NCBI GenBank assembly: GCA_045588165.1
Contig: JAZNDP010000100.1
Location: 1-53,127 of the forward strand
Source: Eubacteriales bacterium
GTDB taxonomy: Bacteria > Bacillota > Clostridia > Oscillospirales > CAG-272
Reading direction: 5' to 3'
DNA length: 53,127 nt
Made by a program: the position numbers and the translations under genes. The notes under the pieces are model-generated. The model had not been told where the DNA came from and searched no databases. It saw nothing but the letters and a program-made list of their open reading frames with translations. Below, piece after piece: positions 1-53,127 of the stretch (position 1 is the stretch's first letter; every line of letters starts with the position of its first letter).

Positions 1-1482
1 GTGGTCGCCGTCGGGGTGAGTCAGGATCCAGGCGCGAATCAGGATCTTTCCGTCAGCGCGCTTGTTGTTTTCTACCATGTAATCGTACAGATTCTCCGCG
101 TCGTAGGTCCAACCGCCGTCTACCACCACGTAGCTTCCGTCGCTCATGGTGAACAAGAAGCCCATGCCGTTGTTGCCTACACCCTGCATCTCGTATTCCA
201 TATCCATCAGCTGGAGGTTGGCATTGGCGACGTTCGTGCCGTCGGAATAAGCGGAGAGAGCGTATTTAGGCGCTTGGTTAGCGGAAGCCAATACGACAGA
301 TACCGACTTGGTATTGTGCGTGTAGTAGGTATGGAGCATTACGTCATCCTTGTAGTAGGTGTTGAACACGTTATTGTCCATGGTGTTGGAGTCGTAAAGC
401 TCGAAGCCCTCGGAAGCAAGCTTTGCCACGTAGGCGTCAAAGGATGCTCTGTCGGTCTTGGTGTAGCGCATACGGTAGAAGCCCTGCTCGATCTGCAGGA
501 AGGAATCGGATGCTCCGCCCGAAAACAGGGGAATCTCGGTGTTCCATTTGTCGTTGTCACCGCCGGTGCGCTCGATTTTGCAGATGCGAATGGTCTTCTT
601 GTCGGCAGTGGCGGTGCTCAGTAAAACGCCGTCACCCAGACGCTCGACGAACCTGTTGCCTGCCGTTTTCAGCGCGGATGCCTCAAAGGCACACAGATAA
701 ATCTGATCTCCCTTGCTCTCCATTGCCCAGGAGAACAGCCCAATGGTTTTTGCCAGTTCCTGACTGTGGGGGAAGTTGGTGTTACCCACCACGATCAGCT
801 TCTTGTTCAGATCCTTCTCGTTCTTATAAGAACCGGTGCTGAAATCCATCGTGCTACCGGAGAGATAGCTGTCGATAGAGGTTCGAATGCTGTTAATGCT
901 GGCAAAATTTTCGGTTCCCGCTTCGGAATCACTGTAAACCACCTTGTATTTTGCTTTGCCGTCCTTGACGAGCTCGTGGTATTCAAACTCTGCGGTGTAA
1001 TCGGTGGGAATCTGCATCTTGCCGTCCTGCATCTTGGACAGATAGTTTTCTTGCAGGAAGGACAGCGCCTTGACGATCAGCTCGTTGGTCGCACCCATGA
1101 CGGTGATCTTATTGCCGATGACACGAATGGAGTACGCGAACTTTTCGCCCAGATCGGTCAGCGCCTGAGTCGATTCGTCACGGTTGGTCTGACCGATCAG
1201 GATCTCCTTGGCATCGGCATTTGCCTCGATCTCATTGTCGCGCTTTGCGGCGAAATCAGAGCCAAGCGCTTTCTTTGCCGCCTCCGCAAAGGCTTTTGCC
1301 GTATCGCTGACGGCAGATCCGTTCTTGGTACTGCGGATCAGGGTGTATTCGGACAAATTGATTTCCGTGATGGGAATTTCGTCCGCGTTGGGAGTCTCTT
1401 CTTCCTTCTTGCAAGCAACCAACAACGTAAAGGTCATGGCGCAGATCAGCAAAAGGCAGAGAATCTTTTTTGCGGTCTTCAT
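1..1482 (-). CDS. Lipoprotein with C-terminal metallo-beta-lactamase-fold (ComEC/Rec2-like) domain; partial, C-terminus lies beyond the window start
   Basis: Absent from the supplied track because there is no stop in the window. The reverse complement from ATG 1482..1480 (AGGAGG upstream) reads MKTAKKILCLLLICAMTFTLLVAC-KKEEE, a signal peptide plus lipobox. The segments I hand-translated (1-180, 1201-1482) are open and protein-like, ending ...VVVDGGWTYDAENLYDYMVENNKRADGKILIRAWILTHPDGDH (MBL-type THxDxDH). Plus-strand ORFs 1..624 and 766..1596 look like antisense shadows. Confidence 0.7.
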   Translation of the reverse strand, partial: MKTAKKILCLLLICAMTFTLLVACKKEEETPNADEIPITEINLSEYTLIRSTKNGSAVSDTAKAFAEAAKKALGSDFAAKRDNEIEANADAKEILIGQTNRDESTQALTDLGEKFAYSIRVIGNKITVMGATNELIVKALSFLQENYLSKMQDGKMQIPTDYTAEFEYHELVKDGKAKYKVVYSDSEAGTENFASINSIRTSIDSYLSGSTMDFSTGSYKNEKDLNKKLIVVGNTNFPHSQELAKTIGLFSWAMESKGDQIYLCAFEASALKTAGNRFVERLGDGVLLSTATADKKTIRICKIERTGGDNDKWNTEIPLFSGGASDSFLQIEQGFYRMRYTKTDRASFDAYVAKLASEGFELYDSNTMDNNVFNTYYKDDVMLHTYYTHNTKSVSVVLASANQAPKYALSAYSDGTNVANANLQLMDMEYEMQGVGNNGMGFLFTMSDGSYVVVDGGWTYDAENLYDYMVENNKRADGKILIRAWILTHPDGDH

Positions 1483-1596
1483 AATGGATTTCCTCCTAAA
1501 GTAGAAATTGCATGTATGGCTATTATACCATATTTTTACGGCGAGGGCAAGAGCTTTTTTGTACTTTTTTGTACCTTTTTTATGAACAAAATGTGA

Positions 1597-1632
1597 TAAA
1601 AAGGGAAGCAACCAAAAAACATGGTTGCTTCC
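1597..1632 (-). terminator. Rho-independent terminator downstream of the CofE-like gene
   Basis: 11-bp stem GGAAGCAACCA (1604-1614) / TGGTTGCTTCC (1622-1632). The A-run 1597-1601 gives a U-tract on the minus strand. Confidence 0.55.
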
Positions 1633-1661
1633 TTCTTCTGATATTGATTACCCGCGTTTCA

Positions 1662-2855
1662 TTATTCGGTGGTGTAGTTATCAAAGTAACCCTGAATAAA
1701 GACGATAGGCGTACCCTTGTCACCCGAACCGGAGGTCAGGTCGCAGAGAGAGCCGATCAGATCGGTGAGACGGCGGGGCGTGGTGCCCTCGGATGCCATT
1801 TTGCCGAACAGATCCTCGTCCTTTTGGTGAATGCGGCTCTTGATGGCTTCCTTGAGCTCCTCACCCGAAAGATCGGAAAACTCGTTGTCAGCCAGATATT
1901 TCAGCTTCAGTTCGTTGGGCGTACCCTCCAGACCCTTGGTGTAGGCGGGGGAAACTACCGGATCGGCAAGCTCCCAGATTTTTCCTACGGGATCCTTGAA
2001 GGCTCCGTCGCCGTATACCATGACCTCAATGGTCTTGCCCGTTGCCTCAAACAGCTTCTTCTGGATACCCTCTACGATGGGCTGGCAGTCTCTGGGGAAG
2101 AGCTTGACGCGATCCTCGGTGGACTTGTTGGTGCCAAGCAGACCGTAATCGGCGTTATATCCGCTTCCGTTTACGGGCGCGTTGAGGATCTCATCCAGAC
2201 CCAGAACGATCTCGGCGCCTGCTTCCTTCAAAATTCGCTTGGTGCGGAATCTGGTGTGAATGTCACAGCACAGGACGTTCTTGGTATGATCCAGAATTGC
2301 CTTGGGATTGTTAGCAAAGATAATCTCGCACTCAGCGCCGCTCTCGCGGATGAGCTGCTCGTAATATTCCACGTAATCCATACCGGTGAAGGGATGCTTG
2401 ACGTATCCGAACAGCTTGCGGTAGGTGGGAACGTCCAGCACGTCACGGAAGGGATCCACGCCGCTCTCGTCGATGGCGTCAACGCTCACCAGATGGTTTC
2501 CAACCTCGTCGGAGGGATAGGAAAGCATCACAATGATCTTCTTGGCTCCCTTGGCGATACCGCGCAGACAGATGGAAAAACGGTTACGGCTGAGGATGGG
2601 GAAGATGACGCCCACGGTTTCACCGCCGAACTTGTTCCGAATATCGGTTGCGATGTCGTCCACGGTTGCATAGTTGCCCTGTGCCTTTGCAACAACGGTC
2701 TCGGTAACGGCTACGATGTCGCGGTCGTTGAACTCAAAGCCTCCGTCCTTGGACGCGGCGAGGACCGACTCGGTGACGATATCTACAATGTTGTCTCCGC
2801 TCTTGATGATGGGAGCTCTCACTCCGCGGGATACTGTTCCAATCATACGGCTCAT
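1662..2855 (-). CDS. CofE-like (F420-0:gamma-glutamyl ligase family) protein
   Basis: 397-aa ORF. The N-terminus (MSRMIGTVSRGVRAPIIKSGDNIVDIV), the SYPSDEVGN segment and the C-terminal LTSGSGDKGTP segment resemble the CofE-like ligase family as annotated in Clostridia. Assigned from memory. Confidence 0.6.
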   Translation of the reverse strand: MSRMIGTVSRGVRAPIIKSGDNIVDIVTESVLAASKDGGFEFNDRDIVAVTETVVAKAQGNYATVDDIATDIRNKFGGETVGVIFPILSRNRFSICLRGIAKGAKKIIVMLSYPSDEVGNHLVSVDAIDESGVDPFRDVLDVPTYRKLFGYVKHPFTGMDYVEYYEQLIRESGAECEIIFANNPKAILDHTKNVLCCDIHTRFRTKRILKEAGAEIVLGLDEILNAPVNGSGYNADYGLLGTNKSTEDRVKLFPRDCQPIVEGIQKKLFEATGKTIEVMVYGDGAFKDPVGKIWELADPVVSPAYTKGLEGTPNELKLKYLADNEFSDLSGEELKEAIKSRIHQKDEDLFGKMASEGTTPRRLTDLIGSLCDLTSGSGDKGTPIVFIQGYFDNYTTE

Positions 2856-3020
2856 ACGAAAAATTCTCCTTTAAAGAAGCAAAATATGGTTGCTGATTCT
2901 TGTTTTTTGAGAACCCATACAACACTATATTTTATCATTGTGTGGCTACATTGTCAATATGTTCACAATAATTTTTTGATATTTTTCAAAAAATTATTAT
3001 AAAAAAGGGCGGATATAGTA

Positions 3021-3051
3021 AAAAAGAAAAAAGACGGGTGTTGTTCCCGTC
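3021..3051 (-). terminator. Rho-independent terminator downstream of the MATE gene
   Basis: Stem GACGGG (3033-3038) / CCCGTC (3046-3051), preceded on the plus strand by a long A-run that gives a U-tract on the minus strand. Confidence 0.55.
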
Positions 3052-3063
3052 TTTATCTGCGGA

Positions 3064-4395
3064 TCAATATCCGTATTGTTTTCGTTTCCATGTCAGTAGC
3101 GTCATGGAAACCGCAAGTGCCAGTAGCTCTGCCGCAACGCCCGCAAGCCAGATTCCGTCAAGTCCGAGCCAGATCGGAAGGAGAAGAACAGAGACGATTT
3201 GAAACAGGAGCGTGCGTAGGAAGGAGATGGTAGCGGATACGCCTCCGTTGCCAAGAGCGGTAAAAAAGGAAGAAGCGTAGATGTTGATGCCCGTTGCGAA
3301 AAAGCTCAAAAAGTAAAGAAGAAAGGCACGAAGCGTCATGTCGTAAAGGGCGGGATCGTATCCGACGAAGAGCTTGGAGATGGGAAGTGCGAGAAGCTCG
3401 GAAAGCAAAACCATACCCACGCCGAATATACACATCAACAGAAGGCTTTTTCGGTAAAGGTTGCGGAGCTCGGTTCGGTTTTTGGCACCGAAATGATAGC
3501 TGACGATAGGGGCGCATCCGATGGAATAGCCGATAAAGATCGATACGAAAAAGAAGCTGATATACATTACCACCCCGTAGGCGGCAATGCCGTCCTCTCC
3601 CGCAAGGCGCAGAAGCTGAAAATTATAAATCATATTGACCAGTGACATGGAAAGGTTGGTCAAGAGCTCGGAGGAGCCGTTGGTACAGGCCTTGAGCAAC
3701 GCCTTACCCTGCAAAGGCGCGGAGCGAAGGCGCAAAAGGCTTTTGTTTTTTGGGTTGAGAAAATAGATCAAGGGGACGATGCCGCCCACCCCTTGGCTGA
3801 TAGCGGTTGCCGCCGCGGCGCCGATCAAGCCCCAGCCGCAAAGGACGATAAACACAAAGTCCAGCACCATGTTGGTTACACCGGCAATGACAGTAACACA
3901 AAGTCCGAGGGTAGGCTTTTCCGCGGTGATCAAAAAGCTTTGAAAGAGATTCTGGAGCATAAAGGCGGTCAGAGCCAGAAGAATGATCCTACCGTAGGAA
4001 ACGCAATACTCCAACAGCTCACCCTCCGCGCCGATCAAGGAGGAAATGGGGCGAAGAAGAAGGATTCCAACTACGGTCAGCAGAATCCCCCCCGCTACCG
4101 TGACCCATACCAGCATGGAAAAGATGCGGAGCGCACGGGGCTTGTCGCCCTCACCCAGCGCCTGCGCTACCAAGGCGCTGCCACCTGCGCCAAGCATAAA
4201 GCCAAGAGCCCCAAGAATCATCAGAAAGGGCATGATCAGGTTGATGGCGGCAAAGGGGGTCTTTCCCACGAAATTGGAGACGAACAGCCCGTCCACCACA
4301 CCGTAGATCGAGGTGAAGATCATCATGACGATGGAGGGGAAAACGAATCGCAATAAGCGCTTATACGTAAAATGATCGGACAGTCGAATTTGCAT
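3064..4395 (-). CDS. MATE family efflux transporter
   Basis: 443 aa and polytopic. The N-terminus (RLLRFVFPSIVMMIFTSIYGVVDGLFVSNFVGKTPFAAINLIMPF) is typical of MATE/NorM-type proteins, with about 12 hydrophobic segments. Confidence 0.9.
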   Translation of the reverse strand: MQIRLSDHFTYKRLLRFVFPSIVMMIFTSIYGVVDGLFVSNFVGKTPFAAINLIMPFLMILGALGFMLGAGGSALVAQALGEGDKPRALRIFSMLVWVTVAGGILLTVVGILLLRPISSLIGAEGELLEYCVSYGRIILLALTAFMLQNLFQSFLITAEKPTLGLCVTVIAGVTNMVLDFVFIVLCGWGLIGAAAATAISQGVGGIVPLIYFLNPKNKSLLRLRSAPLQGKALLKACTNGSSELLTNLSMSLVNMIYNFQLLRLAGEDGIAAYGVVMYISFFFVSIFIGYSIGCAPIVSYHFGAKNRTELRNLYRKSLLLMCIFGVGMVLLSELLALPISKLFVGYDPALYDMTLRAFLLYFLSFFATGINIYASSFFTALGNGGVSATISFLRTLLFQIVSVLLLPIWLGLDGIWLAGVAAELLALAVSMTLLTWKRKQYGY

Positions 4396-4476
4396 AAAAT
4401 CCCTCCTTCGTAAAAATTATAACGAGAAAAAGTATATCATACATTTCAAAAAATGTCAAGTGGGGAAGGGGGAATA

Positions 4477-4506
4477 TAAAAAGAATCCTCCCCGGAGGGA
4501 GGATTC
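4477..4506 (-). terminator. Rho-independent terminator downstream of glmS
   Basis: Stem GAATCCTCCC (4483-4492) / GGGAGGATTC (4497-4506). A-run 4478-4482 gives the U-tract on the minus strand. Confidence 0.6.
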
Positions 4507-4521
4507 GGATTCCAATCGGAA

Positions 4522-6354
4522 TTATTCTACCGTTACCGATTTGGCAAGATTTCTCGGCTTGTCAACGTCCAAGCCCTTCAGGGCGGAGACGTGGTATGCC
4601 AAAAGTTGCAGAGCCGTTACCGCCGAGAAGGGCGCCAATATCTCCTCGACAGGCGGGAGAATCAGCAGCTCGTCGCAGGGGAACTGATACTTTTTTGCCA
4701 ATTCGGGAGTAGTCAGGGCAACCAGATAAGCTCCGCGTGAGTGAACCTCCCGCATCCCGCTGATGGTCTTTTCGCAGACATGCTCCGCCGTGGCAAGGGC
4801 AATAACGGGAACTCCGTCGGTAACCAGAGAAATGGTTCCGTGCTTGAGCTCTCCCGCGGCGTATGCCTCGCTGTGAATGTAGGAGATCTCCTTGAGCTTC
4901 AGGGAAGCCTCGATACAGATCTGCCAGTCGATATCCCGACCAATGTAAAAGATGTGCTCGGCGGAGAGAAGCCGTTTGGCGACCCGAAGGATCGAATCGT
5001 TCAGATCCAGAGTCTGCTCAATAACACGCGGCAGATCCTCTCGCATCCGCCTTGCCACCGATGCTGCCTCTTGCTCGCTGATCAGTCCGCGGATCAGCGC
5101 CAGACGGAGGGCAAGCAGGTAGAGAAGGGAGCACTGTACGCTGTATGCCTTGGTACTGGCTACGGCAATCTCAGGACCCGCTCTGGTATAAAGTACGCCG
5201 TCCGCTTCTCTCGCGACCGAGGAGCCGATCACGTTTGCGATGGCAAGGGTATAGAGTCCCTGTGCCTTGGCGTGGCGCAGAGCGGCAAGGGTATCTGCCG
5301 TTTCTCCCGATTGGGAGAGAAGGATCACGGGATCCGTCGGACGCAGGATGGGATTTCTGTAACGGAACTCACTGGCAATCTCTACGTTGACGGGGATCCG
5401 CGCCAGCCGTTCTATGATCGCCTTTCCCACAAGTCCCGCGTGCATGGCGGTGCCGCAAGCCACGATGTGAATGGTGGATGCACCCGCCAGATGCGCGTCG
5501 TCCAGCGTATCTCCGCTAAAATCGGGCAGATCGTTTCGCAGACGCGGCGTGACGGTCTTTCGGATAGCGTCGGGCTCTTCGTAGATCTCCTTGAGCATAA
5601 AATGAGGGTATCCGCCCTTTTGCGCCTGCTCGATGTCCCAGTTGATCTCCTCGGGCAGAGGAAAGCATTCCTCTCCTTCCACATTCCAGAGGCGAATGGC
5701 GGTGGGGGTCAGCTCGGCGATAACCCCTTCTTCCAAACGGTAATATTCCTTGGTATATGGAAGAATCGCGGGAATGTCGGAGGCGAGCAGACAGCCACTC
5801 TCGGTTTTTGCCACGATCAGAGGACTGTCCTTGCGCACCGCCCAGACGGCATTGGGACGGTCCTTGAACATAATTCCAAAGGCGTACGAGCCTCGCATGA
5901 TTTTGCACGACCGTCGGATCGCATCCTGTGGGTCCCCTGATCCGCGGTAAAACAGATCAAGGAGCTTTGCCCCTCGCTCGGTGTCGGTGTCTGACTCGAA
6001 TTCGTATCCTGCCGCCCGTAGTGTTTCCTCGATCTCGGCGTAATTCTCAAGGATACCGTTATGTACTAGAGTCAGTGTGTCAGCTGAGTGGGGATGACAG
6101 TTGCGGTCAGAGGGCTCGCCGTGAGTTGCCCAACGGGTATGACCAATACCGCAGCTTGCCGTGAGGGCGTCAGAGGTGTTCAGCTTTTCCCGCAGACGGG
6201 CAAGACGCCCCGTTGCCTTGACGGTGACCAGATCCTCCCCTTCCCAAAGGGCAATTCCCGCTGAATCGTATCCGCGATATTCCAAAGCCTCCAGACCGGA
6301 CAGGAGAATGGGAACGCATTTTTCGTTCCCCGTATAACCAATAATTCCACACAT
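4522..6354 (-). CDS. glmS: Glutamine--fructose-6-phosphate aminotransferase (isomerizing)
   Basis: Canonical N-terminal nucleophile start MCGIIGYTG at ATG 6354..6352, with 610 aa from that start, followed by the SIS domains. The track ORF extends 52 codons further upstream into the ribozyme leader; I rejected that extension. Confidence 0.95.
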   Translation of the reverse strand: MCGIIGYTGNEKCVPILLSGLEALEYRGYDSAGIALWEGEDLVTVKATGRLARLREKLNTSDALTASCGIGHTRWATHGEPSDRNCHPHSADTLTLVHNGILENYAEIEETLRAAGYEFESDTDTERGAKLLDLFYRGSGDPQDAIRRSCKIMRGSYAFGIMFKDRPNAVWAVRKDSPLIVAKTESGCLLASDIPAILPYTKEYYRLEEGVIAELTPTAIRLWNVEGEECFPLPEEINWDIEQAQKGGYPHFMLKEIYEEPDAIRKTVTPRLRNDLPDFSGDTLDDAHLAGASTIHIVACGTAMHAGLVGKAIIERLARIPVNVEIASEFRYRNPILRPTDPVILLSQSGETADTLAALRHAKAQGLYTLAIANVIGSSVAREADGVLYTRAGPEIAVASTKAYSVQCSLLYLLALRLALIRGLISEQEAASVARRMREDLPRVIEQTLDLNDSILRVAKRLLSAEHIFYIGRDIDWQICIEASLKLKEISYIHSEAYAAGELKHGTISLVTDGVPVIALATAEHVCEKTISGMREVHSRGAYLVALTTPELAKKYQFPCDELLILPPVEEILAPFSAVTALQLLAYHVSALKGLDVDKPRNLAKSVTVE

Positions 6355-6359
6355 AGAAA

Positions 6360-6560
6360 AAATGTCGCATTGACCGTATAAGAATATACAATTTTCAATG
6401 AGGTTGATTTGACGGTGCTTTGTTTTGCGGTTACCCGCATATTTGAACGACGTCTGCGATAGGTGCTCTCTGCCGATGGAGTATCCGCCGAAGATCTCGA
6501 TACGCTCCATACCTCGTCAACCAAGAGCCTTCTTGGTCTGGTAAAGAAGGGGCAAGGCTT
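6360..6560 (-). ncRNA. glmS ribozyme (GlcN6P-responsive self-cleaving leader)
   Basis: The minus-strand leader reads ...AAGCCUUGCCCCUUCUUUACCAGACCAAGAAGGCUCUUGGUUGACGAGGUAUGGAGCGUAUCGAGAUCUUCGGCGGAUACUCCAUCGGC... It contains the conserved GACGAGG and UUCGGCGGAU core elements and lies immediately 5' of glmS. The ends are approximate. Confidence 0.75.
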
Positions 6561-6570
6561 TTTGTGGGGA

Positions 6571-7926
6571 TCACAGAGTGGCAAGCCTTGCGGTAATCAC
6601 GTCGGCTACCCGTTTGGCGATCGACTCGATCTGTGTTTGATCAAGTCCCTCTACCATGACGCGAATGAGGGGCTCGGTGCCCGAGGGGCGAACCACGATT
6701 CTTCCCGTCTTACCGAGTTCTTCCTTGGCTTTCTCCATGGCGGCGGCTACCTCCGTGTCATTAAAGAAGGCAAGCTTTCCCTCGGCGGAGATGCGCAGAT
6801 TGATCATAGTCTGGGGATAGCGGGTCATAACGCGTGCCAGCTCGGACAGGGGCTTTTCCGCCCGTTTGAGCAAAATCAAGAGCTGGGTGGCGGTGAGCTG
6901 ACCGTCTCCGGTGGTGGCGAAATCACGGAAAATAATATGTCCCGATTGCTCCCCACCAAAGGAATAGTCTTCGAGAAGCATTTCCTCCAATACATAGCGG
7001 TCGCCGACTTTGGTTGCCGCAAAATGCAGACCGTTTTCCTCGCAGAATTTGCCGAAGCCAAAGTTGGTCATAACGGTTCCCACTACCGCGCATCGATTCA
7101 GCTTTCCTCTGGCTTTCAGATCATTGGCGCAGATTGCCATGATCATGTCTCCGTCAATGAGCGCTCCCGTTTCATCTACGCACAGGCAGCGATCCGCGTC
7201 TCCGTCAAAGGCAACACCGCAATCTAAGGTGTGCTCTACAACGTAGGCGGCAAGGGCTTCCATGTGAGTGGAGCCACAGTTCTCGTTGATATTTACACCG
7301 TTCGGCTCGCTGTGTAAAACGTGAACCTCGGCGCCAAGCTCCCGAAAGAGGATAGGGGCGGTGATCGATGCGGCTCCGTTGGCGCAATCGATGGCAATTC
7401 GCAGTCCCGAAAGGTCATAATATGCTGTGCTCTTCACGTGATGGATATAGTCTCTTACAGCATCCTTGGCATCGGTTACCCGACCTACCTCGCCGTGAGT
7501 GGGGCGGGCGGTGGGAAGTAGGTCATCCAGTACCAACTCCTCTACGCGTTCCTCCAGCATATCGGGGAGCTTCAGTCCGTTTCCTCCGAAAATTTTGATG
7601 CCGTTGTACTCGGCGGGGTTGTGAGAGGCGGAGATCATCACGCCCGCGTCCGCCTTGTACTTGCCTACCAGATAGGCAACAGCGGGAGTGGGGATCACGC
7701 CCAGCCGGATCACGTCGGCTCCCACCGAGCAAAGTCCCGCAATCAGGGCGGCGGCGAGCATATCGGAGGAGGCGCGGGTATCCGAGCCAATGACAAAGGT
7801 TGGGCGATGGCGACACCCGTCAGCCAAGACGGTGGCGGCGGCTCTGCCGATCGCCATGGCGCGCTCACAGGTTAGCTCGGTGTTGGCAATGCCGCGGACA
7901 CCGTCTGTTCCAAACAGTCTTCCCAT
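6571..7926 (-). CDS. glmM: Phosphoglucosamine mutase
   Basis: 451 aa. N-terminus MGRLFGTDGVRG, phosphoserine loop SASHNPAEYNGIK, and GDGDADR metal loop. Confidence 0.95.
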   Translation of the reverse strand: MGRLFGTDGVRGIANTELTCERAMAIGRAAATVLADGCRHRPTFVIGSDTRASSDMLAAALIAGLCSVGADVIRLGVIPTPAVAYLVGKYKADAGVMISASHNPAEYNGIKIFGGNGLKLPDMLEERVEELVLDDLLPTARPTHGEVGRVTDAKDAVRDYIHHVKSTAYYDLSGLRIAIDCANGAASITAPILFRELGAEVHVLHSEPNGVNINENCGSTHMEALAAYVVEHTLDCGVAFDGDADRCLCVDETGALIDGDMIMAICANDLKARGKLNRCAVVGTVMTNFGFGKFCEENGLHFAATKVGDRYVLEEMLLEDYSFGGEQSGHIIFRDFATTGDGQLTATQLLILLKRAEKPLSELARVMTRYPQTMINLRISAEGKLAFFNDTEVAAAMEKAKEELGKTGRIVVRPSGTEPLIRVMVEGLDQTQIESIAKRVADVITARLATL

Positions 7927-7944
7927 GGTTGTTTGTTTCCTTTC

Positions 7945-8616
7945 TTAGTCTGTTTTTTTGGGTACGATGCGGTTAGCATCCTTGTAGATGCTGTTTCCCG
8001 GCAAAAAGCCGCGCACCGAGGAGAGGGGGTAGACGGTGGTGTTTTTGCCAATGACAGTGCCGGGATTGAGCACGCATCCGCAGCCAATCTCTACGCCGTC
8101 GCCAATCATGGCGCCGCATTTTCGCAAGCCGGTTTCCACTCTGCCGTCAGGGGTACGAATGGTTACGGATGTTTTGTCGCTTTTGATATTGGATGTGACG
8201 GCACCTGCTCCCGCGTGAGCGCGATAGCCTACAATCGAGTCGCCTATGTAGTTGAAATGGGGCACCTGAGCGCCGTCAAAAAGAATGACGTTTTTTAGCT
8301 CACAGGAATTGCCCACCACACAACCGTCGCCAACCAATACGGAGCCGCGAATATAGGCGCCCACGCGGATCTGTGAGGCGTGCCCGATGATACAGGGACC
8401 TGTAATCGAGGCGCTTTCGGCGACGGTGGCGTCCTTGGCGATCCAGACGTCTTCTCCGATTCTGTTGTATTCCTCGGACGGCAGACTTTCTCCAAGGGCT
8501 CGCAGAAACTCGCCAATCCTCGGTAGGGCTTCCCAGGGATACGTACAGCCGCCAAGGAGCTCACTTGCCAGCGTATGCGACAGATCGAACAAACGTTCGG
8601 TTTGAAATTCGGTCAT
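7945..8616 (-). CDS. Left-handed beta-helix (hexapeptide-repeat) acyltransferase, GlmU C-terminal-domain-like
   Basis: Start chosen at MTEFQTERL (ATG 8616, AGGAGG upstream). Contains repeated [LIV]G-x4 hexapeptides (IIGHASQIRVGAYIRGSVLVGDGCVVGNSCELKN...). Lies directly upstream of glmM/glmS on the same strand. Confidence 0.75.
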   Translation of the reverse strand: MTEFQTERLFDLSHTLASELLGGCTYPWEALPRIGEFLRALGESLPSEEYNRIGEDVWIAKDATVAESASITGPCIIGHASQIRVGAYIRGSVLVGDGCVVGNSCELKNVILFDGAQVPHFNYIGDSIVGYRAHAGAGAVTSNIKSDKTSVTIRTPDGRVETGLRKCGAMIGDGVEIGCGCVLNPGTVIGKNTTVYPLSSVRGFLPGNSIYKDANRIVPKKTD

Positions 8617-8713
8617 AGTTACTTCCTCCTTTCTTTTGAAATATATGTAAAATTCCATAAGGATTTTTCAAAAACAAAAATGAGGAACGGGCGGGGACAC
8701 CCCCCGTTTTTCA

Positions 8714-10168
8714 TCACGATTCATTTGTTTGCTTACTGTCCAGATACTCCTCCAGACAAAGATCTCCGAAGAAAATGTCCGAAGCGGCTTCCCGACCGAC
8801 GAAGCGGAAGTGCCACGACTCATAGCTGTATCCCGTTTTATCCACCTTGTGGGAGGGATAACGGAGAATAAAGCCAAATTGATGCGCGTTGTCACGTAGC
8901 CACGCGAAGGCTTCCGTGTTCTCAAATTGGTTGTTCAGCTCTCCGCCGATGGAGACAGAGGAAAAGTCTACGCAAAGTCCCGTCTGGTGCTCGCTTTCTC
9001 CCGGCTTTGAGGAATAGGTGGAGATCTCTGCTCGGATCTGTTCGTCGGACCACTCCGGATGCTTCTGCTTTTCCTGATCGTAATAATACTCATTGTAAAG
9101 CCAGTTCTGCTGGGCATAGGAGCGGTAGGAGCTGGTGACGAATACGTCGGTGATGCCGTGGGCTGCCATTTCGTTCATCATGGCGGTGAGCGCCGAGGCA
9201 GCGTTTGCGTCCATCAACTGCTTTTCACCGTCGGTAGGACAGGTCAGCTCGATCACGTTTGGCTTGAAATCCTCTCCCAGAGGGTTTTGTTTGTTGGCAA
9301 GAAGCAGATTTTCCGTTTCTATACTTGACAAATAAGGAGTGATATCCGTTTCGTAGTAGTACAAGTATTTTGGCGGTTCGGCCTCAGGCGGAATAACGGT
9401 GAATCGGGAGGAATTGAACAGCAGATCTGCTTCGATTTTTGGGTCATCTTCGTCCTCTGCGGGCAGATATTTCCGCTGGACGGTAATGGTGTTGGTCTTC
9501 TCGTCCAAACGGAGCAAAAGGCCGTTTGATACGGCGCGGGTCAGAAACCGATAGGGAACCAGACACTGTCCGTCCTCCATGTATACCTTGGCAAGGACGT
9601 CTTTTTCCTTTGTGTGCATGGGGATGAAGATCTCTACCTGATCTCCGTTGATCAAGGCAAGGTCACTGTCGTGCTCGAATTGCAGATAGGAGTTGTTCGT
9701 CCCCGTAAAGCGAAGCTTGCTCTGTGGGGAGCCGCTGACCGTCAGTCCCGCGTAAGTAGCGATCTGCCGCAGATCTACGTAAAGTACACCGTCTCGAACC
9801 AGATGGTCATAAGAAACGGTGACGGGCTTGTTTTCTCCCATAGTAATGGTGAAATCTGCCGTGCTTGGACGGTTGGCAAGCCACGAAAAAAACAGAATGC
9901 CTCCAAGAATCAGTCCCGCGATCAAGGCAAGGCAGATGATGATGACAGCGGCGCTGACCCACTTGTTTTTTTTGGCAAAACGAGCAACCTGCGCCCGCTC
10001 CGAGGCGTCGTGAGGAGGAAGTTTGCTGCGATCCTCTCCCGTTTGCTCCACGGCGGCGCGAAACATGGTCATCTCTGCCGACGAAAGGGTATCGTCACGG
10101 GCGGAGAGCTGCGCTTCGAGACGCTCCGTATCCTCGGATTCGTCGATAATAGTCCTTTTCTTTTTCAT
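8714..10168 (-). CDS. Membrane-anchored VanY/M15B-family D-alanyl-D-alanine carboxypeptidase
   Basis: N-terminal TM segment (AAVIIICLALIAGLILGGILFFSWL). The C-terminal domain has SEHQTGLCVD and ESWHFRFVG, matching the M15 SxHxxGxAxD and ExxH zinc-peptidase motifs. Confidence 0.85.
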   Translation of the reverse strand: MKKKRTIIDESEDTERLEAQLSARDDTLSSAEMTMFRAAVEQTGEDRSKLPPHDASERAQVARFAKKNKWVSAAVIIICLALIAGLILGGILFFSWLANRPSTADFTITMGENKPVTVSYDHLVRDGVLYVDLRQIATYAGLTVSGSPQSKLRFTGTNNSYLQFEHDSDLALINGDQVEIFIPMHTKEKDVLAKVYMEDGQCLVPYRFLTRAVSNGLLLRLDEKTNTITVQRKYLPAEDEDDPKIEADLLFNSSRFTVIPPEAEPPKYLYYYETDITPYLSSIETENLLLANKQNPLGEDFKPNVIELTCPTDGEKQLMDANAASALTAMMNEMAAHGITDVFVTSSYRSYAQQNWLYNEYYYDQEKQKHPEWSDEQIRAEISTYSSKPGESEHQTGLCVDFSSVSIGGELNNQFENTEAFAWLRDNAHQFGFILRYPSHKVDKTGYSYESWHFRFVGREAASDIFFGDLCLEEYLDSKQTNES

Positions 10169-10204
10169 TCTATGTACGGTCCTTTTGGAAAATTCGGGTG
10201 TGGA

Positions 10205-10765
10205 TTACGGCTTGTTTTCAATGATGATGAAAAAGGGTGAGGTGGGAGAGTTGAGAATATTGATCCTTGTGGCGCATACGCGGTAGCGGGACAGGGAAGA
10301 GAGATAGTCACAAATCATCTTGCCCTCCGCTTCCCCCTCCGCGTGTCCGGGATAGACGGCTACCAGAATAATGGCGTCCCGATCCATCAGCTCGATGGCA
10401 GCCTCAATGGCGGGGAGCGTGGTTTCTCTCATGGTGGTCACCGTCTTGTCACTGCCGGGGAGATATCCCAGATTGAACATCCCCGCCTTGATGGGAACGT
10501 TCACGTATTTTTTTACGTTGTGATGGGAGTCGAGAATGAGAGTGCAGTTGTCGGGACAGCCGCTTTTCTTCAAATGCTCCGCCGTAGAGGAGAGAGCCAT
10601 TTCCTGTACGTCAAAGGCATACACGTGTCCCGTCGGTCCCACGGTCTTGGATAAAAATTCGGTGTCGTGACCGTTTCCCATGGTAAAATCCACGGCAATA
10701 TCACCCTCCTTTAGGTGAGTGAGAATAAAATGTTTTTGCAGATCCAGTAAATCAATCATAATCAA
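10205..10765 (-). CDS. Class I SAM-dependent methyltransferase, YtqB/MnmM (putative rRNA-methylase family)-like
   Basis: 186 aa. The SAM motif VDFTMGNGHDT, the FNLGYLPG motif and the overall size match the YtqB-type family (from memory). Confidence 0.7.
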   Translation of the reverse strand: MIMIDLLDLQKHFILTHLKEGDIAVDFTMGNGHDTEFLSKTVGPTGHVYAFDVQEMALSSTAEHLKKSGCPDNCTLILDSHHNVKKYVNVPIKAGMFNLGYLPGSDKTVTTMRETTLPAIEAAIELMDRDAIILVAVYPGHAEGEAEGKMICDYLSSLSRYRVCATRINILNSPTSPFFIIIENKP

Positions 10766-10781
10766 GACCCCTCGTGTATCC

Positions 10782-11498
10782 TTATTTTTTCTTTTCCGGT
10801 GGCTTGTGCAGATCGGAGCGGAGAAATTTCATGGCTCTCTCCACCGCGTCCTTGGAGTCGTACCAAGGCTCCTGATCGTACCGATAATCGAACTTTTTGC
10901 AGAACCAGCTCACGTCGCCACTCAGCTTTTCCATATAATTGCCTACGATAGAGGAGCAGACCTTTTCAAATTCGGGAAATTGCTTTTTGGACAAAGCGGT
11001 AGAGGCGTAGGAAAGCATCCGTCGATAGTGGGGGAGACAGAAGTAGGGCTGGGCGGCAAGCTTGTCTCGGAACGTCTCGTACTTCTCCCAGAGCAGGACT
11101 GCCGTTTCGATCATGTGACCGAAATTGAACTCAATGCGGCGGCAAACGTAGCAAGAGTCCTCTAAAGCACCGATCCGCTTGATCGCCTTCTGCCCGGGGG
11201 CAGAGAAGAGGCCGCCACCGCGCATCTCCCCCGATAGCTCGGTAAGATGGCTTTCCAGTGTCAGCGCCATGCCAAGGCGGTTCTTCCGTGTGAACATCAT
11301 GTCGTAGTGTGTGCGGCAAAATCCCTCTTTGTTGGTCTGTATCCGCACGTCCGGCTCCATCATGGAGGCCCCCAGAATCAGATCCAGCTCGTCGTCCTCC
11401 AGCTTATTGTAAAGGGCGCAAAAGGGACAGCCGCATTCCGGTTTGGCGGCGGACGCCTCAAACGCTTCGTTGACGGGTATGGTATAGATGGTTTCCAT
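10782..11498 (-). CDS. Cys-rich hypothetical protein (DUF6062-like)
   Basis: Start chosen at METIYTIPV (ATG 11498, AGGAGG upstream). Has CGCPFC, CYVC and CLPHY motifs. The upstream 63 codons of the track ORF are AT-rich promoter-like sequence. Confidence 0.65.
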   Translation of the reverse strand: METIYTIPVNEAFEASAAKPECGCPFCALYNKLEDDELDLILGASMMEPDVRIQTNKEGFCRTHYDMMFTRKNRLGMALTLESHLTELSGEMRGGGLFSAPGQKAIKRIGALEDSCYVCRRIEFNFGHMIETAVLLWEKYETFRDKLAAQPYFCLPHYRRMLSYASTALSKKQFPEFEKVCSSIVGNYMEKLSGDVSWFCKKFDYRYDQEPWYDSKDAVERAMKFLRSDLHKPPEKKK

Positions 11499-11677
11499 AA
11501 AAAATCCTCCTTGGGACTTGCAATCGGATCGGGGGTATGATATAATACACAATAACAACAGTATATCATACTCTTGCCGCTTTATCAAGAGCTTTTTGAG
11601 GATTTGTTGACCATATATATAAAAAAACAGACCGATTATATAAAAATGGCAAATTTTTGTACGAAGGAGAGAAAAGA

Positions 11678-11845
11678 ATGGAGCCAAAGGATTACATCGT
11701 GAAAAAAATTGAGGGAGAATACGCGACTCTTGTCGATCTCTCTACCGGAGAGGAGCTGTTTATTGCCATGGCTCTTTTGCCTCTCGGTACTGATATCGGA
11801 AGCGGGTTGCATTATGAAATGCTGGAGTACAGCTTAGCAGGATAA
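11678..11845 (+). CDS. DUF3006-like small protein
   Basis: MEPKDYIVKKIEGEYATLVDLSTGEELFIAMALLPLGTDIGSGL matches the DUF3006 pattern (xIVDRIEGxxAVLE....lP..a.eGd.l). SD GAAGGAGAG lies upstream of ATG 11678. Confidence 0.6.
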   Translation: MEPKDYIVKKIEGEYATLVDLSTGEELFIAMALLPLGTDIGSGLHYEMLEYSLAG

Positions 11846-11862
11846 GAAAAAATAAAATGAAA

Positions 11863-11902
11863 GGGTTCCTCCCGCAAGATTCGCGTCGGGGGAACCTTTT
11901 TT
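11863..11902 (+). terminator. Rho-independent terminator
   Basis: GGGTTCCTCCCGC ... GCGTCGGGGGAACC stem followed by TTTTTT (11897-11902). Confidence 0.65.
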
Positions 11903-11955
11903 GTGTGCGAAGGGCTTTTAATCATGGAAAAACCGATTGATTCATATAGTTATTT

Positions 11956-12918
11956 ATGAATATGTCAAAACAATTACCGGAAAGGCGGAGCATGATGAAA
12001 GCATCGGAAAAGCAGAGAGTAGGAGGGAATCAGAGATGGGGGTTGACCGAGGCGGAGGTGTCGGCATCCCGCGAAAAGCATGGGGCGAATCTTCTCAGCG
12101 GTGGAGAGACTCGTGGATTTTGGCGGCTCTTTTTTGGCAATCTTGGAGATCCTGTGATCCGCATTTTGCTCTGTGCTTTGGGAGTCAATTTATTTTTTGT
12201 GTTTCGGGGAGGAGATTGGATCGAAACGCTGGGGATCGGCGTATCGGTCTTTCTTGCCACCTTGATTTCCACCCTGTCCGAGCGAGGAAGCGAGAGGGCG
12301 TTCCATAGGCTTTCAGAGGAATGCGACCGTTCGGAGGTGCGAGCGCTTCGAGACGGTGTCTGGCGACAGATTCCCATGGAGGAGATTGTTGTAGGGGATC
12401 TTTTGCGAATCAGCGCGGGAGAGCAGGTTCCCGCCGACGGGTACGTCATCAGCGGTTCTCTTACGGTGGATCAGTCAGCAATGACGGGAGAGAATCGGGA
12501 GATTGAAAAAATCAGAAGCTCCGATAAAACGAAAAACCCCAATGGAAAGAGCGCGGTTTTTCGTGGCTGTCCCGTGCTTGGTGGCGAGGCGGAGGTGGAG
12601 GTGTTTGCGGTAGGAGACGCCACCTTCCTCGGACAAATCTCGGGGGAGCTCCGTATTGAAACGAGAGAGAGTCCGCTGAAGATTCGCCTGACAAAGCTTG
12701 CGAAGCAGATCAGCCGTCTTGGATATTTTGCCGCGGCACTTGTGGCGTTTGCCTATCTTTTTAACGTATTTTTTATCGACAGCGGCTATCATACCGATAT
12801 GATTCTTATGAAGCTTCGGGATTTCTCCTATCTTGGGGCACACCTGCTCAAGGCGTTCATGCTTGGCCTGACCGTGGTGGTAGTAGCCGTTCCCGATGGT
12901 ATAGCCTATTATAACTGA
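11956..12918 (+). pseudogene. P-type cation-transporting ATPase (P2/Ca2+-type), N-terminal fragment truncated by element insertion
   Basis: Cation_ATPase_N-like LTEAEVSASREKHGANLL and actuator-domain TGE motif (DQSAMTGEN). The reading frame runs ...LGLTVVVVAVP, then leaves the ATPase sequence at 12894 (DGIAYYN-stop is element-encoded). The continuation is at 31229. Confidence 0.9.
12890..12917. other. attL (core TTCC 12890-12893 plus element-side arm AGCCTATTATAACTG 12903-12917)
   Basis: TTCC is the only sequence shared at both junctions. The element arm is the near-perfect inverted copy (14/15) of CAGTTATATTAGGCT at attR. Confidence 0.8.
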
Positions 12919-12937
12919 ATGATTCCAACAAATAAAT

Positions 12938-14329
12938 TTATTGGTTTGTGTGAAAAACGACGTGGAAGGTGCCTTCTTCGGTAACGGTGATCTGTTTGAT
13001 TGTCCGAGACCAGAAGGCTTTTTTTGATTCCTCGGAGAGCTTGTGGTAGGACTCCAAGGCGTATTTGAATTTCTTGACGTCGATTTCTTTTTTAGTTTGT
13101 TCCTTGTTCTGTTGCTCGGCTTCTTTGAGCGAGGCTGTTAGAGCAAAGTAATCCTTTTCATATGATTCTCTTGAAATCAGATCGTTTAGATAAAGGTCTT
13201 TGAGTTTATCAAGCTTTGCGTAGATCTTAGTTGTATCAATGAGTTTCTTTGGACCTTGCTTTTGCTGATCGCGAATCATACGGTTGTATTTTTCGGCTTC
13301 AAGCTGGAGATTCTGAAGGAGCCATTCTTCCAGCTTTGCTTGGTTGAATTGTCTGCTGGTAGGACAGATTCTCATTGTATGCGCCGGGCAACGGTAGTAT
13401 ATGAAGGTTTGTTTTACGGATCCGTCAGCTCGTTTGTTTGCGCAGCTGTAGGTTGTCATTCTTCGACCGCAGGAGCCGCAAAAGACAAGTCCTGTGAAAA
13501 GGTATACGCGATTGGATCGAGTACCGTCGTATCGTGCAGATCTCGTTTCTAAAATGGATCCTGCGAGATTAAATGTTTCTTCGGTAATAATAGCAGGACA
13601 CCATCCCTTGATTCCGTAAGCTTCTCCAATATACCAACGATTGGTGAGCATTCGTTTCATGCTTTTTACGTCAATAAATATCCCGTATTCTTCCATGATA
13701 TAACGGGAGGTAGCCTTCATGGATCGGCAATCGATGTATTTGTTGAACATGGCGCGGACGATTTCGGCGCCGCTCTCGTCAATTACGATGCGCTTGTCCT
13801 GAATGGCAAAGCCAAGAGAGGTCATGCCGGAGATTACGCGACCTTCCTTGACCATGTTCTGGAATGCGAACTTGATTCGCTCGGAGGTTCGGTCTGCCTC
13901 GTCTTGGGCAATTGCTAGCTTGATATTCAGTGCCAAGCGTCCATTTGCTGTGGTGGTGTCGTAATCCTCCTCTGTGGCGATCCATTGAACCTTGTGACGG
14001 TCGAGAATGGTCTGGACCTCGTAGAAGTCCGCGATATTACGGAACCAACGGTCCAGCTTGATGAAGAGAATGACGTCGATCTTGCCGAGCTTGACGTCAT
14101 CGATCATGCGCATGAATGCGCCTCGGCGAGTGTAACGCTTTCGCGCGGAGATTCCCTCGTCCACGTAGAGGTCAACGATCTGAAGGTCGTTGTCCTTTGC
14201 GTATTGGATGAGACGCTCTTTTTGAGCATCGAGGGAAACACCGTGCATGGCTTGTTCTTCTGTTGAAACACGAGCATATAGAGCAGCTCTCCGGATTCCG
14301 TTATCAATTCTTTTTTGCTTATATGCCAT
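12938..14329 (-). CDS. Large serine recombinase (integrase)
   Basis: 463 aa. Resolvase-type N-terminal domain with catalytic-Ser context AALYARVSTEEQ, then a recombinase domain, a zinc ribbon (CGSCGRRM...YYRCPAH) and a C-terminal coiled-coil region. The stop lies 45 nt from the attL core. Confidence 0.95.
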   Translation of the reverse strand: MAYKQKRIDNGIRRAALYARVSTEEQAMHGVSLDAQKERLIQYAKDNDLQIVDLYVDEGISARKRYTRRGAFMRMIDDVKLGKIDVILFIKLDRWFRNIADFYEVQTILDRHKVQWIATEEDYDTTTANGRLALNIKLAIAQDEADRTSERIKFAFQNMVKEGRVISGMTSLGFAIQDKRIVIDESGAEIVRAMFNKYIDCRSMKATSRYIMEEYGIFIDVKSMKRMLTNRWYIGEAYGIKGWCPAIITEETFNLAGSILETRSARYDGTRSNRVYLFTGLVFCGSCGRRMTTYSCANKRADGSVKQTFIYYRCPAHTMRICPTSRQFNQAKLEEWLLQNLQLEAEKYNRMIRDQQKQGPKKLIDTTKIYAKLDKLKDLYLNDLISRESYEKDYFALTASLKEAEQQNKEQTKKEIDVKKFKYALESYHKLSEESKKAFWSRTIKQITVTEEGTFHVVFHTNQ

Positions 14330-14350
14330 AGTGTCCTCTTTTTTTAAAAA

Positions 14351-14695
14351 TTATGAAAAGATGCTACCTAAAATGCCTAATCCGGTTATTCCCAAAATTG
14401 CTAGTACAATGAGTATGATGCACATGCAACCGCAACCGATTCCCATTGTTCCGCCGAAGGCTTTTGAAAAACAACCTTCTTCGTCTTGCTGATTTGTGTT
14501 CATATCAATATCAAAACTTATTGGCTCCTTCTGTTGCTGTTGGCAAGCACAGAGTTGCCCCCTTAGGTGATAGGAGCCGCAACAAGGGCATTTTATAATT
14601 TCGCCATTGTTTACTTTTTCTTGACATTGACGACAGAGGTCGTATATGTCAGAGGGAAGACCGCAAATCTTGCATTTTTTTGAATTGTTTCCCAT
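14351..14695 (-). CDS. Zinc-ribbon protein with C-terminal Gly/Cys-rich transmembrane helix (hypothetical)
   Basis: CKICG...CRQC and CPCCG...CAC motifs, an acidic linker, then GIGCGCMCIILIVLAILGITGLGILGSIFS. Same strand as and immediately upstream of the integrase gene. Confidence 0.6.
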   Translation of the reverse strand: MGNNSKKCKICGLPSDIYDLCRQCQEKVNNGEIIKCPCCGSYHLRGQLCACQQQQKEPISFDIDMNTNQQDEEGCFSKAFGGTMGIGCGCMCIILIVLAILGITGLGILGSIFS

Positions 14696-14817
14696 TGTCG
14701 TGTTCCTTTTTAGAATATTTTATGTCAATATAGTGTAAACTCTTCAAGAATTTTACCAATATTTACCGCTGTACTTGTAATTGCTCTTCATGTAAAATAG
14801 TACATGGAGGTGATTAT

Positions 14818-15441
14818 ATGTATAAGAACTATCAAGCTGCCAGAGATCATGCCTGGCAGTATTTAATTCGGCACAAGGTAAGGGAATTGCCTGTGGATGT
14901 ATTTGCCTTGTGTCGCGCTGACGGGATCGTGTTGGTACCGTATTCGTCCCCGGAAGCTTTGCCTATGGCTAAACTGATCCATGCGGAGGAGTTCATGACA
15001 CAAACGGATGGATTTGTTGTACAGCTTGCGGGAGAAATTACAATTTTCTGGGATGATTCTTTACCGTTACCACGTCAGCGTTTTACGATTGCCCATGAGC
15101 TCGGTCATGTCTACAATGGAGATCTTGGACCGATCCCAACAATGCGAAATCAAGAACCATCCGATGATGACGATCCGAGAGAGACAGCTGCAAATATTTT
15201 TGCATCAAGGATTCTTGCTCCTGCTTGTGTCCTGTGGGCTCTTGAGGTTCGGGATCCTAAAGCGATTGCTGATCTTTGTTGCATTTCTCAAGAGTCGGCA
15301 AAATGGAGGTATAAAAGGCTCCTTTTGCTTTATGAAAGGGAAAAGCAGTTTATCTCAAGGTATGGTAGGTCCTGTTTTTTGATGTCTCCATTGGAGAAAA
15401 AAGTTTTTAAGCAGTTCAAAAAATACATAGTACGTCAATAG
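14818..15441 (+). CDS. ImmA/IrrE-family metallopeptidase (anti-repressor protease)
   Basis: HEXXH motif in FTIAHELGHVYNGD, plus DUF955-like context and size (207 aa). SD GGAGGTG upstream. Confidence 0.85.
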   Translation: MYKNYQAARDHAWQYLIRHKVRELPVDVFALCRADGIVLVPYSSPEALPMAKLIHAEEFMTQTDGFVVQLAGEITIFWDDSLPLPRQRFTIAHELGHVYNGDLGPIPTMRNQEPSDDDDPRETAANIFASRILAPACVLWALEVRDPKAIADLCCISQESAKWRYKRLLLLYEREKQFISRYGRSCFLMSPLEKKVFKQFKKYIVRQ

Positions 15442-15454
15442 TTTTATGAAACTT

Positions 15455-15483
15455 GGAACCTTCCGTTTGGAGGGTTCTTTTTA
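15455..15483 (+). terminator. Terminator between the convergent immA-like and repressor genes
   Basis: GGAACCTTCC (15455-15464) / GGAGGGTTC (15469-15477) stem followed by TTTTT. Confidence 0.5.
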
Positions 15484-15484
15484 T

Positions 15485-15904
15485 TTATTTTTTGCTTCTT
15501 TTCTTTTTAAAGTCTCTGATTTCTTCTTCGGTGAGTTCTGTATTCATTTGAGATCCATCGCGAGCCGCAATCTTTGCTTGAGATTTTTTTTCTTCGATAC
15601 CGAGAAGGCGGTTTACCGCTGATCGCATTTCAGGATGACTCCGATAGGCTTCGATAACGGATTGTTCTTGTTCTGAATATTTTAATGCGACACTTCTGAA
15701 TCTAATATCAGATAATCCAAATAGATAGTCTGTAGATATTTGAAAATAGTTTGCGATTTTTATTATTGTAGAATTATCAGGTTCTCTTCGGTTTTGTTCA
15801 TACATTCCGATGGCACTTGCTGAAGTATCTAATAGTGTGGCTAATTGTTTTTGTGTGAGTTTCTTTTCATTTCTTAATGTCTTAATTTTATTGCCTATAT
15901 TCAT
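15485..15904 (-). CDS. XRE-family HTH repressor (CI/ImmR-like)
   Basis: N-terminal HTH_3 pattern IKTLRNEKKLTQKQLATLLDTSASAIGMYEQNRREPDNSTIIKIANYFQISTDYLFG. 139 aa with a C-terminal extension. Divergent from the early operon. Confidence 0.9.
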   Translation of the reverse strand: MNIGNKIKTLRNEKKLTQKQLATLLDTSASAIGMYEQNRREPDNSTIIKIANYFQISTDYLFGLSDIRFRSVALKYSEQEQSVIEAYRSHPEMRSAVNRLLGIEEKKSQAKIAARDGSQMNTELTEEEIRDFKKKRSKK

Positions 15905-15934
15905 ATACTGTCTCCAATTACACGATTTGTATAT

Positions 15935-15963
15935 ATTATATCACACAAATTGTGCAAAAGCAA
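15935..15963 (-). promoter_or_regulatory. Leftward sigma-A-type promoter for the repressor gene
   Basis: Minus strand: TTGCTT (15963-15958), 17-nt spacer, TGaTATAAT extended -10 (TATAAT = 15940-15935). O2 lies in the spacer. Confidence 0.55.
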
Positions 15964-15991
15964 CAAATTACACAAAATGTGTAAAAATATC

Positions 15992-16020
15992 TTGACAATA
16001 CACGGAACGTGTGATATTAT
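15992..16020 (+). promoter_or_regulatory. Rightward early promoter
   Basis: TTGACA (15992-15997), 17-nt spacer, TATTAT (16015-16020). O4 lies in the spacer and O5 just downstream of the expected +1. Confidence 0.6.
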
Positions 16021-16043
16021 TTTAGTGTGGAACCACGAATCGT

Positions 16044-16274
16044 GTGATTGGAGGTGTTTTATTGCAATGGTTGATATCTATTCGTAAGGAATTAGGACTT
16101 ACTCGAAAAGTCGTGGCCCAAAGGGCTTTTATATCGGAAAGTTATTATCAAAAAATCGAATATGGTCAACGAATGGTTTCTGTTTCAGTAGCAAAAAGAA
16201 TTGCTACTGTATTATCGTTTGATTGGCAGCGTTTTTTTGATGATAACGATGATGATCTTGTGAAGGAGGAATAA
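16044..16274 (+). CDS. Small XRE-family HTH protein (Cro-like)
   Basis: IRKELGLTRKVVAQRAFISESYYQKIEYGQRMVSVSVAKRIATVL is an HTH_3-like segment. The real start is probably TTG 16062, preceded by GGAGGTG (16050-56). Confidence 0.75.
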   Translation: MIGGVLLQWLISIRKELGLTRKVVAQRAFISESYYQKIEYGQRMVSVSVAKRIATVLSFDWQRFFDDNDDDLVKEE

Positions 16275-16685
16275 ATGTTATCTGAATTGTATATTGAGCA
16301 GGTAAAAGCGGATCTGAAGGATATGTCGGATGCTACCAAGGGAGAAGAAGGGATTATCCTATTGGAAGCCTTGGCGGTGTTATCCGTTCTTCAGGAAACA
16401 TACCGTGAGGTGCGTGAGAAGGAAGCAAAAGAAAAAGCCTCGGAGGCAACCGAGGCTAAGGATAAACTTGTTTGTTTGGATCTTTCGGATCTTGCTTGGG
16501 AATCTCTTTCGGATATGTCTGAAACGTTCATTAAGTGTTGCAGTAAGTATTCTAATATTTCTTCTTTTGCTAGTCACGGATCTATTGCTGATTGTCCGGA
16601 AAAGATATTTACTGTGAGATTAAAACGTTTGCCCCGTACTCAACTGCGTATTTCAATTAAGACTGAAATTAGTCAGCGGAGTTAA
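16275..16685 (+). CDS. Hypothetical acidic protein
   Basis: 136-aa ORF with GAAGGAGG upstream. The start abuts the stop of the Cro-like gene. No recognisable domain. Confidence 0.55.
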   Translation: MLSELYIEQVKADLKDMSDATKGEEGIILLEALAVLSVLQETYREVREKEAKEKASEATEAKDKLVCLDLSDLAWESLSDMSETFIKCCSKYSNISSFASHGSIADCPEKIFTVRLKRLPRTQLRISIKTEISQRS

Positions 16686-16929
16686 ATTTTTTAGCGTTGC
16701 TTTTGGCTCTCTTGAGTGATTTTGAGATTTTTTCGATAAGATCCTCAAGTTGATCTTGAGAGAGTCGTAAGTTTTCTTGTTCGGTAATGTAGGCAACGTA
16801 TGCAGCGGCGATTGCCTTTTCTGCACTACTCCCGTCTGCTATTTTACCGCTTACTTTCCCTTTTAATTTTTCTTTTTCTTTGTCGAAGATATATTCGCCA
16901 AGGAATGCTGTTTTGAAATTTTTGAACAT
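16669..16929 (-). CDS. Hypothetical 86-aa protein on the opposite strand to the early operon
   Basis: SD GGAGG lies 5 nt upstream of ATG 16929 and the gene has its own promoter (next feature). The predicted product is helical and Lys/Glu-rich. Its 3' end overlaps the previous gene by 17 nt. Confidence 0.6.
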   Translation of the reverse strand: MFKNFKTAFLGEYIFDKEKEKLKGKVSGKIADGSSAEKAIAAAYVAYITEQENLRLSQDQLEDLIEKISKSLKRAKSNAKKFNSAD

Positions 16930-16952
16930 TGTTACCTCCAGTTTTTTATTTT

Positions 16953-16981
16953 ATTATAGCATGGAGGAGGAGGAAAATCAA
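16953..16981 (-). promoter_or_regulatory. Minus-strand promoter for the 86-aa gene
   Basis: Minus strand: TTGATT (16981-16976), 17-nt spacer, TGcTATAAT (TATAAT = 16958-16953). It overlaps the SD/start region of the plus-strand gene at 16983. Confidence 0.5.
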
Positions 16982-16982
16982 G

Positions 16983-17288
16983 ATGTCTTATGAGTTATTT
17001 TTTCGCAGGGAGTATATCCCACCTGAAAAAGAGGGAGTGACTCGTTTAAATGGTGACGAGCAGCGTCCGATTGATCAGGATTTTGATCGAGAGTTATCGT
17101 GGATATTAATAAGAGAAGAGCTTTTTGAAAAGCGTTTATGTGATTTGAAAGAAGCTGCTTATAATTTCTTTATTTCCACTGGTACTAAGTCTGTTACTTT
17201 GACTTTTAATCCTTACACCAAAGAAACCTCTATGGAGGATCCCATTGCGGTAACGCGAATTAAACGATTTAGGAGGAAAAGAAAATGA
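16983..17288 (+). CDS. Hypothetical protein
   Basis: Start chosen at MSYELFFRREY (ATG 16983), preceded by GGAGGAGGAGG. 101 aa. Confidence 0.55.
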   Translation: MSYELFFRREYIPPEKEGVTRLNGDEQRPIDQDFDRELSWILIREELFEKRLCDLKEAAYNFFISTGTKSVTLTFNPYTKETSMEDPIAVTRIKRFRRKRK

Positions 17289-17806
17289 ACAAAACAGAAA
17301 AACGCCGTGAATGGTTTCCGGTAGAAATGACTATCAAGGAGGATCTTCCGGGAGATAAGGTACCCGTATTTGTAACGGACGGTGAATACGTTGACGTAGG
17401 CTGTTTTGACTTTGACGACAGTCTTTGGATTACTGCCTTAGGCTTTGTCGATCCGGATCATATTACCCATTGGATGGAGATTCCCAGTCCCGGAGAACTG
17501 GCGTCTTTCTTTGTTCCGATGAACGAGAGAAAGGAAACGCCTAAAGAGCCTGTATCGGTGACTGGAGACAAGCAGAAGATCTCTTATCAGGAGATGTATG
17601 AGTTTGTTGCTCGGTATATGCATCAGGAGGATGTTTCTCATCTGGATTTTGATCGGTTTTATGATTCTGGTGGGTTTGTTCTTAACGTTTCAAGAAACAT
17701 GCCCACTCATGATAATTCTACTTATTATGTTACTCATGGTAACATTAAGATTGATTATCTTTTGGAGGATCAGGATGATTCAGAGATCGAATTTTATCCC
17801 TCCTGA
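17285..17806 (+). CDS. Phage-type protein with DUF551-like N-terminal domain
   Basis: REWFPVEMTIKEDLPGDKVPVFV...ITHWMEIPSPGE resembles the DUF551 pattern (W..v.d.lP......vTHWMPLPePP). ATGA start/stop overlap with the previous gene. Confidence 0.65.
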   Translation: MNKTEKRREWFPVEMTIKEDLPGDKVPVFVTDGEYVDVGCFDFDDSLWITALGFVDPDHITHWMEIPSPGELASFFVPMNERKETPKEPVSVTGDKQKISYQEMYEFVARYMHQEDVSHLDFDRFYDSGGFVLNVSRNMPTHDNSTYYVTHGNIKIDYLLEDQDDSEIEFYPS

Positions 17807-17942
17807 ACAGGAGCCGGATGATCCTGTTTATATTCACAAGCCGGAATCTGTGATCCATGGCTGGGATTATTCGGATCTGATCGAGGAAGCGGAGGACCGC
17901 ATTGAGGAACGCCGAGCGATTTACGGTGATGAAATACTTTAG
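17775..17942 (+). CDS. Hypothetical small acidic protein
   Basis: ATG 17775 is preceded by GGAGGA. 55 aa. It overlaps the 3' end of the previous gene by 32 nt, so this is a weak call. Confidence 0.35.
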   Translation: MIQRSNFIPPEQEPDDPVYIHKPESVIHGWDYSDLIEEAEDRIEERRAIYGDEIL

Positions 17943-17954
17943 GAGGTGATTTAC

Positions 17955-18164
17955 TTGCAGAGTAAAAGAACCGGTTTCACGCCGGAACAGATTCTCAAAG
18001 GTATGGAATGTTGCCGGGACGCTGTTACCGGCGATTGTGATGATTGCCCTTATATCGTTAGAACCGGCGCTCTTGACGTGGAGTCCTGCGTGGATACCAT
18101 GATGGACGACGCGCGGGAGCTGATCATTCGTCTATTACAATCGAAAGGAGAAGCTCATGGGTAA
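17955..18164 (+). CDS. Hypothetical Cys-rich small protein
   Basis: AGGAGG at 17941-46 favours TTG 17955 over the track start at 17946. Contains the CC...C..C cluster MECCRDAVTGDCDDCPY. Confidence 0.5.
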   Translation: MQSKRTGFTPEQILKGMECCRDAVTGDCDDCPYIVRTGALDVESCVDTMMDDARELIIRLLQSKGEAHG

Positions 18165-18438
18165 GGTTGTTATTCAGTTCTGGGAATGTGATATCTGTCG
18201 TTCCCGGTACGAGAAAGAAGATGAGCTGAAGTGGATCGGTATTCCGGTCAAGAAATTCAAGAGGGACGGCAGCGGATACCGGAAGGGATTTGTGCCCGCG
18301 CTCGTCTGTGACAAGTGTCAGAATAAGATGTGGGATCTGTTCCAATCCCGAATTGCCGATATCTCCGAGTTTGAGGGAGAGCTGACAGTTGTGCTGAAGC
18401 CCCATCCGTTGAGTGATACCCCGAAGGAGGTGACTTAA
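18157..18438 (+). CDS. Hypothetical zinc-ribbon protein
   Basis: CDIC ... CDKC pair. SD AAAGGAG upstream. 93 aa. Confidence 0.6.
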   Translation: MGKVVIQFWECDICRSRYEKEDELKWIGIPVKKFKRDGSGYRKGFVPALVCDKCQNKMWDLFQSRIADISEFEGELTVVLKPHPLSDTPKEVT

Positions 18439-18566
18439 TGGCGCCGTATTTGGAGTGGATGGTTAGCTTTTTATTGTGGGCGATCGTAGTCGGATTCGCT
18501 TATGCGGGTCTGCAACGGTTCTTCCGCTGGCTAACCGTAAAGATTGGAGGTGAGGATTCGTTTTGA
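18438..18566 (+). CDS. 42-aa single-pass membrane peptide (below the track size cutoff)
   Basis: MAPYLEWMVSFLLWAIVVGFAYAGLQRFFRWLTVKIGGEDSF. GAAGGAGG lies 7 nt upstream. TAATG overlap with the previous stop. Confidence 0.4.
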   Translation: MAPYLEWMVSFLLWAIVVGFAYAGLQRFFRWLTVKIGGEDSF

Positions 18567-18636
18567 AACAGAATGATCTGTGCTTGAACGGGCACCGCTC
18601 CTCATATACTTAATAAAAAAGCCGTAGGAGGTTTAT

Positions 18637-18858
18637 ATGCGCTCGGAGCCGAAGATCATATTTGATAACCAGCCGGATATCGGTTACATAGAGACGGTTC
18701 TTTTGAATCTTCTTGCCAAGCAGGAAGGCTGGGATTGTGAATTTAAGGTAACTGCAACATTAAAAAAGGAATATCAAGGAGGATGTCTAAATGACGTACA
18801 AGGAGATTCAACAAGAGAAAACCGTTGCATTGGAGAAGGTTCTCCGTGCCGCGTTTGA
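18637..18858 (+). CDS. Hypothetical protein
   Basis: Good SD (TAGGAGG) before ATG 18637. The 3' end overlaps the next ORF by 68 nt. Confidence 0.4.
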   Translation: MRSEPKIIFDNQPDIGYIETVLLNLLAKQEGWDCEFKVTATLKKEYQGGCLNDVQGDSTRENRCIGEGSPCRV

Positions 18859-19102
18859 TACGGAGGTTTCCGAACGGGGAGATCTTCGTGACGTTTATTC
18901 CATTGCTCGTCGGCTTGTAGAGAAGAACGTGAGCGTGGAGAGGTCCGCAACATGGGTCAAGGATGAGTCCTATCAGGGAAAGAGCAAGGTGATCTATCGT
19001 TGCTCTCACTGCGATCACTGGAAGGCTGTGAAGAAGGAAAATCAGAATGAGATTGCCCATCTTCATTATTGCAATTTCTGCGGATCGAGGATGAGTCTAT
19101 GA
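18791..19102 (+). CDS. Hypothetical zinc-ribbon protein
   Basis: SD AAGGAGG. The C-terminus has CSHCDHW...CNFCGS (a CxxC...CxxC pair). Confidence 0.55.
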   Translation: MTYKEIQQEKTVALEKVLRAAFDTEVSERGDLRDVYSIARRLVEKNVSVERSATWVKDESYQGKSKVIYRCSHCDHWKAVKKENQNEIAHLHYCNFCGSRMSL

Positions 19103-19296
19103 GAAGGATCCTGCGGACAAGCATTGCTTTTGTCAAGAAGTTATTTATCTATTTCGTTTGTTGTTCTACTCCTCGTGCGATTGTGGACGCTGTTAATGAT
19201 GCCGCAAACGCTGAGGAATTTGACCGTGCGCTGTATTCAGCTGCCGGCTTTGAGGAAAGGAGGGAGCTTTGTGGACAAGCCCATCGAGTATCGTAA
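19099..19296 (+). CDS. Hypothetical small protein
   Basis: ATGA overlap with the previous stop. 65 aa. Weak call. Confidence 0.3.
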   Translation: MRRILRTSIAFVKKLFIYFVCCSTPRAIVDAVNDAANAEEFDRALYSAAGFEERRELCGQAHRVS

Positions 19297-19642
19297 GGTG
19301 GATTCGGAGACGTTCCGTAAGTTTGTTTCCGGCATGAAGACTTGTTGGCTTCAGAGAGTGGACCGGGATCTTGATGTGAATGACCGAATTGTTCTTCAAG
19401 AGGTTCGCGGAGATCTGATCACTGGAAGGGCTCTTGAAATAGCGATTACCGGTGTGGAGGTCAATGAGTATTGTCCTGAGGGCTTCTGTTTGATTTCATT
19501 TCAGCCTGTGTCCTCCCTGGCGAAGATCGCCGTGGAGGTTTACTTCGGACTTTTCGCCATGTTTGCCGAGAAGCAGCAGGAGCTTGCGGAGCTGGAAAAG
19601 AAATATAACGAATTGTTACGTAACAAGGAGGTGATCTTGTGA
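19271..19642 (+). CDS. ASCH/DUF3850-like domain protein
   Basis: GTG 19271 is preceded by AAGGAGGG. VDKPIEYRKVDSETFRKFVSGMKTCWLQRVDRDLDVNDRIVLQEV....TGRALEIAITGVE resembles the DUF3850/ASCH pattern (HELK....F.....G.K.fE.R.NDR.f.vGD.l.L.E....TGR). The upstream part of track ORF 19124.. is unlikely to be coding. Confidence 0.55.
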   Translation: MDKPIEYRKVDSETFRKFVSGMKTCWLQRVDRDLDVNDRIVLQEVRGDLITGRALEIAITGVEVNEYCPEGFCLISFQPVSSLAKIAVEVYFGLFAMFAEKQQELAELEKKYNELLRNKEVIL

Positions 19643-19716
19643 TTTATTTTCCCGCGAGGTGTCGTGATCCTACTGCCCGAATTTGTTAGTGTTATTTATT
19701 TGGCGTTTGTAAAAAA

Positions 19717-19748
19717 TCGGGCTGAAATCCCGCTCGTTTTCAGCCCGA
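19717..19748. other. 11-bp hairpin flanked by A6 runs in the intergenic region upstream of rep
   Basis: TCGGGCTGAAA (19717-27) / TTTCAGCCCGA (19738-48). A second hairpin, GGGGCGGTATTGTAATACGCCCC, lies at 19784-19806. Confidence 0.7.
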
Positions 19749-19871
19749 AAAAACTACTGCTGGAAGGTCTTTCCGGCATCCCTGGGGCGGTATTGTAATA
19801 CGCCCCATACATAAGCATGATTTTTCGGGCAAAAAGTCAGGAAAATCAAAGCTTGAAAGCATTTTTTCTCG

Positions 19872-19897
19872 TTTGGTCAAATGATGGTTTGACCAAA
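19872..19897. repeat. Perfect 10-bp inverted repeat immediately upstream of the rep SD
   Basis: TTTGGTCAAA (19872-81), 6-nt spacer, TTTGACCAAA (19888-97). The SD GGAAGG begins at 19904. Confidence 0.85.
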
Positions 19898-19918
19898 TGG
19901 ATTGGAAGGTAAAATAAT

Positions 19919-21562
19919 GTGTTGACTGTTCAGGTTCGGAGATGTTCAATTCTCCACGAATTTACTGGGGAACAGCAACAACGATTTTTCGGAATTTCAC
20001 GAGATAAAACGATTCATCACGTGGATACGTTGTATTACGCAGTTAATATAAATGAGCCGGATAATATCGTCGAGCTTCAAGCGAACGACGCTCTGCCGGA
20101 GAACTTGGCAAAGTTTTTGCAAATGCTGCGAGATACAAAAGCGTATACCAGTATGAATTATTCGGACAGTATTGAGTTTGATGATGGAATGGAATACGCG
20201 AGAAAGGCGTTTTCCATATACGAGTTTTGCATCAGCAAAAATGAGTGCTTTGATATTTTCATCAGCTCTTACGTACCGACGGAGGAGACTCCCCGCATCG
20301 TCGTGCAGCTTCGTTCCAGATTTCTCGTGCTGGAGGGTGTGCGGCGAGCGGTGGAGGAATCTCTGATTTATCTTAGAAAGTTCCTTGAGCCTTATGGGCT
20401 GTTTCCCGTAAAAATAAGGGAAAATCGAATTGATTATGCGTATCATACCAATTTGATACAAAATCCGTATAAGTTTTTTTCGGATGATTGTCTTGTCAAT
20501 CATTTGAAAACGAATTTACGGTGCTTTGCAAAGTACGGAAAGATTACGGATCATGGAATTGAGCTTGAGACTCTGACGCTTGGAAATCGTAAATCCAACA
20601 ACGTTTATTTTCGTGGATATAACAAGTGTCAGGAGATCATTCGAATGAATTATAAATCCTTTTTCTTTCAGCGTTGGCGTGATCATGGCTTAATCTCCGA
20701 GTTCGATCAATACGTTTATCAGGTTGCTTACGATATGAAATCGTATAGGGCCGGCGTTCTTGTCGGACGGATCCGATGGTATCTTGAGTATGGTACCAAT
20801 GAGGATCTTAAGGAGTATCTTCGCGATGTTCTTGTGAAGAACCATATTAAGTCTGATAACTGTACTAATCTGGAGAAAGAGCTCAAGAACGTAATTCCGG
20901 AGCCGACCTTGATTTTTAACGTGGAGTTTCAGACCAAACGTAAATTTTACACTACGTGTGGTGATTGGCTTGGGCTTCACGACGTGATCGACGATCCCGT
21001 TTACCCAAGGTATACGATGGAGCCCTATCCAACAGATCCGCGAGTGGTAACTGCCGCCGCTTGTGATCCGTTGCTCCGGGATCTCTTTTTTATCCTTGCA
21101 AACGGTAAGGAGATCATGAATTATTTAACCGGCTTTGGAAATACGGTGAGCTTCGTTGAGAATCGTAATGTTTCTTTCAAGCAATTCAAAAAGGCGGGTG
21201 AGCCGTATATGAATTGGTGGAAGCGGATTCGTTCCACGCCTGTGGAATATTCTTCTCCGGAAATTATGGAGCTGTATCGGAAGTATGATGTACGCGCGTC
21301 GTTTTCAAAAACCCGTAGATTGCTATCGGGGCAGGTCGCAAGGCTTGCCATGATCGCAAATGAATCAACAGAGGAGCGGACTTTTGAGGAGGATCTGGCA
21401 GACGCGCTTTGTTATCTGAATGATAACGATTTTAAGGTCCAGTATATGGACATTCGAAAACGTAAAGCGCGGCAGCTGCGAGGGATTCTTCCCAAAGGTG
21501 AGCCGCAAGAAAAATTAAATTGTGACCGGAGCACGATTTCTCCGGAGAAAGTGAAGGAATAA
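19919..21562 (+). CDS. Rep_trans-family rolling-circle replication initiator (alternatively a MOB_T-type relaxase)
   Basis: 547 aa. ENRIDYAYH matches the RxDxAxD/H segment. LTLGNRKSNNVYFRGYNKCQEII aligns with the RepC/RepD active-site region GxRxSxRFIRIYNKKQERK as I recall it. The candidate catalytic Tyr234 is codon 20618-20620. Confidence 0.7.
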   Translation: MLTVQVRRCSILHEFTGEQQQRFFGISRDKTIHHVDTLYYAVNINEPDNIVELQANDALPENLAKFLQMLRDTKAYTSMNYSDSIEFDDGMEYARKAFSIYEFCISKNECFDIFISSYVPTEETPRIVVQLRSRFLVLEGVRRAVEESLIYLRKFLEPYGLFPVKIRENRIDYAYHTNLIQNPYKFFSDDCLVNHLKTNLRCFAKYGKITDHGIELETLTLGNRKSNNVYFRGYNKCQEIIRMNYKSFFFQRWRDHGLISEFDQYVYQVAYDMKSYRAGVLVGRIRWYLEYGTNEDLKEYLRDVLVKNHIKSDNCTNLEKELKNVIPEPTLIFNVEFQTKRKFYTTCGDWLGLHDVIDDPVYPRYTMEPYPTDPRVVTAAACDPLLRDLFFILANGKEIMNYLTGFGNTVSFVENRNVSFKQFKKAGEPYMNWWKRIRSTPVEYSSPEIMELYRKYDVRASFSKTRRLLSGQVARLAMIANESTEERTFEEDLADALCYLNDNDFKVQYMDIRKRKARQLRGILPKGEPQEKLNCDRSTISPEKVKE

Positions 21563-21564
21563 AT

Positions 21565-21891
21565 ATGAGATACGTATGTGTTGGTGTAGAAAAGAACAAG
21601 GGTGATTTTACTGATGAAGCAGGCCGCAAGGTGGAGTACGATAACGTCGTTCTTCAGTGCGTGTGCTCGGATCCTAATCCCGCGCTGAAGGCGGGTATGT
21701 ATCGTGGTTGTCGTGTCGGTGAGGTCAAAATGAAGAATGATTTTGATAACCTCGTCTATGCCGGTGACAATAAGGTTTACGCTTTCTCGGATCTGGTTGG
21801 CTGCGAGTTGGATATCGCTATCGATGCGGATAAGAAGATCCTTGGCGTAGCCGTTCTTTCGATGGATGGAATCGAAAAGCTTATTTCCTAA
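21565..21891 (+). CDS. Hypothetical 108-aa protein directly downstream of rep (positional analogue of an ssDNA-binding protein; function unproven)
   Basis: ATG lies 2 nt after the rep stop. SD GAAGGAA. No motif recognised. Confidence 0.6.
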   Translation: MRYVCVGVEKNKGDFTDEAGRKVEYDNVVLQCVCSDPNPALKAGMYRGCRVGEVKMKNDFDNLVYAGDNKVYAFSDLVGCELDIAIDADKKILGVAVLSMDGIEKLIS

Positions 21892-22039
21892 GCTCTGTCC
21901 CGGTTGCGGGAAGCTGCTTCTCAAATATCGTCCGGGTGGTAGAGCCGAGCTTTTGCTCTGGTGTCGCCATTGCCGGGCCGAGGTTCCCGTAATAATTCGT
22001 CCGGAGGACGAAAACAAAAATAAAAACGAAAAAAAATAA
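21866..22039 (+). CDS. 57-aa Com-like zinc-ribbon protein (below the track size cutoff)
   Basis: MESKSLFPKLCPGCGKLLLKYRPGGRAELLLWCRHCRAEVPVIIRPEDENKNKNEKK. The CPxCGKLL...C.HC pattern resembles Mu Com-type zinc ribbons. It overlaps the previous ORF by 26 nt and has no clear SD. Confidence 0.4.
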   Translation: MESKSLFPKLCPGCGKLLLKYRPGGRAELLLWCRHCRAEVPVIIRPEDENKNKNEKK

Positions 22040-22045
22040 AATCTT

Positions 22046-22091
22046 GAGCCATTGAGCCGAATAAAGAAATTCGTCTCGGTGGCTCTTTTTC
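22046..22091 (+). terminator. Rho-independent terminator between the replication module and the membrane-protein module
   Basis: GAGCCA..GAG.CGA / TCG.CTC..TGGCTC stem (22046-22085) followed by TTTTT (22086-22090). Only 16 nt separate it from the next start codon. Confidence 0.6.
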
Positions 22092-22107
22092 ATGAAAGGA
22101 AAAAGTT

Positions 22108-22629
22108 ATGTTTAAAAAGTTTGGATGGTTGAAGATCGTCGCGTTGGTTATGGTTGGATTCCTTCTCGGTGGTATTTTTATGAACTTTACCGGTACGGAA
22201 ACTAAAAATCCGTTTAAGAAGGAACTGAATGAAAACAACCTGATCGAAGTAGACTCGACGTATATTAAGACTCAGGATACAAATCGCGGCGTAAAGATCA
22301 AGGTTGCTGACGACGGTACGATTAAGCTTTCCGGTAAGGCAACGTCTGATTTGGTTGTAACCGTTGCTACGGTTTCTCTTGAGCCCGGTTGGTATACTTT
22401 GTCCGGTTTGGAGTCTCCCGATATCAATAAGTTCTATCTTTACGGCGTATACGGTGTTTCCGGTCAGGCTATTTCCGGAACGGATAGCGCCGTGTTTGAG
22501 ATTACCGAACCGACGGATATTGTTATTAAGCTTTCTTGGACGGAAGATGTAAGCTTTAACATCTTTACGGATAACAAGATTCAGCCTGTGCTTGTTGAAG
22601 GAAAGACTGCCGGAGCTTTCTATAAATAA
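22108..22629 (+). CDS. N-terminally membrane-anchored protein, paralog A (of 29157..29654)
   Basis: TM segment WLKIVALVMVGFLLGGIFM, then a beta-rich ectodomain. It shares NLI.VD..Y..TQ.T.RGV...VA.DGTIKL.GKATSD.V..VATV.LEPG.YTLSGL..PD.N..YL...QPVLV.G.TAG.FYK with paralog B. Confidence 0.8.
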   Translation: MFKKFGWLKIVALVMVGFLLGGIFMNFTGTETKNPFKKELNENNLIEVDSTYIKTQDTNRGVKIKVADDGTIKLSGKATSDLVVTVATVSLEPGWYTLSGLESPDINKFYLYGVYGVSGQAISGTDSAVFEITEPTDIVIKLSWTEDVSFNIFTDNKIQPVLVEGKTAGAFYK

Positions 22630-22694
22630 TTTTTTGTGCCATCCTTTAAATAATTGAATTATTTTGGAGGATGGCATAGGATAAGGAGTTTATT

Positions 22695-23312
22695 ATGTTA
22701 AAACTTGTTGTTGGATTGATTTCTCTGATTTTAGTTTTGACTCTCATTGTTGGGTCAGTTTTTGTTATCAGAGAGATTGGCGAGGTAGGAGATAGCTTGT
22801 CCAGTACTTTAAATGATGGTACTGATGGCGGTACTGATGGCGGTACCGACAGCGGTACAAATAGCGGTACCGACAACGGTACAAATAGTGGTACCGACAG
22901 CGGTACTCAAACGCCATCTACTGCTGACTTTTATATTGATACTGTAAATGATACCGGATATAGAACCGTTGCTGGAGTTACTTACTTTTTTAAGGTGATT
23001 CGTCAGGATTATATTGGGAACAGGTGTTGTTATTTTAGTTACTATGATGGTTCTGGTGGAAATATTAAACCTTACGGTTCGTATTCTCTTTCTCTTTTCT
23101 GGAGTACTGATTCTATTGCATGGTCTAATTGCATGTCGGATGTGGATAATCAATGTTGGCAGTTTGTTTCCAGCGATACTAATATTGGATATCTATGTTA
23201 TACAACTGTTTTTGGTTGTACGAATCCGAAGGTTGTTCTTGAAGATTTAAATCAAAATGTATTTTTGAATCCTGATATCTTCAGATATTCTATGGTATTT
23301 GCTGCAGGTTAA
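22695..23312 (+). CDS. N-terminally anchored protein with GT[DN]x tetrapeptide repeat linker and Cys/Trp/Tyr-rich C-terminal domain
   Basis: TM segment LKLVVGLISLILVLTLIVGSVFVI. Repeat GTDGGTDGGTDSGTNSGTDNGTNSGTDSGTQ. SD AAGGAG. Confidence 0.8.
   Translation: MLKLVVGLISLILVLTLIVGSVFVIREIGEVGDSLSSTLNDGTDGGTDGGTDSGTNSGTDNGTNSGTDSGTQTPSTADFYIDTVNDTGYRTVAGVTYFFKVIRQDYIGNRCCYFSYYDGSGGNIKPYGSYSLSLFWSTDSIAWSNCMSDVDNQCWQFVSSDTNIGYLCYTTVFGCTNPKVVLEDLNQNVFLNPDIFRYSMVFAAG
22818..22913 (+). repeat. 8 x 12-bp in-frame tandem repeat (GGTACNGAYRRC-like)
   Basis: ggtactgatggc ggtactgatggc ggtaccgacagc ggtacaaatagc ggtaccgacaac ggtacaaatagt ggtaccgacagc ggtactcaaacg. Confidence 0.9.
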
Positions 23313-23323
23313 GAGGCGTAATT

Positions 23324-30726: not shown

Positions 30727-30742
30727 GCTCGGAGACGAGCCG
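30727..30742. repeat. Right copy of the 16-bp perfect inverted repeat
   Basis: GCTCGGAGACGAGCCG. It is embedded in GGAGACG-ctc-GGAGACG and followed by the hairpin GGAACGCC-ggaac-GGCGTTCC (30742-62). Confidence 0.9.
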
Positions 30743-30779
30743 GAACGCCGGAACGGCGTTCCTTTGTATCTATGGATAC

Positions 30780-30836
30780 CCGCACAAAGAGGGAGGCGCT
30801 GCCAAGGCGGTTTAGCCGGCAGCGCCTCCCGTGCGG
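30780..30836 (-). terminator. Long GC-rich hairpin downstream of the right-end gene (possible terminator)
   Basis: CCGCAC..GGGAGGCGCTGCC (30791-30803) / GGCAGCGCCTCCC (30818-30830) GTGCGG. The minus-strand U-tract is weak (UCUUUG). Confidence 0.45.
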
Positions 30837-30845
30837 AATTTGCTT

Positions 30846-31151
30846 TTAATGCCTTATTGTGAGAAGCTCTGCTTCCGGATCCGCAAGAAAGTCCTGGATG
30901 ACGTCCTCCAGATGAATCGGATCCAGCTCCTTGATAGTACATAGATCTGCTAGTTGCTTGATTTCTTCGTAATCGGTTGATACGTCAGATACGAAGGTGA
31001 TTTCTTCTTCTACTGTGCGTACGCTCAGACTGTAGGTTACGTAAGTACCGAGTTCATCAGACGTGAGCGTTTCCTGCACGGGTACGTAGCGGTATTTCGG
31101 CTTTCGTACAGCAGAGAAGATTGGATTGTGGTGAATTGTGTTTTTGGACAT
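30846..31151 (-). CDS. Hypothetical 101-aa protein (DUF6514-like by recollection) at the element's right end
   Basis: SD AAGGAGG precedes ATG 31151. ...VSDVSTDYEEIKQLADLCTIKELDPIHLEDVIQDFLA resembles a small Clostridial family. The family name is low confidence. Confidence 0.7.
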   Translation of the reverse strand: MSKNTIHHNPIFSAVRKPKYRYVPVQETLTSDELGTYVTYSLSVRTVEEEITFVSDVSTDYEEIKQLADLCTIKELDPIHLEDVIQDFLADPEAELLTIRH

Positions 31152-31210
31152 AATACAGTCCTCCTTAATATATTTGAACTGCCGATAACGGCAAGTCCCT
31201 CTGAAAGAGT

Positions 31211-31230
31211 CAGTTATATTAGGCTCTTCC
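31211..31230. other. attR (element arm CAGTTATATTAGGCT 31211-25 plus core TTCC 31227-30)
   Basis: See attL. The host sequence resumes ...CC-TGAAGGGCTCCCGATGATG. Confidence 0.8.
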
Positions 31231-32998
31231 TGAAGGGCTCCCGATGATGATTGCCGTGGTGCTGTCCGCCAATATCCGAAGAATGATTCGGGATCAGGTG
31301 TTGGTGCGAAAGCCTGTGGGTATTGAGGCGGCGGGGAGCATGAATCTCCTCTTTACCGATAAAACGGGAACCCTGACTGAGGGGAAGATGAGCGTATGCT
31401 CCATTCTCGGCGCCGACGGTGCGGAATATACTTCCTATTCGGATTTGAAGAAAAGAGCTCCCTTACTGGCGGGGCAATACGAGTTTTCCTGCCGATACAA
31501 TACGGCGTCTGCTTGGTCGGAGGGGAAGGTTTTGGGAGGAAATGCGACCGATCGGGCGCTTCTGTCTTCCATTCCTCCCGCATCTTTGGGCATGTGGGAG
31601 GTTTTGGAGCGACTGCCCTTTGACAGCGCCAAAAAGTATGCCGCCGTTTCTCTAAGAGGAGAACGGGGGCAGCGTCGCGTATTGGTAAAGGGTGCTCCCG
31701 AGCGGCTGATTTCCTCGGTTCGTTACGCATACGTGGGAGAGGGAAGAGTAGCGGCATTTGCTCCTTTTTCCTATTCTTTTTTACGGCGCATCGAGGAAAT
31801 GACCGCAGGGGGCGGGCGTGTGCTTCTCCTTGCCGAGGGAGAGCAAATGACAGATGGCGCTTTTGGGGAGCTGACTTTGATAGGCGCAGTACTTCTGCGG
31901 GATCCGATCCGTCGGGAAGCAAGGGGCGCGATCCGACAGCTGAGAGGCGCGGGGATTCACGTGGTGATGATTACGGGAGACCATCCCGCAACGGCTCGAA
32001 GTATTGCGGAGGAGTGCGGGTTGCTTACAAAAACCTGTGATCTTGTGGTGACGGGAGAGGAGCTGGCGGCGATGTCGGACGAGGCTCTTGGGGAGCGGCT
32101 GTCCCGTCTTGCGGTGGTGGCAAGGGCATTGCCATCGGATAAAAGCCGTTTGGTTCGTCTGGCGCAGGAGAAGGATCTGGTGGTTGGCATGACGGGGGAC
32201 GGGATCAACGATGCCCCTGCGCTGAAGCGTGCCGACATTGGATTTGCCATGGGGTCGGGAACTCACGTGGCACGGGACGCGGGGGATATTATTATTCTGG
32301 ATAACAATCTGTCCTCCATTGCCCGAGCGGTGCTGTACGGTCGAACCATCTTCAAGAGCATCCGAAAGTTTATCACCCTCCAGCTGACCATGAACTTCTG
32401 CGCAGTAGGGGTGTCCATGATCGGACCCTTTGTGGGTATTGACGCGCCTGTTACGGTGGTACAGATGCTGTGGATCAATATCATTATGGATACCTTGGGC
32501 GGTCTTGCCTTCGCGGGGGAGGCTCCTCTGGATTCTTACATGAGGGAAAAGCCGAAGCGACGGGATGAGCCGATACTGAATGGGTATATGATCCATCAGA
32601 TCCTTTTGCTTGGCGGCTTTACCGTAGGACTTTGTCTGACCTTTTTGCTACACCCTACGCTGTGCGCTCTCTTTCGCCAGACTCCCAATCGGCTCTGTCA
32701 GCTAACAGCATTCTTTGCGTTGTTCATTTTTACCTCGGTGTTCAATTGCTTCAATGCCAGAACCGATCGCCTGCGGCTTTTTGCCGGGGTATCCCGCAAC
32801 CGCGCATTTCGGGGGATCATGCTTCTCGTTTGTCTGACGCAGATCCTGTTCGTTTATCTGGGGGGATCGGTTCTGCGTACCATGCCTCTGACTCCAAGGG
32901 AGCTGGGAACGACGCTGTTGCTTTCCCTCAGCGTTTTTCCCGCGGAGCTTCTGCGAAAGCTTCTCTGGCGTATGGGTGGGAAGCAAGAGGGCTTTTAA
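31229..32998 (+). pseudogene. P-type cation-transporting ATPase, C-terminal fragment
   Basis: The frame reads (P)EGLPMMIAVVLS..., then the phosphorylation motif FTDKTGTLTEG, the hinge MTGDGINDAPALKRADIG and C-terminal TM helices. It is in frame with the N-terminal fragment once 12894-31230 is removed. Confidence 0.9.
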
Positions 32999-33120
32999 CC
33001 AAAAAGGAAAAAGTCGAAAAAAATTTGTACGCGTTGTTACATTTTACGCCTTCGCGTTGACAAATCCGAGAAAAAGGATTATAATATAAAGGATGATTGT
33101 AGAAACGGAGGACAGAAACG

Positions 33121-34131
33121 TTGAAGAAAATGCGATATATTGCCCTTTCGTTCCTTGTCGCGGCGCTGCTTCTTTGCTTCTGCGCGTGTACCGACGGGGA
33201 GGAGCAGGAGGAACCGGCGCTGTTTGCCGTGACCTTTGATTCCAATGGAGGAACGGCGGTGTCCTCGCAACAGATTCCCTCGGGAGAGCTTGCCAAGGAG
33301 CCATCGATTCCCGTAAGAGAGGGATATATATTTGACTGTTGGAGAAATGCCGAAACAGGACAGCTGTGGAGCTTTACGGGAACCTACGTGGTGGGCAACG
33401 TAACCCTTCGCGCGGAGTGGATCGAGGCGTCAAGGATCTTTGAGATTGAGCGGATCGGGGAGAGTGATACGGCGCGTATTATTCGTCTGACAGACAAGGA
33501 AAGAAAAGAATACACCATTCCCTCCGCGATCAACGGGTTTACTGTGGTCAGCATTGGAAAGGATGCTTTTTCCGCATTGGATTCTGAAAAGGTATACAAG
33601 ATTTCTCTGCCTGAAACGGTAACTCAGGTAGAGGAGGGGGCATTTTTGGACTGCGACGGAATCAAGATCACCGTGGGCGGTAAGCTGACTGCGGTGGGAG
33701 AGCAGGCGTTCAAAAATTGCGACAGGCTGGAGCGGATTACCTTGGCGGAGGGATTGACCGAGATCAGTGCCGAGGCGTTTTGGGGCTGTTCCGCGTTGCG
33801 AGAGCTTCGTGTCCCTGCCACGGTGCGTTTCATTGGAGAAAATGCCATGCAGGATTGCGGAGGACTTCGGTCCATCCAGATCTGCGAGGGGATAGAATCG
33901 ATCGGAAACAGCGCTTTTTTGGGCTGTAACGCATTAAAGGCGGTTTATTTCAGAGGCGACGAGGCTCGTCTGGAGGAGATGTTAGAGGAAGCCGACGCCT
34001 TGAACGACCCATTGGTGGACTGTGAAAAATTTTACCTGTATTCCGAGACGAAGCCCGAGAGAGAAACGGTGTTTGAGGGATATTGGTATTTGGATGAAAA
34101 CAACAATTTCCGTCTGTGGAAGATGGAATAG
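33121..34131 (+). CDS. Surface lipoprotein with Listeria-Bacteroides (InlB B-type) repeat and BspA-type leucine-rich repeats
   Basis: Signal/lipobox-like LLLCFCAC. FDSNGGTAVSSQQIPSGELAKEPSIPVREGYIFDCW is the flexible-repeat pattern. It is followed by repeated I...AF..C..L..I.LP units. Confidence 0.8.
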   Translation: MKKMRYIALSFLVAALLLCFCACTDGEEQEEPALFAVTFDSNGGTAVSSQQIPSGELAKEPSIPVREGYIFDCWRNAETGQLWSFTGTYVVGNVTLRAEWIEASRIFEIERIGESDTARIIRLTDKERKEYTIPSAINGFTVVSIGKDAFSALDSEKVYKISLPETVTQVEEGAFLDCDGIKITVGGKLTAVGEQAFKNCDRLERITLAEGLTEISAEAFWGCSALRELRVPATVRFIGENAMQDCGGLRSIQICEGIESIGNSAFLGCNALKAVYFRGDEARLEEMLEEADALNDPLVDCEKFYLYSETKPERETVFEGYWYLDENNNFRLWKME

Positions 34132-34140
34132 GAGGAAGCG

Positions 34141-35253
34141 TTGAAAAAGGATTGTAAACAGCTCTGCGCCAAAAGGACCTCTATCGGAGGGCAGGCGCTG
34201 ATTGAAGGAATTATGATGCGAGGACCGAAAACCTCCGCTATGGCGGTGCGGACTCCCGACGGGGAGATCGTATTGGAAAAATGGGAAACACGGGCAACGG
34301 GAAAATCCAAGCTGACCCGCCTTCCCGTTATTCGCGGTGTGTTTAATTTCGTTACCTCCATGATTGACGGCTATAAGTGCCTGATGCGCTCGGCGGAGCT
34401 CGCGGGCTTGGAGGAAGCCATTGAGGAGGAGCAACGCCAGAAGGAAGCCAAGAAGGCCGAGAAACGGGCGAAAAAAAACGAGAACGCGGAACCATCGACA
34501 GAAGAATCTGTCCCTGTGGTCACGGATGCGGAAGAAAAAAAGACCGAGGAAAAGAGTTCCTCGGCGCTGATGGGTGTTCTGATGGTTGTGGCTACCGTGT
34601 TGGGTGTGGTTCTGGCAGTTGGACTGTTTATCATGCTTCCCACCTTTCTCTACGGACTTCTGGAGCGATGGATACCGTTCCTCTCCTCTTCCAACGCCGC
34701 ATTGGATTCCTTGCTCAAATCGGTGTTTGAGGGAGTTTTGAAGATCGTGATTCTGGTGGCGTACATGGCTCTGGTTTCCCGCATGAAGGAGATCAAGCGG
34801 ACATTCATGTACCACGGAGCGGAGCACAAGACCATCTTTTGCTACGAGGACGGCAAGCCTCTGACGGTGGAGAATGTGCGCATGGAGCGCCGCTTCCATC
34901 CCAGATGCGGAACCTCCTTCCTGATTTTGATGCTGTTGGTTGGTATTTTCGTGGGGTTCTTCATTGATCCTCTGTTTATTCTGATCTTTGGAGAGGAATT
35001 TCTGTCTCTCGGTTGGATCTATACAGCGATCCGCGCGGCAGTGAAGCTGTTGATGTTGCCCCTGACCATGGGTATCGGATACGAGCTGATTAAGCTGGCG
35101 GGAAAAAAGGGAAACGCCTTTACCCGCGTAATTTCCGCCCCCGGTCTTTGGCTGCAGCGGCTGACGGTTCTGGAGCCTACCGATGATATGATCGAGTGCG
35201 CCATTACCGCATTCAAGGAGGTCATCCCTCCCGAGGAGACCGAACAGGCATAA
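34141..35253 (+). CDS. DUF1385 (YqhQ-like) membrane protein
   Basis: Signature IGGQALIEGIMMRGP near the N-terminus, HGAEHK motif, and several TM helices. Confidence 0.85.
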   Translation: MKKDCKQLCAKRTSIGGQALIEGIMMRGPKTSAMAVRTPDGEIVLEKWETRATGKSKLTRLPVIRGVFNFVTSMIDGYKCLMRSAELAGLEEAIEEEQRQKEAKKAEKRAKKNENAEPSTEESVPVVTDAEEKKTEEKSSSALMGVLMVVATVLGVVLAVGLFIMLPTFLYGLLERWIPFLSSSNAALDSLLKSVFEGVLKIVILVAYMALVSRMKEIKRTFMYHGAEHKTIFCYEDGKPLTVENVRMERRFHPRCGTSFLILMLLVGIFVGFFIDPLFILIFGEEFLSLGWIYTAIRAAVKLLMLPLTMGIGYELIKLAGKKGNAFTRVISAPGLWLQRLTVLEPTDDMIECAITAFKEVIPPEETEQA

Positions 35254-35255
35254 TG

Positions 35256-35294
35256 AAAAAGGATCCGAGTCACTGTGACTCGGATCCTTTTTTT
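35256..35294. terminator. Bidirectional terminator between convergent genes
   Basis: A5-GGATCCGAGT (35261-70) / ACTCGGATCC (35278-87)-T7. Confidence 0.7.
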
Positions 35295-37476
35295 AGTTTT
35301 CCGAAGAATCGTCGGTCTCCTTGTCGGAGTCCTCGGTTTCTTTGTTGGGAAGATCCTCCACGGAGGTATCCTCATCAAGGGATTCTTCCTCAGGGAGAAC
35401 GTCTGCATTCTCCTCGGTGGGGAGGGCGTCTTCCTCTACGTGTAGGGGAACGTCCACGTCAACCCGAAGCTTTTCCGCCTCCTCCTGACGCTTTCTTTCC
35501 TCTATTGCTTCTTTGCGGCGGCGCTCGTCGTTCTCGGCGCGGCTTCTCCGCTTTTTCGCCTCGGTCATTTCCTCCAGCTCCTCAAAGGAGGGGGCTCCGT
35601 TCATGGCGGCTTCAAATTGCTCGCCGTCCATGATCTCGTTCTTCATCAGGAATTCGGAGATGAAGTGTAGCTTATCGATCTGCTCGGTGAGAATCTTCTT
35701 GGCGCGGGTATATGCCTCGTCGATGATGGCGTGAATTTCCTTGTCAATGGTAGCGGCAGTCTCATCGGAATAATCCTGAGAGCTGGAAAAGTCTCTGCCA
35801 AGGAATACCTCGCTCTGGCCGGAGCCAAAGCGGCGGGGGCCCAGCACGTCGCTCATGCCAAGCTGTGTGACCATCTTCTTGGCAATATCGGTGGCGCGCT
35901 GAATATCGTTGGAGGCACCGCCCGAAATATCACCGAAGATCAGCTCCTCGGCGGCGCGTCCGCCCAACAACATAGCGATCTTTTCCTTCAATTCTTCTTT
36001 ATAAACGCTGAATTTGTCCTCCTTGGGAGGATTCAGGGTGTATCCTAATGCGTTTCCGCTGGGGATAATGGAGATCTGCTGAACGGGATCCATATAGGGA
36101 AGCATATGGGCGATGATGGCGTGACCCGCCTCGTGATACGCCGTGTTCTTCTTTTCCCGCTCCTTCATGGCGCGGGTTTTCTTCTTGGGACCCGCAATGA
36201 CCTTGATATAGGCGTCCTCGATATCCTCCATGCCAATGAGGGATTTTCCGCGGCGAGCCGCAAGGAGAGATGCCTCATTGAGCAGGTTGGCAAGATCGGC
36301 GCCCGTAAAGCCCGCGGTAGTCTTGGCGATTTTGGCAAGATCTACACCCTCCTCCAGAGGCTTGTTTCTGGTGTGCACCTTCAGGATCTCCTCTCTACCC
36401 TTGATATCAGGGTAGTTGACGGTAATCTGTCGGTCGAAGCGTCCGGGACGGAGCAGTGCGGGGTCCAGAATATCGGGGCGGTTGGTAGCGGCGATGACGA
36501 TGATTCCGTCATGAGAGCCAAAGCCGTCCATTTCTACCAACAGCTGGTTCAAAGTCTGCTCGCGCTCGTCGTGACCGCCGCCGAGACCTGCGCCTCTGTG
36601 ACGGCCTACGGCATCGATCTCATCAATAAAGATGATAGATGCGGGGGCTTTTCTTGCGTTTTCAAACAGATCGCGGACACGGGACGCGCCAACGCCCACG
36701 TACATTTCCACGAAATCCGATCCCGAGATGGAGAAGAAGGGAACACCCGCTTCTCCCGCCACTGCCTTGGCAAGCAGGGTCTTACCCGTACCGGGAGGGC
36801 CCATCAGCAGAACACCGTGAGGAATCTTTGCGCCGAGCTTACAGAATTTCTGGGGATCCTTGAGGAATTCCACAACCTCCTCCAGCTCTTCCTTTTCCTC
36901 GTCGGCACCCGCGACGTCGCGGAACAGGATCCGCTCCTTGGAGCTGTCGGCGGTTTTGACCCGAGCCTTGCCAAAGTTCATCATTTTCCCCGCGCCGCCC
37001 TTACCGCCTGCCGCCTGCTTGGCGATGACGAAATAGAGGATCACGATAATGACGATCACGATGATATACGGCAGGAAGGCAACCCAGATAGGTGTGGTCG
37101 CCTCGGGCTGAACGTCACAGCTTGCCAGATCGAGGTTCTGATTGTTTTTGTAGTATTCGGTAAACTGTCCTACGAAATCAACGTAAGCGGGAAGCTGATA
37201 GCCAATGGTTTTTGTAGCCGTACCTTCCACCAGTTTTCCGTTTTCATCCACGGGCAAATTACCGTTCTCGTCCAGCACGTAGACCTTCATGGTCAGATAG
37301 TAGCTGTCGTCTACCACGAATTCGGCAACGGCATCCTTCTCAAAATAGTTTAGCACGTCACCGTACTGAATCGCTTCCTCTCCCACATTCTGTCGGAACA
37401 TCAGCGTCAGCGCGGCAAAAATGCCCACAATGAGCAAAAAATAAAAGATCAGAATTTTAAAATTATTTTTTTTCAT
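35293..37476 (-). CDS. ftsH: ATP-dependent zinc metalloprotease FtsH
   Basis: AAA Walker [19 protein letters not shown], Walker [10 protein letters not shown], protease motif HEAGHA, an N-terminal TM pair, and an acidic C-terminal tail. Confidence 0.95.
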
Positions 37477-37510
37477 CAGGTTTAGCCTTTCCTGTTTTGG
37501 TTTCGGTCAT

Positions 37511-38905
37511 TCAATATAAATAGAAATGTAGACAGCACGCGCCCGCATCCTCGGGAGAGCAGGCTACGCCGTCCCGCGTACCGATCATGGGGACGGCAAC
37601 AATACCGTCCTCGTCACAGATTACGGGCAGACGGGAGCGCAAGAATTGGGGAATCTTCTTGTCACACATTAGCTTTTTCAGGCTTTTGTGCATGCCTCCC
37701 ATTCGGATTCGGTCACCCGCCACTCGGCTTCGCGCGATCAGCGTCCCATTTATTGTAGCAGAATCAAGAGACAACAATATAGATTTTTTGTAAACATTTT
37801 TCTCACTTTGTGATGATCCGATGACGATTTCAAAGTTGGTTTGTGAAATCAGGTTTGATCCCGACTTTAAAGCGACGCGATAAGGCTCTGTGGCAGAGAT
37901 TTTCTCCGCATGCCTTAAAATCAGCCGTCCCTCCTCGATCACACCCTCACATCGGCAAGGCAGACAGACACGGGAATGGGGAACACCGCGCTTCGCCAGG
38001 CCCCTCAGCGCCTCCACGTGGGAGGATTCCAGAACGGCTCCCTCGGTAAGCTCCGAGAAGAGACGGCGCAGAGCGCGATTTGCGATGGCATCGGGGGATG
38101 TGTAAAGCTTTTCGGTATCCACCGAGAAGCCATCTCGAAAATCCTCCAAAAAGAGATCGGTCATGCGTTCCAGACAGAGCGAGTCGGCGCGCAGATTGGT
38201 TGTCAGCGTTGCGGCGTTTTTCACCGCGGCGGGGTTGATCTCCCGCAGGGCGGGTACCACGTTGGCGCGGAGCTTGTTTCGGGTGTAGTCGGTATCGATA
38301 TTGGTGCTGTCGGTAACGAAGGAGAGGGAATGGTGTTCGCAGTATGCGAGAATTTCCTCTCGGGTCATGCCGAGAATAGGGCGAACCAGCGTTCCTGTAC
38401 CGCAGGCGCGGCAAGGGGGGATTCCACAGATACCGCCAAGACCGCTTCCGCGGATCAGGTGATGAAGAATGGTTTCCAGATTGTCGTCTGCGTTGTGGGC
38501 GGTGACCAGCAGAGGAATTTTCCGTTCCTCCATGATCCGCTCAAAAAAATCGTAGCGAACGCGACGGGCGGCAGTTTCTATGCTATCTCCGCTCTTCTTT
38601 GCCTCGGCAGGAACATCCGCACGGCATACAAGCAGTTCCACACCAAGGGTACGGGCGGTATCCATGCAGAATTGCTCGTCCCGATCTGCCTCCTTGCCGC
38701 GAATCCCATGGTTTACGTGAGCGGCGCAGATGGGGGCACCCGTATGCTTACCGTACTCCAGCATCATGTGCAACAGCGCAGAGGAATCGGCGCCACCCGA
38801 ATATGCCACCAAAATGGGGGTATTCTCGGGCAGTCCCGTCAGGACTGCAGGGGAGGTGAAGGTACGGGGCAGGGCATGGAAGATGGTTTTTGACATGGAG
38901 ATCAT
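37511..38905 (-). CDS. tilS: tRNA(Ile)-lysidine synthetase
   Basis: PP-loop VAYSGGADSSALLH plus a C-terminal TilS substrate-binding region. The start overlaps the dnaB stop by 4 nt. Confidence 0.9.
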   Translation of the reverse strand: MISMSKTIFHALPRTFTSPAVLTGLPENTPILVAYSGGADSSALLHMMLEYGKHTGAPICAAHVNHGIRGKEADRDEQFCMDTARTLGVELLVCRADVPAEAKKSGDSIETAARRVRYDFFERIMEERKIPLLVTAHNADDNLETILHHLIRGSGLGGICGIPPCRACGTGTLVRPILGMTREEILAYCEHHSLSFVTDSTNIDTDYTRNKLRANVVPALREINPAAVKNAATLTTNLRADSLCLERMTDLFLEDFRDGFSVDTEKLYTSPDAIANRALRRLFSELTEGAVLESSHVEALRGLAKRGVPHSRVCLPCRCEGVIEEGRLILRHAEKISATEPYRVALKSGSNLISQTNFEIVIGSSQSEKNVYKKSILLSLDSATINGTLIARSRVAGDRIRMGGMHKSLKKLMCDKKIPQFLRSRLPVICDEDGIVAVPMIGTRDGVACSPEDAGACCLHFYLY

Positions 38906-40236
38906 TCCTCCAGATTCTTTTCCAGAGAGAGGAACTTGGTGTACCGTCCGATCCAGCCCACCTCTACGGTTCCTTGAGAGCCGTGACGGTTCTTGGCGAT
39001 AATCACCTCGGCGGTATTACCGTCCTCACTGCGGGCATCTGCATCGTAGTATTCGTTTCGGTAGAGGAAGATAACGGTATCGGCATCCTGCTCGATGGAT
39101 CCCGATTCACGAAGGTCGGACAGCATGGGACGCTTGTCGGTACGGCTCTCGGGTCCACGAGAGAGCTGAGAGCAGCAGATAATGGGTACGTTTAACTCCT
39201 TTGCCATCAGCTTCAGGTTGCGGGAGATCTCCGCCACCTCCTGAACGCGGTTGTCGGTGCGACGGTCGCTTTGCATCAGCTGGAGGTAGTCGATGACGAC
39301 CAGTCCCAGATTTTGTACGCGGCGAAGCTTACCCTTCATACCCGACACGGTAATACCTGCCGTATCGTCGATCAGCATGTTACAGGTAGCCAGCTTGCTT
39401 GCAGCCCCCGCCAGATCCTCCCATTGCTTGGAGTCCAGCTTGCCGGTACGGAGGGCATAGCTGTCGATGAGCGCCTCGCTGGAAAGAATACGGGTTACCA
39501 ACTGCTCGGCAGACATTTCCAGGGAGAAAATGCAAACGTTCTTTCCGGTTTGAAGCGCCACGTTTGTGGCAATATTCAGACAGAAGGAGGTCTTACCCAT
39601 ACCGGGGCGGGCACCTACTAAAATCAGGTCGGAGTTGCCCATTCCTGCCAGCATGGTATCAATGCCGGAAAATCCGGTCTTGGTTCCTCTGGCGCCTTCT
39701 CCTTCCTCGGCGACGGTATGAAGCTCGCCGTAGACGTTTTGCAGTACGTCCTGAATACGGCGGAAGCTCTTGGTATCCCGTCCTTGGGCAATATCAAAGA
39801 TCATTGCCGACGCATAATCCACCAGCTCCTCGGTAGCGCCTTCCTCGCTGTACGCCTTATCCGAAATATCGGAGCAGACGCTGATCAGCTGACGAAGACG
39901 GCTCTTGTTTCTGACAATGGTGGCATAGTCCTTGATATTCAGGGAATTGGATACCGACTGATACAGGGAGCGGATATAGTCTTCTCCTCCCGATTTGCTG
40001 TATATTCCCTTGGTGACTAAGGTATCAATGAGGGTTACTACGTCGATCTCCTTATTGATGAGGAAGAGCTCCTGCATAGCGGTGAAGATCTGAGTGTGCT
40101 CATTCAGATAAAAATCAGAGGGGGAAATCAGCTCGGTTATGTCGTTCATCGCCTCGGGATCCACCAGAATGGCACCGAGAAGCGATTGCTCGGCAATCAG
40201 GGAGAAGGGTAATTTTCTTACAAGTTCGTCATTCAT
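38902..40236 (-). CDS. dnaB: Replicative DNA helicase (DnaB family)
   Basis: Walker A GARPGMGKTSFCLNIA, Walker B VVIDYLQLM, and the DnaB N-terminal domain LPFSLIAEQSLLGAIL. Confidence 0.95.
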   Translation of the reverse strand: MNDELVRKLPFSLIAEQSLLGAILVDPEAMNDITELISPSDFYLNEHTQIFTAMQELFLINKEIDVVTLIDTLVTKGIYSKSGGEDYIRSLYQSVSNSLNIKDYATIVRNKSRLRQLISVCSDISDKAYSEEGATEELVDYASAMIFDIAQGRDTKSFRRIQDVLQNVYGELHTVAEEGEGARGTKTGFSGIDTMLAGMGNSDLILVGARPGMGKTSFCLNIATNVALQTGKNVCIFSLEMSAEQLVTRILSSEALIDSYALRTGKLDSKQWEDLAGAASKLATCNMLIDDTAGITVSGMKGKLRRVQNLGLVVIDYLQLMQSDRRTDNRVQEVAEISRNLKLMAKELNVPIICCSQLSRGPESRTDKRPMLSDLRESGSIEQDADTVIFLYRNEYYDADARSEDGNTAEVIIAKNRHGSQGTVEVGWIGRYTKFLSLEKNLEE

Positions 40237-40291
40237 TGCTTTGATGATCCTTTGTGCTTTCTTTTTTACCTTCTTGTGATTGGGTTAAATC

Positions 40292-40738
40292 TTACTTTCC
40301 GCAGACCTCAATGTGAATCTTTCCCGTTACGTCGTTAAACAGACGGACGTCGGCGGAAAAGGTACCGAAGGACTTGATCGGTACGGCAAGGGTGATTTTT
40401 CGCTTGTCGATCTCGATTCCAAAATCCTTTTTCAGAGCCTCGGCGATCTCCTTGGAGGTAACCGAGCCGTACAGACGCTTGTCGGGACCCGCGGCGTAAG
40501 CGAACTTTACCACGATGGATTCCAGACGCTTGGCAATATCCTGCGCGTTCTGCTTTTCTACCTCCAGCTTGTGAGCCTTGGAGGCTTCCTTGTTCTTGAT
40601 TTCATTGAGCGCCTTGTTGTCGGCGGGGATTGCGAGCTTCTTTGGGAACAGAAAATTACGGGCATAGCCGTCGGATACCTCCACGACCTGATCCTTCTTG
40701 CCCTGACCCTTTACGTCAGCGGTTAAAATAACTTTCAT
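40292..40738 (-). CDS. rplI: 50S ribosomal protein L9
   Basis: [36 protein letters not shown] is the canonical L9 N-terminus. 148 aa. Confidence 0.95.
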
Positions 40739-40752
40739 GACTTATGTCTCCT

Positions 40753-42876
40753 TTATACTTGGGGTGTTTTGTTTTTGCTTGTTGCAGGCGTTTGTTTTTT
40801 CTCGCCGTCGAAATACGCGTCAATGGCCTCTTTCAGCATTTTTTCGGCATCCTCCAGCTCACTCTGTGCCAGAGCGGCTCCCGCCACGTCAAAGTGACCG
40901 CCGCCTCCGATTTTCTCCAGAATCAGCTGAACGTTGATGCTACCGTCCGAACGGGCGGAGATGTGAACCGTCTCTCCGATTCGAATCAGCGCAAAGGCGG
41001 CGTGAACCGAGCGAACGGTCAACAGCTTATCTGCCGCTTTTGCCGCGGCAACGCGGTCACCGCCCGAGCCGCTTCCCTCCAAAGAGGTAATGGCGATCCG
41101 ATCGCGGTAGATTTTCGCCTCGGAACCGAACTGTGCTTCGGTATGATAGTCCTCGAAGGCTTCCTCAAAGAAGGTTCGGGCATACTCGGTGCTGGCGCCT
41201 GCGCTTCGAAGATACAGCGCCGCGGCGAAGGTTCTGGTTCCAACGGTACGTGTAAAGTTCTTGGTATCCACCATGATACCAGCCATCAGCAGGTTGGCTT
41301 CCTCCTTCCGCAGCGTCCCCGCGGGCAGACTTTGCTCCAGAATCTCGGAGATCAGCTCACTGGCAGAGGAGGCAGAGGGATCGATATAGGAAAGCTGTGG
41401 CTCGTTGGCAAATTCCTCCTTCTTGATATGGTGGTCGATCACCACGGTCTTGAAGGAGTTGTTGGCAATCTCGGGAGCCTCCAAAATCGAGAAATTGTTG
41501 GCATCCACAATGATCAGAAGCGTGCCGAAGGAGCTCTGTGCCAAGCCATCCACACCGTCTACGAACATATTGCGGTAGTCGGACAGTCCGCAAAGCCGAT
41601 CGGTACATGCCCGAAAGTTTTCGGATTCGGTATCGGTGATGATCTTGGCGTCCACGCCGATGAATTTACAAAGAGCGGCAATGCCCACGCATGCGCCGAT
41701 GGAGTCAAAGTCGGGATTGCTGTGTCCCATTACCAGTACGTTGGGGGAGGAGGCGATCATGGAACAAAGCTTGGCTGCAATGACACGGGCGTGTCCGCCG
41801 GTGCGCTTTTGCTGACTCTTGATCTTTCCTCCGAAGAAATCGTTTCCCTTTTCGGTTTTCAGTACCACCTGGTCACCGCCGCGCTGAAGCGCCATATCCA
41901 AGGAGCTCAGGGCGTCCCGCTCTCTCTCCGCGAGAGAGCTTCCCGTAGTGGCGATTCCTATGGAGACGGTGATAGGCATGCTGTCATCTCCGATGCGGAT
42001 ATCTCGAATGGCATCTAAAATTTCAAATTTGTTCTCAATGCAGGTATCCAGCATTCGGCGGGAGAGGAAGAAAATATAGCGGTTTCGGTCGTATTCCCGT
42101 ATCATGCCTCCCAGAGAGGTTGCCCATTCCTTCAGACGGTGCTCTACCTGACGCGCCTCCGATTCGTAGCTGACCTTCACGTATTGGGCGATCTCATCCA
42201 GATTGTCCAGTACGATATAGCCAACGGCGCAAAGGTCGTTCCGATAGCGGGTACGGATTTCCAAAAGCTCGGTGACGTCATGGAAAACAAGCATGTAATA
42301 GGTCTTGCTTTTGGCGCGGAGGGGATGACAGTCTACCCAATAGCTTTTCTCCCGAATCACCACCTGACACGGAGAGATCTCCGCGGATGCTCCGTCAGAT
42401 TCTTGGAGCTCCTCCTCTTTGGCGGGAGCTTGAGATCCTTCTGCCATAGCGGTTGCGAGAAGCTCCTCCATGGAACGGTCGCAAAGAGAGGTGATATCGG
42501 TATTAAAGACGGAGTCCCAGATGCCTACTGCCGACCGCATGGCGGCGTTGATGGTAACGATGCGTCCCGTCTCACTGACGACGGCGTAGGGAATATTCAG
42601 TTGATTCCGAACGGCGTAAATGACGCTGTTGTTCTGCTCCTCCGCCGCGTCAAATTCCAGTCGATACCGCTTCATTTGTCTGCGGGAGACGAGAAATACG
42701 CAAAGAGAGGCGCAAAGATACACGCCGATGAGGATCAGTCCCCACAAAGCGGGGGATTGCTCCGTATAGGTGCAAAGGGCGATATGGATCGAAACCGCCG
42801 CCACTGCGAAAATCACGTACAGGCGAGAAGGAAGCTCCTCTATGCGGCGCAACGGATCCATCTTTTTGTTAGACAT
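40753..42876 (-). CDS. gdpP: GdpP/YybT-type DHH/DHHA1 phosphodiesterase (cyclic-di-AMP phosphodiesterase)
   Basis: Two N-terminal TM helices. DHH motifs HSNPDFDSIGA and VVIDHH, and DHHA1 motif GGGHFDVAGA. Conserved position between yybS-like and rplI. Start chosen at ATG 42876; the track starts at TTG 42900. Confidence 0.85.
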   Translation of the reverse strand: MSNKKMDPLRRIEELPSRLYVIFAVAAVSIHIALCTYTEQSPALWGLILIGVYLCASLCVFLVSRRQMKRYRLEFDAAEEQNNSVIYAVRNQLNIPYAVVSETGRIVTINAAMRSAVGIWDSVFNTDITSLCDRSMEELLATAMAEGSQAPAKEEELQESDGASAEISPCQVVIREKSYWVDCHPLRAKSKTYYMLVFHDVTELLEIRTRYRNDLCAVGYIVLDNLDEIAQYVKVSYESEARQVEHRLKEWATSLGGMIREYDRNRYIFFLSRRMLDTCIENKFEILDAIRDIRIGDDSMPITVSIGIATTGSSLAERERDALSSLDMALQRGGDQVVLKTEKGNDFFGGKIKSQQKRTGGHARVIAAKLCSMIASSPNVLVMGHSNPDFDSIGACVGIAALCKFIGVDAKIITDTESENFRACTDRLCGLSDYRNMFVDGVDGLAQSSFGTLLIIVDANNFSILEAPEIANNSFKTVVIDHHIKKEEFANEPQLSYIDPSASSASELISEILEQSLPAGTLRKEEANLLMAGIMVDTKNFTRTVGTRTFAAALYLRSAGASTEYARTFFEEAFEDYHTEAQFGSEAKIYRDRIAITSLEGSGSGGDRVAAAKAADKLLTVRSVHAAFALIRIGETVHISARSDGSINVQLILEKIGGGGHFDVAGAALAQSELEDAEKMLKEAIDAYFDGEKKQTPATSKNKTPQV

Positions 42877-42911
42877 AACGGTTTTGTCCTTTCTTTCCAA
42901 AGCGCGGGGCT

Positions 42912-44117
42912 TTAGGATTTATTCTGATTCTTGCGGAGACGAAGTCTACCGAGAATAACCACGCCGGCGCCGAAGGCGGCGGCGAGAGGAAGCATAACGG
43001 AAGGGAAATTAAACGTAAGCAGCATGACCCCCAGATAAAGAACGGTGGAAAAGCAAGAGGGGGCTTTGGCAAACAGCAGGGCATTCATGGCGATCCAAGC
43101 GGTCATCAGCATACCCGGCGCCAAAATCAGATAGAGATTCTGCGCCACGGCACCAAAGAGAGCCGTTTGCTCGCTCACGAGGATCACCGACAAAAGCATC
43201 GCCGCAAAATAAAGGAGAGCGGAGGTCAGACTCATGTCGAAGGAGATCATTTTTTTTAAGGATTTTTCATCCTCTCCCTGTCCGATCAGACATCGAAGCG
43301 CCGCGGAATGGATGCCAAACGCTACCAGCATGGCAAGAATTACAATCAGGGCGGGGAGAACGTTAAAGAGCGCGGTCACCAACGTGTCGACATAGCTGGC
43401 GGCATCGGCATTGGTGCCGAGAGGAAGACCCGAGATCACTACCGATTCTCCGATCGCTCCGGTTGCTCCCAGACGGATCTCCTCCAAGAAGAGGCGAAAT
43501 GCGGTCAGAGAAAGGGACCCCAATCGACGGTGGAGAAATACACCAATCATGGGAAGAGTCACAGCGAGCAACGTTACGCTCATGCGACAGACGGCGGGGA
43601 TTCTATTCGTTCTTGTCCGCAAGCAAAGCCACAGCATCAGTGCGGGAGGGAGAACGGCAAGGGTGAGCGCGGCGGATATGGGATTCCAAAGGAGCAACGC
43701 CGAGAGTCCATAGGCAAGAATCGGCAATGCGGGGGCAAAGACACCGCCGCCGCGGCGGCAAAATACGCAAAAGGAGCAGCATGCGCTAAGAAGGGAACCG
43801 AATAGCCCCGAAACGTAGGGCGTGCCTCCTAAAAAAGCAAACGTGGCAAGGACTGCGATGTGACCGAGTGCCCCCGAGAGCGAATGCGTCAGCCAAATCT
43901 GGGCTGCCATGCTGATCAGCGTAAGCACTAGTCCCAGCGTCTGCACACCCCCTATGCGGGAATATCCCGAAAGCAAGAGAGAGACACCGACAGATGTCAC
44001 AAGATAAATACAACCTGCCCACCAAAGCTCCGCGCGCGGCGAAACCGAGGAGGACCGGGAATTTGATTTGGATTGTTTCAATGAACACCTCACAAATAGA
44101 ATGCCGAGATCGGACAT
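42912..44117 (-). CDS. YybS-like (DUF2232) polytopic membrane protein
   Basis: About 10 hydrophobic segments. Its position upstream of gdpP-rplI-dnaB matches the Bacillus yybS-yybT-rplI-dnaC order. The start codon is uncertain. Confidence 0.7.
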   Translation of the reverse strand: MSDLGILFVRCSLKQSKSNSRSSSVSPRAELWWAGCIYLVTSVGVSLLLSGYSRIGGVQTLGLVLTLISMAAQIWLTHSLSGALGHIAVLATFAFLGGTPYVSGLFGSLLSACCSFCVFCRRGGGVFAPALPILAYGLSALLLWNPISAALTLAVLPPALMLWLCLRTRTNRIPAVCRMSVTLLAVTLPMIGVFLHRRLGSLSLTAFRLFLEEIRLGATGAIGESVVISGLPLGTNADAASYVDTLVTALFNVLPALIVILAMLVAFGIHSAALRCLIGQGEDEKSLKKMISFDMSLTSALLYFAAMLLSVILVSEQTALFGAVAQNLYLILAPGMLMTAWIAMNALLFAKAPSCFSTVLYLGVMLLTFNFPSVMLPLAAAFGAGVVILGRLRLRKNQNKS

Positions 44118-44291
44118 CTCGTTTAGGGAATAACAACCCTATTATAGTATTATACCATATCCGTTTAGGTTTGTAAACAGAAAAAACGAAATTCCTTTCC
44201 AAAAATATTTATATTTATAAGAGTTGCGGCGGAGAGAAAGAGGGGAGATCTGCGAAGAGAAAAATATTTTTGGAAAAAAACGAAAAAACTC

Positions 44292-44320
44292 TTGCAATTC
44301 AAATTAAAGTGTGCTATAAT
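44292..44320 (+). promoter_or_regulatory. Promoter of the rimP-nusA-infB operon
   Basis: TTGCAA (44292-97), 17-nt spacer, TGcTATAAT (TATAAT 44315-20). Confidence 0.6.
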
Positions 44321-44398
44321 AAGCAAGATGAGAGTGGGTTTGAGAGAACCCACTCTTAATTGTTGAAGATCGCCGGAGATGTCCGGCAGGAGGAAATC

Positions 44399-44866
44399 AT
44401 GGCTAAAAACGGAAGCATTGCCGATACCGTACGGGCGCTGGCAGAGCCGATTGCCGACTCCCTTGGCTGTTGGGTCTGGGACGTGGAGTACGTCAAGGAG
44501 GGTGCGAAACGGATTCTTCGGATCACCATTGATTCGGAGGAGGGGATCACCATCAACGACTGCGAAGCGCTTCACCGCGCCATTGACCCCGTGCTGGATG
44601 AGGCAGACCCCATCGAGGAGCAATATTATCTGGAGGTTTCCTCTCCCGGTGTGGAACGGGAGCTGCGGACCGAGGAGCATATCGTCGCTTGCGAGGGATG
44701 GGATGTAGAGGTTCGACTCTATGCGCCGATAAACGGTACCAAGATTTTTCGCGGCGTTCTGTTGCCTTTGGGGGAGCAGGGCGAGATCCGCATTGATGCG
44801 GCGGGAGAGACGATGGAATTTCCTCGCGCCGCCGTTGCAAAGCTGAGAACCTATTTTGAATTTTAA
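44399..44866 (+). CDS. rimP: Ribosome maturation factor RimP
   Basis: Start at MAKNGS (GGAGGA upstream). ...LGCWVWDVEYVKEGAKRILRITIDSEEGITINDCEALHRAIDPVLD...YYLEVSSPGVEREL is the typical RimP pattern. Confidence 0.9.
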   Translation: MAKNGSIADTVRALAEPIADSLGCWVWDVEYVKEGAKRILRITIDSEEGITINDCEALHRAIDPVLDEADPIEEQYYLEVSSPGVERELRTEEHIVACEGWDVEVRLYAPINGTKIFRGVLLPLGEQGEIRIDAAGETMEFPRAAVAKLRTYFEF

Positions 44867-44905
44867 GACCAAGAAATTGAAAATCGTAAAGGATGGAAAC
44901 TTGAA

Positions 44906-45931
44906 ATGAACAAGGAATTTTTCGTAGCGTTGGATCTTCTCGAAAAGGAGAAGGGAATCCCCAAGGAATACATGCTGGAAAAGATTGAAGCAGCGTTGCT
45001 GTCCGCGTTTAAGAAGGAATTCGGCGCCAACACCCTGATGCGTGTCAACATTGACCCCGTCAAGGAGGATGTGAAGGTCTATCTGCAGAAGGAGGTCGTT
45101 GAGGTGGTAGAGAATCCTCAATGCCAGATCTCTCTGGAGGATGCCAAGGCAATCAGCAGACGCAATACCCTTGGAAAGATGGTGGAGACCGAGGTCAAGA
45201 CCAAAAACTTCCGCCGCCTGTCCGCCGCCGCGGCGAAATCCGTGATTATTCAGGGAATCCGCGAGGGGGAGCGCAAGGTCATGCAGGACGCGTATGAGAG
45301 TCAGCGTGAGGAGATCATCACCGCAACCGTCAGCAAGGTGGATCCCGTGAACGGAAACGTTGTGGTAGATACGGGAACGGGTCGCGCCGTTTTACTGAAG
45401 GGGGAGCAGATTCCCGGAGAGTACTTCTATGTGGATCAGAAGATCAAGGTATTCGTTATGGAAGTAAACAAGGAGACCAAGGGACCGCTGGTTACCCTGT
45501 CCCGCTCTCACGCCGGTCTGGTTCGCAGAATGTTCGAGCTGGAGGTTCCCGAGATTCAGGACGGCGTGGTGCTGGTAAAGGGTGTTGCCCGTGAGGCGGG
45601 CTCCAGAACCAAGATCGCCGTATGGTCCCGTGACGAGGACGTAGATGCGGTGGGCGCGTGCATTGGTGCTCACGGCATGAGAATCAACGGAATCGTTCAG
45701 GAGCTGAACGGAGAGAAGATCGATATCGTAAAATACAGTGAGATTCCCGAGGAATACGTAGCGGCGGCACTTGCTCCCGCAACCGTTCGTTCGGTCACCT
45801 TTACCGCCGAGCGCGCTTGCCGTGTAATCGTGGATGCGGATCAGCTCTCTCTTGCCATCGGTAAGGAGGGTCAGAACGCAAGATTGGCGGCGAGACTGAC
45901 GGGAATGAAGATCGACATTAAGTCCGAATAA
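44906..45931 (+). CDS. nusA: Transcription termination/antitermination factor NusA
   Basis: N-terminal domain, S1 domain (G..V.G.V) and two KH domains (IGKEGQNARLAARLTG). 341 aa. Confidence 0.95.
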   Translation: MNKEFFVALDLLEKEKGIPKEYMLEKIEAALLSAFKKEFGANTLMRVNIDPVKEDVKVYLQKEVVEVVENPQCQISLEDAKAISRRNTLGKMVETEVKTKNFRRLSAAAAKSVIIQGIREGERKVMQDAYESQREEIITATVSKVDPVNGNVVVDTGTGRAVLLKGEQIPGEYFYVDQKIKVFVMEVNKETKGPLVTLSRSHAGLVRRMFELEVPEIQDGVVLVKGVAREAGSRTKIAVWSRDEDVDAVGACIGAHGMRINGIVQELNGEKIDIVKYSEIPEEYVAAALAPATVRSVTFTAERACRVIVDADQLSLAIGKEGQNARLAARLTGMKIDIKSE

Positions 45932-45954
45932 TCCGAAACAAGAGGAAAGAAACT

Positions 45955-46236
45955 ATGGAGCAGACGCAGAAGCCGAGAAAAATTCCTATGCGGCAATGCC
46001 TCGGCTGTAACGAACACAAACCCAAGAGGGAGCTCCTTCGTGTGGTAAGAGGTCCTGAGGGAGAGATCTCGCTGGACTTTACCGGAAAGAAATCGGGGCG
46101 GGGCGCCTACGTTTGCCCTGACTCCCGGTGTCTGAAAAAGGCAAGAAAATCGGGACGGATCGCGCGCAGCCTGGACTGTGAGATCCCCGATCCCGTATGG
46201 GAGCAGATGGAGCGGGAGCTTGCCGCCCATGAGTGA
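45955..46236 (+). CDS. ylxR: YlxR/DUF448 family RNA-binding protein
   Basis: RQCLGCNEHKPKRELLRVV...GRGAYVC signature. Lies between nusA and infB. Confidence 0.9.
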   Translation: MEQTQKPRKIPMRQCLGCNEHKPKRELLRVVRGPEGEISLDFTGKKSGRGAYVCPDSRCLKKARKSGRIARSLDCEIPDPVWEQMERELAAHE

Positions 46237-46570
46237 AAGAAATGAGCAGGTAACGCTGTCCCGTCTGGGACTTTGCGTCCGAGCGGGAAAGGTGATCTTC
46301 GGGGTTCCGCAGATTTGTGAGGCAATGCGAAACGGGAAAAATCCCCCTCTTGCCGTTTTCGAAGCGGCGGACACCTCCGAGAACACCCATAAGCGAATCA
46401 CCGACAAATGTCAATATTATAACGTAATGCAGATCCGCCTGAGCTGTGACGGGGCAACCCTGGCCGCCGCTCTCGGAAAAAGCGGGGCGCTGGGCGCGGT
46501 TGCCGTGACCGACCAACGAATGCGCGACATGGTTCTGCAGAGAAAAGACCCACGGCAACCCAAAACCTAA
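46229..46570 (+). CDS. L7Ae-family ribosomal-protein-like protein (YlxQ-like)
   Basis: Start at MSERNE (ATGAGTGA overlap with the ylxR stop). LGLCVRAGKVIFG pattern. Canonical operon position. Confidence 0.8.
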   Translation: MSERNEQVTLSRLGLCVRAGKVIFGVPQICEAMRNGKNPPLAVFEAADTSENTHKRITDKCQYYNVMQIRLSCDGATLAAALGKSGALGAVAVTDQRMRDMVLQRKDPRQPKT

Positions 46571-46621
46571 ATCCAAATGGAAAGGACGTTCTCCGCCGAC
46601 CACGGAGAGCAGGTATCACGT

Positions 46622-49522
46622 ATGGCAGCAAATCAAACATCCAATTTATTGAAGGTGAATCAGTTCGCCAAGGATATGAATATGAAGACCAAGGATATGG
46701 CGGTCATTCTGGAGGAGAAGGGAATTGCGATCAAATCGCAAAAGCCCCTGGAGCCTGCGGAATTTGACGTTCTCTTTGAGGCATTGACCAAGGGGAACCA
46801 GATCACCAATATCGAGGATTATCTGGACGGTGTGACCTACATTCCTTCCAAGAAAAAGGCTGTGAATACCGAAAAGGCGGAGAAAAAGCCTGCGCCGGAG
46901 ACGGAGGGGAAGACAGAGAAGACCCCTGTAGCGGAGACGGCTCCCGCGGAGAAGAAGGCGGAAGCTCCCGTAGCGGAAAAGAAGGCGGAGCCTGCGGCAC
47001 AACCCAAGGTGGAGACGAAGCCTGAGGGTAAGCCCGAGGTGAAATCTGACCCCAAGCCCGAGGCAAAGCCCGAGCCCAAGAAGGAGATCAAGCCCGCCAC
47101 GTCCGCTCCTGCCGCAAAGCCGGGACAGAGACCAATGGAGTCCAGACCCCAGGGCAACGGTATGCCGAGAGCCAATGACGGCGCAAGACAGCCCCAGCGG
47201 AACGACCGTCCCGCGGGACAGGGAATGGGAGGCGCAAGACCTCAGAATGGAGATCGGTTTGCTCCCCGTCAGCCCGGTCAAAACGGATCCTTTGGTCAGA
47301 GATCCTTTGATCGAGCGCCCGCGCAAGGACAGAATGGCTATGCCCCCCGTCCTCAGAACGATCGCTTTGCGAACCCCTTCGGCGGCGCCCAGAGAGGACC
47401 TCAGGGTCAGAAGCCTCAGGGACAGAGAAATAACGATCGCATGGGTGGCGGACAGTTCAGAGATAAGGACGAGCGCGTTCAGAGAGGTCCCATTGAAAAG
47501 TTCAAGCCCCAGCTCATCGTCCGCAGTCAGACCGTTAAGGGTGACGAGGCTCCCAAGCAGAGAGGCGCGACGCGAGTGGTAGACATGAGAGCGGGAACGG
47601 TGGATCTGTCCAAGTACGACGAGAGACTGGACAACTTCGTGCCGGATTCCATGGGAGATCTGCGGGGCGGAAACCAAAGAGTCAAGAAGCAGAATCAAGC
47701 CGGAGGCCGCATGGCACCCGGTAAGAATAATAAATTTGCCAAGGGCAAGAAGAGCCCCCAGCCTGTAACCAAGGCGCCTACCAGTGTGACTCTCCCTGAG
47801 GAGATCATGGTCAGCGAGCTGGCATCCCGCCTGAAGGTGACTGCCGCGGAGATTGTCAAGCGCTTGATGATGCTCGGCATGATGGTGACCGTTAACCAGA
47901 CGGTGGATTACGATACTGCCGCTATCGTTGCCGACGAGATGGGAATTGCCGCTACCAAGGAGGTGGTGGTGACCATTGAGGAGCGTCTCTTTGGCGAGGA
48001 GGAGGACAGCGAGGAGAATCTGGTAACCAGAGCCCCCGTCGTCTGCGTTATGGGTCACGTTGACCACGGTAAGACCTCGATTCTGGACGCGATCCGTCAT
48101 ACCCGTGTAACCTCGGGCGAGGCGGGCGGTATTACCCAGCACATCGGTGCGTACCGCGTGAGGGTCAACGGACAGGATATTACCTTCCTGGATACCCCCG
48201 GACACGAGGCGTTTACCGCAATGCGTGCCCGCGGAGCCCAGTCTACCGATATCGCAATTCTGGTGGTTGCCGCCGATGACGGTATCATGCCCCAGACGAT
48301 TGAAGCGATCAACCACGCCAAGGCGGCGGGAATTGATATCATCGTTGCCATCAACAAGATGGATAAGCCTACGGCAAATCCCGACAACGTCAAGCAGGAA
48401 ATGACCAAGTACGATCTGGTCCCCGAGGAGTGGGGAGGAGACGTGATCTGCGTTCCCGTATCGGCATTGACCGGAATGGGTATTGACGATCTGCTGGAGA
48501 ACGTTCTGCTGGTTGCCGAGGTGAAGGAGCTGAAGGCAAATCCCAACCGTCGCGCCAAGGGTCTGATCATCGAGTCCAAGCTGGATAAGGGCAGAGGTCC
48601 CGTTGCTACCGTGCTGGTACAGAACGGTACGCTGCGCGTAGGTGACGTGGTGATCGCGGGAACCTCCGTCGGACACGTTCGTGCCATGATCGACGACAAG
48701 GGAAGAAACCTCAAGGAGGCAGGACCCTCCGTGCCCGTTGAGATCCTCGGTCTGTCCGAGGTGCCCTCCGCGGGAGATGAGTTCAACGCGGTCGTAGACG
48801 AGAGAATGGCGAGAACCCTTGCCGATCAGCGGAGAGCCGAGGCGAAGGAAGAGGTATTCAAGGCAAATGCCAGAGCAAACCTGAACGATCTGTTTGCCCA
48901 GATTTCCGAGGGCGTCAAGGAGCTGAACATCATTGTCAAGGCAGACGTGGCAGGCTCTGCGGAGGCAGTCAAGCAGTCCCTTGAGAAGATCTCCAACGAG
49001 GAGGTCAAGGTCCGTGTGATTCACGCGGCGGCGGGAGGAATCCGCGAGGGTGACGTTATGCTGGCGGCGGCATCCAATGCCATTGTTGTAGGCTTTAACG
49101 TCCGTCCCGATAAGGGCGCGATTGACAGCGCGGAGCGACAGGGCGTAGAGATCCGTACCTACCGCGTCATTTACGATTGCATCAACGAGATCACCGACGC
49201 GATGAAGGGTATGCTGGCTCCCGAGTTCAAGGAAAATCTGTTGGGTCACGCAGAGGTCAGACAGACCATTCACGTGCCGGGAGTGGGAACCATTGCGGGC
49301 TCCTATGTACAGGATGGTAAGGTCGTACGTTCGGCCATGATCCGTGTTGTGCGTGACGGAATCGTGATCTTCGAGGATAAGATTTCCTCCTTGAAACGGT
49401 TCAAGGACGACGCCAAGGAGGTAGCACAGGGATACGAGTGCGGCATTGGTCTGGATCGATTCAACGACATCAAGGTAGGCGACATTTTGGAGGCTTACGT
49501 GATGGAAGAGGTTGCACGATAA
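46622..49522 (+). CDS. infB: Translation initiation factor IF-2
   Basis: GTPase G1 [12 protein letters not shown]3 DTPGHEAF, G4 NKMD. The N-terminal region is low-complexity and Lys/Pro/Glu/Gln-rich. ATG 46622 is preferred over 46577 because GGAGAG lies upstream of it; the start remains uncertain. Confidence 0.93.
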
Positions 49523-49533
49523 CAACTGAAAAA

Positions 49534-49566
49534 ACGGCTTGCGGAGACCCGCAAGCCGTTTGTAGT
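49534..49566 (+). terminator. Rho-independent terminator after infB
   Basis: ACGGCTTGCGG (49534-44) / CCGCAAGCCGT (49549-59) followed by TTGTAGTTT. Confidence 0.65.
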
Positions 49567-49676
49567 TTGGGAGGGTTTGTCGAGTTTTTCCGAATGGAAA
49601 ACGAATGAAAAATAGAGCTTGACAAGTGATTTTGGGAATGATATAATCAAAATTGTATACGATATCCTGCCAACCG

Positions 49677-50507
49677 TCAGCAGGATTTTCTGTATTGCAG
49701 GGGAGAGACCCCTACGTGCTTTTTGAAAAGCTTGCTGAAAAATTTGGGGTCGCTGTAGCCGACACAAACTCCGATCTGCTTGACGCTCATGTCGGTGTTC
49801 AACAGCAAATAGCAGGCGTGCTCCATGCGCAGACCGATCAGGTAAGCCGTGGGAGACGTCCCCATTTGCTCACGGAACAGAACGATATAACGGGAATGGC
49901 TCAAATTTTCCATGGCGGCAAGCTCGGGGATTCGAAGCTCCTCTTGATAGGCGGTGTGCATTCGGTGGAGGGAACGCTCCAAAGCCGTTTTTTGGGAGAC
50001 GGTAACGGAGCGCGCCGCGGTGAGAATCAGCTGTTCCAAGGCGCAAGCCATTTCTTGGCGGAGATGGGGCGCTTTGCTGTCACCGATGGAAAGCATTCGC
50101 CCGAATTGCTCGGCGACGGGGCGGGAGTCTCCCGCTTTGCGGCAAAAAGGAAGGGGCCACAGACCGCATTCTTCCAGAAATCGGGGAACGTAGGAACCGG
50201 TAAAATGAGCCCAGAGATATCGCAGGGGCTCCTTGCCGCGATAGGCATAGCAATACGCGTAGCGAGGCGGAAAGATCAGGATCGTACCCGCCGTCACCGT
50301 CTGTATTCCTTCGGGGAGCGTCACGTCCAGCTCTCCGCGGAGCAGGTAGAGGAAATAATAGTCCTCTCTGCCGTCGACGTTGTGCGTGGTGAAGGGAAAA
50401 ACCGAGTCCAGATCTCCCGCGCAGTTGACCTCCAGGGGATATTCCTCCGATGCTCTGCTGCAGGCATTCAGATCATGTCCGTCGGGAAAGGCTTGATAGG
50501 ATCGCAT
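49677..50507 (-). CDS. AraC-family transcriptional regulator (cupin + HTH_18)
   Basis: C-terminal double HTH (...IVLFREQMGTSPTAYLIGLRMEHACYLLLNTDMSVKQIGVCVGYSDPKFFSKLFKKHVGVSPLQYR). Confidence 0.9.
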   Translation of the reverse strand: MRSYQAFPDGHDLNACSRASEEYPLEVNCAGDLDSVFPFTTHNVDGREDYYFLYLLRGELDVTLPEGIQTVTAGTILIFPPRYAYCYAYRGKEPLRYLWAHFTGSYVPRFLEECGLWPLPFCRKAGDSRPVAEQFGRMLSIGDSKAPHLRQEMACALEQLILTAARSVTVSQKTALERSLHRMHTAYQEELRIPELAAMENLSHSRYIVLFREQMGTSPTAYLIGLRMEHACYLLLNTDMSVKQIGVCVGYSDPKFFSKLFKKHVGVSPLQYRKSC

Positions 50508-50673
50508 AGAACCTCCTTGAAAACAGTAAAAAAATACAACAATACAGTAATTCAGTCAATGGACAATGCGTTGAAACTATTATAAATAAGGGTGTTTTGT
50601 CAAGCGTGTTTTGAAAAACAAGCGTGATTTTGAAAAAGACAGAACAAAAAAATACATAAAATAGGAGAAGAAA

Positions 50674-53127: not shown

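Follow-up and report, generated by a model that had tools for sequence, protein, structure and literature searches.

Within the 53,127-nt stretch of DNA analysed here (the window), an insert of 18,337 bp (~18.3 kb) was found to interrupt the gene for a PMCA-type Ca2+-ATPase within the codons of its PEGLP motif. The 5' part of the gene (11992-12896, forward strand) encodes residues 1 to ~302 of an 889-aa protein and ends in the GA of the PEGLP glutamate codon; in the integrated state its frame runs seven codons into the element (DGIAYYN) and stops at a TGA (12916-12918). The 3' part (31234-32998, forward strand) reads A GGG CTC CCG ATG ATG and onwards to the stop codon, with an in-frame TAG (31220-31222) shutting the frame upstream and an internal ATG at 31244 as the first usable start. 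When positions 11956-12893 and 31231-32998 were joined in silico, a single open frame of 901 codons resulted, containing VPEGLPMM, DKTGT and GDGINDAP, whilst the join of 11992-12896 to 31234-32998 was also in frame and gave a PMCA-type Ca2+-ATPase of 888 or 889 aa. The true start is probably M13 or M14 of the longer frame (11992 or 11995), either of which would yield a protein of 888-889 aa, equal in length to its orthologues. The first-pass annotation had proposed that an element splits a P-type ATPase at this motif, and both junctions read as it had quoted them.

The joined protein aligned to approximately 8,000 homologues, the best two at 89% and 87% identity with 99% coverage, and scored above the NCBIfam cut-off for PMCA-type pumps (TIGR01517; 533 bits vs 507). 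Alignment with the structures of plant ACA8 and Listeria LMCA1 revealed no gap at the junction, and the predicted continuity with intact homologues was observed over the full length of the protein. Neither half of the gene contains a frameshift or an internal stop codon, and dN/dS on the window branch, where the gene is split, was 0.10, compared with 0.06-0.07 in intact orthologues; these values indicate that the split gene is under purifying selection, with no decay seen, and would be compatible with a recent insertion as well as with continued use of the gene. The locus holding the 89% orthologue (L001) is collinear with the window to the left and to the right of the insert (window 2020-12899 with L001 1-10905, and 31229-42930 with L001 10898-22663), hence this sister genome carries the empty attB that the first-pass annotation had suggested seeking in relatives. 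The expected compositional difference was also found, with a GC content of 43.0% within the element against 52.4% and 53.8% in the flanks.

The attL and attR sites share the sequence TTCCnGAnGG, so the join could not be placed by sequence identity alone. The crossover was instead assigned to the central dinucleotide GA on the basis of arm symmetry and ten related junctions. Its attL copy (12895-12896, forward strand) lies exactly 11 nt from a CAGTTATAWT motif, a geometry that recurs in those 10 junctions, and its attR copy (31232-31233, forward strand) has the motif at the same distance of 11 nt. The P' arm of attP, TGGTATAGCCTATTATAACTG (12897-12917, forward strand), is an inverted repeat of the P arm with which it pairs, CAGTTATATTAGGCTCTTCCT (31211-31231, forward strand), matching at 17 of 21 positions. 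Once reconstituted, attP forms an imperfect palindrome of 44 bp (CAGTTATAWT, 11 nt, GA, 11 nt, AWTATAACTG), in which the innermost bases mimic the host sequence CCnGAnGG, and a near-palindromic attP of this length is typical of large serine integrases. The originally proposed breakpoint, CC|T, was correctly located within the PEGLP codons, but the crossover GA lies 2-3 nt further right; the restored codon would accordingly be CCC and not CCT, both encoding proline, so that the protein is unchanged. The insertion is precise, as had been claimed, with nothing gained or lost beyond the 2-bp core and the join collinear with intact orthologues.

Immediately inside attL lies a gene for a large serine recombinase of 463 aa (12938-14329, reverse strand), the 3' end of which faces attL. 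This integrase is full-length and has all three large-serine-recombinase domains (PF00239, 5.6e-31; PF07508; PF13408), along with a match to the integrase family phrog_95 (3.8e-108); its best NCBIfam match was XisF, under the cut-off for that family, and the closest integrases of cultured phages were only 32-37% identical. It resembles phiC31, Bxb1 and TP901-1 in its domain set and in att sites of ~40-50 bp, in which quasi-palindromic arms surround a 2-bp crossover whose non-palindromic sequence fixes polarity and beyond which attB and attP differ in sequence. It is unlike them in its low sequence identity and in an attP that mimics ~8 bp of attB at the core (CCnGAnGG).

Ten of 12 distinct relatives, with integrases 62-72% identical, adjoin a Ca-ATPase gene that is interrupted at this GA, the halves breaking at residues 312-316. 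These related elements occur in both orientations, range from 4.0 kb to >10 kb and differ in cargo. An identical att geometry was seen at both ends of three elements (that of the window, L004 and L013) and at the one visible end of each of L005, L006, L007, L009 and L017-19, whilst L008, L011 and L012 had the same GA with diverged arms. Two of the elements, L006 and L013, are inverted and have a core of GA instead of TC in the orientation of the integrase. In serine integrases such as those of phiC31 and Bxb1, flipping the asymmetric central dinucleotide reverses the orientation of insertion, which is the behaviour of L006 and L013; here, unlike in those systems, the flipped-core variants inserting in the opposite orientation are natural ones. 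In the small, decayed elements L013 (4.0 kb) and L004 (8.5 kb), the integrase is intact, both att sites are kept and the flanking gene halves are uninterrupted. Free integrase-attP junctions of relatives were present in two metagenome contigs (L031 and L032). In L009 the integrase lies beside the 5' half of the pump gene and the 3' half is absent within 9 kb, hence rearrangement has left some copies unable to restore the gene. As read from these assemblies, integrases of this one clade sit at an identical dinucleotide in ten or more different Clostridia genomes, and the PEGLP codons, a new result, are a dedicated insertion site of the clade in many gut Clostridia rather than a one-off.

Upstream of the integrase gene and co-directional with it is a gene for a 114-aa protein (14351-14695, reverse strand) with many Cys-x-x-Cys motifs and a C-terminal membrane segment, preceded by a promoter-like TTTACA-16-TATTCT; no family match to this protein was found in Pfam or PHROGs. 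Genes follow for an ImmA/IrrE-type metalloprotease (14818-15441, forward strand; PF06114, 4.4e-12), which accompanies the integrase in most related loci, and an XRE-family repressor (15485-15904, reverse strand; PF01381, 9.4e-16; phrog_8). An early operon (16044-19642, forward strand), preceded by a promoter with 11 of 12 consensus matches (15992-16020), begins with a Cro-like HTH gene (16044-16274) and continues with small genes, including those for a 103-aa zinc-ribbon protein (18791-19102) and a DUF3850 protein (19124-19642), both on the forward strand; homologues of the zinc-ribbon protein accompany the integrase in several loci.

Downstream is the gene for a 547-aa rolling-circle replication initiator with a Rep_trans fold (19919-21562, forward strand), whose AF2 model (pLDDT 80) matched PDB 4CIJ (probability 1.00, E 4e-6). 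Its family gave weak PF02486 matches in three of five relatives and a weak match to phrog_20614, and it shares 29-30% identity with the Rep of 6.5-6.8 kb C. difficile plasmids. A conserved late module (21565-29971, forward strand), in the same gene order as in L023-L026, encodes proteins of 108 aa, 173 and 205 aa (both membrane-anchored), 695 aa (bearing a signal peptide and, at the C-terminus, an anchor), 368 aa (secreted), 757 aa (a polytopic membrane P-loop ATPase; 26855-29128, forward strand), 165 aa and 103 aa. For the model of the ATPase (pLDDT 81) the structure search returned no specific fold match. The 165-aa and 173-aa proteins of the module are paralogues with 49% identity. The cargo genes are full-length relative to those of related elements.

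A promoter with 12 of 12 consensus matches plus TG (29943-29972, forward strand) is followed by ~870 nt, up to 30845, in which no credible ORF and no Rfam family was detected; a 100-nt block within this stretch (30497-30600) is conserved in related elements, and the stretch may serve as an origin or as a packaging region. Next to attR, the first gene of the element encodes a 101-aa DUF6514 protein (30846-31151, reverse strand; PF20124, 6.1e-9). Homologues occupy the same position in L004, follow the integrase-attP junction in L031 and follow the integrase in L014, whilst L013 (4 kb) has only a degenerate copy of the gene and no relative was found in IMG/VR. After circularisation, this gene would sit directly downstream of the integrase, across attP.

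Searches of the element proteins, including those against Pfam and PHROGs, returned no capsid, portal, terminase, tail or lysis matches, and no tailed prophage is recognisable in the element. Judged by its predicted proteins, the cargo is no tailed phage but a rolling-circle module that is uncharacterised and contains many membrane proteins. It resembles Gram-positive inovirus-like phages and Rep_trans replicons (pT181/RepD; C. difficile pCd1_4) in having a Rep_trans-fold initiator followed by a ~100-aa gene, a run of membrane-anchored proteins (among them a large one that has both a signal peptide and a C-terminal anchor), a membrane ATPase after these, a non-coding region that is long and structured, and a cargo read almost entirely from one strand, with the lysogeny module and the DUF6514 gene on the opposite one. 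It is unlike the inovirus-like phages in its size of 18 kb, its unusually large proteins and an ATPase with ~300 aa of membrane helices before rather than after the P-loop; no Zot/pI match was found among the element proteins by Pfam, PHROGs or fold search, nor was a small gene of the major-coat type found in the element.

We consider it probable that this is an integrated and structurally intact mobile element, whose large serine integrase uses the PEGLP-encoding DNA of the pump gene as its bacterial attachment site. Integration splits the pump gene, leaving a 5' fragment that stops seven codons into the element and a 3' fragment without a start codon; run backwards, the reaction would rebuild the gene without error. 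The site may have been favoured in that an invariant protein motif would offer an invariant DNA target across many hosts. A second reason may be that the pump is dispensable for vegetative growth, so that lysogens would pay little cost; dispensability in this host is extrapolated from distant Bacillales, deletion of yloB in Solibacillus having left growth unaffected (PMC12999246). Excision would be expected to need the integrase and a directionality factor. By position, the strongest candidate for this factor is the DUF6514 gene, since only circularisation would place it in one transcription unit with the integrase; its degeneration in L013 and the lack of any relative found in IMG/VR count against it. 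The excised element would then replicate by rolling circle from its Rep_trans-fold initiator. With regard to the reversibility claimed by the first-pass annotation, the machinery indeed looks complete (a full integrase, intact and symmetric att sites, full-length cargo and a free attP in two relatives), and from this we infer that the insertion is probably reversible and that this copy may excise.

An extension of this explanation is a developmental switch, in which the element would remain integrated in vegetative cells and the forespore and be excised in the terminally differentiated mother cell by its serine integrase, rebuilding the pump for Ca2+ delivery to the forespore. The host would then exploit excision to turn the pump on during sporulation. 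Documented sporulation intervening elements, namely skin in sigK (SpoIVCA), SPbeta in spsM (SprA/SprB), vfbin in spoVFB, vrin in spoVR, gin in gerE (GirC/GirX) and yin in yabG, all use a serine recombinase and all lie in mother-cell genes (PMC4191935, PMC5595907). The present element is like them in having its own large serine recombinase, a position inside coding sequence, short imperfect inverted repeats at attL and attR, excision that would restore the frame exactly, members ranging from apparently complete elements to small remnants, and a target whose homologues are mother-cell sporulation genes. The Ca-ATPases YloB and C. difficile CD2833 are such genes (PMC12999246; PMC3789822): YloB is produced in the mother cell only, from early engulfment, and is needed for heat-resistant spores and dispensable for growth (PMC12999246), whilst CD2833 belongs to the sigmaE regulon (PMC3789822). 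Further points in favour are that L013 and L004 are far below whole-phage size yet keep the integrase and both att sites intact, the dN/dS on the window branch, and an invariant CATATAGT upstream of the ATPase gene. This candidate -10 box (11943-11950, forward strand) lies in a 20-nt block invariant in two orthologous loci and resembles the C. difficile mother-cell sigmaE/sigmaK -10 boxes CATATTAT and CATATAAT (PMC3789822), but the resemblance is that of one octamer, no clear -35 element was seen near it upstream of the gene, and as a mother-cell promoter it is a lead only.

Other observations weigh against such a switch. No sporulation gene was present in the window or the examined host flanks, nor was a sporulation-type promoter found before the integrase or any candidate directionality factor. 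The window element also looks complete and autonomous, with a DNA-damage-type ImmA/XRE switch that needs no host function to explain it, and the correspondence of this PMCA-type pump to YloB or CD2833 is presumed. Unlike in the known sporulation elements, the target is a PMCA-type Ca2+-ATPase at its PEGLP codons, a target absent from the retrieved literature, the hosts are uncultured gut Clostridia (Oscillospiraceae/Eubacteriales MAGs), and the cargo is rolling-circle and membrane-protein-rich rather than a tailed prophage. The Listeria phages A118 and phi10403S in comK (active lysogeny) likewise have a serine integrase within a host ORF and an excision that would reactivate the gene, though target, host group and cargo all differ, and non-lytic, signal-dependent excision is a feature of the comK system. 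The earlier comparison with skin, SPbeta and comK is a reasonable analogy, drawing on family-wide site specificity, small decayed elements between intact halves and mother-cell Ca-ATPases, although no tailed prophage is recognisable here; a sporulation switch is plausible in view of the mother-cell genes for YloB and CD2833, but we regard it as doubtful.

Less probable still is a grounded remnant, a single integration that has lost excision and left the Ca-ATPase gene dead in this lineage. Some relatives do look decayed or rearranged, such as L013 with its degenerate DUF6514 gene and L009 without the 3' half, but in the window no truncation or damage is seen in the integrase, in either att arm or in any of the conserved cargo genes, and the absence of frameshifts or internal stops together with a dN/dS so close to that of intact orthologues would be unexpected for a long-dead gene. 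Finally, a chimera of bacterial chromosome and an unrelated low-GC element might be suspected from a single contig of apparent metagenomic origin with a sharp GC change at both junctions, but mis-joining is very unlikely given the exact, family-typical att geometry, as a chimera would not bring the two ends to one and the same dinucleotide within a single codon, nor put CAGTTATAWT arms 11 nt from the GA on both sides, and the junction recurs in ten independent assemblies from different studies.

Joining the DNA on either side of the 18,337-bp insert produced a single open frame of 901 codons containing the VPEGLPMM, DKTGT and GDGINDAP motifs, in agreement with the first-pass annotation, which had proposed from sequence alone that an element splits a P-type ATPase within its PEGLP codons and that excision would restore the frame. 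Both junctions carried the sequences that it had quoted, and the interior was, as described, the more AT-rich (43.0% GC versus 52.4% and 53.8% in the flanks). Translation likely begins at a pair of ATG codons at 11992/11995, giving a protein of 888-889 amino acids that matches its orthologues in length. This joined protein aligned to solved Ca2+-ATPases without a break over the junction (ACA8, PDB 8QMP, 1e-114; LMCA1, 3e-100), and its full-length match to NCBIfam TIGR01517 (533.4 bits versus a curated cut-off of 507), along with the PEGLP, DKTGT and GDGxNDxP motifs, identified it as a PMCA-type (IIB) Ca2+-translocating P-type ATPase.

Full-length homologues of the joined ATPase numbered in the thousands, the closest being 89% and 87% identical. 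The gene encoding the 89% orthologue was uninterrupted, in a contig (L001) that is collinear with the window through both flanks of the element, and that of the 87% orthologue was likewise intact, with neighbouring gene families the same as those of the window. The empty attB, for which the first-pass annotation had proposed a search, is therefore present in sister genomes.

As integrated, the 5' fragment of the ATPase stops seven codons into the element, at a TGA that falls within a conserved motif of the attachment site arm, whilst the 3' fragment is shut upstream by a TAG at 31220; to judge from these stops, the pump cannot be produced from the integrated state. Neither half contained a frameshift or stop codon of its own. 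Three-taxon Nei-Gojobori distances between the window ATPase and the two intact orthologues gave the window branch a dN of 0.033, a dS of 0.32 and a dN/dS of 0.10, compared with dN/dS values of 0.06 and 0.07 for the intact genes, all to be read with the caveat that dS is high. In all of the other lysogens, including those with elements of 4 kb and 8.5 kb, each ATPase half was recovered as one uninterrupted alignment. The split genes thus bear no sign of pseudogene decay, which would fit either recent insertions or a gene that is used after excision.

The two junctions, attL (GTTCC-C-GA-T-GG) and attR (CTTCC-T-GA-A-GG), have only TTCCnGAnGG in common, so the point of joining is not fixed by identity alone. 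Swapping their halves reconstructed an attP of CAGTTATATTAGGCTCTTCCT-GA-TGGTATAGCCTATTATAACTG, the arms of which (31211-31231 and 12897-12917) are 21 nt each and form inverted repeats at 17 of the 21 positions around a central GA. Large serine integrases such as those of phiC31, Bxb1 and TP901-1 are typified by sites of this kind, with quasi-palindromic arms on either side of a 2-bp core. Given this symmetry and the adjoining large serine integrase gene, the crossover was assigned to GA at 12895-96 and 31232-33, with which the PEGLP glutamate codon begins. The sites are short, with imperfect inverted-repeat arms, a 2-bp crossover and no longer target duplication. The breakpoint does lie inside the PEGLP codons as annotated, but the join placed there between CC and T has to be moved to this GA, so that the restored sequence reads GTT CCC GAA GGG rather than GTT CCT GAA GGG; the protein is the same.

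The integrase gene (12938-14329) lies 20 nt from the end of the attP arm. Its product has an N-terminal resolvase catalytic domain with the serine nucleophile (PF00239, residues 15-164, 5.6e-31) and a YARVSTEEQ motif, followed by recombinase (PF07508, residues 187-263) and zinc-ribbon (PF13408, residues 277-341) domains, the architecture of a large serine recombinase, and it matched the phrog_95 integrase family at 3.8e-108.

When GTDB (one genome per species) and IMG/VR were scanned with the integrase, relatives were recovered at 17 loci (62-72% identity), representing 12 distinct elements. Ten of the 12 adjoined a Ca2+-ATPase fragment whose alignment begins or ends at residues 312-316 of the joined protein. 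Of the other two, the sequence of L010 ends too early for its ATPase junction to be judged, and in L014 the integrase is followed by a DUF6514 gene in place of a host gene. An apparent break at residue 333 in L011 proved to be an over-extended tblastn alignment, the real junction being at the same GA. At the related junctions the GA (TC in the orientation of the integrase) lies exactly 11 nt from the motif CAGTTATAWT, with L008, L011 and L012 using the same GA with diverged arms; the geometry is common to 10 related junctions and two free attP sites. The host ATPase fragments were only 43-69% identical to that of the window and came from records labelled Oscillospiraceae, Eubacteriales, Clostridia and Lachnospiraceae, so that the hosts are independent. 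Both ends were visible in L004 and L013, the elements of which measure 8,472 and 3,976 bp. The window element is thus a site-specific serine-integrase element in a dedicated attB, its interruption of the gene is precise, and the reverse reaction would restore that gene. The invariant glutamate codon and its neighbours would keep the target constant across divergent hosts, and insertion is probably tolerated because growth would not depend on the pump.

Two of the related elements, L006 and L013, were inserted in the reverse orientation, such that the integrase-proximal arm is followed by the GA and the 3' half of the gene. Serine integrases read polarity only from the asymmetric core, and a flipped core in attP therefore accounts for these reversed insertions. 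A pattern scan of metagenome contigs for complete attP sites, with both arms around the GA, gave four matches. In two of these (L031 and L032) an intact attP directly follows the 3' end of a gene related to that of the integrase (59% and 52% identity), and beyond the attP L031 carries an HTH gene and a DUF6514 gene. Such a junction is that expected of an excised or not-yet-integrated element resembling L004, and members of the family thus exist free as well as integrated. The remaining two matches (L029 and L030) had no integrase nearby and were taken as chance or unrelated palindromes. When public sequencing runs were queried for reads bearing on excision, the left junction matched a single run, which contained 5% of the query words, and 10 kb of the element matched none.

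In another relative, L009 (1-9400), the integrase, ImmA and XRE genes adjoin the ATPase 5' half, and no 3' half was present in the next 9 kb, which instead encodes a fucose isomerase, a GHMP kinase, a glycosyl hydrolase and a 2-hydroxyacid dehydrogenase. This locus may represent either metabolic cargo within a large element or a rearranged, grounded copy.

Serine-integrase elements within genes are a known kind. The target, the conserved specificity of the whole family for the glutamate codon of PEGLP, the flipped-core variants and the cargo appear undescribed in the literature and collections searched. The attB of this natural clade is DNA encoding a protein motif that ranks among the most conserved known, and its attP, attB and core dinucleotide can be read directly from more than 10 junctions, natural flipped-core variants among them. 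It therefore offers a ready experimental system for the study of integrase target choice, and possibly an integration tool for Clostridia.

Excision by large serine recombinases depends on a recombination directionality factor that the element itself encodes. Such factors have no conserved sequence (PMC12286644), and candidates were named by position only: the DUF6514 gene (30846-31151) and that of a 103-aa zinc-ribbon protein (18791-19102). The DUF6514 gene, accompanied in L004 and L031 by an HTH gene, is the first within the far junction and is directed into the element. While integrated it has only antisense host DNA upstream, and in the circle it would lie directly downstream of the integrase. 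Near-consensus outward promoters were found between the integrase stop codon and the att site in L011 (12110-12145), L012 (4283-4312) and L014 (6361-6390); when integrated these would transcribe antisense into the ATPase 5' fragment, and in the circle they would transcribe genes across attP, which in L014 means DUF6514. From this arrangement, expression of DUF6514 is probably coupled to the excised state, making its product, by position, a candidate directionality or post-excision factor. No DUF6514 relatives were detected in IMG/VR, and no mention of the family was found in the literature searched.

The left end of the element holds a lysogeny module, in which a 114-aa cysteine-rich membrane protein and the integrase are encoded on the minus strand, together with an ImmA/IrrE protease, an XRE repressor and a divergent Cro-like gene behind a near-consensus promoter. 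Almost all other genes are encoded on the plus strand, and few of them could be assigned to a family. One of these encodes a 547-aa protein with weak sequence matches (phrog_20614, 7e-4; Rep_trans, 0.02 in three of five relatives), the AlphaFold model of which (41 homologues, pLDDT 80) matched the Geobacillus Rep_trans initiator PDB 4CIJ with a probability of 1.00; on this model the protein is a rolling-circle initiator (Rep). Two C. difficile plasmids of 6.5-6.8 kb have as their large ORF a homologue with 29-30% identity. Downstream of Rep are encoded, in order, proteins of 108 aa, of 173 and 205 aa with N-terminal anchors, of 695 aa with a signal peptide and C-terminal anchor, a secreted protein of 368 aa, and proteins of 757 and 165 aa. 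In the 757-aa protein, membrane helices occupy approximately 300 aa ahead of a P-loop domain. The membrane-anchored 173-aa (22108-22629) and 165-aa (29157-29654) proteins are paralogues, 49% identical, that flank the late module; L023-L026 each have one gene only matching this pair.

These cargo proteins recurred in the same order in four other loci (L023-L026) with different integration modules: L026 adjoins smpB, L024 has a LexA-like repressor and L025 has ImmA/XRE. The module (19919-29971 in the window; also in L033 and L034) is devoid of Pfam domains, and its ATPases are polytopic P-loop proteins of 700-760 aa. The ATPase family comprised 1,253 representatives at 50% clustering and the initiator family 378 members, with all named members of both annotated as hypothetical. 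IMG/VR contained only two loci, and amongst 50,697 phage records a single unverified faecal scaffold matched the ATPase and none matched Rep or the other late genes. Several cargo contigs of 11-15 kb were considered as possible circular relatives; none had a terminal overlap, and L033 and L034 were overlapping fragments.

A tailed temperate prophage (Caudoviricetes) was dismissed, as Pfam and PHROGs searches with 22 of the 23 element ORFs gave no terminase, portal, capsid, tail or lysis match. A conjugative or mobilisable element was also considered, the Rep_trans fold being also that of MOB_T relaxases; it was not favoured, since VirB4, coupling-protein and cell-wall-hydrolase families were not found. 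The layout resembles that of filamentous phages, with an initiator and a small protein ahead of the membrane proteins, the large anchored protein and the membrane ATPase, and with a long intergenic region; the initiator (PDB 4CIJ, probability 1.0) is of the rolling-circle type expected of an inovirus-like phage. However, neither the defining Zot-type ATPase nor a coat-type small gene was found in the element. Sequence profiles of 42 members (the 757-aa protein with 41 relatives), like fold searches of BFVD and PDB, returned only generic P-loop matches instead of a Zot/pI identity; the model of this ATPase (pLDDT 81) had no specific fold relative (best E 6e-3 in BFVD and 0.7 in PDB). No small ORF was found to have the signal peptide, membrane segment and basic tail of a coat protein. 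We hence refer to the cargo as an integrative rolling-circle element; a non-tailed temperate virus is the most likely identity, a step taken with low confidence. The cargo reveals a widespread integrative rolling-circle family without a characterised member, nearly all of which is missed by phage catalogues.

The C. difficile plasmid pCd1_4 (L035, NZ_CP037847.1; 6.8 kb; features within 152-5081) encodes a Rep 29% identical to that of the window, with all genes on one strand. Next to this Rep is encoded an 84-aa protein resembling the major coat protein of an inovirus in its signal peptide, mature AEGD N-terminus, single membrane segment and basic tail. The plasmid also encodes a 421-aa protein with a signal peptide and C-terminal anchor. 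From its gene content this 'plasmid' looks like the replicative form of a filamentous phage.

After the last plus-strand cargo gene of the window element lies a perfect sigma70-type promoter (29943-29972; TTGACA, 18 nt, TATAAT, with TG; 12/12 consensus positions). The approximately 870 nt beyond it contain no credible ORF and have strong predicted structure (MFE -391 kcal/mol), and a 100-nt block within them (30497-30600) recurs at 76-82% identity in L024 and L026, in the non-coding DNA that follows their ATPase gene. Rfam searches of 29975-30845 gave no family at gathering or relaxed thresholds. We regard the stretch as a candidate for an origin or a packaging region, or it may encode an unrecognised RNA.

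Insertion within a coding sequence is shared with the intervening elements of sporulation genes (the skin and SPbeta class), to which the first-pass annotation had likened the arrangement. Serine-recombinase elements of this class interrupt sigK, spsM, spoVFB, spoVR, gerE and yabG and are excised in the mother cell (PMC4191935, PMC5595907, PMC10747680); a Ca2+-ATPase is not named as a target in the literature searched. The target is nonetheless suggestive, since presumed homologues of the interrupted gene are mother-cell sporulation genes. In Solibacillus, transcription of the YloB gene is confined to the mother cell and starts at early engulfment, and the protein is localised around the forespore and is required for dehydrated heat-resistant spores whilst being dispensable for growth and Ca2+ tolerance (PMC12999246), and the putative Ca2+-ATPase CD2833 of C. 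difficile belongs to the sigmaE regulon (PMC3789822). A CATATAGT box (11943-11950), approximately 45 nt upstream of the ATPase start codon and invariant in the window and both orthologues, resembles clostridial mother-cell sigmaE/sigmaK -10 boxes (PMC3789822), a likeness that is only suggestive. Set against a switch in which the element is excised to rebuild the Ca2+-ATPase during sporulation, no sporulation genes were seen among the host ORFs scanned (the window and the flanks of L006 and L008), a small amount of host DNA at a few kb per genome; no sporulation-type promoter was found at the integrase; and the window element looks in every respect like an autonomous mobile element. We therefore consider such a switch doubtful. 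The annotation's observation was correct, and better founded than could be appreciated from sequence alone, but its interpretation is only partly supported.

Recent work has shown that genes for Ca2+-ATPases of this type act in sporulation in the mother cell, and the locus is therefore nevertheless a concrete, testable candidate for a new DNA-rearrangement switch in the spore formation of gut anaerobes, and lysogeny could modulate spore heat resistance and hence transmission. The fullest combined reading, which we regard as less probable again than the switch itself, is that the serine-integrase clade makes the Ca2+-ATPase of gut Clostridia developmentally rearranged, split in vegetative cells and spores and restored by mother-cell excision so as to load Ca2+ for Ca-DPA, with the window element belonging to a large family of temperate viruses that has gone unrecognised, its members non-tailed, membrane-associated and of the rolling-circle type. 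If this is true, a transporter would join the few sporulation genes that DNA rearrangement is known to control.

Some further features were observed in the host flanks. A 20-nt block, GATTCATATAGTTATTTATG, at 11939-11958 upstream of the ATPase start, which includes the CATATAGT box, was invariant in the two orthologous loci, whilst the DNA directly upstream had diverged. Just upstream of the ATPase promoter region is a small ORF of approximately 55-62 aa (11657-11845, plus strand; 9675-9842 in L001), followed by a terminator-like hairpin and conserved in both orthologous loci. The host glmS gene is preceded by a glmS ribozyme (6401-6550, minus strand; Rfam RF00234, 46 bits), which is ordinary host content.
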